Part shown: positions 1 to 64,000 of the stretch, in pieces
Numbering within the stretch: the first letter of the stretch is position 1
How the letters are laid out: every line of letters begins with the position of its first letter
From: an uncultured Clostridia bacterium
GTDB lineage: Bacteria; Bacillota; Clostridia; Christensenellales; UBA1242
NCBI GenBank assembly: GCA_934756675.1
Contig: CAKVLG010000002.1
Location: 64,339-128,338, forward strand
Reading direction: 5' to 3'
Length of the DNA: 64,000 bases
Notes under the pieces: generated by a model
What the model was told of the DNA's origin: nothing
What the model saw: only the letters and a program-made list of their open reading frames with translations
Databases searched by the model: none
Translations under genes and position numbers: made by a program

Positions 1-3000
1 TATTTGCAGATGTAAGACCAAGGTTGATCTTATCATTACCAATTTCAATCAAATTTGATGCTGAGTTAAAGTTTGCATCGTCACTTAATTTATCAAGTAA
101 GTATAGTCTTGTTCCATTGCCTTTTAAGCGTATTTTTTCGTTAACTGTTGTGTTAAGAGAGAACGAAATAGTTGCTTCATAAATGCCAGTTGATTCATTA
201 TATTCACCAACACTAATAAGTGCAATATCGTTTTGCTTAATTGTAGTTCCAAGTAGTGTAGAAAGGCTAGTAGATATATCGGCTGTCACATTCAATTGAA
301 TGGTGCGTGGAATGTAATACAAGTCATAATCTGAACCGTTTTTAATGCTTACAAGTTTTGTGCTTGTGATAAAGTTATAATATTTTTTAGGGTCGCTTTG
401 ATAGATTTCTTTTGCGTTGCCGTTTGTATCATAGTATTTGATATCGGCGTAATAGTTAGCGCCAGAACCAGAAATTGTAATTTCGAATTGGTCACGAGAG
501 TTGATGTTTTTATCGTTCTTGATATCGAAAATATTTTTCAATAATTTGATATTATCTTCGTTCCACCAACTGTTGCCGTATGTAATAGTGCTGTTTGCAG
601 CTGTAAGTGAACTGTTTTTGTCAATTTCAAGAACTGTTATTTGGTCTAATGTAAATTTCTTTTTAGCGCCTTCAATAACTTCAATAACCGAAAGTTGCAA
701 ATTTGTACCATTGGTTACAAGTGTACCAGTTGTTGATTCGTTAGAAAGTGTTGTTGTGAAGTTTGGTACAATGAAGCATTCCAAGCCATCAGGATAGCTA
801 CTTGGAATGTTAAACATGTTTCTAATAGTACTGTTAAGAGTGTAAATTTTATATGTAGTAAGCCCAGCAGAGAGAGTATTTGCAGTGAATAATTGACCGT
901 CTAGGTTATAAAGGTTGTTGCCATTTGTGCCAAACAAATATAATTGATAGTTATTTGTAACAGATGCTGTGCCAATTTCTCTATAGCTTTGAGAAGGTAT
1001 GAAGTATTTGCCATCTACAATTTTATAATCACCAAGTGAATATGTATTATCTTTCGCGTCGTATAATTTGATAGTTCCGTCTGATGTGCGGCGAACGGTA
1101 ATCACGCTGCCGTCGACATCTTCACTTACACCATCAATTTTGTACTTATAAACAGTTGTCTTTGTTTTGATTGAAGAAATTTCTTGAGAGATATAGGCTG
1201 TATCTGCAGCTTGCAACGGTGTTATGTAGTAATAGTTGTTTGCAACAATTTTAGCACCAAGCAACATATAAAAATACTTGAATTGTGCCTCATCTTTGCG
1301 GCTATTGATTTCAGAGCCTAAGAAAATGCGTGAACCTACCAAACTGTCAAAGTTTGATATAGCAACATTATCAAAGTTATCGCCAAGGGCATCGTAATAA
1401 TGGTTGATGCTTTCAGTTGTTTCGCTTTTTGATACATCAAGAACAGAAACACGTGCAGCAAGTGGGGCAGTGAAATAATACTTTCCGTCTGCAGCCTTTT
1501 TAACATCATAATAGAAGTAAACTGTGTGCCTTTTTGATGAATCAACAGATTTTTTTGTAATTGTTGAATCACCTTCAACAGTGTATGTTACTTCATAATT
1601 TTCAAGGTTAGAACCATAAACGCGTGCAACTGTTGATGCTCTAGAAGACATAGAATCTTCATTTTGAGAATATTTTACTTCGTTGTAGATAAAGTATTTA
1701 CCCTTATCATTATCACCAGATTCAAGAGAGAACTCGCTTGTGAAGTTGTAGTATTGTTCTACGCCAGTTTTTGCGAATTTATCTTTAACAACATATGTTG
1801 AACCAGAGTTTGATTTATAGTACTCGCGAGTAAATTCATTGTTTGCTTTTTTGTTATATGTTTCGCTGAAAGCTAGGGTATATGTGTCTTCGAACCCTGT
1901 TGGTTTGCTAATTGAACTTAATTTAAAGAATAGTTCAGAATTATTGGTATTCTTCATTGGTTCGTAAGTGATTACTTGCCAAGTAAAGTTAGATGCACTA
2001 GACCCAGACCTTACAAGATATTTATCAAGTGTCGCTGTAACAACACCCGAATCAAGTTTTACGCTTTCATCTTGAATTTTGTAATAAACATTGCCATTTT
2101 CAGTATAAGAAATGGTATAAGCATTACCGCCATATGTATATTTAGTACCTTTTACGGCTTCTGTAACACTTGAGTTTGCAACGTTCTTTATTGTTGCAAA
2201 AGCCATATATGGTTTTTTGAAGTATTTAAGTTGAAGTTTATCATAATAGTACTCGTTAGAAATAAATGTATTGCTGCTTGAATCTAGCGAAATATATCTA
2301 ACTTCCGAAGAGTACGACACCGTTTCCATATTATAAGATATAAGGGAAGTTTGTTCGTCTGTCGAAAGAGCAATGATAACACTTGTTGTCACATAGCCAT
2401 ATTCATCTACATATGATGTTGCAGTGCGGATAACTTCGTATCTAAGGTCTGTGGCGTCTGCCAAAACCAATTCGCCGCTGCTTGTTACATATTTAGCTGA
2501 AGCTGCTTTGTATTTATCTTGCAATTTACCTTCGCCACCAGTTACATAAATGTTTACTGTAACGTTTGAATTTGCAATAAATTTCGTACCAATAAGGTTG
2601 ACACCTGTGCGGTCGCTATAAAAGTTCTTGCCAGTAAGGTTATCGTCGTTTTGTTGAACTTGAAGAACTTTTTGTGCAACGCTAGCAACAATTCTATCGT
2701 TCATTTTTATAGAATAGAAAGAATAGGCAAGTGACATATTGTCGTATTTTGAATATTTGTCACCTTCAATATCATCTGTTTGTTTCGAGAATGTTAGGAA
2801 TTCACCATAGTTAAGACCTTTTACTTCATAGAGGTAACCATTAATTGTGATGGTGATGTTCCTACCATCATTCATTGTAAATGTTCTTGAAGTTCCAGAT
2901 CCGCCACCTTTTGTTTCGGTAAAAGTAACAATTGCACCGTTTTTATCAAGAACAGGTGAACTATCTGATGCGTTAGGGTCAGAAACATTGTCGAGTTTGT

Positions 3001-5443
3001 ATACTTGAACAGTGACACCTTCTATATATTGATTCTTATCATCAAATAGATGGTCACCATTTACAAATGAACCAGAAAGGGTATAGTTTGTAACTTTTTC
3101 GTAGTTTGCGTAGAAATGATAGTTATGGGTCGATGCGTGAGTAACAGAAGAAATAATACTAGAAATAACAAGTTCTGTTCCACGTTCGTTTGTTATGTCT
3201 GTATCGTCCCAAATTAGAGTGTTATGGATTTCGCCAATGTTTGCAGAACCATTAAAATATTTTGCGGTAGAACGATACAATCCAGGGGTAACAGCATAGA
3301 AACCATTTTTCTCAAGAGATAGAGAATAGTCTAGGTCAAACTCTTTATTCTCTAAATCTATATATAATTTGTTGTCATATTCAACGCCATTATAAATTGT
3401 ATTTTTGTAGACGCGGCCATTTTCCGCCTTGCTGTTGACTGTCCATGATTGGAATGCATAATCATGGTTTAATAAAACACGTTCAACTTTAACAATTCTG
3501 CCTTCTGGGAAGTAACCAGTTAAGTCTGTGCAGCGGTAAGTGGCAGTGCCGATTGATTGGTCAAGTTTCTTTGTTACATTATAGAAATAGAAATCGTTTG
3601 TAACACTTAATATTTGACCTGCTGAAAGGTCGGCATATCTTTTTTCTTGGTAATAGTTTGAGCCAGTCATTTTTACTGGGTCGAGTTTATCACTATAGTT
3701 AAGTTCGCCATAGTTAATGTAGCTACTGTTGTTAGAGTAAGAAGAGAATGATTGTTCGTATGTATTAAATACAATTCCAGAAGAATAGTAAGAATCGCCA
3801 CGAGTTTTATTGTCGCCAGATTCGGATACTAAAGCTTTAACTTTAAGTGTACGGCTTGTTGAACCCTTTTCGAGCCTTGGGTTAAAGCGAACGTACCAAA
3901 CACCGGTAGTCATTTCTTGATAGATGCTGATGTATGAATCATCTGCAAGTACCCAAACTTCAATTTTTTTGTTGTTTGCATCAAGTATATATGTTTTGTA
4001 ATAAAACTTAACCTTAACATTGCTGAAAGGTGAAAGCGTGTGTTCACCACTAAATTGAAGTGAGCTATAGTCAACTTCTGTTTTAATTTCAACTTGTTTG
4101 CCATCAACCATGACTAAGTAGTTTGCAAACGAAATGTTTGAAGATGTAAGTTCTGTCCATCTTGTGCTAGAATTGCCTTCGCGTGACATGTAATAGCTAG
4201 CAGAGTCATATGCGTCGCTATTGATTTTTGAAATTGTGTTTCCTTCTTTATTGATAAATCTACCATCGCCAACATTAGTCTTCCAATAGTATACAAGTTC
4301 AAAAGAGAAAGAACCTGTTGTGTCATCTGTAAATTCTTTTTTATCGTCAAGGGCAATCGTCCTGTCACCATAATATAGTTCATATTTGCCAGCATCATTT
4401 TTGCGAATAGGAATATACATAGATTGTATTTTACCTTCACTTACAACATCGCTATCGCTAAGTGTTTTTTCTGTGAGCATTGTGAAAATGGCGCGTTGAG
4501 CTTCGTTAGCGGTTTTGTTGTCAAATTTATAACCGCTATACATTAACTCTTGATCAGAGCAGAGTTCTTTGTAACTAGAACCGTTGTAATAGTAATATTT
4601 TTCACCATTGCGACCAATTGTGATATATAAAGATGCCTGGCTACCTGAAAGTATTTGGTCATTGCCAGCAAAAAATCTAACGGCAGCTGAATATCTTGTG
4701 TATGTCGAGTCAGCACCAATATCTGTTCTAACAACATTTTTAAGTTCGTTTGTTAAATCAATAGTAGTACTACTTGCACTTGTCATCAAATAAATTGGAT
4801 AATTTACAGTGAGGGAATCAATAGAGCATATAGTGAAACCATTATATTTATAAGTTTTAGTTGCGTTATCTTTTGTAATTGTGATAGTTGCAACATCGCT
4901 AATAACAGAATTGTTTAAAGATGTGTCAACAAAACAAACATTGACACTTGCTGTGCCATTTTTTACATCAATCGAAATAGGTGTGAATTTAATTGCTACA
5001 TTGTTGCCAGGGATAGTAATAGCACTTGATCCAAGTTCGCCAAGCAATGAAACTTCCACCTTATTTGCACTTACGCCAAACTTGCCAGTTACATAAGAAA
5101 GAAAGTCTGACTTGCTAGTAATTAAATCGACAGCCGTAACTTGGTCAACAGGAATAATAGGGGCAGCATAATCATTATTCGAAGGAGTTGAATCAATTGA
5201 ATAAGTGTTGCCGTCTACATGCATGTTGACAGTGTAGTATTCGCGTGATGGGTAGTAACTAAGGTTTGGAGTTGACAAGCGGTAGTTACCATATTCATCA
5301 AACGATGAACTAGATACATCGGTGTCTCCAAAAAGTTTGCAGGCACCAAAAGTTAGACTTGTAAAGATGATAGAGAGCACTAATACAAATGCTGAAATAG
5401 CCTTTTTTAAACCATTTTGTTTTTTGCTCTTTTGTAAGCTCAT
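1..5443 (-). CDS. Giant surface lipoprotein, more than 1,814 aa; N-terminal part only, C-terminus lies beyond the left window edge
   Basis: Missing from the ORF track because it runs off the window. On the reverse strand the ATG is the complement of 5441-5443, preceded by a GAGG SD. It reads MSLQKSKKQNGLKKAISAFVLVLSIIFTSLTFGAC..., a signal peptide followed by a lipobox-like FGAC. I hand-translated about 450 codons without a stop. Spot checks near 4100, 3000, 2000, 1000 and 1-70 show the same frame open. No competing long ORF exists over 5.4 kb. The visible sequence is rich in Y, N, T, S and K. Confidence 0.8.
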   Translation of the reverse strand, partial: MSLQKSKKQNGLKKAISAFVLVLSIIFTSLTFGACKLFGDTDVSSSSFDEYGNYRLSTPNLSYYPSREYYTVNMHVDGNTYSIDSTPSNNDYAAPIIPVDQVTAVDLITSKSDFLSYVTGKFGVSANKVEVSLLGELGSSAITIPGNNVAIKFTPISIDVKNGTASVNVCFVDTSLNNSVISDVATITITKDNATKTYKYNGFTICSIDSLTVNYPIYLMTSASSTTIDLTNELKNVVRTDIGADSTYTRYSAAVRFFAGNDQILSGSQASLYITIGRNGEKYYYYNGSSYKELCSDQELMYSGYKFDNKTANEAQRAIFTMLTEKTLSDSDVVSEGKIQSMYIPIRKNDAGKYELYYGDRTIALDDKKEFTDDTTGSFSFELVYYWKTNVGDGRFINKEGNTISKINSDAYDSASYYMSREGNSSTRWTELTSSNISFANYLVMVDGKQVEIKTEVDYSSLQFSGEHTLSPFSNVKVKFYYKTYILDANNKKIEVWVLADDSYISIYQEMTTGVWYVRFNPRLEKGSTSRTLKVKALVSESGDNKTRGDSYYSSGIVFNTYEQSFSSYSNNSSYINYGELNYSDKLDPVKMTGSNYYQEKRYADLSAGQILSVTNDFYFYNVTKKLDQSIGTATYRCTDLTGYFPEGRIVKVERVLLNHDYAFQSWTVNSKAENGRVYKNTIYNGVEYDNKLYIDLENKEFDLDYSLSLEKNGFYAVTPGLYRSTAKYFNGSANIGEIHNTLIWDDTDITNERGTELVISSIISSVTHASTHNYHFYANYEKVTNYTLSGSFVNGDHLFDDKNQYIEGVTVQVYKLDNVSDPNASDSSPVLDKNGAIVTFTETKGGGSGTSRTFTMNDGRNITITINGYLYEVKGLNYGEFLTFSKQTDDIEGDKYSKYDNMSLAYSFYSIKMNDRIVASVAQKVLQVQQNDDNLTGKNFYSDRTGVNLIGTKFIANSNVTVNIYVTGGEGKLQDKYKAASAKYVTSSGELVLADATDLRYEVIRTATSYVDEYGYVTTSVIIALSTDEQTSLISYNMETVSYSSEVRYISLDSSSNTFISNEYYYDKLQLKYFKKPYMAFATIKNVANSSVTEAVKGTKYTYGGNAYTISYTENGNVYYKIQDESVKLDSGVVTATLDKYLVRSGSSASNFTWQVITYEPMKNTNNSELFFKLSSISKPTGFEDTYTLAFSETYNKKANNEFTREYYKSNSGSTYVVKDKFAKTGVEQYYNFTSEFSLESGDNDKGKYFIYNEVKYSQNEDSMSSRASTVARVYGSNLENYEVTYTVEGDSTITKKSVDSSKRHTVYFYYDVKKAADGKYYFTAPLAARVSVLDVSKSETTESINHYYDALGDNFDNVAISNFDSLVGSRIFLGSEINSRKDEAQFKYFYMLLGAKIVANNYYYITPLQAADTAYISQEISSIKTKTTVYKYKIDGVSEDVDGSVITVRRTSDGTIKLYDAKDNTYSLGDYKIVDGKYFIPSQSYREIGTASVTNNYQLYLFGTNGNNLYNLDGQLFTANTLSAGLTTYKIYTLNSTIRNMFNIPSSYPDGLECFIVPNFTTTLSNESTTGTLVTNGTNLQLSVIEVIEGAKKKFTLDQITVLEIDKNSSLTAANSTITYGNSWWNEDNIKLLKNIFDIKNDKNINSRDQFEITISGSGANYYADIKYYDTNGNAKEIYQSDPKKYYNFITSTKLVSIKNGSDYDLYYIPRTIQLNVTADISTSLSTLLGTTIKQNDIALISVGEYNESTGIYEATISFSLNTTVNEKIRLKGNGTRLYLLDKLSDDANFNSASNLIEIGNDKINLGLTSAN

Positions 5444-5586
5444 AAATACCTCACAATTAGTTTGTTTTTTGCATAAGTATATAATACTTATAATATAAGA
5501 CTTATTTTATCATATCTTGTAGAATTATCAAAATAAAAAAGACATAAATACGAAAAAATAGAAATTTATTTTTTATAAAAATTTTT

Positions 5587-5616
5587 AAAACTAGACAAAT
5601 GGGTGTCTAGTTTTTT
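5587..5616. terminator. Bidirectional intrinsic terminator-like hairpin between the divergent lipoprotein and activator-like genes
   Basis: Stem CTAGACA (5591-5597) pairs with TGTCTAG (5604-5610). There is an A-run upstream and a T-run downstream. Confidence 0.55.
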
Positions 5617-5639
5617 GTTTATACTTTTGTTTAATTTGT

Positions 5640-5653
5640 CGAACATATGTTTG
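5640..5653. promoter_or_regulatory. LexA (Cheo/SOS) box candidate
   Basis: CGAACATATGTTTG differs from the Firmicutes consensus CGAACATATGTTCG at one position. It is intergenic, about 155 nt upstream of the 5809 start. Confidence 0.45.
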
Positions 5654-5808
5654 AAAAACTAAAAAAATAAAAAAATGCTTAAAATGTGGCACATAAGAAA
5701 AACAAAACAAAAAACTTGTTATAAAATTTAGGTATAGGAACGCAAACATAACAATTTACTTGACATAAATCGACAAAATATGACAAAACCATAGGAGTAT
5801 ACAAAAAG

Positions 5809-6396
5809 ATGAAAAACAACGAAATTTTGGAAGATATGGAAAGGGAAACGCTGAGCACTTGGGTAAAAACAATGCTTACCATTTATCCAACATTGCCAAA
5901 CATAATTAAAGTTATCGATAGCATAGTAGAACTAAGAGCAACAAATTTAACTTCAGCATACACTTCAAGTGGTCAGCTTAAATATTCAAGTTATGACCAA
6001 GTCGATCGTGTTATAAAAATGATGGAAAGAAAGAGTAAAATGCTTCGTATCCATGATTTTGTTTGCGACCTAATTAAGCCACTAACAAAGGAGGAATTAA
6101 GGTTTTTAAAGTTGCGATTTTTTACTAGAATGAGAATTGAAAAACTTGTTGAAGTAACTGGAATTAGCACAAGAAGCGTTTATAGAAAAGCTCACCATAT
6201 TATTAGCAAATTAACTAATGCTTTATCTGTACGCGGTATTACATCGTATGATATTGAAGACATGGTAAAAGGTGAACATTGGATATATGCTCAGTACGAT
6301 AAACATGCTAGTGAAAAGAAGACAAACTTTTTAAAAGGACGAAATTTTACTGATCATATGGTAGAAGATAAGAGCATGAAAGAGCAAGTTTGTTAA
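5809..6396 (+). CDS. Sigma-70 region-4-like HTH protein; phage late-gene activator candidate (ArpU/RinA/DUF1492-like logic)
   Basis: 195-aa ORF with an AGGAG SD. The C-terminal half, LTKEELRFLKLRFFTRMRIEKLVEVTGISTRSVYRKAHHIISKL, resembles a sigma region-4 HTH. No region-2-like segment was recognised. It sits upstream of the terminase operon. Confidence 0.45.
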   Translation: MKNNEILEDMERETLSTWVKTMLTIYPTLPNIIKVIDSIVELRATNLTSAYTSSGQLKYSSYDQVDRVIKMMERKSKMLRIHDFVCDLIKPLTKEELRFLKLRFFTRMRIEKLVEVTGISTRSVYRKAHHIISKLTNALSVRGITSYDIEDMVKGEHWIYAQYDKHASEKKTNFLKGRNFTDHMVEDKSMKEQVC

Positions 6397-7287
6397 TTAT
6401 AATAAATCGTCATCATCAAAGTCATACGTGGGAAATTTTGGTTGTTTTTCACAATTTTCTTGCAAAATTTGCGGTTTTTTGCGAACAAAATGATTATTTG
6501 CATAGCTTTCCGCAGTAGCTAAACCATGTTTCTTTTTTCTGCCAGAAAATACGAGTAACAAAAATATTACAAGCATAGGTAAAGATATAATTATAATCAT
6601 AACAGCACGTAATCCACCAGAAAGGTAGATATAATTTTCTTGCGTAGTAAGTCCGGTTTGTTCGGCTGGTAGTAATTCTTGTTCAAACTCGTTATTTTCT
6701 GGTATCGAAGAAAGGTTTTCGGTTTTCTCGCTATAAACATATCCAAAGTAAACACTGACAGGGTCGCTGCTAGGGGAATACTCAGCAAAGTACCAAACAT
6801 TGCTTTTTCCAGATGGTGGAACTTCGCCATAGGTTTTTGCGATGTATGAAATATTGCTTGTGCCACTTTGGATAACGTTTTTGATGTTTGATGAAATTTC
6901 GGTAGTTGGTGTTTCGCGTATTTGCGTTCCTGAACTTTGATTGATTGAAAAGGTTATACCAGTCAAAGTCTTTACATGCGGCTCACCACTTACTTTAAAG
7001 ATTTTTTCTGTTTTTACAAAACCAATAAAACCAGCATAATTTACTTTTGAAATGGTCTGAGTTATTTCACCAATAACTGTTACAAAATATCCACAAGGCA
7101 CTTCAAAATATATGTTTTCAAAAGTGTCAAGCGAGGTATCACTGGTTTTGTATAAAATACATTCATTTTTCACTTTTGCATAAACTGTGTCGTCTGTTGC
7201 TTGAGCAAAACTAGAGATGTTAAATAAACAAAAATTATTGCTAGTTATGCTAAACAAAACGAACAACAAAATCGATAATTTTTTCAT
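6397..7287 (-). CDS. Secreted, membrane-anchored protein with two SH3b-like segments
   Basis: 296 aa. Has an N-terminal signal peptide and a C-terminal TM helix (AVMIIIISLPMLVIFLLLVF) followed by a basic/acidic tail. The SH3b call rests only on pattern resemblance (VYAKVKNECILYKT...). Confidence 0.4.
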   Translation of the reverse strand: MKKLSILLFVLFSITSNNFCLFNISSFAQATDDTVYAKVKNECILYKTSDTSLDTFENIYFEVPCGYFVTVIGEITQTISKVNYAGFIGFVKTEKIFKVSGEPHVKTLTGITFSINQSSGTQIRETPTTEISSNIKNVIQSGTSNISYIAKTYGEVPPSGKSNVWYFAEYSPSSDPVSVYFGYVYSEKTENLSSIPENNEFEQELLPAEQTGLTTQENYIYLSGGLRAVMIIIISLPMLVIFLLLVFSGRKKKHGLATAESYANNHFVRKKPQILQENCEKQPKFPTYDFDDDDLL

Positions 7288-7381
7288 GCTATTATTTTAA
7301 AACAAATGCGTTATTTTTGCTCTATAATTTTTAGTCGAAAATAGTAAAATAATAGACAATTTTAAAGTTTAATAAATTAAT

Positions 7382-7414
7382 AAAAAACGCAAAATTATAA
7401 AAATAAAAGTGAAA
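7382..7414 (+). promoter_or_regulatory. Bipartite motif copy A (AAAAAACGCAAAATT-N11-AGTGAAA); candidate late promoter or activator site
   Basis: Both boxes also occur at 28147-28180 and 61260-61292. This copy ends 63 nt upstream of the TerL ATG. Confidence 0.5.
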
Positions 7415-7476
7415 ATCAATTATAAAAATGTAAAAAATAACAAAAAATTGCAATTTTATACAATTTTTAACACATT

Positions 7477-8928
7477 ATGAATAATATAAAGATTTTGCAA
7501 AAATTAGCCGCTTTAAAAGCAGAACTTATCAGACGAAATCACTTTACACTTGCACGCTATAATACGGGTAAAATTGTTCATAAAAAACAACTACAATTTC
7601 ACAAATGTGACAAGCGAAATAGGTGGGTTTTTGGTGGCAATAGAACTGGTAAAACAGAATGTGGTGCGGTGGAAAGTATTTGGCTTGCACGTGGCAATCA
7701 TCCATATAGAAAGAATAAAAAAGATGTAACAGGTTGGGTGGTAAGTTTATCTACAAAGGTTCAAAAAGAAGTAAGCCAAGAAAAAATTTTGAAGTACTTA
7801 AACAAGTCTTGGATATATGATATTGTAATGAAAAGTGGTAGCAAGGGTAGTGCTGGTTATGGCATTATTGATACTATTATTCTTAAAAATGTTTTTGGTG
7901 GGTTATCTAGAATTAGTTTTAAATCGTGCGAAGAAGGTCGTGAAAAATTTCAAGGTACTTCGCTTGATTTTGTTTGGTTTGATGAAGAACCGCCAAAGGA
8001 TATTTATGAAGAATGTGTTATGCGTGTTATTGATAAAAGGGGTGATGTTTTTGGAACAATGACTCCGCTTAAGGGTATGACTTTTGTATATGACCAAATT
8101 TATCTTAACCCGACAAATGATCCGGAAATTTTTTGCATGTTCATGGAATGGCAAGATAATCCTTTTTTACCAAAAGAAGAGATAGATAGGTTAACAGCTT
8201 CGCTTTCGCCAGAAGAGTTAGAGAATCGCAGATATGGTAGGTTTGTTAATCTTTCCAATTCGCTTGTATATAAAGAGTTTGATGAACAAGAAAATGTTAT
8301 TGAACCTTTTCCCGTTCCACCAGAATGGCAATGTAATATTTCGATTGACCCTGGCTTATCGAACCCGCTTTCTGCACATTGGTATGCAGTTGATTTTGAT
8401 GATAATGTTTATGTGATAGCAGAGCATTTTGAGAGTAACAGAACTATAGAATATCATTCTACAAAAATAAAAGAAATAAGTGACAGCTTAAACTGGCGGC
8501 GTGGAAGAAATGGCATGATAGAAGCACTAATCGATTCGGCAGCTAACCAAAAGACACTTGCTAGCACAAAAAGTGTAACCGAGCTTTTTTATGATAATGG
8601 AATACTTGCAAACCCAAATGTAAATAAGGACCTATTTTCTGGAATTAGTAGAGTTAAAAGTTACCTTAAAAATGAACAAGGAAAAAGTAAACTTTTTATT
8701 TTTTCTTGCTGCACAAACTTAATCCGTGAACTTAAAAGTTATTATTGGAGTGAAGGTGATAGGCCTCGTAAATTTGACGACCACGCACTTGATGAGTTGC
8801 GTTATTTTATTATGTCGCGTCCAGAGAATAAACCGCCACTTCCAGTTAAGTCAGAAATAACAAAAGACAAAGAGCGACTTTATAAAAAACTGCAAAATGC
8901 AAGGAAAAACTATGGAAAATACTATTGA
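7477..8928 (+). CDS. terL: Terminase large subunit
   Basis: 483 aa. Walker A-like GGNRTGKTECG and Walker B-like LDFVWFDEEP, with a C-terminal nuclease-type region (SIDPG...). First gene of the structural operon. Confidence 0.9.
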   Translation: MNNIKILQKLAALKAELIRRNHFTLARYNTGKIVHKKQLQFHKCDKRNRWVFGGNRTGKTECGAVESIWLARGNHPYRKNKKDVTGWVVSLSTKVQKEVSQEKILKYLNKSWIYDIVMKSGSKGSAGYGIIDTIILKNVFGGLSRISFKSCEEGREKFQGTSLDFVWFDEEPPKDIYEECVMRVIDKRGDVFGTMTPLKGMTFVYDQIYLNPTNDPEIFCMFMEWQDNPFLPKEEIDRLTASLSPEELENRRYGRFVNLSNSLVYKEFDEQENVIEPFPVPPEWQCNISIDPGLSNPLSAHWYAVDFDDNVYVIAEHFESNRTIEYHSTKIKEISDSLNWRRGRNGMIEALIDSAANQKTLASTKSVTELFYDNGILANPNVNKDLFSGISRVKSYLKNEQGKSKLFIFSCCTNLIRELKSYYWSEGDRPRKFDDHALDELRYFIMSRPENKPPLPVKSEITKDKERLYKKLQNARKNYGKYY

Positions 8929-9379
8929 TTTTGAACAAATCAAGCAAATTTTAATAAAAAAGGCGAAGGGCTTTTATTATACCGAAGAGGCTGTAGAGTT
9001 TGCTTGCGATGCCGAAGATAAGCTTGTTATTGATGCTAAAACAATGGATGAAAACACAGAATATAAGGTTTCTCTGTCGCAAAAAAATTCTAAAAAAAAC
9101 ACTCCAAAAAGTGGCACATCACAGCTACAGTTTGATTTTTCTGATTTAGAATGTAAAGTGAAAAAGGAAAGCAAAACCGATGCAAAAACTAAAGAAACTT
9201 CTGTGGTTAAAAGGAAAATTACCACGCACTACGTTCCGCCTGATATGCTTGCTATTAAAATGTTGTTTGAAAATTTTGGGGAAAAGGTAGGTGGACTCGA
9301 ACAGTTGTCAGATGAAGAAATATTAAAAATGAAACGTGATTTGCTATCCGAATTGGAGGAAAATGATGAAGATAAATAA
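8912..9379 (+). CDS. Acidic hypothetical phage protein; weak small-terminase-like candidate
   Basis: ATG at 8912 (MENTIDFEQ...), overlapping the TerL end. The segment KRKITTHYVPPDMLAIKMLFENF recalls a motif I associate with some Gram-positive phage small terminases. That recollection is weak. Confidence 0.45.
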   Translation: MENTIDFEQIKQILIKKAKGFYYTEEAVEFACDAEDKLVIDAKTMDENTEYKVSLSQKNSKKNTPKSGTSQLQFDFSDLECKVKKESKTDAKTKETSVVKRKITTHYVPPDMLAIKMLFENFGEKVGGLEQLSDEEILKMKRDLLSELEENDEDK

Positions 9380-9548
9380 AGTTGATGTAAACAGACGTTG
9401 TGACCATGGCATTTGCCAAGAAAAGGCGGCAATTGAAATTGTCCTTGGCGGATATAAAAACCGAATATTGCTTTGCGCTAAATGCTATGAAGAACTAAAA
9501 AATCAAATGAAAACATTAGGGAGAACACCACGTGAAAAACAAGGATAA
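9363..9548 (+). CDS. Small Cys-rich (zinc-ribbon-like) protein
   Basis: GGAGG SD precedes ATG 9363. 61 aa with C-x-H-x2-C ... C-x2-C (RRCDHGIC...LLCAKCYEEL). It overlaps both neighbouring genes. Confidence 0.5.
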   Translation: MMKINKVDVNRRCDHGICQEKAAIEIVLGGYKNRILLCAKCYEELKNQMKTLGRTPREKQG

Positions 9549-11436
9549 AATTACAAAAAATTTAACTAAAGAAAAATATTTTTATGATGAAGATAAAGAC
9601 AAAGAAATTGTAGATTTTGTTAACAGAGATTTCGAAAACAGACGTGAAGAACGCAGACCATATGAACTCTCTTGGGAACTTAATATGAACTTTATGATTG
9701 GCAATCAATACAGTTACATTTCGCCAAAAGGTGACATTGAAGACGTTAACAAAAACTATTATTGGGAAAGCCGCGAAGTTTATAACCATATTGCACCAAT
9801 AGTTGAAACAAGACTGGCAAAGCTTGCAAAAGTTAGACCGACAGCGTCAGTCAGACCGTCTAGCAGTGAAAAGAAAGATGTTTATTGCAGCAAGCTTTCG
9901 AAGGCTATTATATCTAACACAGCAAGTAGGTTAGCTTTAAGCGATATTATTGGTAAAGCTACAACTTGGAGCGAGATTACTGGCACGGCATTTTATAAGG
10001 TTGTGTGGGATAAGTCGCTTGGTGAGATTATTGGAAAAAATGATGATAGCGACATAAAAACTGGCGATGTATCGATTTCTGTTTGCTCGCCGTTTGAAAT
10101 CTTCCCAGATTCTTCGGGCTCTGTTGATATTGAAGATTGCGACTCAATTATTCATGCTAGGGCATATCCGTCAAGTTTTATTCAAAGCGAGTATGGAATA
10201 GATGTAGAAGGCAAGGATATAGACACTTTTTCGTTCGATAATTTTCCGCTTAATAATAGCGTCACGGGAAGTAGTAACATTCAAAAAGTTATTCATGCGA
10301 CAAAGCATGACCATGTACTTTTAATTGAAAGATACGAAAAACCAAATAGCAAAAACAAAAATGGCAAACTTACAATTGTTTGTGCGAACCATTTGCTCTA
10401 TGATGGTGATTTGCCATACATGCTTGGTGATAAAAATGCTAGAGCTTATCCGTTTGTAAAACAAGTGTCTTCGGAAGTTGTGGGCTTGTTTTGGGGAACA
10501 AGTGTTGTTGAAAGATGTATTCCGCTTCAACGCGCCTATAACAGTATAAAAAATCGTAAGCACGAATTTATGACAAGGCTCGCAGTTGGTGTGCTTGCTG
10601 TTGAAGATGGTTCTGTCGATGTAGATAATATCGAAGAGGACGGCTTGGCACCAGGTAAAATTTTGGTCTATCGCAATGGTTCAACGCCACCAACATTTAT
10701 GGATGCAGGGCATATTCCTAGTGATTTTTCGGTTGAAGAAGCAAAACTGTTGAATGAATTTATAACACTTTCTGGTGTAAGTGAGTTGATGCGTGATGGT
10801 TCGGCACCGTCTAATGTATCCAGCGGTACGGCGCTTAACTTATTAATTGAGCAAGATGATACAAGGCTCAGCGTAACCGCAGAGTTCATTCGAAGTAGTG
10901 TAAGGCAAATCAGCCAAATGATTTTAAGATTATATAAACAATTTGCCACGGCAAAACGCATTGCAGAAATCACAGACGAAGATGGTGCTGTTGAACTTTA
11001 TTATTGGAATAACGCAGATATATCTAGCGATGATGTGGTTCTAGACACTACAAATGAGCTTGCCGAAACGCCAGCACAGCGGAAAAACAATGTGTTAGAG
11101 CTTTATCGCAATGGACTTTTATTTGATAGTGGAGACGGAAAAATGAGTAACCGTATGCGACTTAAAATTTTGGACGCTTTGGGATTTGGTATGTTTGAAC
11201 TTTCGCAAGACATGAGTGCGCTTCATATTAAGCGTGCACAAAAAGAAAATCTGGAACTGACAAAACCTATTGTGCCACTCGAAATTGATGACCACGAATT
11301 GCATATTGAAGAGCATACAAAATTTTTGCTCAGCAGCGAGTCAGACGATTTTTCCGCCGAGCACAAAGAGAAAATTGAAAAGCACATTCGTGCGCACAAA
11401 CAACTAATGAAATTTATGAGAGAGGAACAAGTTTAA
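9532..11436 (+). CDS. Portal protein
   Basis: 634 aa with a GTG start after an AGGGAG SD. The N-terminal pattern ELSWELNMNFMIGNQY is typical of portal families. It lies between terminase and scaffold. Confidence 0.85.
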   Translation: MKNKDKITKNLTKEKYFYDEDKDKEIVDFVNRDFENRREERRPYELSWELNMNFMIGNQYSYISPKGDIEDVNKNYYWESREVYNHIAPIVETRLAKLAKVRPTASVRPSSSEKKDVYCSKLSKAIISNTASRLALSDIIGKATTWSEITGTAFYKVVWDKSLGEIIGKNDDSDIKTGDVSISVCSPFEIFPDSSGSVDIEDCDSIIHARAYPSSFIQSEYGIDVEGKDIDTFSFDNFPLNNSVTGSSNIQKVIHATKHDHVLLIERYEKPNSKNKNGKLTIVCANHLLYDGDLPYMLGDKNARAYPFVKQVSSEVVGLFWGTSVVERCIPLQRAYNSIKNRKHEFMTRLAVGVLAVEDGSVDVDNIEEDGLAPGKILVYRNGSTPPTFMDAGHIPSDFSVEEAKLLNEFITLSGVSELMRDGSAPSNVSSGTALNLLIEQDDTRLSVTAEFIRSSVRQISQMILRLYKQFATAKRIAEITDEDGAVELYYWNNADISSDDVVLDTTNELAETPAQRKNNVLELYRNGLLFDSGDGKMSNRMRLKILDALGFGMFELSQDMSALHIKRAQKENLELTKPIVPLEIDDHELHIEEHTKFLLSSESDDFSAEHKEKIEKHIRAHKQLMKFMREEQV

Positions 11437-12134
11437 TGGAAGAAACAAATAGAGTGGAACAACCCGGTTTAGTGGAAAATGTGGCAGATAGTTCGCAAGA
11501 TAAAAACGCGAGCATTGCAACAGAAACTCAAAGCTGTGGCTCCACATTTGGGAAATTTAAAGATGCAACAAGCTTACTTTCTGCATACGAGCATTTAGAA
11601 GCGGAGTTCACGCGAAAAAGTCAAAAAGTGGCTAGCTTAGAAAAAATGCTTGAAAAGCAAACTGCGGCAAGCAGCGGAACAGATAATGCGTTGACAAATA
11701 ATATAGAAAAGTCAAATGAAAATGTTTGCGGTTATGCATATGAGAAAGAAAATTGGAAAGATGTAGTTCAGGAGTTCTTTGATAGCAATCCAACGGCAAA
11801 AGATTACAAAAAAGAAATGGCTATGGTAATAACAGAAACTCCTGAAATTGCACTTTCTCCAAAATGTTTAGATTTGGCACTTGCAATAAGTAAAAGCCGA
11901 ACACTTAAAGAGCCTGCAGAACTTAAAAATGACCAAAACTTTTTAGACAATTATGTGTTGAATGATGCCGGCATAAAAGATAAAATCATTAACAACTACA
12001 TAAGGTCTATATCGCTTGGAGATTTGCCAAAAGTCATAACTGGCATGCCAAGTACAACAGTTGCAACGCCTAGGGCAGCTGCTCCAAAAACAATAAAAGA
12101 AGCAAGCAATCTTGCTAAAAAATACCTAGGCTAG
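11436..12134 (+). CDS. Scaffolding protein candidate
   Basis: 232 aa, rich in E, K, A and Q and likely helical. Lies between portal and capsid genes. TAATG stop-start overlap with the portal gene. Confidence 0.55.
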   Translation: MEETNRVEQPGLVENVADSSQDKNASIATETQSCGSTFGKFKDATSLLSAYEHLEAEFTRKSQKVASLEKMLEKQTAASSGTDNALTNNIEKSNENVCGYAYEKENWKDVVQEFFDSNPTAKDYKKEMAMVITETPEIALSPKCLDLALAISKSRTLKEPAELKNDQNFLDNYVLNDAGIKDKIINNYIRSISLGDLPKVITGMPSTTVATPRAAAPKTIKEASNLAKKYLG

Positions 12135-12152
12135 AAATTATTAGGAGAAAAT

Positions 12153-13364
12153 ATGGTAACTTTAACAAGTGCTGATAATGTGCTTAAACAAGTTTATCTT
12201 GGTGTTGTTTCAGAACAATTAAACACATCAATAAACCCATTACTCAGCAAAATTAAACAAACAACATCTGATGTTTGGGGTAAAGAAATCCGCAAAGTTG
12301 CGCCATACGGACTAAATGGTGGTATTGGTGCTGGCGATGAAAACTCTACACTTCCAACAGCAGCTGGCAATCAATACGCACAATTCGTGCTCTCACTTAA
12401 AAACCTTTACGGTAAAATTGAAATTACAGATAAAGCAATTCGCGCATCTCAAAATAGTAGCGGCGCTTTTGTTAACCTTCTTGATGCTGAAATGGAAGGA
12501 TTGATCAGAGCCAGTGCATTCAACTTTGGTAGAATGCTTTATGGCGATGGTACTGGCATCATCACAAAAATCACAGATAACGATACAACAACAATTACTT
12601 GCGAAGCTGTTAATTGTTTGATTGAAGGTATGGTTATTGATATTGTAGACGCAACTGGCACTGTTTTAACATCTGGAAAAGGTCTTCGCATTACATCGAT
12701 CGATAGAGCAAACAAGGTTGTCACTTTGGCTGGTGCAAGCTTCACAGCTGACGCTTTGGTTAAGTCTGACTCTGTATCTGGTTCTAAGGATTATTTTGTT
12801 GCTGTTCAAGGTTCTTATGGTAAGGAACTTACTGGTCTTGGTGCAATTTTCAAAACAACAGGAACTCTTTATGGTTTGAGCAAAAGCGACTATGGTTGGC
12901 TAAATTGCTACACAAAAGATATTGCAGGTGAAACTTCTAAAACAGATATTAATGATATGGTTATGCAAACTGCTATTGATAATGTAGAAGAAAATGCAAA
13001 CAGCAAAATTGACTTTATAGTTTGTTCTGCTGGTGTTAAAAGAAATTACCAAAACTACTTTACTAGCTATAGAACAAATGTAGACATTATGGATTTAGCT
13101 GGTGGTTATAAGGCAATTAGTTACAATGGTATTCCACTTGTTTCAGATAGATTTGCTCCAGCAAACACAATGTTCTTGCTTAACACAAAAGAATTTAATT
13201 TACATCAGCTTTGTGATTGGCAATGGCTTGAAGGTGAAGATGGTAGAGTTATAAAGCAAGCTGCAGACAAACCAAGTTACACTGCAACTCTCGTTAAATA
13301 CGCTGATATTATTTGTGACCAACCAAGCGGACAAGCAAAAATTACAGGTATTAAGGAATCTTAA
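12153..13364 (+). CDS. Major capsid protein
   Basis: 403 aa with a strong SD (AGGAGAAAATATG). Position directly after the scaffold gene. No prohead protease is present, consistent with scaffold-dependent assembly. Confidence 0.8.
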   Translation: MVTLTSADNVLKQVYLGVVSEQLNTSINPLLSKIKQTTSDVWGKEIRKVAPYGLNGGIGAGDENSTLPTAAGNQYAQFVLSLKNLYGKIEITDKAIRASQNSSGAFVNLLDAEMEGLIRASAFNFGRMLYGDGTGIITKITDNDTTTITCEAVNCLIEGMVIDIVDATGTVLTSGKGLRITSIDRANKVVTLAGASFTADALVKSDSVSGSKDYFVAVQGSYGKELTGLGAIFKTTGTLYGLSKSDYGWLNCYTKDIAGETSKTDINDMVMQTAIDNVEENANSKIDFIVCSAGVKRNYQNYFTSYRTNVDIMDLAGGYKAISYNGIPLVSDRFAPANTMFLLNTKEFNLHQLCDWQWLEGEDGRVIKQAADKPSYTATLVKYADIICDQPSGQAKITGIKES

Positions 13365-13372
13365 AGGAGATG

Positions 13373-13393
13373 GGGCGGGAGTATTTCTCGCCC
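13373..13393 (+). other. GC-rich stem-loop immediately after the capsid gene
   Basis: GGGCGGGA (13373-13380) pairs with TCTCGCCC (13386-13393): 8 bp including one G-T wobble, with a 5-nt loop. It lies between an AAGGAGA SD (13364-13370) and ATG 13403. Confidence 0.5.
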
Positions 13394-13402
13394 TTAATAT
13401 TT

Positions 13403-13792
13403 ATGAAAGACTATTTGATTAAATTTGATGGAATCTTTGATTTATATAACCGATTTAAGAAAATAGATAAAAATTATGAACTATTCTACAATCGAAAAAC
13501 AAACAGATTTGAGCTATATAGTGGTGTTATGCGAAAAAATTTAGAATTAATTTTTGGCGAGCTTAACAGTTCGAAATGTTTGATAAAAACGCAACAATCA
13601 CGTATGCAAAATATCGAGCGTGTGATTAAAGAAATAGAATTATACAACGAAAGATTACAACAGAAAACAATAGACAATTTACGTGACAAAACCATGCTTG
13701 TGGCGGAGGAAGCAATAAATTATGCCGACAAGACAAGCAAGGATATTACGCTGCAAGAGATAAATTCAATTATGGAGAATACAAATGCTTAA
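13403..13792 (+). CDS. Hypothetical phage head-associated protein
   Basis: The ORF track starts it at 13370, but that ATG abuts the SD with zero spacing and lies in the hairpin. ATG 13403 (MKDYLIKFDG...) is more plausible. Function unknown. Confidence 0.5.
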   Translation: MKDYLIKFDGIFDLYNRFKKIDKNYELFYNRKTNRFELYSGVMRKNLELIFGELNSSKCLIKTQQSRMQNIERVIKEIELYNERLQQKTIDNLRDKTMLVAEEAINYADKTSKDITLQEINSIMENTNA

Positions 13793-14354
13793 AGATATAA
13801 TTTTAACAACACTTTTATTGCTAGGAAAAGAAAATGAACTTGTAGAAGTTGAAACTAAAGAAGAATCGGAATATTCGCCAGCAACAAAATCGCTTATATC
13901 GCAACTTATAAAAATTGTTAATTTGGTTGCGTCTGATATCACGCGTAATGTTGTCCGTTTGACTTTTTGCGAAACATTAACTTCTGACGAAAATTGCGAA
14001 ATAAAATACTCAAGTTTATCGAAAAAGGTTATTGGAATTAAAAGCGTAACCGAAGGCAACAAAGATGCAACATTCAATCTTTATCCAGAATATATAAAGG
14101 TGGGTAAACCAAACACTAAATATAAAATCACTTATAACTACGAAAACCAAAAATGTAAGTCTATTGATGATGATATTGTTTTTCCAGTTTGTGTGACTTG
14201 TGGTATTGTTGCATATGGTGTGGCAAGTGAATATTGTTCTATGAATTTGCTTTATGATGAATGCACTATGTGGGAACAAAAATATGTAAGGGCACTCGAA
14301 AATATTATGCCAAAAACTGGTGAAAGAAAAATGGCAAGATGGTGGAATTTATGA
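13785..14354 (+). CDS. Hypothetical phage protein; head completion or adaptor candidate by position
   Basis: 189 aa. Overlaps the upstream stop and the downstream start. Confidence 0.5.
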   Translation: MLKDIILTTLLLLGKENELVEVETKEESEYSPATKSLISQLIKIVNLVASDITRNVVRLTFCETLTSDENCEIKYSSLSKKVIGIKSVTEGNKDATFNLYPEYIKVGKPNTKYKITYNYENQKCKSIDDDIVFPVCVTCGIVAYGVASEYCSMNLLYDECTMWEQKYVRALENIMPKTGERKMARWWNL

Positions 14355-15832
14355 AGAGAATAAAATACCCAAACGGGCACACGTATAAACTTAAACTTTC
14401 GTCATTTGAAGCGGGGCTTGGTGGCAGTGATGAAAATATTATGCCATTTAAGTACGCAAAAGAAACATATAACTTTAACCAAATAGGTGGAAACCTAAAA
14501 ACGGGCATTGGATTTTCGGCATTTTTAAAGTATTTTTGCAGTCCAGATTATCTTGAACAATTTAACGAAAAATTTTCTGAGCTTGGCAAAATTGAAGGTG
14601 TGTGGCACTTTAAGAAATATAACCAGACACTTGGCAAACGAGAAGATAAACTCATTTTTATAAACGACAGTTTGCAAACATATTACATAGATTTTGCAAC
14701 AAACAATGTGGCATTTAACAGGGTATATTCTTTGGCGTTTACATCAAAACCTGTTGCAGTCAACTATAGGCTAGAAGGAAAAGATGTAATTATCTTTTCG
14801 AGTGAAACAGATAACATGGTTGTTTGGGACGGCGAAAATCCAGCTTATAGCGTTTTAGATGCACCAAAAATTTCGTCTATGGCACTTCATTATGAAAGAT
14901 TATTTGTAACTGTCAATGGCGAAAAGAATAGTGTTTGGTTTTCTGATGACCTAGATCCAACAAATTGGACTGTGTCGCTTGATGAAGCGGGTTTTATTCA
15001 AATGGTAGACGAGCGTGGAGCTTTGCAAAAAGTTGTTTCTTTTAATGATTATTTGTATGTGTTCCGCGAGCAAGGTATTAGCAGAATAACAGCGTATGCA
15101 AATCAAGAAAACTTTTCTGTTTCGCACTTGTTTGTTTCGAGTTCTAAAATTTATAGAGATTCGGTTTGCATTTGTGGCGACAAAATTTTGTTTTTAGCAA
15201 GTGATGGTATTTATATTTTTGACGGATACGAAACAACTAAAATACTTCCAGCAATAAGCAAAAAACTTGAAGGACTAAATAACAACACAAGCTACGCTTG
15301 TTATTATAATGGAAAATATTATTTGGCTTGTAAATTTAACTTTGAAGAAAACTCTTCGTTCCAAGAGAGTGAAACCGAAAACAATGCACTTTTTGAAATT
15401 GATGTGAGTAAACTGACGGTTAATATTGCAAGAGGTGTTAGTGTTAACTTTTTGTCTGGCATAGTTTCGGACTTTTTTACGGGCGTACTTGCTGCGGTTA
15501 AGTCGGCAAGTGGGAGAACGCTTGTGGTTATAGATAATTCTGGTAAGCTTTTTGGCAACGTGCTTTCAAAATGCTGGCAATCTACTTTTAGCGATATGGG
15601 GTATCCTTCGAGCAAAAAGATTATTAGACAGATTGTGTTAACTAGTGCTTCGCCTGTTGATGTTATTGTTAAAAATGAAAAAGATGAAACAAGACTTCAT
15701 TTTTCTGGCGGTGGCGTTCCCGAAATTAAACATCTAGTTAAAAGTGGTATGCGGTTTAGTTTTAGAATAGAAAGTCAAAGTGAACAGACAGAAATTAGCA
15801 ATGTTGAAATTTCTGTAAAGGTAGAAGAATAA
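14351..15832 (+). CDS. Phage structural protein; tail or adaptor candidate
   Basis: About 493 aa with an ATGA overlap to the upstream gene (alternative ATG at 14339). Repeated beta-strand-like segments. Assignment rests on position after the head genes. Confidence 0.55.
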   Translation: MKRIKYPNGHTYKLKLSSFEAGLGGSDENIMPFKYAKETYNFNQIGGNLKTGIGFSAFLKYFCSPDYLEQFNEKFSELGKIEGVWHFKKYNQTLGKREDKLIFINDSLQTYYIDFATNNVAFNRVYSLAFTSKPVAVNYRLEGKDVIIFSSETDNMVVWDGENPAYSVLDAPKISSMALHYERLFVTVNGEKNSVWFSDDLDPTNWTVSLDEAGFIQMVDERGALQKVVSFNDYLYVFREQGISRITAYANQENFSVSHLFVSSSKIYRDSVCICGDKILFLASDGIYIFDGYETTKILPAISKKLEGLNNNTSYACYYNGKYYLACKFNFEENSSFQESETENNALFEIDVSKLTVNIARGVSVNFLSGIVSDFFTGVLAAVKSASGRTLVVIDNSGKLFGNVLSKCWQSTFSDMGYPSSKKIIRQIVLTSASPVDVIVKNEKDETRLHFSGGGVPEIKHLVKSGMRFSFRIESQSEQTEISNVEISVKVEE

Positions 15833-18189
15833 TGAATTATGGAAGAATAGCTTATTTAAAAACTATAGAACTAGAGCAGCGTGTAGGCAGTGAAAAAAAT
15901 GAAACCAACAATTTTGAATGTAGCGAATTTTCGGTTGATAATTATAACGAAACGTTCTATGACTCGCACGTGCTTTCGTATCCAATAAAAGTACTGGCAA
16001 ATAAAAGTGTTTGTTTGCAAAGTAAAATTGTAATCTCATGCTCGCAAGAGGAAGAAATTGACATAAAAGTTTTGGCGGGTGATGGCGAAATAGGTTCGTT
16101 TAGCCAAAAACTTACTGTTGGTGAAAATGATATAATTGTCTACAAGTCATACATTTCTGACGTGTCACAAGACATAGATTTAAAAATTCAAATTACGGGC
16201 GAGTACCATGAAAAAACCATTCTTAGGGTTAACACTTTGATTTTTGGCATAGCAGCACAAGGTAGTGTTGATAACATTGAGATGCGCGTGCTTTCCACTC
16301 CAACGCAGATGATAGTAAGTTTTATTAACAGCGGCAAGATTTTTATTTCTAAAACAGATAAAGATAAACTCTATGAAAACTTGTCTTTTGAATACTATAA
16401 AGATGCATCGAGTCATTGTTTTGTAGATGCTGGGAGTGCGGTTAAACTTTATTATGTAAATGCACAGAATGTGCTCAAAGAGTGCGAATATGACGGCTCG
16501 AATGAAAGAATTGTGGCAGAAAATGTAACAAAAGTTTTTGCAATAAAGGCGCCAGATTCCAGCGATGACGATGTTGTTGTTTGCTATCTTTCTGACTCGA
16601 AACCCAAATATAAATGCTTGATAGATGGCGTGTATACATCCGAACGAAATTTGCCATTTCCAGACGGCTCGTACTCCGATATTAGACTGATTTCTGATAG
16701 CGAAAATTTTGTATATGCAATTGCAACAAAAACAAATGGTGCAAACTTTATTATAAAATCAGTCATGGAAATTTCAACAGGCAAACTTGTAGAAAATGTT
16801 AGTGTGTCACTTAGTCATGTAATTAACAAATACTATTGTTTGCCACAAATAGAAGATATGTCGCTTGCAAGTGTTTCTGCAAATGTTGTGATTGCAACAA
16901 GCACTTATTACACATATGCATCACTTTCTAGCAAGGTGTTTACTAGCAATGTGCGGGTAAGTTTAAACCATGATGCTGTTGCTTATCAAATGGAAATTCC
17001 AGAGCCAATAGAAGATGAAATAACTTATGGTATTACAATAGATATGACTAATAGTGATCCAAAGGCAAGCGTAACTTATACAAATGACGCGGTAGGTATG
17101 AGTGGTGCATATATGGATTTTGACAACGATACATTTGTTGATAATGGGTGGCTTAATAAATGGCCATTTAACAAAATCAAGCCATGCATACTTTCTTCTG
17201 TAGGCGAAGTTGCTGGTTATCTTGACCCAAATAATTATACAAAGCTGACAGATGGAACAAGCGTAGATATTTCTGTTAATGGTGACTATGACGTTATGAT
17301 AGAAATCCCCAAAATTTACTATGATATAAAAACGGTCGATAAAGACCATATAACTGTTCAAATATCTAATGGTAGTACCGAAACTAACTGCTGCCGTGCA
17401 TTTCAACACAAAGGTGAAGAGTTTGATAAAATTTATGTAGCGGCATATCATTCGTTTATGCAATCTGATGATAAATTTGTAACTGCCACAGTGCGAAGTG
17501 TTACTGGTGGCAAACCACCAAAAGCATATATTAGTCTAGTCAAAAACCTTACACAAACCCAAATGATTAATTTTATTCATGAACGCGGAGGATATTATGA
17601 GTCGTTCCCATACGATGTTTATATTTTGATTGAATGTTTGTATTTGATTATGTTTAAAAGTCTAAACACTTCAGGTTCTATTGGCCACGGATATAAAGGT
17701 GATACGCTTGTAAACACTGGCACTTTGGATAAAAAGGGCATGTTTTATGGCACAACAGGAAACACTCAAATGAAAATATTTGGAATAGAAGATCTTTACG
17801 GCAATGGCGGTTGTTTACTTACTGGTGTTCAGATTGATAAAAATATGGATATGTATGTTCTTGATCCAACTACAACAGTGCCAGTTTCATATGATCCAGG
17901 AATACAAAATATGGAGCTTGTTTATACCGGCGAAGCTACCTTTAGTGATAAGAGAATTAGAAGAGCGCATGGTTCTAATAAAACAGGAATAATAATCACA
18001 GAAACTGCGGAGATGGGTGAAAATGAGTATTTTAGTGATACACAAAGTTTTGTAAAGTATATGCAGAACTATAGAACTTGTGGGTATAAGATGGATACAA
18101 ATTTAGGCATATTCTCAATACATTCGTCTTATGACTCAAAATATGATATGGAAGGGTTTTGTAGAATGGTTTATTATAAGAGGAGTTAA
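15832..18189 (+). CDS. Large phage tail protein; tail fibre or receptor-binding candidate
   Basis: 785 aa with a TAATG overlap to the upstream gene. No domain recognised with confidence. Confidence 0.55.
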   Translation: MNYGRIAYLKTIELEQRVGSEKNETNNFECSEFSVDNYNETFYDSHVLSYPIKVLANKSVCLQSKIVISCSQEEEIDIKVLAGDGEIGSFSQKLTVGENDIIVYKSYISDVSQDIDLKIQITGEYHEKTILRVNTLIFGIAAQGSVDNIEMRVLSTPTQMIVSFINSGKIFISKTDKDKLYENLSFEYYKDASSHCFVDAGSAVKLYYVNAQNVLKECEYDGSNERIVAENVTKVFAIKAPDSSDDDVVVCYLSDSKPKYKCLIDGVYTSERNLPFPDGSYSDIRLISDSENFVYAIATKTNGANFIIKSVMEISTGKLVENVSVSLSHVINKYYCLPQIEDMSLASVSANVVIATSTYYTYASLSSKVFTSNVRVSLNHDAVAYQMEIPEPIEDEITYGITIDMTNSDPKASVTYTNDAVGMSGAYMDFDNDTFVDNGWLNKWPFNKIKPCILSSVGEVAGYLDPNNYTKLTDGTSVDISVNGDYDVMIEIPKIYYDIKTVDKDHITVQISNGSTETNCCRAFQHKGEEFDKIYVAAYHSFMQSDDKFVTATVRSVTGGKPPKAYISLVKNLTQTQMINFIHERGGYYESFPYDVYILIECLYLIMFKSLNTSGSIGHGYKGDTLVNTGTLDKKGMFYGTTGNTQMKIFGIEDLYGNGGCLLTGVQIDKNMDMYVLDPTTTVPVSYDPGIQNMELVYTGEATFSDKRIRRAHGSNKTGIIITETAEMGENEYFSDTQSFVKYMQNYRTCGYKMDTNLGIFSIHSSYDSKYDMEGFCRMVYYKRS

Positions 18190-18190
18190 A

Positions 18191-20287
18191 ATGAATTGTA
18201 AATTACATAACAAACTAGAGGTTATTCAAGGCGGAAAAACTATTGTTGCATATAACTCAATGTTGGAAACGGTGTATTCTGCAATTGCAAATCTTAAAGA
18301 TTATTTTAAATATATTGTTGTTGGAACGGGAACAACGGAAACTACATTCACAATGACAAAACTTGCTAGCTATTCTGGCGGCGGATATTTGCTTACAACA
18401 GATGCTGTGTCAGCTGATATTAATGCTGATGAGTTATATGTGAAAAAATCTTTTACGTTTGGTGAAAACGATTATAGCGGGCTTACATTTAGTGAAATTG
18501 GCATAACAGATGATTCTGCTAGTAACCCAGATATTTATAATAGAATATTGTTAAAAGATAGTTCTGGCAATGCATTAACTGTAACTAAACGTGATGGTGA
18601 ATCGTTGACGTTGCGTATGACTGTTTATCTTGAAATAGACACTGATTCTAAACATTATTTTACGCTTGGTGAAAATGCACTAATAAAACAATTGATGGGC
18701 GAACATGTTGCGGATAACAAAAACTTATTTGCGATTCGTGGAAGCAACACGTCTGATAATTCTCAGTCAATTGACAGGCTTTTGCCACTTGGTGGGCAAT
18801 CAAAATGTGCGGCAACTGTCGAGGGGTCGGCAAGTGAAAACACCTTTAAAGTGAACTTTGTTGCAAACCTTGGTAATGGCGCGGCAAGAGAAATTGTTTT
18901 TATTTATGCAAACACTGTTGTTGCGCGAGTTAACATAGAAGATAAAGCTGTTATCTATAGAGGTGCACAAGCAATAACTTCAGATTATATGGGGTTTGTA
19001 GACTTTGGTGAAAACTTCAACAACTTCGAAAGTTTAAGTGCAAGTAATGCTCAAAAAAATGTAACAGAAAACGATTTTAAAATAAGTAAGTACACGAGAA
19101 GTCTTGGCGAACAGATTAAAAAAGTTCCTGATTTCAAGCATTTTAAACTGAAGGAAAATAGCAAACTTTTGATGTCGCCAGATGGAAAATCTTTTGTGCT
19201 TGGTCTTGAAAATAATATTCAGTATGGAATATATAAAGTTATGCCGAGCGGTGGTATTGTTGAAATATGTGACAATGCATACAATGATGATGAATGCCGA
19301 ACAGCAAGATTTTATGATTGTGAAATGTATTACTTTACGACAATTATTAATAAGTTTTCACATTATGTTGTTGAAAATGGTGTGCTTGTTTCAAAACCAA
19401 TTGAAAACAACAAAATCAGCTTAATTTATGATCTAAGCAAACTGAAAGATTTTGATGTAAGTATTGCAACAAATGGTCATTTACTTATTGGTATGATTAT
19501 CGAGTCAAATAACAAACAAATTGGCAGTGTGATTGCACTTGAAAAAGATGAAGCTACTGGTGGCTATAAATATCTTTCACATAAAGAAGCAACAATTGAA
19601 AATGTAGACAAAATGGTGTCGTGCCCAAAAGAATGTCATGGCGATGGTGGTTTTTTATTTTTCTCACAATCGACAACTAAGACCGAAAGTGGTAAGGCAA
19701 TTGAGTACGTGACTGAAACTAGCACAAAAATAATAGAAAATGATCAATTTGTGAACTTGGTTCACTTGCCAAACTGTTTTAAAGTTTTGTGTGCAAAAGA
19801 CTTTTTAATTTGTTTAATTCAAGGAACGGCAGCAAATAGAGTTATGATTTATGATATTGTGAATGATAAACATACAAATATTGGTGCAAATACTGTGAAT
19901 GATAATATATATGGGAATGAGGGAAATGATAAATATTTTGTTCAAAACGACCCAGATGGTAATTTTGATGCGCTTATGTATAGAGTGAAATACCACGAAT
20001 TAAAACCATTTGAAGATACTTTGCCATTTGATAAAAGTAATGTATTAAAAGCGTTTTTTGCTAAAGATGTAGTCGTATTTATTGTAAAGATGGCTTCCGG
20101 TGATATTGTAATGCGAGCATATACCCTTGATGAAACATATTTGTATGGCGTTAATTTTGACTGTCCAAACGAAATTTATTTTGGTGATATTTATTATAAA
20201 AAGTATATTGGTACAGATGAATATCAGGGCGTACAAGCAAAACTTACTATTAAAATTGATGGGCCGATAGTAGAGGAAAATACATAA
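18191..20287 (+). CDS. Large phage tail protein; second fibre or spike candidate
   Basis: AGGAG SD precedes ATG 18191 (MNCKLHNKLE...). The track's 18131 start overlaps the upstream gene. 698 aa. Confidence 0.55.
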   Translation: MNCKLHNKLEVIQGGKTIVAYNSMLETVYSAIANLKDYFKYIVVGTGTTETTFTMTKLASYSGGGYLLTTDAVSADINADELYVKKSFTFGENDYSGLTFSEIGITDDSASNPDIYNRILLKDSSGNALTVTKRDGESLTLRMTVYLEIDTDSKHYFTLGENALIKQLMGEHVADNKNLFAIRGSNTSDNSQSIDRLLPLGGQSKCAATVEGSASENTFKVNFVANLGNGAAREIVFIYANTVVARVNIEDKAVIYRGAQAITSDYMGFVDFGENFNNFESLSASNAQKNVTENDFKISKYTRSLGEQIKKVPDFKHFKLKENSKLLMSPDGKSFVLGLENNIQYGIYKVMPSGGIVEICDNAYNDDECRTARFYDCEMYYFTTIINKFSHYVVENGVLVSKPIENNKISLIYDLSKLKDFDVSIATNGHLLIGMIIESNNKQIGSVIALEKDEATGGYKYLSHKEATIENVDKMVSCPKECHGDGGFLFFSQSTTKTESGKAIEYVTETSTKIIENDQFVNLVHLPNCFKVLCAKDFLICLIQGTAANRVMIYDIVNDKHTNIGANTVNDNIYGNEGNDKYFVQNDPDGNFDALMYRVKYHELKPFEDTLPFDKSNVLKAFFAKDVVVFIVKMASGDIVMRAYTLDETYLYGVNFDCPNEIYFGDIYYKKYIGTDEYQGVQAKLTIKIDGPIVEENT

Positions 20288-20541
20288 TGCAATTTAATAG
20301 AAAGCTTGCAAAAATTGGCAAAGGTAAGTTTGCTAGTGGCTATGTTGAAAGTGATGGCAATATCATAATTTATCTTAATAGTGGTGGTATTCAAAAGAAA
20401 TTACTTTCGCAAAACGATGATGTAATTAACCTAACAAATAAAGAAATTATTTCTGGAAAAAGTGAAATAATTAAAGTTTCTGAATCTGTATTTGTTCAAA
20501 GAATATTGCAAAAGGTAGCGATAAGAAGTAGTGATAAATAA
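20287..20541 (+). CDS. Hypothetical small phage protein
   Basis: 84 aa with a TAATG overlap. Last gene of the first coupled block. Confidence 0.45.
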   Translation: MQFNRKLAKIGKGKFASGYVESDGNIIIYLNSGGIQKKLLSQNDDVINLTNKEIISGKSEIIKVSESVFVQRILQKVAIRSSDK

Positions 20542-20655
20542 TAATCAAAATTTAACAAAAAACGCAAAAATGTACTTTATCAATATGCAAAAACACATAA
20601 ATATATACAATTTATTCAATAAAAATAGAAATGAATAATTTTTAGGAGAGTAAAA

Positions 20656-21543
20656 ATGTCTAATAAAAATGAAGAAAAAGAAAGGGAAAATGATCCAATA
20701 AAACATCTAGAAGAAATCCAAAAGAAGTATGGTAATCTTGATTATATAGATGCTCCACCAACTCTTGGCTTAGAGAAAAAGACGTTCAATGATATGAGCA
20801 ATGACGAACTCTTGGATTATGCATTGAAGTCTGTCGATAAAACTCAGACCGACAAAAATAAACAAGAAATATCCGATTTGTATGGCGGCAAGATTGATAA
20901 AAAGAATGATAAAAAAACCGAGCTTGAAGAAACTGGTAAAAAATCACAATCAATTATAAATGCAGCTTATGATAAGTCGAGTAAAAATTTATCAAATGAT
21001 GCATTGAAGCGCGGACTTGCACGTTCGTCTATTGTGATCAATCAATTGTCAGGGTTAGAAGAAAATCGTGCAAAAGATTTGGTTGAAGAGATGAACACAA
21101 TTAATACTAAAATGAGTAATATTTCCGAAGAGATTGCTGAACTTGAAAAATCGAGAGATAGTGCACTTGAAGATTTAGACATAAGTTATGCGAAATCGCT
21201 TGAAAAATCAATTAGTGAGAAACGCAAGGAACTCGACAAAGAAAAAGAAGAAGTATTTGCGTTTAACAATAAAGTTGACCAGCTTGAAGCTGACTATCAA
21301 ATTGAACTCGAAAAACAAAGAAAAGCAAAAAGGAAAGAAAACATGGAGTACCGTGCAAAATATGGATATACATTAGATGAGCTTAAAATGCAGAACGAGA
21401 TGTATAACTATATGATGAACTATCTTGGTAACATGTCGAAGAAAGATGCACTTGCTGAACTGCTTGGTAAAAGTGAATACGAAAGATTGCTTGGAGATAA
21501 ATATTTAGAAATATATGCTTTCACAAGAAATAGAAAGTTGTAG
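20656..21543 (+). CDS. Coiled-coil, charged hypothetical protein
   Basis: 295 aa with an AGGAGAG SD. Very rich in K, E and D with heptad-like stretches. Confidence 0.5.
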   Translation: MSNKNEEKERENDPIKHLEEIQKKYGNLDYIDAPPTLGLEKKTFNDMSNDELLDYALKSVDKTQTDKNKQEISDLYGGKIDKKNDKKTELEETGKKSQSIINAAYDKSSKNLSNDALKRGLARSSIVINQLSGLEENRAKDLVEEMNTINTKMSNISEEIAELEKSRDSALEDLDISYAKSLEKSISEKRKELDKEKEEVFAFNNKVDQLEADYQIELEKQRKAKRKENMEYRAKYGYTLDELKMQNEMYNYMMNYLGNMSKKDALAELLGKSEYERLLGDKYLEIYAFTRNRKL

Positions 21544-21554
21544 GGAGATAGAAA

Positions 21555-22133
21555 ATGTTTACTCAATTAAAATTACGTATGAAGACATACAACTTTTGGA
21601 TAAGCTTAGTCAGTGCTATTGTGTTAGTGCTTAGAATAATAGGTGACAAATACAACTTTTTTGTAGATGCATCTCTTATTATGGACGTTACGACTGGGCT
21701 TTGTTCAATCTTTGTGGTGCTTGGAATAATATCTGCACCAACAAACAAAAAAGAGGATAAAATTATGAATGAAGATGTTATTGGAAGATTTAATCAAGTT
21801 AATATTAATGGTGGTACTAACACTGAAACTGATGAAGTTGATAAAAAAATAACAGAAGAACAAGAAAATATTGCACTTGATACTTCTGCAGAAAACAATG
21901 TGTCAAATAATGTTATAGTGCCAGAAAATGTGATTCAACAAGAAGCTGTCAATAATGAAAAAGATGCTTATATTGAAAAAGATAATGTAAAAAACATTAC
22001 AAATATTGCAGAAAACGTACAACCAACAATGCAACTTGTTGAAAACTATGAAGATAAGCAATATCGACAAACCATTAAAAAAGATATTGTTAACTTGCTT
22101 ACTTTATTAATAGAGAAAATCGAAGAGATTTAA
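21555..22133 (+). CDS. Holin-like protein with a long N/E-rich C-terminal tail
   Basis: GGGAGA SD. The N-terminus LRMKTYNFWISLVSAIVLVLRIIG plus a second TM helix (VTTGLCSIFVVLGIISAP) resembles the phiLC3-type holin pattern (KNKxFWxALxSA...). Confidence 0.5.
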   Translation: MFTQLKLRMKTYNFWISLVSAIVLVLRIIGDKYNFFVDASLIMDVTTGLCSIFVVLGIISAPTNKKEDKIMNEDVIGRFNQVNINGGTNTETDEVDKKITEEQENIALDTSAENNVSNNVIVPENVIQQEAVNNEKDAYIEKDNVKNITNIAENVQPTMQLVENYEDKQYRQTIKKDIVNLLTLLIEKIEEI

Positions 22134-22134
22134 T

Positions 22135-22164
22135 ATGCCGCCGCTTAGGCGGTATATTTTTTTT
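22135..22164 (+). terminator. Intrinsic terminator closing the phage-like cluster
   Basis: ATGCCGCC-GCTTA-GGCGGTAT stem-loop followed by T8. Confidence 0.75.
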
Positions 22165-22258
22165 GTAAATTAGTTGAAATTTTTTTTATAGTATTGTATA
22201 ATAAACTAATTAGTAAGACTTTTGTTGCAGAATAAAAAATTTTAGCAGGGGTAATATT

Positions 22259-23158
22259 ATGTCATATAAGAACTCTATGAAGCTATTAACTTCATCATTC
22301 GGGCTAGTGTGGAAACAACTTTTTTATTGTTTGCTTTGCGCACTGCTTTCTATTGGATCGGCTTATTTGTTTTTAAGACCGGTAATTGATTGTTTAAATA
22401 ATGCTGGTTGGATTGACCAGTTTGTTTCGATATTCGAAACTGTGTATGTAAACTTCAAAGAGATTGGTGATGTTGTAACACAAACATTTACAAACTTTTT
22501 TATGATAATTAAAACAAACTTTTCTTCGCTTTGGTTTTCATTCTTGTGTATGTTTTTAATTTCTTACATGTTGCCACAAGTTTTGATTAACTATTCACAA
22601 TTTGTTTTGTGTAAGATCGAAAGTGATCAAATGTCTAGTTTGCTCAAATCTGGTTATACAAAAACATGTTTCGAAAATGTTAGATTGGGGCTTTTATATT
22701 CGCTTGCAAAATTTATCTATACTTTACCATTTGTAATTTTAGAATTGCTATTTGTATACTTCTACATCAAAACTGCAGTTACTCCAGTTTTAACTATAAT
22801 ACTTTTGCCACTTATTTCACTTGTTATGATTGTTATCGATTCGATAAGATTAACAGTGTTCAGCTGCTTTGCTGGTGTTGTTATGGAAACAGGGAAGAAT
22901 CCGTTTAAAGGTTTATTTAAAAGTATTGTAACTCTTGGAAAGTCGTTTGGTAGAGTGCTTTCTAACTCAATTGCTATTGTGCTTACAATTATTGCTGTCA
23001 ATGCGTTTGTTGGCTTGTTTACGGTGCTTGCTGGTTTGCTTATCACTGTTCCTGCAACAATGGTGTTTATTGCAATTTTTTATGATGTAGTATATTTCAG
23101 TGCTACAAACAAAAGGTATTACTTAACAAATTCATTAATTGTTAACCCAGTTAACTAA
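22259..23158 (+). CDS. Polytopic membrane protein, function unknown
   Basis: 299 aa with multiple hydrophobic helices throughout. Confidence 0.6.
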   Translation: MSYKNSMKLLTSSFGLVWKQLFYCLLCALLSIGSAYLFLRPVIDCLNNAGWIDQFVSIFETVYVNFKEIGDVVTQTFTNFFMIIKTNFSSLWFSFLCMFLISYMLPQVLINYSQFVLCKIESDQMSSLLKSGYTKTCFENVRLGLLYSLAKFIYTLPFVILELLFVYFYIKTAVTPVLTIILLPLISLVMIVIDSIRLTVFSCFAGVVMETGKNPFKGLFKSIVTLGKSFGRVLSNSIAIVLTIIAVNAFVGLFTVLAGLLITVPATMVFIAIFYDVVYFSATNKRYYLTNSLIVNPVN

Positions 23159-23178
23159 AAAATAAAAAGGAAATATTT

Positions 23179-25107
23179 ATGACAGAATTAACTAATTTAA
23201 AAAAAGCTCGACTAGAGAAAAAACAAAAACAAGCAGGTGACAGAATTGACCAATTTTTAGCTGCACCTGTCAAAAAGACAACTGTGCCAGCATTTGACAA
23301 AAGTTCTGGCAAGGTGAAAAAAAGAGTATTTACAGACGATAGCTCGTCAAAAGGCGTTGCTAGTGCTGGCGCTCCAAAAGTGGTAAAAAAAGCTAAGACA
23401 ACAAAAAGTTCTAAAAAAGCAGACGAAAAAGTAGTTGCCGTTCCAGAAGTTAAGGTAAAGGCAGGCTCAATCAAGGTTGTGTTCCTTGGTGGTATTGGTG
23501 AAATTGGTAAAAACATAACAGCAATTGAATATGGTAATGATATTGTTATTGTTGATTGCGGTTTGGCTTTCCCAAGCGAAGATATGCCTGGTATTGATTT
23601 GGTTATCCCAGATTTTACATACCTAAAAGCAAATGCTGATAAAATTCGTGGTATTTGTATTACTCACGGTCACGAAGACCATATAGGTTCACTTCCATAT
23701 TTGCTAAAAGATATAAAGGTTCCAGTTTATGGTAGCGACCTTTCACTTGCTCTTCTCGATAACAAACTTCATGAACACAAAATCACAGGTGTACCTATGG
23801 GCATTGTTCGCGGAAGACAAGTTGTTAAACTTGGCTGCATGTCAGTTGAATTTATCACAGTCAACCACAGTATTCCTGGTGCGTTTGCGCTTTGCATAAC
23901 AACACCAGCTGGCATAGTCTTTCACACGGGCGACTTTAAGATTGATTATGAGCCAATTGATGGCAAAGTTATCGATTTGCCACGTATTGCAGAAATTGGT
24001 AGAAAAGGTGTAACTCTTTTGCTTTGTGAAAGTACAAACATCGAGCGTCCAGGATATACAGCTTCAGAACGTACAATCGGTGAAAAACTAGAAGATATAT
24101 TTATTGATAATGCGGAAAAGAGATTGTTTGTTGCAACATTCGCAAGTAACATTTTTCGTTTGGAACAAATTATTCAACTTGCTATTAAATATGATAGAAA
24201 AGTTGCTGTTGTTGGTCGCAGCATGGTCAACAACATCGATACTGGTATGCGACTTGGTCTTTTTAAGTTCGACAAAGAAGTATTTGTTGATATTGAAAAA
24301 GCTGGCATGATCGAAGATAAGCATCTTTTAATTCTTTCAACTGGTAGCCAAGGGGAACCAACAAGTGCTATGAGTAGGCTTGCAAATGGCGAATTCCCAA
24401 AAGTTGAAATAGGCGATAACGATACAATTATTTTGTCGTCTTCTCCGATTCCTGGCAACGAAAATATGGTTAATAGAGTAATCAATAACCTTTATAAAAA
24501 AGGTGCAACGGTTATTCATGAAAATGTACATACATCTGGCCATGCTTGCCAAGAAGAAATCAAAATTATGCATGCATTGCTAAAACCAAAATACTTTATG
24601 CCTGTTCATGGTGAATATAGACATCTTAAAGAGCATTGCAATCTTGCCGAAAAACTTGGCATGGACAAACAAAGTATGTTGATTCCAGAAATTGGTATGG
24701 TTGTTGAAGTAAACAAACAACATATTATGAAACGTGGTGTTGTTCCGGCTGGCGAATTACTTGTCGATGGTCTTGGCATTGGCGATGCAGATAGTGGCGT
24801 TCTTCGTGACAGAAAATTGCTCAGCGAAGACGGTTTGGCTGTTGCTGTAATTGCTGTTTCAGCATCAACAGGTGCGCCTGTTAATGAACCATATTTAATC
24901 ACACGTGGTTTTGCATATAATGGCGAAGTTGAACAACTTTGCGAAGAAGGTAAACAAGTATTGCTCGACACACTTGCAACTGTTAAGATTAATGAGTTTG
25001 ATGATTGGAATGAACTTCGTAACACAATTCGCAAACCACTTCGCAACTTCTTCTATAAAAAGACAAAACGTACACCAATGATTTTGACGGTTGTATATAA
25101 GGTATAA
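23179..25107 (+). CDS. rnj: Ribonuclease J with a Lys-rich N-terminal extension
   Basis: 642 aa. Metallo-beta-lactamase HGHEDHIG motif with a beta-CASP-type layout. About 95 aa of K/A/V-rich extension precede the catalytic core. Confidence 0.9.
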   Translation: MTELTNLKKARLEKKQKQAGDRIDQFLAAPVKKTTVPAFDKSSGKVKKRVFTDDSSSKGVASAGAPKVVKKAKTTKSSKKADEKVVAVPEVKVKAGSIKVVFLGGIGEIGKNITAIEYGNDIVIVDCGLAFPSEDMPGIDLVIPDFTYLKANADKIRGICITHGHEDHIGSLPYLLKDIKVPVYGSDLSLALLDNKLHEHKITGVPMGIVRGRQVVKLGCMSVEFITVNHSIPGAFALCITTPAGIVFHTGDFKIDYEPIDGKVIDLPRIAEIGRKGVTLLLCESTNIERPGYTASERTIGEKLEDIFIDNAEKRLFVATFASNIFRLEQIIQLAIKYDRKVAVVGRSMVNNIDTGMRLGLFKFDKEVFVDIEKAGMIEDKHLLILSTGSQGEPTSAMSRLANGEFPKVEIGDNDTIILSSSPIPGNENMVNRVINNLYKKGATVIHENVHTSGHACQEEIKIMHALLKPKYFMPVHGEYRHLKEHCNLAEKLGMDKQSMLIPEIGMVVEVNKQHIMKRGVVPAGELLVDGLGIGDADSGVLRDRKLLSEDGLAVAVIAVSASTGAPVNEPYLITRGFAYNGEVEQLCEEGKQVLLDTLATVKINEFDDWNELRNTIRKPLRNFFYKKTKRTPMILTVVYKV

Positions 25108-25108
25108 A

Positions 25109-25714
25109 ATGGAAGACGAAGAACAATTACGCGGCTATGCGGAAGTTAGGGGTGTGCCAATATTGCGAGAAGCAAGCCATAAAAAGCTGGCTAGTCTTGT
25201 TGAAAAATATAAGCCAAAACACATTTTAGAAATTGGTACGGCTATTGGATATAGCGGCATCACAATGCTCGAAAATTGTGACGGCGACCTTGTGACTATT
25301 GAACTTATGCAAAAAAGCAGCGAACTTGCAAAACAAAACTTTGCAAACGCTGGCCTTGAAAACAGAGTTACGGTTATTAACGGAGATGCAAAATTTGTGC
25401 TTACCGAAATGATATGTGACGATGCAAATCTTGGAAAGTTTGACTTTGTATTTCTCGATGGTGCTAAGGGGCAATATATAAAAATGCTAGAAAGTATCTT
25501 GATGCTTCTTGCTCCTGATGGAATTTTAGTGGCAGACAATGTTATGTTTCGCGGGTATATTGATGGCAGCGTAAAAGCTCCACGCCGATTTAAGACAATT
25601 GTAAAACGTTTGCAAGAATTTATTAAAACTTGTTACGAAAGTGACGAGTTAAAAGTTATCGAGCTTGATAAAAGTGAAGATGGCATGCTTATTTGCAAAA
25701 AGGAGAAATTATGA
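25109..25714 (+). CDS. Class I SAM-dependent O-methyltransferase (YrrM/TrmR-like)
   Basis: ATG 25109 (MEDEEQL...). SAM-binding ILEIGTAIGYSG motif. Paired with a U32 peptidase gene as in B. subtilis yrrM-yrrNO. Confidence 0.75.
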   Translation: MEDEEQLRGYAEVRGVPILREASHKKLASLVEKYKPKHILEIGTAIGYSGITMLENCDGDLVTIELMQKSSELAKQNFANAGLENRVTVINGDAKFVLTEMICDDANLGKFDFVFLDGAKGQYIKMLESILMLLAPDGILVADNVMFRGYIDGSVKAPRRFKTIVKRLQEFIKTCYESDELKVIELDKSEDGMLICKKEKL

Positions 25715-26934
25715 GAAGGGTAGAATTGCTTGCTCCGGCTGGCGATATGGAAAAGTTAAAAACGGCTTTGCATTTTGGTGCAGATGCTGTTTATTTTGCT
25801 GGCAAAAATTATGGACTTCGAGCTTTTAGTTCGAACTTTGATAACAGTGAAATAAAAGAAGCTGTTGAATATTGTCATAATCGTGGCAAACGTTGCTATG
25901 TTACGCTAAATGTTTTTGCAAGAGATTGGGATTTTGAAAAATTGCCAGAATATTTGCAACAACTTGTTGATGCAAATGTTGATGCTGTCATTGTTTCTGA
26001 CCTTGGCGTTTTTGCCTTTGTAAAGCAATACGCACCTTCACTTGAAGTACATATTTCAACACAAGCAAATACTACAAATAAATATTCTGTTCGCGCATAC
26101 AAAGAACTTGGTGCATCAAGAGTTATTCTTGCTCGCGAACTTTCGAAAGAAGAGATTAAAAAGATTACAGAGTTTAATCCAGACATTGATATTGAAGTGT
26201 TTGTTCATGGTGCAATGTGTATTTCTTATAGTGGCAGATGCTTGCTTTCGAACTATTTTACTGGCAGAGATTCCAATCATGGCGAATGTGTGCAAGCATG
26301 CAGATGGCACTATCAAATAATAGAAGATTCTAGACCAGAACAAAAACTTGAAATAAGTGAAGATGAAAGGGGTACGTATCTATTAAATAGTAAAGACATG
26401 TGTTTAATTGAGCACTTGGATGAACTTTACGATGCTGGGGTTACAAGTTTTAAGATTGAAGGTAGAATGAAATCGTCTTATTATGTTGCAACGGTTGTAA
26501 ATGCATATAGAAAAGCACTTAATTTGTTGTATGCGTCAAAGGAAAAAGGTAAGCCTTTCAAACTTCCAAAAGAGCTAAGATTAGAATTAAACAAAGCTAG
26601 CCACAGAGATTATACAACTGGCTTTTTCACACATGATGGTGATGTAAGGCAAAAATATGATAGCAGCTCTCAAAAGCAAGAAAGTGTTTTTGTTGGAATG
26701 ATTGAAAAAATTGAAGAAAATAGAATACTTGTGGAACAACGTAATAAATTTGAAATTGGCGACACTTTGGAATTGCTTAGCCCAAGCATCCGCCATGGTG
26801 AAAAGATTAAAATCAAAAAAATGGAAGATGAAAAGGGTAACGAAATTACGGTTGCTAAAGATGTTCAACAAAAACTTTGGATATATCTAAACAATACCGA
26901 AAATATTTATGCTGGCGACATACTTAGAAAATAA
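25711..26934 (+). CDS. Peptidase U32 family protein (YrrN/YrrO, TrhP-like)
   Basis: AAGGAG SD precedes ATG 25711 (MRRVELLAPAGD...), a typical U32 N-terminus. About 407 aa. Confidence 0.8.
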   Translation: MRRVELLAPAGDMEKLKTALHFGADAVYFAGKNYGLRAFSSNFDNSEIKEAVEYCHNRGKRCYVTLNVFARDWDFEKLPEYLQQLVDANVDAVIVSDLGVFAFVKQYAPSLEVHISTQANTTNKYSVRAYKELGASRVILARELSKEEIKKITEFNPDIDIEVFVHGAMCISYSGRCLLSNYFTGRDSNHGECVQACRWHYQIIEDSRPEQKLEISEDERGTYLLNSKDMCLIEHLDELYDAGVTSFKIEGRMKSSYYVATVVNAYRKALNLLYASKEKGKPFKLPKELRLELNKASHRDYTTGFFTHDGDVRQKYDSSSQKQESVFVGMIEKIEENRILVEQRNKFEIGDTLELLSPSIRHGEKIKIKKMEDEKGNEITVAKDVQQKLWIYLNNTENIYAGDILRK

Positions 26935-26940
26935 AAAATG

Positions 26941-26968
26941 AAAGAGCAATAGCTCTTTTATTTTTATT
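26941..26968 (+). terminator. Intrinsic terminator
   Basis: AAAGAGC-AATA-GCTCTTT followed by a T-rich tract. Confidence 0.7.
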
Positions 26969-27027
26969 GCTAAATTTTGTAATAAAATGGTGAAATGTGT
27001 AATAAGATTGTAAAAACGGGGGCGAAT

Positions 27028-27729
27028 ATGTTTTTCTCTTTTATTATAAAATTGTTGTCTAAAATATTTTTCTTTACAGGTAGAATTTCTGGTACAAAAA
27101 CATTTTTAAAACCGCTTAAACCAGAAGAAGAAAAGGCTTGCTTTATTAAATTTAAAAATGGTGATAAACAGGCTGAAGAAAAACTAATAAAACACAATAT
27201 GCGACTAGTTGCTCATGTTGTAAGAAAATACACACCACCAGCAAGTTTTGGTAAAGATGATTTGATTAGTGTTGGAACAATTGGACTTATAAAGGCAATA
27301 AGAAATTACTCGCTTGATGCTGGAAATACATTTTCAACTTTTGCGGCAAGGTGTATTGAAAATGAAATATTGATGTTGCTTCGCAGCCAAAAGAAACACA
27401 ATGGTGAAATCAATTTAGAGCAAAGTGTGGGGCGCGATAAAGATGGTGAAGAGCTGCGGCTAATGGATGTTTTACCAGCAAGCGGAAATGATGTTGAAGA
27501 AAGTATAAGCAATAGTTTGTTCTATGAAAAAATCAAAGCAGTCATTCATAAATGTTTGACGCAAACGGAAATCTATATCATAGAATCACGCTATGGGTTA
27601 AATGGGAAAGAAAGACAAACGCAAGAAAAAATAGCAACCGAGCTTGGCATTAGCAGGTCATATGTTTCGCGGATAGAAAACGATGCAATTGTGAAACTAA
27701 GAAATAATATAAAAGGTGTCTTGTCTTGA
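27028..27729 (+). CDS. sigK: Sporulation sigma factor, pro-sigma-K type; uninterrupted
   Basis: Hydrophobic pro-sequence MFFSFIIKLLSKIFFF. RLVAHVVRKY, CIENEILM and GISRSYVSRIE closely match B. subtilis SigK motifs. GGGGG SD precedes ATG 27028. Confidence 0.8.
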   Translation: MFFSFIIKLLSKIFFFTGRISGTKTFLKPLKPEEEKACFIKFKNGDKQAEEKLIKHNMRLVAHVVRKYTPPASFGKDDLISVGTIGLIKAIRNYSLDAGNTFSTFAARCIENEILMLLRSQKKHNGEINLEQSVGRDKDGEELRLMDVLPASGNDVEESISNSLFYEKIKAVIHKCLTQTEIYIIESRYGLNGKERQTQEKIATELGISRSYVSRIENDAIVKLRNNIKGVLS

Positions 27730-27754
27730 CAAAGTCGTGTTACTATGCTAGAAT
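27726..27754 (+). promoter_or_regulatory. SigA-type promoter of rnpB
   Basis: TTGACA (27726-27731), 17-nt spacer, TGcTAGAAT extended -10 (27749-27754). The -35 element overlaps the sigK stop codon. Confidence 0.7.
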
Positions 27755-27760
27755 AATTGA

Positions 27761-28084
27761 GTCTACTGGGTAACCGCGCTAGTAGTAATACGGTGAGGAA
27801 AGTCCGAGCATCACAGAGCAAATGCACTTGATAACGTCAAGCTAGAGTAATCTAAGAAAAAGGGCAACAGAAAGATACCGCCAAGAAATTGGTAAGGGTG
27901 AAAAAGCGAGGTAAGAGCTCACTCAAAATTATGGTGACATAGTTTTGCTGTAAACTTTGCATGATGCAAGATGTGGGACATATGGGCTGCTCGTCCGTCC
28001 CCAAGATCGCAAATAAGTTTGCTAGCAATAGCAAAAGAAGATTGATGGTTACCAAATACAGAACTCGGCTTATAGGTAGACAAA
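27761..28084 (+). ncRNA. rnpB: RNase P RNA, bacterial class A
   Basis: Contains GAGGAAAGTCCGAGC, GGGCAACAGAAAG..ACCGCC, GGTAAGGGTGAAA..GGTAAGAGCTCAC and ACAGAACTCGGCTTATAGGTAGAC. P1 pairing joins GTCTACT (27761-) to GGTAGAC (28075-28081). The ends are approximate. Confidence 0.9.
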
Positions 28085-28085
28085 A

Positions 28086-28120
28086 GGTGTAAAACGAAAG
28101 TTTTACGCCTTTTATTTTTG
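28086..28120 (+). terminator. Intrinsic terminator after rnpB
   Basis: GGTGTAAAAC-GAAA-GTTTTACGCC followed by TTTTATTTTT. Confidence 0.75.
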
Positions 28121-28146
28121 TCTATAATTATTTTGAAATGTTTAAG

Positions 28147-28180
28147 AAAAAACGCAAAATTGCTAATATAAACAGTGAAA
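28147..28180 (+). promoter_or_regulatory. Bipartite motif copy C (AAAAAACGCAAAATT-N12-AGTGAAA)
   Basis: Box 1 is the same 15-mer as at 7382 and 61260. Box 2 sits one nt further away. It lies in the Lys-rich, noncoding-looking 5' part of track ORF 28138. Confidence 0.5.
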
Positions 28181-28266
28181 TATGTATAAAAAACAATAAA
28201 TTACAACCAAAAAATAAAAACTATTGCAAAATTAAACATATAAAAGTTTGTAAAAAAATTGCCAAA

Positions 28267-28797
28267 ATGAAAAACTTTTATTATTGTATTTTCCCAGAAT
28301 ACAACATTGATTTAGAAGTTTTAGAGCACTGCGAAGACTTTGTGAATAGCAAAATTCCAAATCTAAAATTTCGCAAAGTTTATAGTGTAACTTTTGCCGA
28401 ATATGTTGCAAACAAAATTGTTGCAGGATACTTAAAGGGGTACTCGTTAAATGATTTGCTTACAATTAGTTTAAAAAAATATTCACTTTTCAAAAAAGAA
28501 ATAAACATGCTAAGACTTTGCATAATTAAGCAAACTTTAATCAAAATTATTGAGATAGAAAAATTTGTATATGTGGAAAAGAAAAATATTAAGCGAGGAA
28601 TAAACTATAATAGACCAAACTTGCCAAAAAATTTTTCAAATGGGTTTGCTTATGGTTTGGCTAAAAACAAAAACCTTGGATATTTTACAGAGTTCAAAAG
28701 TTTGCTCACGGAAAAAATTGGGCTTTTTATTTGTGACCTTGATTATTTTGAAAGTATGATAAAGTCATTAATTAGTTTACTAATTAAATGCGTCTAA
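28267..28797 (+). CDS. Hypothetical protein (orphan)
   Basis: The track starts it at 28138, but the first 43 codons look like a translated A-rich spacer and contain the motif. ATG 28267 (MKNFYYCIFPEY...) is the more likely start. No SD seen. Confidence 0.45.
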   Translation: MKNFYYCIFPEYNIDLEVLEHCEDFVNSKIPNLKFRKVYSVTFAEYVANKIVAGYLKGYSLNDLLTISLKKYSLFKKEINMLRLCIIKQTLIKIIEIEKFVYVEKKNIKRGINYNRPNLPKNFSNGFAYGLAKNKNLGYFTEFKSLLTEKIGLFICDLDYFESMIKSLISLLIKCV

Positions 28798-28852
28798 ATA
28801 TTTGCTACAAGCGTGGTTTGTGTGTTATACTTAATTCCAAAAGGGAGTAGTA

Positions 28853-30145
28853 ATGGAAAATTTGTTTACAGGGAACTTAACAGCAGCACAGCCACTTGCA
28901 GAACGTATGCGTCCAAAATCACTTGATGAGTTTTTGGGGCAATCTCATATTGTTGGCAAAAATTCACTTTTAAGGCGTGCAATAACAGCTGGTCAAATTA
29001 CCAGTATGATTTTTTATGGCCCACCAGGTACGGGTAAAACAACACTTGCGTCAATTGTTGCAAGCGTGACAAATGCACCATTTGTTGTTTTAAATGCAGT
29101 GTCTAGTGGTGTGTCGGACGCTAAAGCAGTTATTGATCAAGCAAAAAAGACGCAAGAAATGTATGGCAAAAAAACATATTTACTTTTGGACGAATGCCAC
29201 AGGTGGAGCAAAGCACAATCAGATGCAGTGCTCGAAGCAATTGAAAAAGGCTATATAATTTTTATAGGTTCAACAACAGAAAATCCATATGTAAGCATGA
29301 CGCGTGCTATTGTATCGCGTTGTAGGATTTTTGAATTTAAACCACTTTCAAAGGATGACATAAAGCAAGCACTTGTGCGAGCTATTACTACGCCAAAGAT
29401 TGGTTATGGCGACATGCCACTTATTGTAGAAGATGATGCTTTGGAGCATTTTGTGTTAACATCTGGCGGTGATGCTAGGGTGGCACTTGGTTCACTTGAA
29501 CTCGCAGTTCTTTCTACGCCAATAAAAAATAAAAAAATTAAAATAACCAAAGAAATTGCATCTCAGTGTACACAAGGCAAGGTTATTTCTATCGATACAG
29601 ATATGTATTACGACATGCTTTCGGCTTTTTGTAAAAGTTTGCGTGGTAGCGATGCTGATGCAAGTGTGTATTGGAGCCAAAGGTTAATCAAAGCTGGGTG
29701 CGACCCTCTGCTTATTGCAAGAAGGCTTATTGCACACGCAAGCGAAGATGTTGGGCTTGCAAACTCACAGGCGTTAGTTGTTGCAGTCAGTGCATTAACA
29801 GCACTTCAAAATATGGGTATTCCAGAAGGGCTAATTCCACTTACGCATGCAATTATCTATGTGTGTATGAGCCCAAAATCTAATAGTGTTGTTATGGCGA
29901 TGAATGGTGCTAAGGCTGATGTTGAAACAACTTATAACGACAGCGTTCCTGCACACCTTAAAAACACAAACTATAGTGGTGAAAAACGTGCAAAATATAA
30001 ATATCCACATGACTATGGTGGGTACGTTGATCAACAATACCTGCCAGATGAAATAAAAGACCATGTGTATTACACGCCAAGTCAAAACGGTGCGGAAAAG
30101 TCTATTGTTTTACCAAAAAAGAAGACTAAAGGAGATAATTTATGA
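28853..30145 (+). CDS. rarA: Replication-associated recombination protein A (AAA+ ATPase)
   Basis: 430 aa. Walker A GPPGTGKTT, Walker B LLLDECHR, and a MgsA-type C-terminal domain. Confidence 0.9.
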   Translation: MENLFTGNLTAAQPLAERMRPKSLDEFLGQSHIVGKNSLLRRAITAGQITSMIFYGPPGTGKTTLASIVASVTNAPFVVLNAVSSGVSDAKAVIDQAKKTQEMYGKKTYLLLDECHRWSKAQSDAVLEAIEKGYIIFIGSTTENPYVSMTRAIVSRCRIFEFKPLSKDDIKQALVRAITTPKIGYGDMPLIVEDDALEHFVLTSGGDARVALGSLELAVLSTPIKNKKIKITKEIASQCTQGKVISIDTDMYYDMLSAFCKSLRGSDADASVYWSQRLIKAGCDPLLIARRLIAHASEDVGLANSQALVVAVSALTALQNMGIPEGLIPLTHAIIYVCMSPKSNSVVMAMNGAKADVETTYNDSVPAHLKNTNYSGEKRAKYKYPHDYGGYVDQQYLPDEIKDHVYYTPSQNGAEKSIVLPKKKTKGDNL

Positions 30146-32310
30146 TTAGCGAAAAAGAAATGAAAAAAGAAAAAGACTATTTAAAAGCTGTGTTATATAC
30201 CATTCAAAAAGAGATTGAGCACAATAGTTCCATTATCGCTGATTATGACAAAGAGATAAAAGAAGACCTAAAATACATTTGGGACGAAACCAACGGTATT
30301 AACGAAACCGAAAGGGAGTATGCTGTCAATCGTATTCAAACACGTTCGATGACGACAGATAATTCCGCAAGGAAAATAAAGACACTCGAACATATGCTTA
30401 AAAGTGCATACTTTGCGCGTATTGATTTTGATGACGGTGAAGAAGTGACACCAGTTTATATTGGTATTGGAACTCTCGAAAATGGCAAAGATATTTATGT
30501 TTATGACTGGCGTGCGCCAATCGCTGGCATGTTTTATGAGTTTGAGCCTGGTGATGCAAAATATACCGTTCCAAGTGGCGAAGAAATTTGTGGCAAAATC
30601 ATTCTTAAAAGGCAATATGTTATCGAAGGCGATAAGATAAAACAAATTTTTGATACAGATGTTCAAGTTATCGATAAAATTCTTCAAGGTTTGCTTCAAA
30701 GCAAAGCTAGTTCAAAGATGCGAAATATTGTAACATCTATTCAAAAAGAACAAAACAAAATTATTCGTAAGAACGATGCTGATATTATGATTGTCCAAGG
30801 TCCTGCTGGCAGTGGTAAGACTAGTGTTGCTATGCATAAAATCGCTTATTTGCTATATAACGAACGTGCAAAAATCAATAACTCTAACATTTTGATTTTG
30901 TCGCCAAACAATATTTTCTCTGATTATATTTCAGATGTTTTACCACAAATTGGTGAAAGCAATGTTTATCAAACAACATTTATGGATTATATTCGCAACT
31001 TTTTAACCGATTTTAAGTTTAAAGGAGATATTAATACCATTTATGAAACATATTATGGCGACAATAAAAAGTCAAAAGAATATAGTTCAATTCATCTAAA
31101 ATATAATGCAACATATATTAATCTAGTTGAGAACTTTTTAAAGCTTAAACGTAAAGATATGTTGTATTTGACGGATATAAAATATAACGGTGAAGTTGCA
31201 ATCAATACGGCATTTTTAACAAAACTTGCGGACGAGCTCGAAAATAGCGGCAAGAGTATTTATGCTCAAGCAGCAAAGCTTATCGAAAGAATATTATTGC
31301 ATGTTTCTATTAAGTTTGGCAAAGATATTGCTTTCAAGAAAAAACTTGTAAAAACTCTTGAATCTAACTTAAAAAAGATTGATACAAAAAGTCTGTATAT
31401 GGATTTATATTCAGACCGTGAACGTTTTGTTAATATGGTCGAAGAGATATATAACACAACAGGTACGCAAAAGAACATGCGTTTGTCGATAAAAGAACTC
31501 ACCAACATCTTTGACTACACGCGTGATAATTTGATGCATGGAATTATACCTTTTGAAGATGTTTCGGGATATATGTACATGCGTGATAGGTTGTATGGTA
31601 ACGCAAGTCAACACAAGATTAAATACTTGATTGTTGATGAAGCGCAAGACTATTCGCTTATGCAATATGCAATTTTAGCAGATTTGTTCAGACACGCTAA
31701 AATAACACTTCTTGGCGACATAAACCAAAGCATAAAACCTTTCTCGTCAACTGTTAATTACGACAGCATTATGAATTTGTTTGCAGAAGAAAGACCAACA
31801 GCAACAAAAGAAATGGCATATCTAACAAAAACATACCGTTCAACTTATGAAATCAATATGTTTGCAAAACACTTGATTGGCGAAACAAACCTATATAACC
31901 AAATCAACAGACATGGCGATGAAGTAAAGATAATCAAAGATGTAGACGATATTTTGCATTCACAAATCGTTAAAGATGCCATTGAACTCAAAAAATATTA
32001 CAATACACTGGCGATTATTTGCAAAACGCAAGCTGAAGCAGACAAGTTTAAGGTTTTAACCGAAAAGCCAGAATATAGCGAACTCTTTAAGATTGTTACA
32101 GGTAACGATAAGGTCTTTGATGCTGAAAGAATTATGATTATTCCATCTTATATTGCAAAAGGTTTGGAGTTTGACGCTTGTTTGATTTATAATGCGAACG
32201 ACGACGAATACTCTAACGACTCGTTAAAACTTTTCTATGTGGCTTGCACACGTGCAATGCACAAACTTAACATTTATTATACTCACGATCTGACAAAACT
32301 TATTAAATAA
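30142..32310 (+). CDS. helD: HelD-type (helicase IV-like) UvrD-family helicase
   Basis: 722 aa. AYFARIDF..VYIGI N-terminal segment, GPAGSGKTS Walker A and DEAQDYS motif. Confidence 0.8.
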   Translation: MISEKEMKKEKDYLKAVLYTIQKEIEHNSSIIADYDKEIKEDLKYIWDETNGINETEREYAVNRIQTRSMTTDNSARKIKTLEHMLKSAYFARIDFDDGEEVTPVYIGIGTLENGKDIYVYDWRAPIAGMFYEFEPGDAKYTVPSGEEICGKIILKRQYVIEGDKIKQIFDTDVQVIDKILQGLLQSKASSKMRNIVTSIQKEQNKIIRKNDADIMIVQGPAGSGKTSVAMHKIAYLLYNERAKINNSNILILSPNNIFSDYISDVLPQIGESNVYQTTFMDYIRNFLTDFKFKGDINTIYETYYGDNKKSKEYSSIHLKYNATYINLVENFLKLKRKDMLYLTDIKYNGEVAINTAFLTKLADELENSGKSIYAQAAKLIERILLHVSIKFGKDIAFKKKLVKTLESNLKKIDTKSLYMDLYSDRERFVNMVEEIYNTTGTQKNMRLSIKELTNIFDYTRDNLMHGIIPFEDVSGYMYMRDRLYGNASQHKIKYLIVDEAQDYSLMQYAILADLFRHAKITLLGDINQSIKPFSSTVNYDSIMNLFAEERPTATKEMAYLTKTYRSTYEINMFAKHLIGETNLYNQINRHGDEVKIIKDVDDILHSQIVKDAIELKKYYNTLAIICKTQAEADKFKVLTEKPEYSELFKIVTGNDKVFDAERIMIIPSYIAKGLEFDACLIYNANDDEYSNDSLKLFYVACTRAMHKLNIYYTHDLTKLIK

Positions 32311-32319
32311 GGAGAATAT

Positions 32320-33276
32320 ATGGAAAACGGAAGCAACTTATCTGATAGATATAGTAAAAACCTGATAAAAGGCAAGGTTACCGCAACTGCGGGAGTACGC
32401 AATTCAAATGGTCTTTTACTTTCTTATGGTGTTGATGCTAACAGATATGATATTTTAAAATTGCTTGAAAAAAATAGTGTATTCAAAGTTGTTTGGTATT
32501 CCGTTTTTATTGTATTGGGGCTAATCTGTTTAATAATTGAACCAAAGAGCTATTTGCAAGTGCTTGACCTTTATGTGCTTATGATAAACGTTGACCTTGT
32601 TGGTCGCGGTAAACTGTCGGGCATATATATTGGTATTGCTGAATGCGTCTTGTATTCATATATATCATATAGGTCGGGGCTTTATGGTGAAATTATCAAG
32701 ATGATGGGTATCTCGGTTCCGCTCAATATTGTTGCGATTATCAATTGGAGCAAAAACCTTAAAAGAGAACAATCAGAAAGTAACGAAATAACTGTTAAAA
32801 AGCTTTCGAAAAAAGGATACATTATTTTTGCGGTTAGTTTTGTTGCTGTTCTCGTACCAGCTTACTTTTTCTTAAAATTACTTGGCACAAGTGCAATTGT
32901 ATTTTCGACAATCGCTTTCACTGTAACAATATTTGTAAAAATTCTTAACGGTTTCCGTTATGTAGAAAGTTGGGTACTATATATTGTTTCCGATGTTGTT
33001 TCTTTTATCATGTGGTTATATGTAATTATTTCAACAGTTACTGGCGGCGGGGCACTGCCACTAACCGAACTTCCAATGCTACTTTTGTATCTCGCATGTC
33101 TTTCAAACTCTATCTATTCATATGGAATGTGGAAGGTAATGTATCGCAGGGTAGCGGTCAATGGCAGGATATATCTTGCAAAACGCAAAGTGAATATTAA
33201 ACGAATTGCAAGGCTCCGCAGAACATACAAAGAAATGGTTTGGAACAAGCAAATAGACATGGCAAAGAATTCATAA
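32320..33276 (+). CDS. pnuC: PnuC-like nicotinamide riboside transporter with N- and C-terminal extensions
   Basis: 318 aa, multi-TM. Overall pattern resembles PnuC (e.g. NIVAIINWSKN). Identified from memory only. Confidence 0.5.
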   Translation: MENGSNLSDRYSKNLIKGKVTATAGVRNSNGLLLSYGVDANRYDILKLLEKNSVFKVVWYSVFIVLGLICLIIEPKSYLQVLDLYVLMINVDLVGRGKLSGIYIGIAECVLYSYISYRSGLYGEIIKMMGISVPLNIVAIINWSKNLKREQSESNEITVKKLSKKGYIIFAVSFVAVLVPAYFFLKLLGTSAIVFSTIAFTVTIFVKILNGFRYVESWVLYIVSDVVSFIMWLYVIISTVTGGGALPLTELPMLLLYLACLSNSIYSYGMWKVMYRRVAVNGRIYLAKRKVNIKRIARLRRTYKEMVWNKQIDMAKNS

Positions 33277-33299
33277 ATATCATAGATAAGGAGCAATGT

Positions 33300-33794
33300 G
33301 TGATAAAACTAGAACAATACCGCGATCCTTGGCTTGCGGAAAATTTTGATAAATTTATAGGATTTTACCCAAGGGAATTTTTTGTGTTCGACAATTTTTC
33401 TTCATTTAAAGTTAAATATAATGGTGTTATTTATTCAACTGTCGAACATGCATATCAAGCAACAAAGTTTGTTGAAAGTGCACCAGAAATAGCAAAAGAA
33501 ATTACAGATTGTTTCTCAGCTCATGAAGCGCAAAAAATAGCTTATGCTAACAAGGATAAACAATGCGCCAATTGGGACGACATAAAGTTGAATATTATGG
33601 AACAATTGTTAAGACTAAAGTTGGAACAAAACCCATATGTAAAAAAGAAACTTATGCAGACAGGAGATTTATTAATTTGTGAAGATTCACCAAAAGATAG
33701 CTTTTGGGGAATAGGTAAAAATAGAGATGGGCAAAACGAACTTGGAAAACTTTGGATGAAATTGCGTGAAGAGTTAAAACAAATAAACAAATAA
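33300..33794 (+). CDS. NADAR (YbiA/DUF1768) family protein
   Basis: AAGGAG SD (33288-33293) precedes GTG 33300. STVEHAYQATKF and FWGIG...G.N.LGK motifs are typical of NADAR. Confidence 0.75.
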   Translation: MIKLEQYRDPWLAENFDKFIGFYPREFFVFDNFSSFKVKYNGVIYSTVEHAYQATKFVESAPEIAKEITDCFSAHEAQKIAYANKDKQCANWDDIKLNIMEQLLRLKLEQNPYVKKKLMQTGDLLICEDSPKDSFWGIGKNRDGQNELGKLWMKLREELKQINK

Positions 33795-33817
33795 AAAAGA
33801 CCGCGTCTGCGGTCTTT
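33792..33817. terminator. Bidirectional intrinsic terminator between convergent genes
   Basis: AAAAAAGACCGC-GTCT-GCGGTCTTTT. Confidence 0.8.
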
Positions 33818-33829
33818 TATGCTAATTAG

Positions 33830-35461
33830 CTAAATGCATTCTGGCCAAAAGCGACAGAAAAATCTTAATTCATAATGTTTAGATATCATATAAAAGCGAT
33901 TGCTTAAAGCTCTTGAATCATAGCGAAGCAGTGAAGGGTTGTGAAGAACTAGCCAGTTTGAATTTTCAAGCGTGAAGCCGTTTACAAGTAGCGTGGTGTA
34001 GACATCTGAAATGTTTTTTACTGTTACGTTCTTAAAGTCATAGCAGTTTTTTGTGATGAAATTTATTTCGTTATATGTAAACCCAAGGCGGATAAGCGCA
34101 TCTGTTGAAGTGATAACTGTTAATGGTTCAGCGTCAAAACTCTTCATAAGTTTTGGCTCAAAAATTTTGGCAGAAAACAAGAATGGTGGAATTCGAAAAT
34201 TCTTTGGTTTTTCGATTGGAAACCAACGATAAATTTTGCCGCCTAGTGCGTTATAACTTTTAAATAATCCATCAATTTTGTCCATTGTTAATGGATATTC
34301 TTCACAAAGACGAAGCTCGCTGACTTTGTATTTTCTTTCAAACCTATGTGATGGCATGTATAGTTCTTTTGAGTAGTCATAATTGAAACCATATTTGGTA
34401 CGCAAGAAGAAGTATCTAGCAAAAATCTTATGAATATCCATTTGTAAAAGATCATCGAGCTGAAGCTCAATTCTTGTTGTGCGAACAAAAATATATTTAA
34501 GCAAAAAACTTTGATATGGAGATTGCAAACTATATTGAAACTTTTTTAAATATTTTTTCGATATATTAAGGCTTAGAGCTGGCTGTATACATTCTAGCGG
34601 ATAGTTTGAATATATGCTAAAAGGGAAGTCTGCCAAAAATCTGAGAGCTTCTTTTTTGGTCATGTCGGCAGTGCGAATCATAAACTCAATAGAATCGATT
34701 ATGTGTCTTGATGAGTAATTAAAATTGAAAGAATTGTCGATAAAAATGTGCCTTAGGTCTTCGCGGACAAAACCATATGCATACAAAGTATCATACAATT
34801 TTTTAATTTCGGCTATTGGTATGCTTAGCATGTCGGGGTTGTTATATATGGCATTACGCAATTTGTTTTGATGCACCTTAAAAATTTTTGCAACATCGGT
34901 TATATATTTTTTTAAGAACTCTTTGTCAAAAAGCAAAACGTTTGGAAATTTATGCACAAAATCGAAAACTGTGTATTTTGTGAATTGGAATATATCGCCG
35001 ATTGTAATTGCTCTTTTGGTTATTTCTGATGGTGATAAGAATAAAATTTTAGGATTATTTTTAACAATCTTAGCAAGTTCATCTGGCGAGAAATAAAACA
35101 TATCGCCAAGTGTTTGGATTGTTTTGGAGAGTGCAGGAAGGGGAATTAAAAATATTTCTGGATTTTCATCACGAAAAGTAAGAACTTCTTGTTTGTCAAA
35201 CCCAAGATAAGCAATAAGTTGTTCGGCATTAAACATACAATTACTTTTTGTTGCACCTCTTCTAATAGAAGAAACAAGTTCCACAGCAAATTCTTCAAAG
35301 GCTTTGCTCGAACCGAATGTTTTTGCAAACAATGTGCGGAAATGAGGAGTTTTATAACTATTAAGTTCACTAATTGGCTCAATTTCGTACTCTTTACGAT
35401 ATTTGTTGATTCTAGATAATACTTGTTGACGCATTACATCATTAATAAATCTTTTTGCCAT
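33830..35461 (-). CDS. mTERF-repeat-like helical repeat protein
   Basis: 543 aa. Repeats of about 30-35 aa have a P-x-(I/L)-L core followed by a Leu/Gly/Phe-type segment: NPEIFLIPLPALSKTIQTLGDMF, NNPKILFLSPSEITKRAITIGDIF, KFPNVLLFDKEFLKKYITDVAKIF, NNPDMLSIPIAEIKKLYDTLYAYGF, HNPSLLRYDSRALSNRF. Confidence 0.55.
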   Translation of the reverse strand: MAKRFINDVMRQQVLSRINKYRKEYEIEPISELNSYKTPHFRTLFAKTFGSSKAFEEFAVELVSSIRRGATKSNCMFNAEQLIAYLGFDKQEVLTFRDENPEIFLIPLPALSKTIQTLGDMFYFSPDELAKIVKNNPKILFLSPSEITKRAITIGDIFQFTKYTVFDFVHKFPNVLLFDKEFLKKYITDVAKIFKVHQNKLRNAIYNNPDMLSIPIAEIKKLYDTLYAYGFVREDLRHIFIDNSFNFNYSSRHIIDSIEFMIRTADMTKKEALRFLADFPFSIYSNYPLECIQPALSLNISKKYLKKFQYSLQSPYQSFLLKYIFVRTTRIELQLDDLLQMDIHKIFARYFFLRTKYGFNYDYSKELYMPSHRFERKYKVSELRLCEEYPLTMDKIDGLFKSYNALGGKIYRWFPIEKPKNFRIPPFLFSAKIFEPKLMKSFDAEPLTVITSTDALIRLGFTYNEINFITKNCYDFKNVTVKNISDVYTTLLVNGFTLENSNWLVLHNPSLLRYDSRALSNRFYMISKHYELRFFCRFWPECI

Positions 35462-35519
35462 AATACATACATTTTATATAATTCGGTTATAATATGTCAA
35501 ATAATATTAATTAAAACCA

Positions 35520-35548
35520 TTGACAAAATCGAGTTATGGTATTATAAT
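35520..35548 (+). promoter_or_regulatory. Consensus SigA promoter
   Basis: TTGACA, 17-nt spacer, TATAAT. Confidence 0.75.
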
Positions 35549-35580
35549 AAGTTTAATAAAACAAAAGGAGAATTATAACA

Positions 35581-36234
35581 ATGAAAGAAAAGAGAATATT
35601 AACAATGTTTATAACTTCAGCTATCGCACTTGTTGTTAGTTTAGTTGTAACTTTTGGTATTGTACTTACTCTTGCTGATCCAGTTGTAGCAACAGGACTT
35701 ACTCGTTATGAATACAGATATGGTGGAACAAACAGTTCTATTATCAAAAACGACGGCAACGCATTAATGTTTGCTAGCGACGTAATTTACACACCATCTG
35801 GATCCATTGTTTGGAAAGATAAGACAGAAGATGTAAATGATGATAAGTTTATTGTTGACGCTCAACCAGATGCAAAAGGTAACATAAACTATTCAACAGT
35901 AGTAAGATATGGTAACGAATCTTATTCTAGCAAAATTAAAGTTATGCCAATCAGAATTTCTAACACAACAAATGCTGAAAAAACATTTACATTAACTGTT
36001 AAAGCTACTGGCGATGCAACACTTTTAAGTTTCACAAACATGAAAGTTTTTGAATATGATAGCCCAGCAAACTTTGTTGACAAAGCTTTGAATACAGAAG
36101 AAACACTCACAACAATTCCTGCTGGTGCATACAAAGATTATCTCATCGTTGTATACACAGACGATGCTGGCAACCTTGGTGGACAAATCGCCTATGGCAC
36201 AGCTAGATTAAATCTTAATGTAGTTATAAAATAG
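35581..36234 (+). CDS. Secreted or signal-anchored protein, function unknown
   Basis: 217 aa with an AAGGAG SD and an N-terminal TM/signal segment. A perfect promoter and a strong terminator suggest high expression. Confidence 0.6.
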   Translation: MKEKRILTMFITSAIALVVSLVVTFGIVLTLADPVVATGLTRYEYRYGGTNSSIIKNDGNALMFASDVIYTPSGSIVWKDKTEDVNDDKFIVDAQPDAKGNINYSTVVRYGNESYSSKIKVMPIRISNTTNAEKTFTLTVKATGDATLLSFTNMKVFEYDSPANFVDKALNTEETLTTIPAGAYKDYLIVVYTDDAGNLGGQIAYGTARLNLNVVIK

Positions 36235-36247
36235 GTTAAACAAATAT

Positions 36248-36276
36248 AAAGATGGCTTTTGCCATCTTTATTTTTG
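36248..36276 (+). terminator. Intrinsic terminator
   Basis: AAAGATGGC-TTTT-GCCATCTTT followed by a T-run. Confidence 0.8.
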
Positions 36277-36404
36277 CCTAAAAAACTAGCAGTAGGCAGG
36301 TAGGCTGGTTGGTGCAAATTTAGAGTAGTGCAAGCCAGTGCCATATTGTTTATTATTATATAAGGAAAAAATAAAACCCGAACAAACTATTCGGGCATTT
36401 TTTA

Positions 36405-37118
36405 TTATTCAAAAACATAATTGTCGCAATATTTTTTAGCTTTTTCTTTGTCTTCTTCGTTTTTAACGCAATAGCAAAGAATAGGTAAGCCTTGTTTTTT
36501 GCACTTGTTTACATATCTGTTTGGCAAATCATCAAGAGCGTAATTAATAAAATTTGGTTCGCTATATCTTTTATTTAACATCATGCGTTTAAGGGCAAAC
36601 TTTTGCCAGAAAGGTAAGTTTTCACCTTTTAAAAAGCTAGCAAGTTGACCGCGCTTAACTTGTGGGGCATTGAGTTTAAACCATTCAAGCGTAAGAGGAT
36701 TAAAAGATTGAACCGCATATTCGCCTTTGTAATTTTTAAGGTCTTTCCAAATGTTTTTTTCGAAACTAATTTTACCCATATTCTTAATATCTACAAGAAC
36801 GGGAACTCTGCCATCAATAAAGTCAAGAGTTTCTTTTAACGTTAAGATATGTTCATTAGACTTTAAGAGTTTGAGCTCTGCAATGTCAGACAATGTGCAG
36901 TTAGAAATAAAGCCATCATGACCAGTCATTCTGCCAAGTGCTTCGTCATGGAAACAAACAATAGTCCCATCTTTAAGTGGGCGAACGTCAATTTCAATTG
37001 CGTAGTTATTATCTATAGCGTTTTGAAAAGCCTCCCTAGACATTTCAGGAATTTCATTATTATGTAAACCGCGGTGAGCGATTGGTGTTTTAACAATCCA
37101 AGAATCAAATATATTCAT
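36405..37118 (-). CDS. Glycerophosphodiester phosphodiesterase family protein
   Basis: 237 aa. IAHRGLHNN and EIDVR motifs. GGAGAGG SD. Confidence 0.8.
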   Translation of the reverse strand: MNIFDSWIVKTPIAHRGLHNNEIPEMSREAFQNAIDNNYAIEIDVRPLKDGTIVCFHDEALGRMTGHDGFISNCTLSDIAELKLLKSNEHILTLKETLDFIDGRVPVLVDIKNMGKISFEKNIWKDLKNYKGEYAVQSFNPLTLEWFKLNAPQVKRGQLASFLKGENLPFWQKFALKRMMLNKRYSEPNFINYALDDLPNRYVNKCKKQGLPILCYCVKNEEDKEKAKKYCDNYVFE

Positions 37119-37283
37119 ATATACCTCTCCTTTATCTATAATACATGATTTTCAATTAAAAGACTACTATTTTTGTCAAAATTGTGACAAATAACTAAAA
37201 AAATGAAGAAAATATATATCGCTTAGTAAAAATATTCTTGATATAAAGACCTAAAATGTGTAAAATATTAATTGGAGAAAACT

Positions 37284-39098
37284 ATGCTAGTAAATAATAA
37301 AAACATAAAATCACAAGACCATATCCGTAACTTTTCGATTATTGCGCACATTGACCACGGAAAAAGTACTCTTGCTGATAGATTAATGGAGATTACGGGA
37401 ACAGTTGCAAAGCGTGATTCAAAGGCTCAATTGCTCGATTCTATGGAACTTGAACGTGAACGCGGAATAACAATTAAGCTTGCACCTGTAACAATGAAAT
37501 ATACTCATAATGGCAAAGAGTATACACTCAATCTTATAGACACGCCGGGGCATGTCGACTTTACTTATGAAGTGAGTAGATCACTAGCCGCGTGCGAAGG
37601 GGCTGTGCTTGTTGTTGATGCAAGCCAAGGCGTTGAAGCACAAACTTTGGCAAATGTATATTTGGCGCTCGAAAATGATTTGTTTATTTTGCCAGTTATA
37701 AATAAAATTGACTTGCCAAGTGCAAGACCAGAATGGGCAAAAGAAGAAATAGAAGACATAATTGGGCTCGACACTAGTTACGCACCACTCGTATCTGCAA
37801 AAGTGGGTACAAATGTAGAACAGATTTTGGATCTTGTCATCGATAAGGTACCAGCACCTCGTGGTGATGAAAACGCGCCGCTTCAAGCACTTATCTTTGA
37901 TAGTTATTATGATAACTACAAGGGTGCGGTTTGTCTTGTCCGCATTGTTCAAGGCAAGGTAAAAGCTGGTTCAAAAATTCATATGATTGCAACTGACAAA
38001 AACGAAGAAGTTGTTGAAGTTGGCGTTTTTACGCCAAATGCTGAGCCACGCGATTGTTTATCTGCTGGTGAAGTTGGTTATATTTCTGCGAGTATAAAAA
38101 CAGTTTCGGATATAAGAGTGGGCGACACAATTATCTCTCAAAACGAAGATACACCAGCTCTTCCAGGCTACAAACAAGTTATGCCAGTTGTGTATAGTGG
38201 TATATTTCCAATAGAAGGTGATAAATATAACGCACTTAAAGATGCGCTCGAAAAACTTAAACTTTCGGACGCTTCACTCGTCTACACACCCGAAACTTCG
38301 TCTGCACTAGGTTACGGCTTTAGATGTGGATTTTTGGGGCTTTTACATATGGAAATTGTCAGTGAAAGGCTAGAGCGTGAGTTTGGTTTGGAACTTATTA
38401 CCACAGCACCAAGTGTATCATATAAGGTATATAAAACAAATGGCGATGTGCTCGATATTTCTAACCCAACACAATTGCCACCAGCTGTCGAAATAGACAG
38501 AATAGAAGAACCTATGATAAAAGCAACAGTTTATACTCCGCCAGAATATATCGGTGCGATTATGGAACTGGCTAAAAATAAACGTGGAATTTCCCGCGAT
38601 ATGCAATACATGGAGCAAACGCGTGTAAAAATGGACTTTGATTTGCCACTTGCAGAAATTGTTTATGACTTTTTCGATAAACTCAAATCTGTTTCGCATG
38701 GGTACGCAAGCTTTGATTACGAAATTTCGGGCTATGCACCAAGTGACATGGTAAAAATGGATATTTTGATTAATGGCGAGCCATGTGATGCACTTTCGAT
38801 TATTGTTCACAGAGAAAAAGCGTATGAGCGTGGTAGGGGCATTGTTGAAAAACTTAAAGAGGTTGTTCCAAGGCAATTGTTTGAAATTCCACTTCAAGCA
38901 TCAATTGGTAGCAAAATTATTGCAAGGGAAACAATACGTGCACTTCGCAAAGATGTTATTGCAAAATGCTATGGTGGCGATATTTCAAGAAAAAGAAAGT
39001 TGCTTGAAAAACAAAAAGAAGGTAAAAAGAAAATGCGTAAACTGGGTAGTGTAGAGTTGCCTAGTGAAGCATTTATGAGTATACTAAAAATTGATTAA
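37284..39098 (+). CDS. lepA: Translation elongation factor 4
   Basis: GGAGA SD precedes ATG 37284. [11 protein letters not shown] and DTPGHVDF GTPase motifs, with the LepA-specific C-terminus. Confidence 0.95.
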
Positions 39099-39109
39099 AG
39101 GAGAAAATC

Positions 39110-40255
39110 ATGCGTGAAGAACTAAGTTTGTATTTGCACATTCCATATTGTGAAAGTAAATGCAAGTATTGCAGTTTTGTTAGCAAAGTTGGAACCGAAG
39201 CGGAAAAACGTGAATATGTGGCTGCCTTGCTCAAAGAAATTGAAATACAAGGTAAAAGATATAATCCGTTTTTTGTTGTTGTGAGCATTTATATTGGTGG
39301 CGGTACACCATCGTGCTTGGATAACGGTGAGATTTTAAAAATTCTTCAATGTTGCTACAAAAACTTCACGGTTAAAAACGAAGCAGAAATTACAATAGAG
39401 CTTAACCCAAACTCTGTTACGGACGATAAAATACGTGAATATATTTTGGCAGGTGCAAACAGATTTAGTATTGGTTTGCAATGTACAAATGGCAAGATTT
39501 TGCGTAGCATGGGGCGTACACATACTGTTGGCGATTTCGATGCAACGATTGCAAAAATACGTAACCGCGGCGTTACAAACGTGTCTGCCGATGTTATGAT
39601 TGGCTATCCTGGTCAATCGGCAGCCGATGTAAAAGAAACTATAACTCATTTAATTAAACTTAATATTCCACATATTTCATCTTATATGCTTTCGGTTGAA
39701 AACGGTACACCATTAAAGAAAATGGTAGACACAGGAGTTGTTTATTTGCCAACAGAAAAAGAAGTGGTCAACACTTATCTTTCAGTCGTAAATATGTTAA
39801 AGAGCAATGGCTATGAGAGATACGAAATTTCGAACTTTGCAAAACAAGGGTACGAATCACGCCATAACCAAGTGTATTGGTTCGGCAGGGCATACCTTGG
39901 ACTTGGCGTTGCTGCACACTCTTATGTAGACGGAACAAGGTTTTCGAATACAGAAAATATCACTTCATACAAGGAATGTTTGTTTGTTAAAAGTAAAGTT
40001 CCAACAAGTTCTGTGCACGAGCTAACAAAACAAGAAAAGAAAGAAGAATATATTATGCTTTCACTTAGAACAGCTCATGGGCTTGATACAAATGAATATA
40101 AAGAAAAGTTTGGCGAGGATTTCCTTGGAACAAGGGCAGACAAACTAAAGGAATTTATAAAACTTGGGCTAGTTAAACTTTCTAGTAACAATATACTAAG
40201 ATGCACTTCAAACGGCTACTTGGTTTTAAATAAGTTAATCTTAGAACTAGTATAA
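39110..40255 (+). CDS. hemW: Radical SAM heme chaperone HemW (HemN-like)
   Basis: CESKCKYC radical-SAM cluster motif. Conserved lepA-hemW-hrcA gene order. Confidence 0.9.
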   Translation: MREELSLYLHIPYCESKCKYCSFVSKVGTEAEKREYVAALLKEIEIQGKRYNPFFVVVSIYIGGGTPSCLDNGEILKILQCCYKNFTVKNEAEITIELNPNSVTDDKIREYILAGANRFSIGLQCTNGKILRSMGRTHTVGDFDATIAKIRNRGVTNVSADVMIGYPGQSAADVKETITHLIKLNIPHISSYMLSVENGTPLKKMVDTGVVYLPTEKEVVNTYLSVVNMLKSNGYERYEISNFAKQGYESRHNQVYWFGRAYLGLGVAAHSYVDGTRFSNTENITSYKECLFVKSKVPTSSVHELTKQEKKEEYIMLSLRTAHGLDTNEYKEKFGEDFLGTRADKLKEFIKLGLVKLSSNNILRCTSNGYLVLNKLILELV

Positions 40256-40267
40256 AAAATATAAATA

Positions 40268-40296
40268 AAAAGCATGCTTTTAGTATGCTTTTTATT
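40268..40296 (+). terminator. Intrinsic terminator after hemW
   Basis: AAAGCAT...ATGCTTT hairpin followed by TTTATTT. Confidence 0.65.
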
Positions 40297-40352
40297 TATG
40301 CAAAAAATATTTTAAAAAAATAAAAAAATTTTAAAAAATTGGCACTAAACTG

Positions 40353-40381
40353 TTGACATTGCTAATTAGCAGTACTATAAT
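40353..40381 (+). promoter_or_regulatory. SigA promoter of the hrcA-grpE-dnaK-dnaJ operon
   Basis: TTGACA, 17-nt spacer, TATAAT. Confidence 0.75.
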
Positions 40382-40389
40382 GTGAGCTG

Positions 40390-40416
40390 TTAGCAGTTGA
40401 AGAGAAAGATTGCTAA
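40390..40416 (+). promoter_or_regulatory. CIRCE operator (HrcA binding site), slightly degenerate
   Basis: TTAGCAGTT-N9-GATTGCTAA against the consensus TTAGCACTC-N9-GAGTGCTAA: 15 of 18 matches. It lies just downstream of the -10 element. Confidence 0.7.
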
Positions 40417-40476
40417 CAATATGGTATAAAAATAAAAGTCGAAGTATATAATAAAACAAAAGAAAGGTAAACAAGA

Positions 40477-41517
40477 ATGGGGCTTAGTGAGAGAAAAAAG
40501 AAAATCTTAAAAGCAGTGGTAGAAGAAAATATCAAAGCTAACGAGCCAGTTTCGAGTCAAAAAATTGTTGATGATTATTTGCAAGACGTTAGTTCAGCTA
40601 CAATACGTAACGAACTTATGGCTCTTGAAGAGATGGGGCTTTTATACCACCCACATACTTCAAGTGGTAGGCTTCCAACTCCAGAAGGGTTAAGACATTA
40701 TGTAGAAGAACTTATGCCTACAAAAAAGTTATCACAAAAAGAACTTTTTCAAATAAAGTCATCGTTTGACAAAAGACTTAGCAACCTAGAAGATGTTATT
40801 AAATCTACTGCAAAAACAATCTCTGATGCGACCAACTATGCTTCGGTAGTATATACAGGTCTATCGGACGAAGCGGTAGTCGACAACATTCAATTGTTTA
40901 AGGTCAATGATAACTTGGCACTAATAATTGTTGTAACAGATGTTGGCGTGCTTAAAAATTTAACAATGAGATGTAATCTTCCAGAAAAAGAATTGAGGCA
41001 TGCGGGCGAAGTTATGACTAAAATATTTAGTGGGAGAACGCTTGGCGAGATAGAAGAAAATGACTTTAAAATTTCTGTAGCCATTGATTCGTACAAAGAA
41101 GTATTTAATGAAGTAATTAAAATAGTTCTTGAACGTGACAATGATTTTAGAGAAAATTTTGAAGTTGCTGGTAAAGAAAATTTACTCAACTATCCAGAGT
41201 ACCAAGACATAAACAAGTTTAAAAACGCCTTAACGGTTATGAATAGACAAGATATTTTGCAACCACTTTTGGAGTCTGATGGAAATGTTGAAGTTTCAAT
41301 TAGAATCGGTGGCGATAAAGATTCTGGTTTAAAAGATTGTTCACTTGTATCTGCTGTTTATAAGATTAATGGTAAGCAGGTAGGTAGTGCTGGTGTAATT
41401 GGACCTGTTCGAATGGACTATGCAAAAGCTGTTTCGGTTTTGAAAAGTGTAGCAAAATCACTCGAAGAAAACCTAAACGATTTTGTTAAGGGAGATGAAA
41501 ATGGACAAAAAGAATAA
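40477..41517 (+). CDS. hrcA: Heat-inducible transcription repressor HrcA
   Basis: 346 aa, first gene of the dnaK operon. N-terminal winged-helix pattern (ERKKKILKAVVEE...SSATIRNEL). Confidence 0.9.
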   Translation: MGLSERKKKILKAVVEENIKANEPVSSQKIVDDYLQDVSSATIRNELMALEEMGLLYHPHTSSGRLPTPEGLRHYVEELMPTKKLSQKELFQIKSSFDKRLSNLEDVIKSTAKTISDATNYASVVYTGLSDEAVVDNIQLFKVNDNLALIIVVTDVGVLKNLTMRCNLPEKELRHAGEVMTKIFSGRTLGEIEENDFKISVAIDSYKEVFNEVIKIVLERDNDFRENFEVAGKENLLNYPEYQDINKFKNALTVMNRQDILQPLLESDGNVEVSIRIGGDKDSGLKDCSLVSAVYKINGKQVGSAGVIGPVRMDYAKAVSVLKSVAKSLEENLNDFVKGDENGQKE

Positions 41518-42127
41518 AGACGAAAAAAACGCAAAAATCGATGAAAAAGAGTTAAAAGATGATAATAAATCGCAAAAAAGCGAAGAAAAACCAGAAATTA
41601 ACGAAAAAGTAAAAGATTTTGCGATATATGAAAAAGCCTTAAAAATGATGGAAGAAGAGCTTGCAAAAGTATCAAACGAATTGGAAATTGCTAAACGCGA
41701 AGCGGCAGATAGCGAGAACTTAGCTAAGGTTTATAAAAAAGATTTAGAAAGGTTCAAGGAACGTAACAAAACCGCAGAAAAAGAAATGAAAGACAAAGCT
41801 GCAATAGCAACAGCTGAAAAACTTATTCCTATTCTAGATAACTTTTCGAGAGCGCTTTCGACCGTGACTGATCCAGATATTTTAACTGGATTCAAGATGA
41901 TCGAAAACAATTTAAAACTTGTACTTTTTAACATGGGCATCGAAGAAATTCCTGCCGTTGGCGTTAAGTTTAATCCAGAGCTTCACAATGCGGTTGCAAA
42001 ACGCAAAACCGATGATGATAGTTTGGATGGAATTATCGTAACGGAAATGTTAAAAGGTTATAAGCTTGTCGGTGACGACGGTAAAGTAGTAAGACATTCA
42101 ATGGTTGAAGTTTATATAAAAGAATAA
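41501..42127 (+). CDS. grpE: Nucleotide exchange factor GrpE
   Basis: AAGGGAG SD precedes ATG 41501. Charged N-terminus and a GrpE-type C-terminal domain. Assignment supported by operon position. Confidence 0.9.
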   Translation: MDKKNKDEKNAKIDEKELKDDNKSQKSEEKPEINEKVKDFAIYEKALKMMEEELAKVSNELEIAKREAADSENLAKVYKKDLERFKERNKTAEKEMKDKAAIATAEKLIPILDNFSRALSTVTDPDILTGFKMIENNLKLVLFNMGIEEIPAVGVKFNPELHNAVAKRKTDDDSLDGIIVTEMLKGYKLVGDDGKVVRHSMVEVYIKE

Positions 42128-42142
42128 AAAGGAGAAATTTTT

Positions 42143-43990
42143 ATGGGAAAAATTATAGGTATTGATTTAGGTACAACAAACTCATGCGTAGCTATTATGG
42201 AAGGTGGTGAACCAACTGTAATTCCAAATGCAGAAGGTTCTAGAACAACTCCTTCGGTTGTTGGTTTTACAAAAGAAGGGGAAAGATTGGTTGGTCAAGT
42301 TGCAAAACGTCAAGCAGTTGCCAACCCAGAAAACACAATCTCTTCAATTAAAAGAGATATGGGGTCAGATAAAAAAGTAAAGGCTGGTGGCAAGGAATAT
42401 ACTCCACAAGAGATTTCTGCCATGATCCTTTCTAAACTTAAGGCTGATGCTGAAAGTTATCTTGGCGAAAAAGTTACAGAAGCAGTTATCACTGTTCCAG
42501 CATACTTTACAGATAGCCAACGTCAAGCAACAAAAGATGCTGGTAAAATTGCTGGTCTTGATGTAAAAAGAATTATCAATGAACCAACAGCAGCAGCTCT
42601 TGCTTATGGTCTTGATAAATCAGATAAAAATGCCGCTGGTCAAAAAATTCTTGTTTACGACCTTGGTGGTGGTACATTTGATATTTCAGTTCTTGAAATT
42701 GAAGACGGTGTGTTCCAAGTATTAGCCACAGCTGGTAACAACAGACTTGGTGGTGATGACTTCGACCAACGCATCATGAATTATTTGATTGAAGAATTTA
42801 AAAAGTCTAACGGTATTGACTTGTCTGGCGACAGAATGGCAATGCAAAGATTGAAAGAGGCTGCCGAAAAAACAAAAATTGAACTTTCTGGCATGACTCA
42901 AAGTACTGTAAGCTTACCATTTATCACAGCTGATAGTACTGGACCAAAACATTTGGAAATATCTATCACACGTGCTAAGTTCGAAAGCATGATTCAAGAC
43001 CTTGTTGCAGAAACAATTACATTAACTAAAAAAGCATTAGCTGATGCAAAACTTTCTAAAGATGATGTTGCAAAAATCATAATGGTCGGTGGTTCTACAC
43101 GTGTACCAATGGTTGTTGAAGAAGTTAAAAAGTTTATTGGTAAAGAACCATTTAAGGGTATTAACCCAGATGAATGCGTAGCCGTAGGTGCTGCAATTCA
43201 AGGTGGTGTACTTGCTGGTGAAGTTAAAGATGTATTGCTTCTTGATGTAACTCCACTTTCACTTGGTATTGAAACAATGGGTGGTGTATTCACAAAACTT
43301 ATCGAAAGAAACACAACAATTCCAACTAAAAAATCAAAGATATTCTCGACAGCATCAGATAATCAACCAGGCGTAGATATCCATGTTCTTCAAGGTGAAC
43401 GTGAACTTGCTGCATATAACAAGACAATTGGTAGATTTGAACTTACTGGTATTCCACCAGCTCCAAGAGGTGTTCCACAAATCGAAGTTACATTTGATAT
43501 TGATGCCAACGGTATTGTTCATGTTTCTGCAAAAGACCTTGGAACAGGCAAATCACAAGATATAACAATCACAGCTTCAAGCAACTTGTCTGATGAAGAA
43601 ATTGATAAAGCTGTTAAAGAAGCTGAAAAATACGCTGAAGAAGATAAAAAACGTAAGGAAGTTGTAGATACCAAAAACTCACTTGATCAAATGATTGCTG
43701 GTATTGAAAAAGCTATAAAAGATAATGGCGATAAGATTAGCGAAGAAGACAAAGCTAAATTAAATGCTGAAGTTGAATCTGCTAAAGAAGTTTACAAAAA
43801 CAGTGATGATGTTACGAAATTAAAAGAAGCACTCGATAACTTAACAAAAGTATCAAGCGAAATCTTTAGCAAGCTTTATGCAAATGCTAATCCAAATGGC
43901 GGCAACGCTGGTGCTGACGGTAACGGCGGCGCAAATAACGGCAATGGCGGTACAGACCCAAATAATTTTGGTGACTATACAACAAAGTAA
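42143..43990 (+). CDS. dnaK: Molecular chaperone DnaK (Hsp70)
   Basis: [13 protein letters not shown] and DLGGGTFD motifs. 615 aa. Confidence 0.98.
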
Positions 43991-43996
43991 TAAGAT

Positions 43997-45121
43997 ATGG
44001 CAAAGAACTATTATGACATTCTTGGGGTTAGCAAGACCGCAAGCGATGAAGAAATAAAAAAAGCATATAGATCACTCGCGAAGAAATATCACCCGGACCT
44101 AAACCCGGGTGATTCTTCCGCTGCTGAAAAATTAAAAGAAGTTAACGAAGCATACGAAGTTTTGTCTGATAAACAAAAACGTAGTAACTACGATAATTAC
44201 GGCGACCCCGAAGGTCAAAGTTTTTCTGGCTTTGGCGGCGGGCAAGGTGGCGGATTCTCTGGATTTGGTGGCTTCGAAGATATTATCAATAATATGTTCG
44301 GCGGCTTTGGTGGCGGTAGGTCTCGTCAAGCATCAAGTGCAATAGATGGTGCTGATATTCAAGTAAAAATGGATTTAACATTTGTTGAAGCGGCATTTGG
44401 TGTTAAGAAGAATATCAATTTAAACAGGACTGAAACATGTGAGCATTGCCATGGTACAGGTGCAAAAAATGGTACAGAATACATGACTTGCCCAAGATGT
44501 AACGGTCAGGGTCGCGTACAGACGGCACAAAACACAATGTTTGGTCGCATTATGACAGAAGGCGTTTGTCCAGACTGTCACGGTACAGGCAAAAAGATTA
44601 AAGAAAAATGCGAAGATTGTAATGGTGCTGGCGTTGTTAGAAAGAATAGAAATATTGAAATCAACATTCCAGCTGGTATTGATGATGGTCAAGTTATAAC
44701 ACTTCGCGGTCAGGGTGAAGCTGGTAGAAATGGTGGCATGAATGGTGACATGCAAATTGTTATCAAGGTTGCTCCACACAAAACATTGACGCGTAAAGGC
44801 TTTGATGTGTATTGTGATGTGCCAATCACATTCACCGAAAGCTTGCTTGGTACGACTGTTAAAATTGCCGGCATTAACGAAATGCTAGACTTAACAGTTC
44901 CAGAATTAACGCAGCCAGGCACTGTTATTATGCTTAAAGGTAAGGGTACAAAGGTTTTGAATAGAAATTCTTACGGCGACCTTTATGCAAAAATTGTTGT
45001 AGAAATGCCAAAGAGTTTGGACAAAAAACAACGTGAACAAATTGCTATTCTTGATGCTTCGTTTTCGAAAAATCAATATGCAAAAAAGAAACAATTTAAC
45101 GAAAAAATAGGTAACAAATGA
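43997..45121 (+). CDS. dnaJ: Molecular chaperone DnaJ
   Basis: J-domain with HPD (KYHPDLNP), a G/F-rich region and four CxxCxGxG zinc-finger repeats. Confidence 0.97.
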
Positions 45122-46377
45122 GAACAGTATCTATAATAACTCTCGGTTGCAAAGTTAACCAATACGAAAGTTTGGGACTGGCAAGCGAGCTTGAAAAGAA
45201 AGGTTACACAGTAAACATCGGTCTAATTCCAGCCGATGTTTTTGTGCTTAATACGTGCGCGGTAACAAACGAGTCCGAAAGAAAATCTCGCGGTCTTATA
45301 ACAAAAGTTCTAAAACTCAATCCAAATGCAAAAGTCTATGTTTGCGGTTGTTCTTCGCAAAACAATCCACAAAAATTTGCCGAAAGGGAAGGTGTTGTTT
45401 CTGTTATTGGAACGGCAAACAAAATGCGTCTTGTTGAGATGATTGAAAAAGACATGCGAATTATCGACAACAAAATGATTGATAATTATGATGAAGTTTA
45501 TCACCCAATTCGCAATCGTACGCGTAGCTACATAAAAATACAAGATGGTTGCAATAACTTTTGTTCGTACTGTCTTATTCCATATGTTCGTGGAAGGGAA
45601 AGAAGTAGAAAGTTAGAAGATATTAAAGCAGAAATTGATGAGCTTGAAAAGGTGACAAAAGAAGTTGTTTTAACAGGTATCAACATGACCAACTATGGCT
45701 CAGATTGGAACTATGAAAAGACACTTGAAGATGTTGTAAAATTGTTTGCGGGCAAGTCTGTAAGATTTAGAATTAGCAGCCTAGAAGCAAAAATTATTTC
45801 AGATGAATTTTTAAAAACACTAAAAAGTTTACCTAATTTTTGCCCACACTTTCACTTATCTATGCAAAGTGGTAGCAATGCTGTTTTGCGTGACATGAAT
45901 AGGCACTATACCAAAGAAGAATTTTTGGAAAAGGTGCAACTAATTCGCAAATATTTTCCGCATGCTGGCATAACAACAGATGTAATTGTTGGCTTCCCAA
46001 CAGAAACAGAAGAGTGTTTTGAAGAAACCATGCAAACGGTTGAAAAGGCACACTTTACAGAGATGCACATTTTCCCATATTCGCCGCGTAATGGAACAGT
46101 AGCACTAAGGCTAAAATGTGTTGCAAAAAATGTTCCAGAAAGGGTTAAAAAAATAACCGATCTTGCAACCAAAATGCACACTGAATTTATCGAAAGTGAA
46201 AAGGGGCAAGAGCTTAGTGTTTTGGTAGAAGAAATCATAGATGATTATGCAGTTGGGCACAGCAAAAACTACATAAAATGCTATATAGAAGATGGAAAAA
46301 ACATTGCACCAGATAGTGTTGTGAAAGTTAAAATTGACGAACCTTATATAGACGGTGCAAAGGTAAAATTATGCTAG
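45118..46377 (+). CDS. mtaB: tRNA methylthiotransferase, MtaB-like (MiaB family radical SAM)
   Basis: CNNFCSYC radical SAM motif, N-terminal UPF0004 cysteines and a C-terminal TRAM-like end. ATGA overlap with dnaJ. Confidence 0.85.
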
Positions 46378-46465
46378 TTATTAACATTTATTTGCACTTT
46401 TTAACGAAAATTTGTTAATAACTGCTAGTTTTTTAACATTTTTGATATAATTTTTGCAAAATATA

Positions 46466-46500
46466 AAAAGATGAATTAATAGCAATAATTCATCTTTTTT
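46466..46500 (+). terminator. Intrinsic terminator downstream of mtaB
   Basis: GATGAATTA-ATAGCAA-TAATTCATC followed by T6. Confidence 0.7.
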
Positions 46501-46742
46501 ATTGCGAAATTTGCATTTTTATTAAAATTTAATCTTGAATAGCGTTTGCGGTTTTTTGTTTTTTTAACTAGTTTTTTATTGCAAGTTTTGCTATTAATTT
46601 TTTGGTAAAATGGCATACAAAAATAAAAAATATTTAAGTAAAAAAACAAAAAAATAAAGAGATAATTTTAACCAAAATTTTTGGGAAAAGTGGGGTAAAG
46701 AAAACACGTAAAAATAGCACCTAAATTTTATTTTTTAAACAA

Positions 46743-46772
46743 TAAAAAATCCAGAAATTAATCTGGATTTTT
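46743..46772 (-). terminator. Intrinsic terminator of rpsU (bidirectional form)
   Basis: ATCCAGA-AATTAA-TCTGGAT flanked by A and T runs. Confidence 0.75.
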
Positions 46773-46781
46773 TGTTTTTTA

Positions 46782-46961
46782 TTAACCTTTTCTCGAACGT
46801 TTTTGTGCTGCTTCGCTCTTAAGTTTTTTTCTTACGCTAGGCTTAACATAACATTCCTTTTTGCGAAGGTCTGCTGTGATACCGTCTTTTTGGCATTTTC
46901 TTTTGAAACGTTTGATAGCACTTTCTAAGCTTTCTGTTTCGCCAACTTTAACTGTACTCAT
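46782..46961 (-). CDS. rpsU: 30S ribosomal protein S21
   Basis: 59 aa, so below the track cut-off. Sequence: [69 protein letters not shown]. Promoter TTGACA-17-TATAAT on the minus strand (47020-47025 and 46997-47002). Confidence 0.95.
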
Positions 46962-47138
46962 TCTGTTTTCACCTCCCGTAAATTCATTACAAAATCATTA
47001 TAATCGCTAGGTATAAATTTGTCAATGTTTTTACGCGTTTTTATTTTGTGTCGATTTTTGACTTATTTTGCATATATTATTTTTTCGTATTTTGTTGTGA
47101 TATTATTAGTGCGTTAGTTTATTTGTGAGGAGAAAAAA

Positions 47139-47480
47139 ATGACAACACTAAAATCTCTCGCACAAAAGGCAAAACATAGATTGAAGTCCGTAGGATTAAA
47201 TGCACCAGATGCAACAAGTACACTTTCTCCAGATGAAATTATAAAAAGATGTGCACTAAGTTATTTAACTCTTGGAAACAAGGAAGAAGATGACAATCTT
47301 TATCCAAAAGTCAAAAGACTGCTCGATAAAAATCCAGATTTATCAAATCCGCTTGGTGAACTAATTGATTATAATTTTTTTAATAAACTAAACCAAACAG
47401 AAAAAGAAAAATATATTTTGTCTTTATCTGCAAGGTACCGAAAACTTAGAAAAAAATATTTTGAAGATAAAAACCTTTGA
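47139..47480 (+). CDS. Hypothetical protein
   Basis: 113 aa with a GAGGAG SD. Function unknown. Confidence 0.55.
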   Translation: MTTLKSLAQKAKHRLKSVGLNAPDATSTLSPDEIIKRCALSYLTLGNKEEDDNLYPKVKRLLDKNPDLSNPLGELIDYNFFNKLNQTEKEKYILSLSARYRKLRKKYFEDKNL

Positions 47481-47525
47481 TAATGCACTAGCGGGTATGT
47501 TATAATTGACTCATAAGGAAAGATT

Positions 47526-51739
<4,214 letters not shown>

Positions 51740-51823
51740 AAAAATTTTAAAAATAGTTGTAAATAGTATGCTTATTTGTGTTATACTAAATATATAAAAG
51801 TTAAGGATAAGGAGAAATTTTTT

Positions 51824-52036
51824 ATGGCAATGATTGATCCACCAATTGAAATATTATTCAAAGAAGCTACAAGCAAATATGCACTTGCTTCGGTTATAAG
51901 CAAAAGAGCAAAAGCTTTGTTAGTTGAGCGTCCAGAGTTCTTCCGCGACAACCAAAAAATAAAACCTATCGAATATGCCAGCGATGAGTTTTATAGAGGC
52001 GAATTCACCGTGGACTTTAACAAAGAAGAAAAATAA
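51824..52036 (+). CDS. rpoZ: DNA-directed RNA polymerase omega subunit
   Basis: AAGGAG SD precedes ATG 51824. The segment SKYALASVISKRAKAL is typical of RpoZ. Lies upstream of priA as in Bacillus. Confidence 0.75.
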   Translation: MAMIDPPIEILFKEATSKYALASVISKRAKALLVERPEFFRDNQKIKPIEYASDEFYRGEFTVDFNKEEK

Positions 52037-52045
52037 AGGAGTTAC

Positions 52046-52070
52046 GCCAGCAAAATTTGCTGGCTTTTTT
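52046..52070 (+). terminator. Intrinsic terminator after rpoZ
   Basis: GCCAGCA-AAATT-TGCTGGC followed by T6. Confidence 0.8.
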
Positions 52071-52077
52071 GTTTTTA

Positions 52078-54273
52078 ATGTACGGCAAAGTTATTGTAGA
52101 TATTGCAAGTAGTGAAATTGATAAGATTTTCGATTATAAACTCACGAAGGATATTCCTGTTGGTTCGCGAGTTTTTGTCCCTTTTGGCAATAGAACTATC
52201 GAAGGGTATCTTATTGACACATGCGAAAAAACAGACTTTGACGAAACAAAAATAAAGAGTATAATTTCTGCCATTGACCCGTTTCCGGTAATTCATGCCG
52301 ACCAACTTGAACTTTGCAAGTTTATGAAAAAAGAATATAAAATTGGCTATTGCGATGCTATAAGGTTGCTTATTCCAAGCGATATGCGTACGGGCAAGGT
52401 TCGCGATTTGGTCGAAGTTAAACTATCACTTAGTGACGATGACGCTGCTAAAGAATATATGTCGCACTTGCGTGCTAATGCCGATAAACAACGTGGCGCA
52501 ATACTTGATTTGTTATCTTGTGGCGAAGAATCGCAGGCAACACTTAACAAAAAGTATGGCAATTCAGCTATTAATAAACTTAAACAAGAAAACTTAATTA
52601 AATCCCGCAATGTTGTTAAGTTCCGCAAACCATATAGCGAGCTTAAGCAAATTGCAAACAAAGTCAACCTTACACCAAACCAACAAAAGGTTGTAGATAG
52701 TGTTCTGTCTGCACCACAAACGTACTTGCTTCATGGTGTAACGGGCAGTGGAAAAACAGAAGTATATATGCATATAATTGAAAAAGTTATATCGCAAGGC
52801 AAAACAGCAATTATGCTAGTTCCAGAAATCTCGCTCACGCCACAAGTGCTATCGGTATTCCGCGCAAGGTTTGGCGAAAATGTTGCACTTTTACATAGCG
52901 GTCTTTCTAGTGGAGAGCGTTTTGACGAATTTAAAAGATTGCTCATGGGCGATGCAAAAATCGTAGTTGGTGCAAGGTCAGCAATTTTCGCGCCACTCGA
53001 AAATATCGGAATTATAATAATTGACGAAGAGCACGACGGCTCGTATAAAAGTGAATCTAACCCAAGATATAACACTATTGATGTAGCAAGAAAACGTGCA
53101 GAGATTTGTGGTTGTAGTTTGGTTTTGGGATCGGCTACACCGTCACTTGATAGTTATTACAATGCCATGAATGGTACATATAAGCTACTTGAAATGCGTG
53201 AAAGAATAAATAAACGTGAACTTCCACCAATCAAAATTGTCGACATGTGTGAAGAAGTTAGGCAAGGCAACCGCGGGTTGTTTTCGGACGCGCTTTTAAC
53301 CGCTTTGCAAAAAACAATCAAAGAAGGCAACCAAGCAATGTTATTCTTAAACAGACGCGGGTACACTTCGTTCATGATGTGTCGTGACTGCGGCTGGGTG
53401 GCTAAATGTGCCGATTGTGATGTGTCGCTTGTTTATCATAAAAAAGAGAATGTATTAAAATGTCATTATTGTGGAAATAGATACAAGGCATTTGATGTCT
53501 GTCCAAAGTGTGGTAGCAAAGATATAAAGGTTGGTTCTTGCGGAACTGAAAAGGTTGTTGAAGAATTAAAAGAGCATTTTCCAAACGTCAGCATTGGACG
53601 TATGGATAACGACACAACGCAGACAAAAGGCTCGCATGTAAAGATTTTATCTGATTTCAAAGAAGGCAAAACACAAATATTGGTCGGTACGCAAATGATA
53701 GCAAAAGGTCACGACTTTCCGTCTGTTACACTTGTTGGAATAATTGATGCCGATGTAAGTTTGTATCAAAGTTCATATAGTGCGACGGAGCGAACCTTCC
53801 AATTAATAACCCAGGTTGCTGGGCGTGCTGGTAGGGCAGACAAAACTGGCGAAATTATCCTTCAAACTTATGTGCCAAGGCACTATATCTATAAAATGGC
53901 TGCGGTATATGATTATGCTGGGTTTTATAAAAAGGAAGCTAACTTGCGTGAAACAACAGCATATCCGCCTTTTGCAAAAATAATTAGGTTACTTTTCACA
54001 AGCTTAGACGAACAACTTGTAAAAGATGCCTGCAAGGTGTATTATGATAATGTAAAACAGTTAGCGAAAGAATATTCTGATGAATTTATCTACCTTGGCG
54101 TTATGAAATCGCCAGTTGGCAGAATTCAAGGCAAGTTTAGATATCAAATTCTAATGCGATTAAAACTTGAGAAATCTAGTGAGATAATCGACAAGTTATA
54201 TTCTCTCGCAGATAAACTAAAAACAAAAGGAGTTACATGTTTTGTGGAAATCAATCCGCAAACACTAAATTAA
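52078..54273 (+). CDS. priA: Primosomal protein N' (replication restart helicase)
   Basis: GVTGSGKTEVY Walker A, IIDEEHD motif and zinc-binding CRDCG..C.DC..C..CG..C.KCG. Start moved to ATG 52078 because the track's TTG start lies inside the terminator stem. Confidence 0.93.
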   Translation: MYGKVIVDIASSEIDKIFDYKLTKDIPVGSRVFVPFGNRTIEGYLIDTCEKTDFDETKIKSIISAIDPFPVIHADQLELCKFMKKEYKIGYCDAIRLLIPSDMRTGKVRDLVEVKLSLSDDDAAKEYMSHLRANADKQRGAILDLLSCGEESQATLNKKYGNSAINKLKQENLIKSRNVVKFRKPYSELKQIANKVNLTPNQQKVVDSVLSAPQTYLLHGVTGSGKTEVYMHIIEKVISQGKTAIMLVPEISLTPQVLSVFRARFGENVALLHSGLSSGERFDEFKRLLMGDAKIVVGARSAIFAPLENIGIIIIDEEHDGSYKSESNPRYNTIDVARKRAEICGCSLVLGSATPSLDSYYNAMNGTYKLLEMRERINKRELPPIKIVDMCEEVRQGNRGLFSDALLTALQKTIKEGNQAMLFLNRRGYTSFMMCRDCGWVAKCADCDVSLVYHKKENVLKCHYCGNRYKAFDVCPKCGSKDIKVGSCGTEKVVEELKEHFPNVSIGRMDNDTTQTKGSHVKILSDFKEGKTQILVGTQMIAKGHDFPSVTLVGIIDADVSLYQSSYSATERTFQLITQVAGRAGRADKTGEIILQTYVPRHYIYKMAAVYDYAGFYKKEANLRETTAYPPFAKIIRLLFTSLDEQLVKDACKVYYDNVKQLAKEYSDEFIYLGVMKSPVGRIQGKFRYQILMRLKLEKSSEIIDKLYSLADKLKTKGVTCFVEINPQTLN

Positions 54274-54275
54274 AA

Positions 54276-54749
54276 ATGGCAAGAAGACGAATTTTATTAT
54301 TAGGTGACGAAACGTTAAGAAAAAAGAGTAAACCAGTTGAAGTCTTCGACGATAATTTAAAAACGCTAGTAAAAGATATGTTCGAAACAATGTATAAGGC
54401 AGAAGGTGCAGGCTTAGCTGCTGTTCAAGTTGGGTTACTCAAGCGTTTATTTGTTGTTAATGTTGGCGGCGGGGAACTTGTTTTTGTCAACCCAGAAATT
54501 CTTGAAACTCAAGGTAAACAAAAAAGCAAGGTCGAAGCTTGCCTGTCTATTCCTGGTAAATGGGGCGAAGTGGAAAGACCAAATAAGGTCAGAATTAAAT
54601 ATCAAGACGAGAATGGTAATTTTCATGAAGAAACATTTGTTGGTTATGCTTGTAAGGCTGTTTGCCACGAGTATGACCATCTAGATGGTATTTTGTATAT
54701 CGACAAAGCTATAAAAATGCACGACAATAATGAAGGAGAAAGTAATTAA
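54276..54749 (+). CDS. def: Peptide deformylase
   Basis: GLAAVQVG, EACLS and HEYDHLDG motifs. ATG 54276 (MARRRILLLGDE...). Confidence 0.95.
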   Translation: MARRRILLLGDETLRKKSKPVEVFDDNLKTLVKDMFETMYKAEGAGLAAVQVGLLKRLFVVNVGGGELVFVNPEILETQGKQKSKVEACLSIPGKWGEVERPNKVRIKYQDENGNFHEETFVGYACKAVCHEYDHLDGILYIDKAIKMHDNNEGESN

Positions 54750-55708
54750 TGAAAATAATATTTCTTGGTTCGCCAGAGTTTGCGGTTATCTGCTTAAAAA
54801 AGGTTCTGCAAACAAAGCATAAAGTTTTAGCAGTTATCACGCAACCAGATAAACCTGGTAATCGTGGTAAAATTACACCACCACCACTAAAAGTTTTTGC
54901 AGAAAGTCAAGGCATTCCTGTTTACCAGTTTCCAAAAATTTCAAGAGATGGTATTGAAATTTTAAAAGAATTAAATCCAGATTTAATGGTTACGGCTGCT
55001 TATGGTCAAATTTTGAGCCAACAGATTATAGATATTCCACGCTATGGAATAATTAATGTGCATGCGTCACTTCTGCCAAAGTATCGTGGTGCTAGTCCAA
55101 TTCAAAGTGCAATTATTGCTGGTGAAAGTGAAACGGGAATAACTATTATGCAAACAGAAGCAGGGCTTGATACGGGCGATATTATTTCTGTTGAAAAAGT
55201 CAAAATTAACGGCGATGAAACTGCCGGAGAACTTGCGTTGAAATTGGCTTATATCGGTGGTGACTTGCTCTGCCGAACACTTGACGATATTGAATGTCAA
55301 GAAGTCGAAAGAGTTAAACAGATGTCCGAAAATGCGATAATCACAAGTAAACTTAAACGTGAAGATGCATTGATTACTTGGCAAAAAACTGCTGAACAAA
55401 TTAAAAATCTTGTTCTTGGTGCAAACCCGGATCCAATCGCATATGCCTCTCTAAATGACGAACAAGTTAAGATATATCGTGCTAAAATAGCAGATAATGA
55501 TATTGAGTCTACTAGTGAGCCAGTTGGCACGGTGCTCAAATGCAGCTCAAGCAAGCATGGAGTGTTTGTTCAGTGTGGCTATGGTGTACTCGAACTATTA
55601 GATATTCAATTTCCAGGTGGTAGAATTGCACCAGCAAAAGCATTTTTTGGTGGACGCCGCATAAAGGTGGGCGACCGCTTCCAAGGTAGGATACCGACAG
55701 ATGAGTAA
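54749..55708 (+). CDS. fmt: Methionyl-tRNA formyltransferase
   Basis: The segment HASLLPKYRGASPIQ and the def-fmt gene order. Confidence 0.95.
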   Translation: MKIIFLGSPEFAVICLKKVLQTKHKVLAVITQPDKPGNRGKITPPPLKVFAESQGIPVYQFPKISRDGIEILKELNPDLMVTAAYGQILSQQIIDIPRYGIINVHASLLPKYRGASPIQSAIIAGESETGITIMQTEAGLDTGDIISVEKVKINGDETAGELALKLAYIGGDLLCRTLDDIECQEVERVKQMSENAIITSKLKREDALITWQKTAEQIKNLVLGANPDPIAYASLNDEQVKIYRAKIADNDIESTSEPVGTVLKCSSSKHGVFVQCGYGVLELLDIQFPGGRIAPAKAFFGGRRIKVGDRFQGRIPTDE

Positions 55709-56744
55709 TTTGATTAATATGCAAGATTTTACTAAACAAGAATTAGCTAGCCAGCTAGCTACTTTTTCGTTGCCTAAATATAGAATAGATCAAATATATT
55801 CATGGCTTGCAACATATACGCCAATTATGGAGATGACAAACTTGCCACTTGATGTTCGTGAAAAGTTGGCAGAAAAATTCACATCAACGCCAGTTGAAAT
55901 TGTAAAAGTTTTTAAGTCGAAAAAAGATCCTACAAAAAAATTCTTATTCAAAATGACTGATGGCGAAATTGTCGAAGGTGTGCTCATGAACTATAAGTAT
56001 GGCAATACTCTTTGCATTTCTTCGCAAGTTGGTTGTCGAATGGGGTGTAAGTTTTGCGCCAGTGGGCTCGACGGGCTTATCCGCAACTTATCAGCAGGTG
56101 AAATTTTGAGCGAAGTGCTTGCTGTTAACAAGTTTGAGGGTGGCACGCTAGAAGATAGAAAAATCACAAATATTGTATTAATGGGTAGCGGCGAACCTCT
56201 AGATAACTATGATAATGTAGTAAAATTCATAAAGCTTGTCAGCTCGCCAGATGGAATTAATATTTCTCAGCGTAACATTTCGCTTTCGACTTGCGGTCTG
56301 GCAAACAGAATAAAAGATTTGACAGACGAGGATTTAAACATTACACTAACAATATCATTGCATGCTACAACAGACGAAAAACGTCAAGAAACTATGAAAG
56401 TAGCAAAGGCTTATAACTTGTCAGAACTCTTTGATGCAATTAGATATTACTTTAACAAAACAAAACGTCGTATTGTGTTTGAATACATTATGCTTCCAGA
56501 TAACACATCAAAAGAAGACGCAAAAAGACTTAAGGAATTAACAAAAGGCTTGTCGTGCCACATAAACTTAATACCAGTTAACTCTACACCAAGCCACATG
56601 AAAACAATAACAAAACAAGAGCAAACCGCTTTTTGGACAGAACTTAAAAATGTTGGTTTGTCTGCAACCACAAGGCGTACACTTGGCGAAGATATCGAGG
56701 GTGCGTGTGGTCAGCTTAGAAGAAGATTCTTAAAGGGGAAATAA
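55701..56744 (+). CDS. rlmN: 23S rRNA/tRNA A2503/A37 C2-methyltransferase RlmN
   Basis: Radical SAM motif CRMGCKFC and the C-terminal GEDIEGACGQL. Confidence 0.93.
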   Translation: MSNLINMQDFTKQELASQLATFSLPKYRIDQIYSWLATYTPIMEMTNLPLDVREKLAEKFTSTPVEIVKVFKSKKDPTKKFLFKMTDGEIVEGVLMNYKYGNTLCISSQVGCRMGCKFCASGLDGLIRNLSAGEILSEVLAVNKFEGGTLEDRKITNIVLMGSGEPLDNYDNVVKFIKLVSSPDGINISQRNISLSTCGLANRIKDLTDEDLNITLTISLHATTDEKRQETMKVAKAYNLSELFDAIRYYFNKTKRRIVFEYIMLPDNTSKEDAKRLKELTKGLSCHINLIPVNSTPSHMKTITKQEQTAFWTELKNVGLSATTRRTLGEDIEGACGQLRRRFLKGK

Positions 56745-56746
56745 TT

Positions 56747-57463
56747 ATGGCAATGTTTAGAATTATACGTGTATCGCCATCTATCTTACCAATTGATTAT
56801 AAAGATAAAGAAGTTGTAGCCGATACAATAAAAAAACTTGAAAAGGCAGGTGCAAGCTGCATTCACTTTGATGTTATGGACGGTAAATTTGTCGAGAAAA
56901 AGACATTTGATTATAAGCTTGTAGATTATGCCAGAAATTTAACAAGATTACTCATTGATGTGCATCTTATGGTTTCAAGTCCCGAAAAAATTATCGATAA
57001 GTATTTACATGCTGGTGCAGATATATTATCGGTGCATTACGAAGCTTTTAAAGATTATAGTGTGCTCGAAGAAACTCTAGCAAAAATCAAAGCAAGGAAT
57101 GTTTTAGCTGGTGTGGCAATCAATCCAGAAACCCCTGCATATAAAATCCGCGACTTATTAAAAGCTGGACTAGTGGACGTAGTCAATGTTATGGGTGTTG
57201 AGCCTGGTGACTATGGAAGAGAATTTATTCCTGGATCTGCCGAAAAGGTTGCGGAAGTGCGAGAAATGGATAAAAGCGTTTATATTGAAATTGATGGCGG
57301 TGTAAATGTCCGCAATGCAAAGATACTTCGCAAGCTCGGTGCAAATATTTTAGTTAGTGGTAGCACAATATTTAATTCGAAAAACTGGAAGTTAACAATA
57401 AAGCAATTAAAAGGCAACGACTTTGGTACACAAATAAAAAATTTCTTTTCTAAAAATAAATAG
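56747..57463 (+). CDS. rpe: Ribulose-phosphate 3-epimerase
   Basis: SPSIL..D and HFDVMDG motifs. 238 aa. Confidence 0.9.
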   Translation: MAMFRIIRVSPSILPIDYKDKEVVADTIKKLEKAGASCIHFDVMDGKFVEKKTFDYKLVDYARNLTRLLIDVHLMVSSPEKIIDKYLHAGADILSVHYEAFKDYSVLEETLAKIKARNVLAGVAINPETPAYKIRDLLKAGLVDVVNVMGVEPGDYGREFIPGSAEKVAEVREMDKSVYIEIDGGVNVRNAKILRKLGANILVSGSTIFNSKNWKLTIKQLKGNDFGTQIKNFFSKNK

Positions 57464-57509
57464 CAAAGACAATCGCTCGAACATAATATAAGGTAAGGGG
57501 AGAGTGATT

Positions 57510-57599
57510 ATGACAATAGTTTGCATAAAGGCTCCAAAATGCCTATCGGGTTTGCTGCGATTGTTTGCAAAGAGCGGCAAAACAAAAGAACGCGAATAA
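57510..57599 (+). CDS. spoVM: Stage V sporulation protein M (micro-ORF, 29 aa)
   Basis: GGGGAG SD, 7-nt spacer, ATG. MTIVCIKAPKCLSGLLRLFAKSGKTKERE aligns with B. subtilis SpoVM MKFYTIKLPKFLGGIVRAMLGSFRKD through a shared IK.PK.L.G..R pattern. It has the same genomic slot (rpe ... spoVM-rpmB) and is followed by the hairpin AAGAACGCG-AATAAAC-CGCGTTCTT plus a T-run. Confidence 0.75.
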   Translation: MTIVCIKAPKCLSGLLRLFAKSGKTKERE

Positions 57600-57661
57600 A
57601 CCGCGTTCTTTTTTATGTTTTTTAGTAAAATAAAAAACGCCATAACGGCGTTAATTATCTA

Positions 57662-57847
57662 TTACTTGTCTTTTTTAGAACCCTTCATACACTTTGTGCA
57701 CATATACTTGTGAGATACTTTTCCGTCTTCTTCAACGGCTACTTTGTGCAAATTTGGTGCGTAAGAAGTTTTAGTTTTAATATTAGAATGACTAACAAGG
57801 TTGCCTGTCATTTTACCTTTGCCACAAACACTGCAAACTCTGCTCAT
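57662..57847 (-). CDS. rpmB: 50S ribosomal protein L28
   Basis: [26 protein letters not shown]... is typical of L28. AGGAGG SD. Terminator AACGCC-ATAAC-GGCGTT at 57636-57652. Confidence 0.95.
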
Positions 57848-58035
57848 AACTGTTCCTCCTAAATTGATACGTCAAAATGATAACACGAACTCGAAAATTT
57901 TGCAACAAATATTTGAAAAAAGTTAAAATACTTTTAAAAATTCTTTTAGATAGTCAAAAAACCTTGCAAAATGTTAACAATTATTGTATTATTATATCGG
58001 TTGAAAATCCGACAACTAAATAAAAAGGAGATATT

Positions 58036-58386
58036 ATGGCTGTAAACACCATTAATTCATATGGTAAAATTTCAGTAACTGACGAGTCTATTGCTGGGGT
58101 AGTTAGCCACGCCGCACTCGAGTGTTATGGCGTTGTTGACCTTGTTGCAAGGAAACTTGGCGATTCGCTTGCAGATATTTTTAGAAAAAATAGAAAAACA
58201 CGTGGCATCAAAATTCTCACCATTGGCGATAGAATACACATTGACCTAGACATAATTTTGAAGTACGGCGTTAGCATCAATGCGGTTGCTGAATCAGTTA
58301 GAAGATCTGTTAAATATAATGTCGAACAATTCACAGGCATGATTGTAGATTCTGTGAATATAAATGTAGTAGGAGTAAGAGTATAA
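58036..58386 (+). CDS. Asp23/Gls24 family envelope stress protein (YloU-like)
   Basis: 116 aa with an AAGGAG SD. Pattern GKISVTDESIAGVVSHAALECYGVV. Paired with a yloV-like gene. Confidence 0.85.
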   Translation: MAVNTINSYGKISVTDESIAGVVSHAALECYGVVDLVARKLGDSLADIFRKNRKTRGIKILTIGDRIHIDLDIILKYGVSINAVAESVRRSVKYNVEQFTGMIVDSVNINVVGVRV

Positions 58387-58434
58387 ATCGTCTAACAAGC
58401 TGTTAGGCTTTTTATCGTAGCAAAGGAAAGAGAT

Positions 58435-60072
58435 ATGAGTAAAAGTATAACTGGCGCATTGTTCCGCAAAATGGTAATTTCAGGCGCCAACTATTTGGAA
58501 GAGAATAGTGAATATGTAAACCAATTAAACGTGTTCCCAGTGCCAGACGGCGATACAGGAACAAATATGTCACTTACAATGAAAAGTGTTGTTCGTGAAC
58601 TTAATATGTGTACAAATAACAATATGGATGCTATTTGTGACGCAATTAGCAAAGGTGCGCTTAAAGGTGCACGTGGTAACTCTGGTGTTATCCTTTCACA
58701 AATTCTAAAAGGTTTCACATCAGTTTTAGTTTCAGAAACAAAAATAACTTCAAAACTTTTTGCAAAGGCACTTAAAGAAGGTGCAGATGTTGCATATCAA
58801 GCTGTAACCAAACCAAAAGAAGGTACAGTTCTAACTGTTATTAGAGTTATGAGTGAAGAGTCTGTTAAGATAGCTAAAAAGAAAGAGGATTTAGCTGAGT
58901 TCTTAAAAGACACTTTGGAAGTTGGTGAAGAAACTTTAAAAATGACACCAGAAATGCTTCCAGTACTTAAAAAAGCTGGCGTTGTTGATGCTGGTGGTCG
59001 TGGTTTACTTGTATTATTAAACGGCTTTTTAAAAGTATTATGTGGCGACGAAAGTAGTGTTCAACTCGATTTAAGTTCTGACCAATTAACTGTTAATAAT
59101 CTAACAGAAACAATTGTTGACTATAATGATTTGGCAGATATTGAATTCGCTTATTGTACAGAATTTTTTGTTATCAACATTAACAAAAAGACAACTGAAG
59201 CCGATATCGACAAGTTAAGAGAACACTTAATGGCGATTGGTGATAGTGTTATTTGTATCGGCGACCTTAACCTTATAAAGGTTCACGTTCATACAAACGA
59301 ACCAAACGTTGCTTTGGGGTATGCTCTTAAACTTGGTGAACTTAACGGCGTTAAAATTGAAAACATGCTCGAACAAAACCGTGCACTTAAAATAAAACAG
59401 GAACCAGAAGAATTGAAACAAATTGGTGTTGTAACCGTTTGTGCTGGTGAAGGTTTAGCTAACATCTTCCGTGATCTTGGTGTTGATTATGTTATTGAAG
59501 GTGGTCAAACAATGAACCCAAGTGCCGAAGATATTGCAAAAGTAGTAGATAAAGTTCCAGCAGAAAATGTATTCGTTCTTCCAAACAACAAAAATATTAT
59601 ATTGGCAGCTGAACTTGCTAACGATTTGTCTAGAAGAAACATCCATGTTATTCCAACAACATCTGTTCCACAAGGTATTACCGCTGCAATCAACATTGCG
59701 TCTGAAGCAAGTGTAGAAGATAATAAAAACATGGTTAAAGATGCGATTAAAGATGTTGTTAGTGGTTCTGTTACATATGCAGTTCGTGCAACGAGCATTG
59801 ATGGCTTCAAACTTAAAGAAGGCGATATTATCGGTCTTGGTGAAAAGAACATTATTGCTAAAGGTGAAGACGTAAACAAAACAACACTCACAACTATCGA
59901 AAAACTCATGAAAGATAATGCTGCAACATTGACATTGTTCTATGGTAACGATGTTAGCCAAGAAACAGCAGACAAATTGGTTGAAACTCTTAGTGAAAAA
60001 TATCCAAATATAGAAGTTGAGTGCCACAGTGGTGGGCAACCTTTATACTATTATTTGATTTCTATCGAATAA
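58435..60072 (+). CDS. DAK2-domain fusion protein (YloV, FakA-like)
   Basis: 545 aa. N-terminal Dak2 pattern (NVFPVPDGDTGTNM) and conserved yloU-yloV synteny. Confidence 0.85.
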   Translation: MSKSITGALFRKMVISGANYLEENSEYVNQLNVFPVPDGDTGTNMSLTMKSVVRELNMCTNNNMDAICDAISKGALKGARGNSGVILSQILKGFTSVLVSETKITSKLFAKALKEGADVAYQAVTKPKEGTVLTVIRVMSEESVKIAKKKEDLAEFLKDTLEVGEETLKMTPEMLPVLKKAGVVDAGGRGLLVLLNGFLKVLCGDESSVQLDLSSDQLTVNNLTETIVDYNDLADIEFAYCTEFFVININKKTTEADIDKLREHLMAIGDSVICIGDLNLIKVHVHTNEPNVALGYALKLGELNGVKIENMLEQNRALKIKQEPEELKQIGVVTVCAGEGLANIFRDLGVDYVIEGGQTMNPSAEDIAKVVDKVPAENVFVLPNNKNIILAAELANDLSRRNIHVIPTTSVPQGITAAINIASEASVEDNKNMVKDAIKDVVSGSVTYAVRATSIDGFKLKEGDIIGLGEKNIIAKGEDVNKTTLTTIEKLMKDNAATLTLFYGNDVSQETADKLVETLSEKYPNIEVECHSGGQPLYYYLISIE

Positions 60073-60073
60073 T

Positions 60074-60200
60074 TTTCTCGGCAAAATTTTGCATTCTAGT
60101 TCAGAAATTAAAAAAATCTCAGACAGTTATGTACGATTAAGTACACGCCTGCCTGAGATTTTTTTATTTCTTTCTATAATATCAAAATTTTGCCGAGAAA
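60074..60200. repeat. 17-bp perfect inverted repeat enclosing the yloV terminator
   Basis: TTTCTCGGCAAAATTTT (60074-60090) pairs with AAAATTTTGCCGAGAAA (60184-60200). The inner hairpin ATCTCAGACAG...CTGCCTGAGAT (60116-60159) is followed by a T-run and forms the intrinsic terminator. Confidence 0.7.
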
Positions 60201-60326
60201 TAAATAACTTCGCAGCGGCTGGTGTTAAGTCGCTTTTTTTATTTTCAGTGCTTGACATCTTGAGCGGATTTGTAGTAGTAGTTCTGAAAATAAAGCAGCA
60301 ATCTTATTTGTAATGTGAAATGCATG

Positions 60327-60473
60327 AAGTAGATTTTTCGGCGCGGCTTGGTGCCTTGCTCAAAATGACCAGGTGGGTGGTTTGGTGTAGTATCAAAAAA
60401 TAGATGTAGTGGTTTTTAAGTTTTCAGTCCATGTCATTCAGAGAAACACGCGAGTGTTTCGAAGAATCTACTT
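60327..60473. other. Candidate structured RNA or relic element (GC-rich island closed by a long-range helix)
   Basis: AAGTAGATTTTTC (60327-60339) pairs with GAAGAATCTACTT (60461-60473): 13 bp including one G-T wobble. Inside is the hairpin GAAACAC-GCGA-GTGTTTC (60443-60460) with a GNRA loop, plus a locally G+C-rich core (CGGCGCGGCTTGGTGCC...CCAGGTGGGTGG). Strand and identity unknown. Confidence 0.3.
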
Positions 60474-60613
60474 TGTACTCATAATTCTGTAAATAAAAAG
60501 CAGACTATTGTGTAAACAAACAAAGCGGTAAAAAATTAGCACAATATAAAAATAAGCGGAATTCAATTTAAAATTGGTTTTGTTGTAGGGTGTATGTGTG
60601 GTATAATTAAGTC

Positions 60614-62578
60614 ATGTTGGTTGAAGAATTAAATGGCGTTGGAAGTAAGCGTGCAGCTGTTTTAAACGAAAACGGCATTTTTACTATTGACGATATTCTC
60701 AACTATTTTCCTAAAAAGTATATTGACTTGTCGAATGCTGAAACGTTTAAAATGGACGGCAAAAACCGACTGATAAAAGTAACTACAATAGAAGATGCTA
60801 AAGTTGTTCGTTTGCGTGGTGGACTTAATTATACCAGCATTAAAGTTATTGATGAAGATAATTACAAATTCACTTGTGTTTGGTTCAACCAACCATATAT
60901 GAAAGCTAATTTAAAAGTAAATACCGATTACTTCTTTTATGGCAAAAATTCTCCAAAGAAAAAGAATTATTTTGTTGTTCAAATGACAATAAAAGACACA
61001 AATGCAAGCATGTTGTCTATCTACAAAACAATGGAAGGTATTGGTCAACAAACCATTAAAAACTTGATTGACCAATCATTTAAGGTGTCAGATTTTTGGT
61101 CTGCCTTTGACAAAAATTTACCATTGTCATTGGCATATAAGTACTTACATAACCCACAAAATTCAAGCGAGTTAATTGATGCAAAAGCTCGTGTTAATTT
61201 CGAAGATGCAGCTTATATTTGTGCTGCAACTAAATTTAATAAAAACATTAATAAAGTGCAAAAAACGCAAAATTATACAAATTTAAGTGAAATATTGTGT
61301 TATTTTTGCAATATTTTGCCATTTTCTTTATCTGAAAGTCAATTAAAAGTGATAAAAGAATTAAATAATGATTTTGAAAAAATCTATCCTATAAACAGAA
61401 TAATTGATGGCGATGTTGGGTCTGGTAAAACTGTTATAGCTTTTTATGCAATGCTGGTTGCAAGCAAAAATAGTTATCAATCAGTCATGCTTGCACCAAC
61501 TGAATTACTTGCCAAGCAACATTACTTAAATGCAATAAAACTTTTTGGAAAAGACAATTGCATGTTTCTTTCGTCACAAACAAAATCAAAAGAGTTAAGC
61601 CGCATTCAAGAAAATGGCTCACTTATGATATTTGGTACACAATCTGTTTTTTCAGGTAAGGTCAAATATAAAAATTTATCTATGATTATTGTTGATGAAC
61701 AACATAGGTTTGGCGTTGGTGATAGGGCTAAAATTTGTGATAAGGGTATTACACCCGATGTTATTAGTATGAGTGCAACGCCAATTCCAAGGACGTTGTC
61801 TTTGGTATTCCGTGGTGACCTTGATGTGAGCGAGCTAAAATCTAGGCCGTTTGCTGTAAACATTCAAACAAACATTGTTAACAGTAAGCGAGAAGAAGAT
61901 ATGTATTGTTTTGTTGCAAAAAAAGTGAGTGAGGGAAGTAAGGTTTTTGTTGTTTGTAGCAAAATTGGTGACGATGAAGATGAAGACGAATTGTCTTATT
62001 CGGCAACAAATGTTTACCAAAAATTAAAATCAAAATTCAATTTCAACATTGGAATATTAAATGGGAAAGTTAAGCAGCAAGAACGGGACAAAGTTCTGTC
62101 TGATTTCGACGCTGGTAATATTAAGCTTATAGTTGCGACAACTATTGTTGAAGTTGGAATTGATATTCCAGACAGTGACATAATGATTATTATGACTCCA
62201 GAAAGCTTTGGACTTGCCACATTGCATCAGCTTCGTGGACGCGTAGGACGAAAAGGGCAACAAGCTTATTGTTTTTGTTTGGTTCATGCTGCAAGCAAAC
62301 AGACGCTTGATAGATTGAATTTTTTTAAATCTCATAATAATGGTTATGAACTTGCAGAATACGACTATAACATGCGTGGTGCCGGTGAAACTTTTGGTAC
62401 AAAACAACATGGAAAAACTTCTAGTGATATAATAACAAATATCGGACTAGATACATTTAAAAAAGCTAAAATAGCAGTTGACACGCTTTGTGAAAAAGAT
62501 TATGAAACTTACTCAAAGGTCGCAAGTTTAGCTGTAAAAAAGTTTAATAATGTATTTGAAAAAATTATTTTAAATTAA
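60614..62578 (+). CDS. recG: ATP-dependent DNA helicase RecG
   Basis: 654 aa. GDVGSGKT Walker A, VDEQHRFG motif and the C-terminal TRG-type LHQLRGRVGR. Confidence 0.93.
   Translation: MLVEELNGVGSKRAAVLNENGIFTIDDILNYFPKKYIDLSNAETFKMDGKNRLIKVTTIEDAKVVRLRGGLNYTSIKVIDEDNYKFTCVWFNQPYMKANLKVNTDYFFYGKNSPKKKNYFVVQMTIKDTNASMLSIYKTMEGIGQQTIKNLIDQSFKVSDFWSAFDKNLPLSLAYKYLHNPQNSSELIDAKARVNFEDAAYICAATKFNKNINKVQKTQNYTNLSEILCYFCNILPFSLSESQLKVIKELNNDFEKIYPINRIIDGDVGSGKTVIAFYAMLVASKNSYQSVMLAPTELLAKQHYLNAIKLFGKDNCMFLSSQTKSKELSRIQENGSLMIFGTQSVFSGKVKYKNLSMIIVDEQHRFGVGDRAKICDKGITPDVISMSATPIPRTLSLVFRGDLDVSELKSRPFAVNIQTNIVNSKREEDMYCFVAKKVSEGSKVFVVCSKIGDDEDEDELSYSATNVYQKLKSKFNFNIGILNGKVKQQERDKVLSDFDAGNIKLIVATTIVEVGIDIPDSDIMIIMTPESFGLATLHQLRGRVGRKGQQAYCFCLVHAASKQTLDRLNFFKSHNNGYELAEYDYNMRGAGETFGTKQHGKTSSDIITNIGLDTFKKAKIAVDTLCEKDYETYSKVASLAVKKFNNVFEKIILN
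61260..61292 (+). repeat. Bipartite motif copy D (AAAAAACGCAAAATT-N11-AGTGAAA), inside the recG coding sequence
   Basis: Matches copy A at 30 of 33 positions. Here it is translated as ..QKTQNYTNLSEI.. in the variable linker before the RecG helicase core. Confidence 0.5.
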
Positions 62579-62612
62579 AAGACCACCCAAAATTGATGGT
62601 CTTTATTTTTCT
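62577..62612. terminator. Bidirectional terminator between recG and the convergent gene
   Basis: AAAGACCA...TGGTCTTT hairpin with flanking A and T runs. Confidence 0.65.
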
Positions 62613-62616
62613 TATT

Positions 62617-63207
62617 TTATTCTGGTGTTATTTCATCATTATTTAGTTTTGTTTTAGCTTCTAGATAATCTTGTCTGGCGTTTACGCGCATTTTAAAGTC
62701 AAAATAAATAGGGTCAGTTTTTGGGTCAAACTTGTCTGTTTCGTCGAACAAAACGCTTGAGTCACCAGTGTTAATCATATAATTATTAAGAGCATCGGTA
62801 TAAAGTTCTGCCATAACGTCTATTTGATTTGCATCGTGGTATTGTGTGCCTGCAATGAGGTATGCAAGATCAAAAAGCTCATTTTTTTGGTTGTGAGAAG
62901 CGTTTCTACCAATGCAACAAAGTTCTTTTATGTAAATATCTTTTACTTTTGACGATTTTTTCATGAGTAACAATGATTCACAAGTGTGCGAAACAAAAAC
63001 AATACCGTTGCCATTCGAAATATAGACATTTTTGATGTGGTCTTCAACAGGGTAATAGTCTGGCAAAAGTGAAATTTCAAGCTTTCCGTTGACATTTTCT
63101 AATCTGAAAAGTCCACAAGTTTGTGAATTATCGTTCATACGCATAGGTGAAGAGCCATAAATATAGACAACATCTCTATCTTTTAAGTTAATAGTTTCAA
63201 CTTTCAT
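62617..63207 (-). CDS. Hypothetical protein
   Basis: GGAG SD lies 7 nt before ATG 63207 (MKVETINLKD...). 196 aa. The track's longer start at 63264 lacks an SD. Confidence 0.55.
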   Translation of the reverse strand: MKVETINLKDRDVVYIYGSSPMRMNDNSQTCGLFRLENVNGKLEISLLPDYYPVEDHIKNVYISNGNGIVFVSHTCESLLLMKKSSKVKDIYIKELCCIGRNASHNQKNELFDLAYLIAGTQYHDANQIDVMAELYTDALNNYMINTGDSSVLFDETDKFDPKTDPIYFDFKMRVNARQDYLEAKTKLNNDEITPE

Positions 63208-63312
63208 AACAAAACTCCAAATTAATTCTAGATAAAGTATAAGTCCAAAACAGTTTAACGTCAATAGGCAAAATAAATAAAATAAAAAAAATTAAAAATA
63301 TTAAAAAATCCC

Positions 63313-63341
63313 TTGACGAATAATATTAATTTTGCTATTAT
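63313..63341 (+). promoter_or_regulatory. SigA promoter for the tRNA pair
   Basis: TTGACG, 17-nt spacer, TATTAT. Confidence 0.65.
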
Positions 63342-63365
63342 ATACGAGTGTTACAGACACCATGT

Positions 63366-63441
63366 GGAGGGTTAGCTCAGCTGGGAGAGCATCTGCCTTA
63401 CAAGCAGGCGGTCGTAGGTTCGAGCCCTACACTCTCCACCA
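63366..63441 (+). tRNA. tRNA-Val (anticodon TAC)
   Basis: A 76-nt cloverleaf folded by hand: acceptor GGAGGGT/ACTCTCC, anticodon loop CTTACAA, T-loop TTCGAGC, encoded CCA. Confidence 0.93.
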
Positions 63442-63444
63442 AAT

Positions 63445-63519
63445 GCGGGAATGGCTCAGAGGTAGAGCGTTGCCTTGCCAAGGCAAATGTCGCGAGTTCG
63501 AATCTCGTTTCCCGCTCCA
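63445..63519 (+). tRNA. tRNA-Gly (anticodon GCC)
   Basis: A 75-nt cloverleaf: acceptor GCGGGAA/TTCCCGC, anticodon loop TTGCCAA, T-loop TTCGAAT, encoded CCA. Confidence 0.93.
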
Positions 63520-63530
63520 GGTAAACAATA

Positions 63531-63562
63531 AAAAAGAAAAGTCGATTGGCTTTTCTTTTTTT
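63531..63562 (+). terminator. Intrinsic terminator after the tRNA genes
   Basis: AAGAAAAGTC-GATT-GGCTTTTCTT followed by a T-run. Confidence 0.75.
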
Positions 63563-63598
63563 GTATTTTAAAAATTAAGTTTACTGAAATAAGGTGTG

Positions 63599-63934
63599 TT
63601 AACAATTGGAAAGGTCAGTGTCTTTTGTTCCGTTGATAAAGGTAATAATTTTTGGTTTTAAAAATCCAGAACCAATGTTAACAATAATGTCTAAATTGTC
63701 TAATTTTGCTGTTAACTTGCAAGAGTGCATTTTGTATGAAGAAACTTGGTCAACAATCTTTTTATCAATACTTATAAAACAATTTGTATATTTAATAGTT
63801 ACTTCAACAACATGCTCGCCAATATTTTTTGTAAGTGTTTGATTTATGTTTTTTAGCTGAATTGTAGATAAAATTATTCCACAAACAATAACCAAGATTA
63901 CAATTGAAATAATAATAAATGCAAGAACTTTCAT
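63599..63934 (-). CDS. Small membrane-anchored hypothetical protein
   Basis: 111 aa with an AGGAGA SD and an N-terminal TM helix (VLAFIIISIVILVIVCGIIL). Confidence 0.55.
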   Translation of the reverse strand: MKVLAFIIISIVILVIVCGIILSTIQLKNINQTLTKNIGEHVVEVTIKYTNCFISIDKKIVDQVSSYKMHSCKLTAKLDNLDIIVNIGSGFLKPKIITFINGTKDTDLSNC

Positions 63935-64000
63935 TTTGTTTTCTCCTAAAACTAAATTATTTTTTATATTATCTTCCTATATTATATCATATTTTGCTGC

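Follow-up and report, generated by a model that had tools for sequence, protein, structure and literature searches.

A vertically inherited podovirus-type packaging locus of gut Clostridia is a strong candidate for a new gene-transfer-agent-like system

Introduction

Does an operon of phage late genes in an uncultured Clostridia bacterium form one arm of a prophage whose other genes lie elsewhere, or has it been retained by its host for the particle it encodes? The operon lies in a 64-kb stretch of DNA (the window), for which a preliminary description had offered both readings. Hundreds of species of uncultured gut Clostridia have inherited this set of capsid, packaging and short-tail genes vertically. 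The locus is probably a domesticated phage-derived viriform of the GTA or PBSX type, i.e. a chromosomal, vertically inherited locus for a DNA-filled, short-tailed capsid that has no replication, integration or lysogeny functions of its own. It is a strong candidate for a new gene-transfer-agent-like system.

Results

A contiguous operon of packaging, head and tail genes

Fourteen ORFs on the + strand are close-packed over positions 7477-22133, with the abutting or overlapping junctions noted in the preliminary description. They form a 14.7-kb operon in a block of 16.5 kb (Table 1). Junction sequences are TTTAATG for portal/scaffold, ATGA for g189/nozzle, AATAATG for nozzle/g785 and ACATAATG for g718/g84; the sole intergenic gap of more than 20 nt (114 nt) lies 5' of the DUF7934 gene. 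Operon and flanks have equal GC contents.

Table 1 Features of the locus and its borders (positions in the window)
Feature	Position	Strand	Basis or remark
LexA (Cheo) box CGAACATATGTTTG	5640..5653	.	169 nt 5' of activator ATG
sig195, sigma-70 region-4-type late-gene activator	5809..6396	+	PHROG 36 at 1e-7; weak ECF-sigma and RinA matches
Membrane protein gene, divergent	6397..7287	-	signal peptide, SH3-like ectodomain, one TM segment (predicted)
TerL, large terminase	7477..8928	+	Terminase_6N/6C; PHROG 2 at 5e-35; Walker A GGNRTGKT
g160, TerS-like small terminase candidate	8897..9379	+	family matches to TerS PHROGs; 3' of TerL
60-aa zinc-ribbon protein, four cysteines	9366..9548	+	C12, C18, C37, C40
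Portal, P22/SU10 type	9532..11436	+	P22_portal PF16510 at 3.7e-16; PF23899; PHROG 156 at 1e-31
Scaffolding protein, 232 aa	11436..12134	+	assigned from position and composition; no protease domain
Major capsid protein, HK97 fold	12153..13364	+	PHROG 14242 at 2e-61; NCBIfam NF033394 capsid_maj_Podo, 282 bits
g140, small head or connector protein	13370..13792	+	kept in 58 loci
g189, putative head-to-tail adaptor (weak assignment)	13785..14354	+	kept in 78/82 loci
Tail nozzle, podovirus type, 493 aa	14351..15832	+	AF2 pLDDT 88.9, pTM 0.90; Foldseek
Fibre/receptor-binding protein (g785), 785 aa	15832..18189	+	PHROG 5302 'tail protein' at 3.5e-38, residues 347-767
Second tail fibre-like protein, 698 aa	18191..20287	+	PHROG 4176 'tail fiber protein' at 5e-13, N-terminal 150 aa
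84-aa protein (g84)	20287..20541	+	position directly 3' of g718
DUF7934 coiled-coil protein, last structural gene	20656..21543	+	PF25588 at 1e-36; in 58/82 loci
Holin-like protein	21555..22133	+	Phage_holin_1 at 2.4e-5; PHROG 297; two TM segments and acidic tail
Intrinsic terminator, operon end	22132..22158	+	11-bp stem then T-run
mem299, seven-TM membrane protein, right border	22259..23158	+	host block mem299-rnj-OMT

Family matches confirmed the TerL, portal, capsid and holin identities proposed earlier; the proteins of 493, 785 and 698 aa are also as described. The preliminary description had also listed missing genes. Family and profile searches gave no match to integrase, CI/Cro, replication, protease or endolysin families, so that this part of the list stands; TerS has to be struck from it, since g160 is a candidate. 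PHROG 309 ('terminase small subunit') is matched by 26 of the 44 members of the g160 family (best 1.4e-8) and PHROG 23444 by 15, and in the alignment the window copy carries a central insertion of about 60 aa. Neither the locus nor the 64-kb window as a whole yielded an endolysin, and outside the locus the window was annotated with housekeeping genes only.

The zinc-ribbon gene is kept between TerS and portal (clusters c19 and f23). The scaffold ORF had no match in family searches, and its position is kept in 96 loci. An AF2 model of the capsid protein (pLDDT 91.6) has the Pa223 capsid as its top PDB match, followed by SU10 and HK97; a hairpin (13372-13394) lies 3' of the capsid gene stop codon. 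Assignment of g189 as adaptor is weak because only 2/46 family members match the head-tail adaptor PHROG 442 and 3/46 a virion structural protein family.

A short tail had been deduced from the length and character of the ORFs, and the nozzle model agrees with it: its best 27 Foldseek matches in the PDB are all podophage tail complexes, with Pa223 at the top (E=1.5e-22, TM 0.73) and VP1, GP4, PhiM1, P22, SU10 and T7 behind it, and the large ORFs of the operon include no tube or tape-measure homologue. The 785-aa fibre protein is about 27% identical to tail proteins of Bacillus, Clostridioides and Butyrivibrio phages. Its N-terminal anchor, MxYGKxAYxKxxELE, is conserved and its C-terminal part variable, and the same motif occurs in otherwise unrelated genes at the fibre slot of other clades. 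The 698-aa fibre-like gene is limited to the window's subclade, within which g84, possibly coding for a fibre assembly or accessory protein, lies 3' of g718 in every case. The DUF7934 protein had no match among 50,697 phage records.

A LexA box at the activator gene

The Cheo/LexA box is the single match in the 64-kb window, and it justifies the earlier label 'SOS-linked' for the activator. Upstream of the orthologous activator gene, strict GAAC-N4-GTTC is present in 36 of 61 loci, or 50 of 61 when one outer mismatch is allowed, and the density of boxes there is about 126-fold above that elsewhere in the loci. The locus is apparently under DNA-damage control. The box sits between two divergent genes, and the giant gene described below could be its target too, or instead of the activator.

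The activator gene keeps its location 5' of TerL across loci, and its product is analogous to Xpf/RinA/ArpU. With the family profile, PDB matches are to region 4 of SigF (1e-6) and to ECF sigmas; among 34 members, 15 match Sigma70_r4_2 and 8 match DUF1492. We infer that the activator drives the operon; a promoter motif for it, 5' of TerL, is definable in one subclade only. The divergent membrane gene between activator and TerL is present in 77 of the 93 loci with enough upstream sequence, and its larger positional neighbour c13 has an SH3_3 domain.

Host genes on both sides

On the right, a terminator followed by core genes had been described, and the border is indeed formed by the terminator, then mem299 and rnj (RNase J). 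mem299 adjoins rnj also in species without the cassette at that site, and a mem299-like gene likewise lies 3' of the cassette in a Christensenellaceae-labelled clade. On the left, the lipoprotein gene on the opposite strand stands, but not its size: the reported 5.4 kb are the visible start of a gene of 22.4 kb (7,479 aa), which is kept in sister species (6,800-7,479 aa). Clades with a short gene at this position have SSB-like, polysaccharide deacetylase and PqqD-like genes as neighbours. No integrase, repressor or replication genes were seen in the annotated flanks, which consist of housekeeping/host genes.

Vertical inheritance under purifying selection

Relatives of the capsid gene, with gene order unchanged, were found in at least about 500 species-representative genomes (at least 530 contigs) of Christensenellales-like gut MAGs; the wider spread amounts to at least 5,810 clusters at 90% and 2,803 clusters at 50%. 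No isolated phage relative exceeds 30% identity, and matches in IMG/VR are 27 short fragments only, bearing the same host neighbours.

The preliminary description had proposed checks of position and of selection, and both came out in favour of a retained locus. The cassette occupies the same site in 15/15 species with the closest RNase J, and gene order is syntenic order-wide, over dozens of species among which RNase J is only 42-58% identical. Adjacency to rnj holds overall for only 27 of 82 loci, the site differing between major clades. Divergence correlates with that of rnj (Spearman) at 0.79 for capsid, 0.90 for TerL and 0.87 for portal, as against 0.86 and 0.83 for host control genes. The capsid protein is conserved more strongly than RNase J, at mean identities of 71% and 58%, respectively. 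Three species were compared, with all 14 ORFs intact and synonymous sites at saturation. Every operon gene has a dN/dS clearly below 1: 0.04-0.06 for TerL, 0.04-0.09 for portal and 0.08-0.12 for capsid (0.04-0.12 for head and packaging genes), and 0.22-0.34 for the 785-aa fibre gene. In a sister clade, ABC transporter or ValRS/ThrRS genes lie between TerL and TerS-portal-capsid.

Discussion

Prophage, remnant, satellite or retained particle

The preliminary description's prophage reading, which makes the locus the late, right-hand arm of an ordinary temperate prophage with integrase, repressor and replication genes outside the window, could draw on a late module that is complete and intact, and on the fact that the sequence read in the window genome ends leftward at the giant gene. 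That gene, however, is of host type, conserved in sister species, and occupies on the opposite strand the place expected for early genes, while the short-gene clades continue into the host genes named above. Conservation (15/15 nearest species, with synteny and purifying selection), co-divergence with rnj and the flanks already contradict this reading, no free phage relative was found, and host genes split the element in one clade; we reject it as extremely unlikely. A decaying, functionless cryptic prophage would explain the absence of early genes and endolysin and the differences in the tail-fibre part between clades. It is nevertheless very improbable, being already contradicted by selection and conservation: the ORFs are intact at saturated synonymous sites, dN/dS is low in every gene, gene order is maintained at great host distance, and the regulator is conserved together with its LexA box. 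Equally improbable is that the locus represents a mobile satellite or an atypical phage (e.g. a capsid-forming PICI-like element) that needs a helper phage or genes from another part of the genome. Some satellites likewise have their own TerS, TerL, portal and capsid yet no replication genes, and fragments of the locus do occur among IMG/VR viral contigs; but those fragments bear the same host neighbours, the locus lacks genes for an integrase, a primase or a replication initiator, it codes for its own nozzle and fibres, and it is chromosomally fixed and co-diverges with its host.

The evidence from site, synteny, selection, flanks and nozzle supports the other reading of the preliminary description, a replication-less, host-retained particle locus of PBSX/GTA logic and podovirus morphology. 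Within it, the selected role might be that of a phage-like bacteriocin which kills or harms competing strains, any packaged DNA being an undelivered by-product, as raised also for the GTA-like element FpGTA (PMC12946183). An SOS box, a sigma-like activator, a late operon and a holin are the logic of PBSX, and fibre genes that evolve fastest and are swapped between clades are what targeting functions would produce. Yet the strongest constraint falls on TerL, portal and capsid, for which a device that served killing alone would have no use, and no mechanism of killing to match that of contractile tailocins is known for a short non-contractile tail. We regard a killing role as rather unlikely.

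A domesticated viriform of this kind might operate as follows. DNA damage would inactivate LexA and de-repress the activator gene, whose product would switch on the operon. Procapsids would assemble from scaffold, capsid protein and portal; the TerS-like protein and TerL would then package by headful any DNA present, i.e. host DNA, and adaptor, nozzle and fibres would close the particle. Lysis of the producer cell would depend on the holin and on some wall hydrolase, and the fast-evolving fibres would direct binding to related cells. Particles are presumed to be produced from the locus, to be filled with random fragments of host DNA below the length of the locus, and to deliver it to recipient cells. 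The nearest structural relatives, Pa223 and SU10, are full-size phages, so that the packaging of sub-locus-length pieces is a tentative part of this model.

Comparison with known systems

PBSX of Bacillus subtilis is a defective prophage and phage-like bacteriocin that is host-retained and SOS-inducible and packages host DNA. Like the locus, it has a sigma-like late activator (Xpf) and a single late operon with lysis genes last. It differs in its contractile myovirus tail, where the locus has a podovirus nozzle, and in its endolysins and Xre repressor; the locus has no Xre/CI-type gene, and its LexA box lies directly at the activator gene.

Like the locus, GTAs of the RcGTA type in Alphaproteobacteria are ancient and have descended vertically through a clade of order rank or above. 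In both, purifying selection acts, tail fibres are less conserved than the genes for head and packaging, and expression is under host control; a multi-locus organisation is also common to them, in the case of the locus for some lineages. RcGTA differs in its siphovirus-type tail, in its unrelated proteins and in being controlled by CtrA/GafA/quorum sensing instead of LexA and a sigma-like factor; experiments have established that its capsid is small (T=3) and that it packages 4 kb.

To the knowledge of the preliminary description, a podovirus-like locus of PBSX or GTA logic had not been reported from Gram-positive spore formers. A system of this kind is now on record for Gram-positive Clostridia, since the podovirus-like, GTA-like FpGTA of Faecalibacterium has meanwhile been published (Nat Commun 2026, PMC12946183). 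It is the closest published analogue, with a different capsid family and operon layout. FpGTA of Faecalibacterium prausnitzii is likewise a chromosomal GTA-like element of gut Clostridia, near-ubiquitous in its host genus, with podovirus-type TerS, TerL, portal, scaffold-position protein, capsid protein, nozzle, fibres and holin (PMC12946183). By published descriptions rather than sequence alignment, the two are set apart as follows: the FpGTA capsid is annotated as N4-gp56 family, whereas that of the locus is capsid_maj_Podo with no N4-gp56 match at E<=0.1; a Prp-like gene lies between portal and capsid in FpGTA, in place of the 232-aa scaffold without such a domain; TerS is listed before TerL, not after it; and FpGTA has an endolysin and a second operon, 125 kb away, for its fibre and lysis genes, whereas the window locus is contiguous and shows no endolysin. 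FpGTA particles of 40 nm with about 9 kb of DNA are documented, with proteomics (PMC12946183); the particle of the window locus is predicted from its genes. FpGTA operon I, as listed, ends in a charged 'TolA'-annotated protein, which by description only loosely recalls DUF7934. The same study reports that host fragments of 4.1 kb and 6.3 kb are packaged in a GTA-like manner in Christensenellaceae MAGs, without assigning this to any locus (PMC12946183), an observation in favour of the viriform reading.

Free podophages (Pa223, SU10, P22, Shocker, Arthrobacter phages) have complete autonomous genomes of 40-77 kb and at most 30% identity to the locus. Pseudomonas phage Pa223 is nevertheless the best structural match to both its nozzle and its capsid, the portal of the locus is of the P22/SU10 type, and Microbacterium phage Shocker has the same order of terminase, two small ORFs, portal, scaffold and capsid gene.

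Packaging, head and tail genes form one operon

The 14 plus-strand ORFs of the preliminary description were recovered as an operon with abutting or overlapping junctions (TTTAATG, ATGA, AATAATG, ACATAATG) and a single intergenic gap longer than 20 nt. The operon is 14.7 kb long, or 16.5 kb when the regulator is included, and its GC content (0.30-0.39) is the same as that of the flanks. The identities proposed for the main genes were upheld by family searches: TerL matches Terminase_6N/6C and PHROG 2 and carries the Walker A motif GGNRTGKT, the portal protein is of the P22/SU10 type (PF16510, E=3.7e-16), the major capsid protein matches PHROG 14242 (2e-61) and NCBIfam NF033394 capsid_maj_Podo (282 bits), and the holin-like protein has two TM segments. 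Contrary to the first impression that there was no clear TerS, the 160-aa ORF after TerL (g160) is a TerS candidate, with 26 of 44 family members matching PHROG 309 (best 1.4e-8) and 15 matching PHROG 23444; a conserved 60-aa four-cysteine zinc-ribbon protein directly follows it. The 232-aa protein between the portal and capsid genes matches neither Prp nor any other family. Among the distal genes, the first fibre protein (g785, 785 aa) has a tail-protein match in its C-terminal half (PHROG 5302, 3.5e-38), the N-terminus of the 698-aa protein in the second fibre-like slot (g718) matches the tail-protein family PHROG 4176, and the product of the last structural gene before the holin, DUF7934, matches PF25588 at 1e-36. 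PDB sequence searches returned nothing useful from profiles of the 493-aa protein, g160 and g189 (a small protein encoded after the capsid gene) or from the single sequences of g785 and g718.

As had been read from the sequence, family searches of the locus ORFs gave no match to an integrase, repressor, replication protein, prohead protease or endolysin, and no endolysin was found by the same means in the locus or the window. The right border was also as described, a terminator followed by core genes, here the seven-TM protein gene mem299 and the RNase J gene rnj. Housekeeping genes make up the other 42 kb of the window: rnj, a U32 peptidase gene, a sigma factor gene, MgsA, UvrD, LepA, hrcA-grpE-dnaK-dnaJ, PcrA, LigA, PriA, Def, Fmt and RecG. 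The product of the sigma-70 family factor gene, which lies among these 5 kb downstream of the locus, has regions 2 and 4 and a weak HTH_3 match. Within the operon, a GC-rich hairpin (10 pairs) sits just 3' of the capsid gene stop, at the beginning of the following ORF; it could be read as a partial terminator that raises capsid protein dosage.

Coordinates of the features described, in the window or in numbered homologous loci from other genomes
Feature	Locus	Coordinates	Strand	Remarks
Giant lipoprotein gene	window	1-5443	-	start at 5443; lipobox LTFGAC; extends past the window
Giant lipoprotein gene	L001	1-9635
Giant lipoprotein gene	L113	1-3250
Giant lipoprotein gene	L114	1-3330
Inverted repeat	window	5587-5614		AAAACTAGACA-N6-TGTCTAGTTTT
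Activator gene (sig195)	window	5809-6396	+	195 aa
Membrane protein gene	window	6397-7287	-	between activator gene and TerL
Late operon	window	7477-22133	+	14 ORFs
Hairpin	window	13372-13394
Terminator	window	22132-22158		11-bp stem
mem299	window	22259-23158
Sigma-70 family factor gene	window	26995-27729
Alpha/beta-hydrolase gene	L113	20026-20763		between holin gene and mem299
mem299 or mem299-like gene	L118-L144; L196-L254
Split element	L275	10004-20627
Split element	L276	10022-18566

The tail is predicted to be of the podovirus type

The AlphaFold model of the 493-aa protein (pLDDT 88.9, pTM 0.90) was compared with the PDB using Foldseek. The best match is Pseudomonas phage Pa223 (E=1.5e-22, TM 0.73), followed by VP1, GP4, PhiM1, P22, Pan3, SU10 and T7, and all of the first 27 PDB matches are podophage tail complexes. 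By its modelled fold, this protein is a predicted podovirus nozzle. A weak PHROG 'amidase' match had made it a candidate endolysin, which was rejected because the structure is that of a nozzle. For the capsid protein, the model (pLDDT 91.6) shows the HK97 fold, and Pa223 is again the best structural match. The absence of tape-measure, tube and sheath genes, on which the short-tailed architecture had been proposed, still stands, with no PHROG or Pfam match to any of these for any ORF; the module combines a P22/SU10-type portal and a podovirus nozzle with the lack of all three. In many related species only five genes lie downstream of the capsid gene (g140, which like g189 encodes a small protein, g189, the nozzle gene, one fibre gene and DUF7934).

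Evidence for g189 as a head-to-tail adaptor (gp4/gp11-like) is weak, PHROG 442 being matched by 2 of 46 family members and the PDB giving no sequence match. When g189 and the nozzle were aligned with hhalign to the 'tail tube' gene of Microbacterium phage Shocker and its neighbour, neither reached a significant score, although for the nozzle the two sequences aligned collinearly through 367 columns. Directly downstream of the nozzle gene, the next gene encodes a conserved N-terminal motif, MxYGKxAYxKxxELE, while the remainder differs by clade, as one would predict for a receptor-binding fibre whose anchor is conserved.

A predicted LexA box precedes the gene for a putative sigma-like activator

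The profile of the 195-aa activator matches SigF region 4 at 1e-6 and also ECF sigmas. In its family, 15 of 34 members match Sigma70_r4_2 and 8 of 34 match DUF1492, and there are weak matches to RinA and to PHROG 'transcriptional activator'. Taken together, these profiles identify it as a putative sigma-70 region-4-type factor. A Cheo/LexA box (CGAACATATGTTTG), the sole match within the window, lies 169 nt upstream of its ATG. Of 61 loci, 36 have a strict GAAC-N4-GTTC no more than 400 nt upstream of the orthologous gene, and 50 do when one outer mismatch is allowed; in many loci the predicted box is within 60 nt of the start codon. The density of LexA boxes is 1.38 per kb upstream of the activator versus 0.011 per kb elsewhere in the loci (about 126-fold). 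The position of the gene and the analogy with Xpf, RinA and ArpU suggest that the activator would switch on the operon. Upstream of TerL, a clear element, ATTTTGCCGAGTTGTGTC...GACAA...TTGAC, emerged from an EM motif search in one subclade only, and TTTTGYCGA, at 24-fold enrichment, occurs in just 14 of 74 loci; for these reasons an activator promoter motif upstream of TerL is not claimed for the window. The intergenic stretch that separates the giant gene from the activator gene also contains a perfect 11-bp inverted repeat at a distance of 26 nt from the LexA box; it might serve as a terminator in both directions, or as the operator of some other regulator.

The locus is widespread and keeps its chromosomal position in the nearest species

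Relatives of the capsid protein were found on at least 530 contigs in a collection with one genome per species. The best 160 are all from uncultured gut or rumen Clostridia, many of them labelled Christensenellaceae, Christensenellales, Borkfalkia or Fimimonas. In a large protein database the relatives form at least 5,810 clusters at 90% identity, and 2,803 in the 50%-identity library. No isolated phage exceeds 30% identity to TerL or the capsid protein, and DUF7934 has zero phage matches. The gene order recurs: a large surface protein on the minus strand, the activator, the membrane protein (minus strand), TerL, TerS, in some the zinc ribbon, portal, scaffold, capsid, in some g140, g189, nozzle, fibre, DUF7934 and a membrane or holin gene. 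The annotated conserved flank genes, assessed up to 10 kb away in dozens of loci, are host genes (polysaccharide deacetylase, SSB-like, DapB, PqqD-like, yqfD-phoH-HD-era, phosphoglucomutase and rnj-OMT-U32), and no integrase, att site, repressor or replication module was found among them.

Conservation of position, which the preliminary description had set as a check, was assessed with RNase J as the query instead of a phage gene. Of the 15 species nearest by RNase J (62-74% identity), all have cassette genes directly upstream of mem299-rnj. Farther off, in a clade whose RNase J is 52-56% identical, the mem299-rnj site is occupied by other genes, and TerL is on a different contig in at least nine of those assemblies. 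Here the element is split (L261-L321): the activator, membrane protein, TerL and a secreted protein of about 800 aa come first, the host genes that follow encode an ABC transporter permease, ATPase and binding protein, or ValRS, or ThrRS, and TerS-portal-scaffold-capsid lies 6-8 kb further along or more than 10 kb away. With host genes interrupting it in this way, a phage genome could neither leave the chromosome nor be packaged as a single unit, and the arrangement resembles multi-locus gene-transfer agents (GTAs).

mem299 was considered as part of the element in the window and rejected, because the block mem299-rnj-OMT belongs to the host and occurs also where the cassette is absent. In the Christensenellaceae-labelled clade, a mem299-like gene also lies 3' of the cassette, with no rnj next to it, which suggests a paralogue or a co-translocated gene. 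GCA_045637805.1, the closest NCBI genome, has an alpha/beta-hydrolase gene inserted between the holin gene and mem299, which may encode an esterase involved in lysis or may have no connection with the element.

On the left, the lipoprotein gene is confirmed and its size revised: the 5.4 kb first reported are the visible start of a 22.4-kb gene encoding 7,479 aa. Sister species have 6,800-aa and 7,015-aa versions in the same place, and in other clades the equivalent slot beside the activator gene holds SH3 or NHL-repeat membrane proteins of 600-850 aa. A protein database search with the first 1,814 aa of the giant lipoprotein returned nothing.

The cassette co-diverges with its hosts under purifying selection

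Pairwise identities were correlated over 24-26 species. The Spearman coefficients against RNase J identity are 0.79 for the capsid protein, 0.90 for TerL and 0.87 for the portal, as strong as those of the host controls U32 (0.86) and OMT (0.83). Mean identity is higher for the capsid protein (71%) than for RNase J (58%, minimum 42%). dN/dS was computed between the window and its two closest species (84-85% capsid identity, synonymous sites saturated), in all of which every ORF is intact. The values, 0.04-0.06 for TerL, 0.04-0.09 for the portal, 0.08-0.12 for the capsid protein, about 0.1 for the nozzle and 0.15-0.41 for the two fibre proteins, bear out the purifying selection asked about at the outset.

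The locus is probably a domesticated particle locus

Two readings had been offered, the right arm of a prophage whose early genes lie beyond the window and a particle locus retained by the host. The host flanks, the fixed position in 15/15 nearest species, the co-divergence and the purifying selection all favour the latter, and we consider a domesticated particle locus, derived from a podovirus and inherited vertically, to be the likely explanation. The same flanks and the same site argue against the ordinary prophage arm, which is now very improbable. A decaying remnant is scarcely credible, since intact ORFs and low dN/dS at saturated synonymous sites are not those of a decaying locus, and a satellite has an equally slight chance.

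Several properties looked for in a GTA are present: structural and packaging genes in the chromosome, with no replication, integration or lysogeny genes in the locus and its annotated conserved flanks; vertical inheritance with purifying selection, as seen in the Spearman coefficients, the dN/dS values and the nearest species; and host regulatory control at the sequence level, in the form of the predicted LexA box. The most likely function of the domesticated locus would be SOS-triggered, GTA-like packaging and release of host DNA. The main rival, a killing role like that of PBSX, appears unlikely. The regulatory logic is alike, but tail type and repressor differ: PBSX-like defective prophages have a contractile tail, an Xre-type repressor and endolysin genes, while the present locus has a nozzle-type tail and matches no HTH repressor or endolysin family. 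With the RcGTA family, the likeness is in evolutionary pattern.

Among published systems, FpGTA of Faecalibacterium comes closest. It is a podovirus-like GTA-like element supported experimentally by 40-nm capsids, about 9 kb of DNA and proteomics (PMC12946183), and the present element would resemble it in the way it works. By FpGTA's description, it falls outside that family on capsid family, Prp-like gene and gene layout. FpGTA's capsid protein is annotated N4-gp56 (PMC12946183), whereas ours is capsid_maj_Podo with no N4-gp56 model at E≤0.1; FpGTA has a Prp-like gene between the portal and capsid genes, which is missing here; TerS follows TerL here, unlike in FpGTA; and FpGTA's structural and lysis genes are in a separate second operon, whereas in the window the fibre and holin genes are contiguous with the head genes, without an endolysin. 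Faecalibacterium was not found among distant capsid relatives, where the named cluster entries are Clostridia or Patescibacteria only. No description of the present element was found in the published literature; the kind of system is already known, because further candidate GTAs are being reported in gut Clostridia (Coprocola, Butyricicoccaceae).

To our knowledge, the gene cluster has been identified for very few GTA-like systems, and almost no ancient, vertically inherited GTA has been demonstrated outside the Alphaproteobacteria. With this locus, a large uncultured gut clade that includes Christensenellaceae-labelled MAGs gains a gene set that is both defined and conserved, together with a regulatory hypothesis in which a LexA box controls a sigma-like activator and this in turn the late operon. 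GTA-like packaging of 4.1-kb and 6.3-kb fragments has been reported in the Christensenellaceae MAGs HGM11616 sp900761075 (MAG 928_concoct.122) and QANA01 sp019420265 (scaffold 928T_NODE_10_length_189893), with no gene cluster identified (PMC12946183). The cassette is an obvious candidate for the cluster behind these faecal VLP packaging events, published without a locus (PMC12946183). A wider and more tentative reading, which we rank below the domesticated locus itself, is that of an ancient, order-wide GTA of Christensenellales-like gut Clostridia, arising from an independent podovirus domestication, induced by SOS via a dedicated sigma-like factor, and the source of the 4-6-kb host-DNA-filled particles in human faeces (Christensenellaceae). 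If true, it would be the largest vertically inherited GTA lineage known outside Alphaproteobacteria. Should the locus prove functional, these bacteria would respond to DNA damage, that from antibiotics included, by exporting their chromosomal DNA in bulk. The locus is of interest because the clade is broad, because the comparative signal is clean and because the proposal can be tested directly on existing VLP data.

Database records of the locus

In IMG/VR, the capsid gene is on only 27 short fragments (L086-L112) among 2.9 million contigs, all at most 55 kb and mostly under 20 kb. They are probably chromosomal pieces of the element rather than phage genomes, because the giant gene, the activator and the membrane protein, the element's host neighbours, are found on them too; listed among viral contigs, such fragments could be counted as phage in gut virome surveys. 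In two of them, L096 and L110, the capsid protein is extended at its C-terminus (418 aa), and the place of g140, g189 and the nozzle gene is taken by ten unrelated genes (clusters c74-c83), which points to either a rearranged variant or an assembly chimera.

Some organism labels on cassette-carrying Clostridia gut MAGs are suspect: Corallococcus sp., Acidiphilium sp., Lachnospiraceae and Oscillospiraceae (L026, L033, L035, L053, L063, L072, L120, L123), and Candidatus Fimimonas is filed by NCBI under Myxococcaceae. These NCBI labels look wrong; those of Corallococcus, Acidiphilium, Lachnospiraceae and Fimimonas/Myxococcaceae were judged unreliable and left out of the taxonomy.

Follow-up and report, generated by a model that had tools for sequence, protein, structure and literature searches.

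A repeated bipartite sequence, proposed as the core of a DNA control element, at a GTA-like gene cluster and at host operons of uncultured gut Clostridia

A bipartite sequence that recurs within a 64,000-nt stretch of DNA from an uncultured Clostridia bacterium (the window) is real and is conserved across a group of uncultured gut Clostridia. We propose that it forms the core of a DNA control element of about 55 bp, in which direct repeats, two of them and sometimes three or four, follow one another in helical phase within phased A-tracts. The reading that we tentatively favour, and to which we give a little less than an even chance, is that the element may be the box of an Ltr-type activator from a domesticated GTA-like cluster, and would drive this cluster together with a handful of nearby host operons. 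Both the identity of the binder and activation by its binding are what we infer from comparisons.

The exact 15-mer AAAAAACGCAAAATT (box 1) was found three times in the window, always on the + strand, and each copy was followed by AGTGAAA (box 2) after spacers of 11, 12 and 11 nt (copies A, B and D, Table 1), at the positions and spacings of the original prediction. Direct reading also confirmed that copies A and D are identical at 30 of 33 positions. A half-site, AAAAAACGCAAAAAT, had been placed at 20560-20574; it does exist, but its actual coordinates are 20557-20571, and it is the first box of a fourth, degenerate copy. Copy A indeed lies upstream of TerL, with 62 nt between its end and the ATG (7477). 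Of the four, copy A and the 20557 copy alone lie between genes. The placement of the two others had to be corrected, copy B lying within the start of a 219-aa ORF and copy D within recG.

Table 1. Copies of the element, genes and promoter-like sequences in the window, with the position of elements in related cluster loci.
Feature	Position	Strand	Description
Regulator gene	5809..6396	+	195 aa, basic, pI 9.3, long N-terminal helices, sigma region-4 HTH
Weak element-like stretch, AAAAACCGCAAATTT-N11-TGTGAAAAAC	6432..6479	-	3' coding end of the 296-aa gene; profile E 0.25
Copy A	7382..7429	+	box 1 AAAAAACGCAAAATT 7382-7396, 11-nt spacer, AGTGAAA 7408-7414, A-rich tail; profile E 7e-4; in a 189-nt intergenic region between a divergent 296-aa membrane-protein gene and TerL
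TATACAATTT	7457..7466	+	-10-like TACAAT, 13 nt (7464 to 7477) before the TerL ATG
First cluster operon	7477..20541	+	TerL, portal, scaffold, major capsid protein, tail proteins
Fourth, degenerate copy	20557..20594	+	box 1 AAAAAACGCAAAAAT 20557-20571, 11-nt spacer, box 2 variant ATATGCAAAAAC 20583-20594; profile E 1e-4; upstream of the second cluster operon (DUF7934 gene 20656, holin 21555)
Second TATACAATTT	20604..20613	+	47 nt past the start of box 1 in the 20557 copy; DUF7934 ATG 43 nt further on
Second cluster operon	20656..23158	+	DUF7934 protein, holin, 299-aa protein
Copy B	28147..28180	+	box 1 28147-28161, 12-nt spacer, box 2 28174-28180; past the rnpB terminator, in codons 4-15 of the called 219-aa ORF (28138-28797) heading the X-rarA(mgsA)-pcrA row
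Copy D	61260..61292	+	box 1 61260-61274, 11-nt spacer, box 2 61286-61292; inside recG (60614-62578), codons for QKTQNYTNLSEI
Cluster elements, window			upstream of TerL and of unit 2
Cluster elements, L165 and L167			upstream of TerL
Cluster elements, L164			TerL intergenic region, portal gene start, scaffold gene
Cluster element, L030			unit 2, orthologous to the 20557 copy; shared by two genera
Cluster element, L168			upstream of the major capsid gene
Elements at the activator gene 5' region, L166, L168 and L172

The bipartite pattern is not due to chance and its two boxes are linked. In Markov-chain simulations of the window, some 15-mer occurred at least three times on one strand in 2-3.5% of the simulated sequences. 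A relaxed form of the whole pattern (12-mer, 10-13 nt, 7-mer, with up to two mismatches) had four matches in the window for 0.06 expected. Since the 15-mer alone, when allowed up to two mismatches, was not enriched in the window (6 observed, 2.9 expected), the signal resides in the exact copies and in the linked second box. A metagenome scan with box 2 and its 3' tail, which returned unrelated chance matches, served as a control for this linkage: box 1 was absent from all of the matches listed, at least 128 in number.

Nineteen exact matches were found in the species genomes of our collection, and 14 of them fell within nine uncultured Clostridia-type MAGs, with 1-5 per MAG. The motif is not one found in sequenced phages; viral contigs gave three matches only, which were treated as chance. 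As it also occurs at host operons in several genomes, the motif cannot be regarded as specific to phages. Most exact copies in other genomes are in fact located at host housekeeping operons. The host operons that carry a copy are X-rarA-pcrA and recG in the window, and pcrA-ligA, lepA-hemW, obg-yhbY, mcsB-clpC, tsaE and an O-methyltransferase-U32 peptidase pair in the relatives. Three of the 13 independent exact matches in other genomes fall in regions syntenic with the 64-kb window, for about 0.4 expected by our own estimate, which assumes genomes of ~2 Mb; such cluster-enrichment statistics are post hoc and deal with small numbers.

Comparison of related sequences separated the boxes from the spacer. 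In the orthologous obg-yhbY intergenic regions of two species both boxes were kept, with only 4 of 11 spacer positions identical, and strain variants of copy B (L002-L004) showed three changed spacer bases and none among the 22 box bases. Recurrence across the clade, with boxes kept and spacers scrambled, supports the proposal that the motif is functional DNA under selection. It also bears on the idea of a selfish or structural intergenic repeat of the REP or MITE type, as boxes maintained between wholly different spacers point to selection and not to recent copying. Such a repeat would agree with the presence or absence of the element at orthologous intergenic regions of different species (lepA-hemW and pcrA-ligA are nearly contiguous in the window, and carry the element in Lapin MAGs), with the way it fills short operon-internal intergenic regions, often starting on the TAA stop codon, and with the box-1 palindromes of L022, L027 and L164. 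However, exact copies number only 1-5 per genome, no terminal inverted repeat was found (the inverted right arm of box 1 was no commoner downstream than controls), and the common form of the element has no predicted RNA or DNA hairpin. The recG copy is native coding sequence and not an insertion, and the copy in the scaffold gene of L164 lies in a variable linker without signs of clean insertion, its origin being ambiguous. A REP/MITE-type repeat was rejected on these grounds, and we hold this explanation to be very improbable. A structured cis-regulatory RNA or small RNA was rejected as well: RNAalifold predicted no pairs in 11 copies, and a search of Rfam gave no match at the gathering threshold and only one chance match at E<=1 (E 0.62).

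Two of the window copies are in coding sequence, and for these at least the motif might have arisen by coincidence from A-rich composition and codon usage. The peptide encoded at copy D (QKTQNY..LSEI) is conserved, its residues being native in the RecG alignment, and AT-rich codons for it supply 14 of the 15 bases; around copy B the strains differ by five substitutions, every one of them at a third codon position in the called ORF. The simulations nevertheless disagree with coincidence. Moreover, the Thr codon from which the CGC of the recG copy derives is the rare ACG (13% usage), and it is kept in three species with RecG proteins ~57% identical; nor can coding explain the recurrence of the motif in other genomes and at intergenic sites. 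Coincidence appears extremely unlikely for these copies and is disfavoured for the family as a whole. In recG of L169, the exact 15-mer is followed by AGTAAAA.

The repeats conform to the type A(C/T)GCAAAA / (G/A)TGAAAA. They are arranged as ACGCAAAA-N13-ATGCAAAA in the 20557 copy and in L165, as three TGCAAAAA units about one and two helical turns apart in L167, and as three units at 22 and 10 bp in L172. A-tracts recur every ~10-11 bp across some 60 bp; within them CGC and (G/A)TG are strictly kept, and at +14/+15 past GTG there is a conserved pyrimidine-purine step that leads into an A run. The second box also takes the forms ATGAAA, TTGAAA, ATGCAA, ATCAAA and ATTAAA, and the repeats preceding TerL and unit 2 do not match perfectly (CGCAAAA against GTGAAAA or TGCAAAA). 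In L165, the orthologous TerL intergenic region has kept box 1 and carries the box 2 variant ATGCAAAAC.

The region originally taken for a phage is a vertically inherited, chromosomally fixed, podovirus-type, GTA-like cluster. The view of an ordinary prophage was not borne out, synteny placing the cluster at the same chromosomal site in six species; integrase and replication genes are lacking, and no small terminase (TerS) was recognised in the cluster. At least one element was present in each of the seven cluster loci examined, which belong to several lineages (Table 1). The motif stands upstream of both transcription units of the cluster, in line with the predicted location for a late promoter or activator site. 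At the second unit, a site orthologous to the 20557 copy is occupied in Lapin-023 (L030:1180), upstream of a DUF7934 orthologue that is 38% identical. In the closest species, L167, the TerL-upstream copy is present in degenerate form; L166 and L168 have none there, and in L164 the copy preceding TerL has the inverted orientation.

Small terminases of pac phages, such as that of SPP1, bind phased repeats in bent DNA. A pac-like signal had been suggested as an alternative; the terminase of the GTA-like particle would recognise it, and the host copies would act as packaging start points. The copy adjoining TerL and the enrichment of copies around the cluster speak for it. The overall distribution fits poorly with packaging, as the lysis operon, the regulator gene and conserved orthologous host intergenic regions carry copies too, and viral contigs are devoid of the motif. 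No small terminase was identified in the cluster. In addition, the fragments that FpGTA, a characterised relative, packages are drawn seemingly at random from the chromosome, with even coverage (PMC12946183). A packaging signal thus seems very unlikely to us.

The activator of the favoured reading would be the product of the 5809-6396 gene, ~1.1 kb upstream of TerL and separated from the boxes by a convergent membrane-protein gene. Its profile matches were to sigma region 4 only, with a weak match to RinA (TIGR01636, E 0.006). The AF2 model computed from an alignment of 45 homologues reached a pLDDT of 94, compared with 43 for a shallow alignment, and its HTH superposes on region 4 of SigF, SigD and SigL with an rmsd of 1.6-1.8 A. 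The best viral matches were phage DUF1492, Sigma70_r4 and 'transcriptional activator' proteins. Profile, fold and viral matches all support the region-4-like activator originally predicted at 5809, and we consider the protein, which by its fold is of the phage late-activator kind (Ltr: RinA/ArpU/LtrA/LtrB), a candidate reader of the boxes. Upstream of the regulator gene, a LexA-box-like GAACAT(A/T)TGTTC is present in L164, L165 and L166, and AACA-N-TGTTC/TGTTT in L167, L168 and L173; no clear LexA box was seen in the shorter intergenic region of the window (5681-5808). The element at the regulator gene of L172 was found on a short contig, distant homologues of the regulator being on contigs of 1-3 kb.

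Ltr proteins (RinA, ArpU, LtrA/Sigma70_r4, LtrB/DUF1492, LtrC) activate late operons through two to four direct repeats, in a ~59-nt block upstream of terS (PMC3753634). Of the traits of these systems (Ferrer 2011, PMC3152322; Quiles-Puchalt 2013, PMC3753634), the small basic regulator that has a sigma region-4-like HTH and whose gene closely precedes the packaging module is found again here. Three others may be shared: two to four direct repeats forming a block ahead of the first packaging gene, an SOS-type operator in front of the regulator gene (the LexA-box-like sequences of the relatives) and a single putative activator for packaging, structural and lysis genes. They differ in that the present cluster is vertically inherited, without integrase or replication genes, and is no prophage; that a convergent membrane-protein gene lies between regulator and boxes; that TerL is the first gene after the boxes, with no recognised TerS; and that boxes are also found at host operons, where they are conserved across species. 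Binding is here a prediction.

We propose that the cluster-encoded Ltr-type activator, or its orthologues, would bind the phased repeats upstream of, or overlapping, weak promoters, and would thereby switch on the packaging and structural operon from TerL onward as well as the lysis operon and, in some lineages, its own gene. The few additional boxes at host operons would place these under co-regulation with the cluster, a proposal based on the presence of the extra copies there. In a wider and rather doubtful version, a phage late activator, domesticated along with the GTA-like particle cluster, may have had its boxes recruited to host operons for repair and recombination (recG, rarA-pcrA, pcrA-ligA) and for quality control and translation (clpC, lepA-hemW, obg-yhbY, tsaE), so that particle production and a host programme would be switched on together, downstream of SOS (LexA boxes) and possibly of Spo0A-type inputs at the activator gene.

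The 10-mer TATACAATTT has just two occurrences on the + strand, one per cluster operon, each downstream of the boxes, and plausibly represents a shared core promoter of both operons. Its TACAAT before TerL belongs to a conserved TTGCAATTTTATACAAT (7448-7464), which reads TTGCAATTTTCTACAAAT in L165 and GCCATTTTCTACAAAT in L167, and ATAACA-16-TACAAT was the sole sigma-70-like site that a consensus scan detected in the TerL intergenic region. The motif is not at the -35/-10 of the best sigma-70-like promoter before TerL. The distance from the box to this putative core promoter is 75 nt for copy A versus 47 nt for the 20557 copy. Scan counts overall were at shuffle level; a canonical sigma-70/SigA promoter was rejected, as the two boxes together formed no site at any of the four copies, and the motif is, as had been noted, unlike the canonical SigA promoters. 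One sigma-70-like match has the CAAAAT of copy B box 1 as its second hexamer. We also tried box 2 as a -35 with an nAWWWT -10 located 17 bp downstream (13/24 copies) and rejected it: the same signal recurs every ~10 nt, so that it may reflect A-tract phasing only.

The element might instead be a self-contained promoter for an alternative sigma factor of the host, and would then provide a small regulon with internal or secondary promoters. The -35 would be AACGCA of box 1 with its A-tracts and the -10 GTGAAA of box 2, 17-18 bp apart, with a start at a conserved TCA ~12-15 nt downstream. A start-to-start distance of 23-24 bp between the hexamers is the geometry of the sigma-70 family, the spacer is constant at 11-12 nt, and the conserved pyrimidine-purine step with its A run could belong to such a promoter. 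In sense copies, box 2 lies 15-75 nt ahead of the start codon, and three intergenic regions have GGAG exactly 23 nt downstream. The architecture also resembles that of sigma-H promoters (RNAGGAWWW-N11/12-RNNGAAT). To our knowledge, the motif fits none of the SigH/F/G/E/K/D/B/L, ECF and SigI consensus sequences, its -10 tetrad being GTGA/TGAA and not CGWA or GAAT. There is a further likeness to sigma-I promoters (CNNAAA-N13/14-CGWA, the -35 containing an A-tract; PMC4711584, PMC10575876), which share a bipartite layout with fixed spacing, a C-containing triplet with a minor-groove-read A-tract upstream and an xGAA-type core downstream. A sigma-I promoter was nonetheless rejected: the -35-like part fits CNNAAA, but the core is GTGA/TGAA in nearly all copies (CGTA occurs only in L164:12008), the spacing is 1-2 nt longer than the clostridial one, and part of the copies lie antisense to genes. 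The window showed no sigI gene. Other points also weigh against an alternative sigma factor. Transcription from four or five copies would run antisense into gene 3' ends, one copy, in L026a, is followed at once by a terminator and has no gene that it could drive, and box 2 is more variable than expected for a stringent -10. All in all we find this explanation, in its general form as in the layout given above, unlikely.

Among the 25 copies, about 4-5 run antisense to the genes on either side (L021, L031, L028, L037). Since these copies are located on the C-rich strand, no strict rule relates the orientation of the element to replication.

A third kind of reader would be a host DNA-binding protein unrelated to the cluster regulator, whether a global regulator, a response regulator or a nucleoid-associated protein, which would recognise phased repeats in intrinsically curved DNA; or the element could be a curved module akin to UP elements, which would boost neighbouring promoters. 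UP elements and phased A-tracts in curved DNA are known upstream of Gram-positive promoters, for example the plc promoter of C. perfringens. The regular spacing of A-tracts is of this kind, being phased at ~10.5 bp upstream of promoters, and the L020:5231 copy stands directly upstream of a canonical TTGACA-N17-TATAAT promoter, exactly at the UP position. Occurrence in both orientations and at variable distances from gene starts, and the predominance of housekeeping operons among the copies of other genomes, would also suit a host protein. On the other hand, UP elements have neither invariant G/C triplets, such as the CGC and (G/A)TG kept here inside the A-tracts, nor a 15-mer conserved across genera. 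The low number of exact copies per genome, the presence of the element in all seven cluster loci and its location at the regulator gene itself in three lineages argue in the same direction. We know of no operator consensus that fits the motif among those of CcpA (cre), CodY, Rex, CtsR, LexA, Spo0A, PurR, ComK, IHF and parS, the first eight being Firmicute operators. A host protein of this sort is, in our judgement, quite unlikely.

Some observations are at odds with an activator box. The prevalence of host housekeeping operons among the exact copies elsewhere means that a host factor could be the reader. Others are the antisense copies and the inverted L164 copy, the unequal distances between box and promoter, the degenerate or missing TerL copy of the relatives, the membrane-protein gene that separates the activator gene from the boxes, unlike in classical Ltr systems, and the identity of box 1 across lineages whose activator orthologues are only 23-44% identical.

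The GTA activators GafA and GafYZ have DNA-binding parts of the sigma-like or HTH type, and global regulators of the host control them. Rhodobacter capsulatus (GafA, PMC6363796) and Caulobacter crescentus (GafYZ, PMC11150451) have a dedicated activator that acts directly on a domesticated phage-like cluster, as proposed here; these alphaproteobacterial proteins are unrelated to ours, no comparable dispersed box family is known to us for them, and the comparison is one of kind. FpGTA of Faecalibacterium is likewise a podovirus-like, GTA-like element of gut Clostridia, conserved across its genus, with a packaging and head operon and a second operon, which in FpGTA holds tail and lysis genes (PMC12946183). 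The likeness is one of organisation, and that report describes no regulator or cis motif. If the wiring by a domesticated activator is correct, it would be a Gram-positive counterpart, built from different parts, of the alphaproteobacterial control of GTAs by CtrA and GafA; if the reader is a host sigma factor, the motif would define a new promoter class in a poorly known clostridial lineage.

That GTA-like particles are both common and active among gut Clostridia is a recent finding (FpGTA, PMC12946183). A motif spotted by eye in one window here defines a clade-wide, regulon-like set, and the analysis offers a cis element, a candidate regulator and a short list of putatively co-regulated host genes. 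As all three are conserved in several uncultured species, control of the cluster is directly testable.

Two further stretches of the window resemble the element. At 41524, a 15-mer with one mismatch lies inside a coding region and is followed by AGTTAAA; it passed the relaxed scan, had a profile E of 0.82, and was treated as a chance match. The 6432..6479 stretch may be a mere reflection of a conserved Lys-rich peptide.

The exact 15-mer AAAAAACGCAAAATT (box 1) occurs three times in the window, always on the forward strand. A re-scan reproduced the arrangement described in the original prediction, in which AGTGAAA (box 2) follows after 11, 12 and 11 nt, as well as the identity of copies A and D at 30 of 33 positions. 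The half-site reported alongside them is indeed present, three bases to the left of the position first assigned to it (20560-20574), and the contexts of copies B and D had to be corrected (see table). The repetition had been estimated to exceed chance, and it does: any 15-mer occurred three times on one strand in only 2-3.5% of the sequences generated by Markov-chain simulations of the window, and a relaxed bipartite scan returned 4 sites against 0.06 expected. Coincidence is the least likely of the explanations considered. A SigA consensus scan also confirmed that the element is unlike a canonical SigA promoter, since none of the four window copies gave a site made of the two boxes; one match at copy B does take CAAAAT of box 1 as second hexamer. 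A further 15-mer with one mismatch lies in coding sequence and is followed by AGTTAAA instead of AGTGAAA; it has a profile E of only 0.82 and was treated as chance.

Positions of the features discussed. L numbers denote loci from related genomes; L030 and L164 belong to the MAG Lapin-023
Feature	Position	Strand	Context
Surface-protein ORF	1-5680	-	at least 1,835 codons; signal-peptide-like N-terminus; runs off left end
Cluster	5809 to about 23158		sigma region-4-like gene, then oppositely oriented membrane-protein gene
First operon			TerL, P22/SU10-type portal, scaffold protein, major capsid protein, tail proteins
Unit 2			after 114-nt gap; DUF7934 gene, holin gene, 299-aa gene
Copy A	7382	+	upstream of TerL
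Degenerate fourth copy (half-site)	20557-20571	+	upstream of unit 2
Copy B	28147	+	codons 4-15 of called 219-aa ORF after rnpB
Copy D	61260	+	inside recG
One-mismatch 15-mer	41524
TATACAATTT	7457-7466 (within 7448-7479); 20604-20613	+	both window operons
23-codon ORF	from GTG 7410		before TerL
N-terminal extension, 219-aa ORF	28138-28268
TATAAT to ATG, 219-aa ORF	28126 to 28138
pcrA-ligA junction	47526-51739		compared with L029
lepA-hemW junction	37272-40255		compared with L026
Regulator-upstream regions	L164:7900-8236; L165:7890-8328; L166:7827-8241; L167:7953-8176; L168:7677-8025; L173:1585-2128; window 5760-5790
Elements at regulator gene	L166:8242-8340; L168:8026-8200; L172:18-180		5' region of gene
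L165 element			upstream of TerL; AAAAAACGCAAAAAT-N11-TATGCAAAAC
L167 element			upstream of TerL; three TGCAAAAA units, about one and two helical turns apart
Lapin-023 full element			TerL-membrane-protein intergenic region, inverted
Lapin-023 other elements	L030:1180 (unit 2)		portal gene start; within scaffold gene; upstream of unit 2
L168 element			upstream of major capsid gene
Box-1 palindromes	L022:969-1000; L027:3489-3530; L164:9934-9960
tRNA-like genes	L024:1617-2284	-

The finding holds up, and its reach is wider than the original prediction could have shown. The pattern AAAAACGCAAAATT-N11/12-AGTGAAA was searched for in the collection (GTDB release 232), each species being represented by a single genome, and matched 19 times. 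Nine MAGs of uncultured Clostridia type (31-44% G+C) account for 14 of these matches, at one to five exact matches each; the remaining five are dispersed and seem to be chance. The aligned copies gave a longer consensus, T-AAAAAACGCAAAATT, N11(12), AGTGAAAAAAC, N2-3, TCAAAA, N2-4, (G)CCA, and a search with box 1 only recovered the box 2 variants ATGAAAAAAC, TTGAAAAAC, ATGCAAAAC, ATCAAAAAC and ATTAAAAAAC. Run against 234 kb of DNA from the clade, a profile built from the copies detected about 30 elements; this DNA was largely selected via the motif and does not give a genome-wide density. In the window the profile found four elements, plus one just past the right end. As a control, metagenomes were scanned with box 2 and the tail alone. 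At least 128 sites were obtained, none with box 1 upstream among the matches listed, indicating that the linkage of the two boxes is not due to composition. Viral contigs scanned for the motif yielded only three matches, treated as chance. Orientation follows no strict rule: relative to the genes on either side, about 13 copies read in sense and 4-5 in antisense, the latter on the C-rich strand. At the pcrA-ligA and lepA-hemW junctions the window has gaps of 2 and 11 nt, whereas Lapin MAGs have a longer intergenic region filled by the element, indicating that sites turn over between species.

Several comparisons point to selection acting on the DNA. Two Lapin MAGs have letter-identical copies of both boxes between obg and yhbY, an orthologous intergenic region in which the spacer agrees at only 4 of 11 positions. 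Likewise, in strain variants of copy B the 12-nt spacer has changed at three positions and the 22 box bases at none. The element upstream of unit 2 occupies the orthologous place in the window and in Lapin-023, where the proteins encoded downstream are only 38% identical. Copy D encodes the peptide QKTQNY..LSEI, whose residues are conserved among RecG homologues, ruling out an insertion. All three species compared nevertheless use the rare ACG (13% of Thr codons) for the Thr whose codon provides the CGC, and in one of them the exact 15-mer is present with AGTAAAA after it.

An alignment of 11 copies gave no predicted pairs, and Rfam gave no match, which rules out a structured RNA. A REP- or MITE-like repeat was rejected on the basis of the few copies per genome, the absence of an inverted right arm, the unrelated spacers and the coding copies, which do not look like insertions. 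A-tracts recur every 10-11 bp across about 60 bp, so that the element is probably intrinsically curved, and G/C triplets are invariant at the A-tract junctions. Binding by a host architectural or global regulator is more likely than a REP-like repeat, and less so than the two explanations discussed below.

The window has about 34% G+C and the standard genetic code, its genes include those for class A RNase P RNA and SigK and an hrcA-grpE-dnaK-dnaJ row, and proteins identical to its own were found only in human-gut metagenome assemblies, so that its source is a gut clostridial bacterium not yet cultured. Its cluster had been regarded as phage or prophage. This view is contradicted by a structural-plus-lysis gene set in which no integrase, repressor or replication genes were found, and by a chromosomal place that is the same in six species (window; L162-L168). 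The gene order common to the window and five more species is giant surface protein, regulator, membrane protein, TerL onward; the surface-protein orthologues, called at 2,233 to 7,015 aa, always adjoin the cluster. TerL of the five additional species is 69-80% identical to that of the window (69-82% across all six), RecG is only 57% identical to that of the window in a species whose TerL is 80% identical, and no sequenced-phage TerL exceeds 30% identity to the window TerL. From the shared arrangement and these identities, we conclude that the cluster is vertically inherited and looks like a domesticated, FpGTA-like particle cluster. The FpGTA of Faecalibacterium was recently shown to make DNA-filled particles (PMC12946183); its podovirus-like, two-operon layout resembles that of the window cluster.

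Each readable cluster locus carries at least one element, though exact copies are rare per genome. Among independent exact matches elsewhere, 3 of 13 lie in regions syntenic with the 64-kb window (lepA-hemW; pcrA-ligA; unit 2 to the U32 peptidase gene) against about 0.4 expected, in a post hoc test that assumes genomes of about 2 Mb and involves small numbers; two more share a contig with the cluster. In three lineages (L166, L168 and L172) the regulator ORF as annotated takes in the element at its 5' end, giving KKRKI... or similar on translation. Since the conserved protein core begins further downstream, the annotation probably starts these ORFs too early, and the element probably lies in the regulator's own promoter or leader.

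Sequence profiles of this regulator (encoded at 5809-6396; basic, pI 9.3) and its homologues (207 representatives at 50% clustering) matched only sigma region 4 (SigF, SigW, SigL, FliA). In its AlphaFold model (pLDDT 94, 45-sequence alignment) a region-4 HTH follows a pair of long N-terminal helices and precedes a C-terminal one. This HTH can be superposed on region 4 of SigF, SigD and SigL at 1.6-1.8 A, and no sigma region 2 was detected in the model. The regulator's closest viral matches are 124-170 aa long and come from phages, where they are annotated as DUF1492, Sigma-70 region 4 or transcriptional activator. LtrB (DUF1492) and LtrA (Sigma70_r4), together with RinA, ArpU and LtrC, belong to the Ltr superfamily of late activators. 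The binding site of Ltr proteins is a block of about 59 nt before terS that contains 2-4 direct repeats, and no other phage protein is required to switch on packaging and lysis (PMC3753634; PMC3152322). The cluster copies can similarly be read as direct repeats, with A(C/T)GCAAAA units at whole helical turns, before both operons.

The best-supported reading, which we propose tentatively, is that the motif is the recognition element of the cluster's Ltr-type activator. The analysis establishes that the element exists, how conserved and how widespread it is, that it has no RNA structure, and how the protein folds. We infer that the activator, bound at the element, would control the two operons of this domesticated cluster, plus its own gene in some lineages, and that extra copies would have been recruited to a few host operons. 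Several observations weaken the proposal. Many copies lie at host genes and some are antisense, the spacing from the boxes to the putative core promoter varies, in some species the copy upstream of TerL is lost or degenerate, and box 1 stays constant although the regulators are only 23-44% identical. As the main alternative, the element may be a promoter in its own right, used by an alternative sigma factor of the host, with box 1 as -35 and box 2 as -10. The two promoter elements would then be 17-18 bp apart, and a pyrimidine-purine step is conserved at the expected start; this architecture recalls sigma-I promoters (CNNAAA-N13/14-CGWA), whereas the sequence does not match them. A pac-like packaging signal with host pseudo-sites, previously offered as an alternative, is unlikely and ranks below a REP-like repeat. 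Late-activator boxes are known from phages; what may be new here is that such sites serve a domesticated cluster of GTA-like type and have spread to host genes. The chief reason for interest, a moderate one, is that the regulation of gut clostridial GTA-like elements becomes testable.

The sequence TATACAATTT is found downstream of the boxes at both window operons and nowhere else on the forward strand. Its TACAAT, the only sigma-70-like -10 before TerL, is close to the ATG, so that the TerL mRNA may be near-leaderless. There is no Shine-Dalgarno sequence at TerL, and the end of a 23-codon ORF overlaps the start of TerL at an ATGA; translation may thus proceed from such an mRNA or by coupling. 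The 219-aa ORF holding copy B has a TATAAT 11 nt before its ATG, a position from which its mRNA would be near-leaderless. Copy B lies in a Lys/Cys-rich 43-aa N-terminal extension in which all five strain substitutions fall at third codon positions, so that the extension may really be translated.

Upstream of the regulator gene, relatives carry a LexA-box-like GAACAT(A/T)TGTTC and Spo0A-box-like TTTCGACAAA / CGACAAA repeats beside TTGACA; the window retains only TTGACA and the CGACAAA / GACAAAA part. These boxes suggest that the cluster receives SOS input and possibly Spo0A input. In three loci box 1 forms perfect palindromes, AAAAACGCAAAA...TTTTGCGTTTTT, which look like weak A/U-rich bidirectional terminators, one of them in the TerL leader of Lapin-023. 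In another locus, two tRNA-like genes are each followed by a terminator and the triple repeat AAGTGAAAAGTGAAGAGTGAAAAG, which is the box 2 core in tandem.
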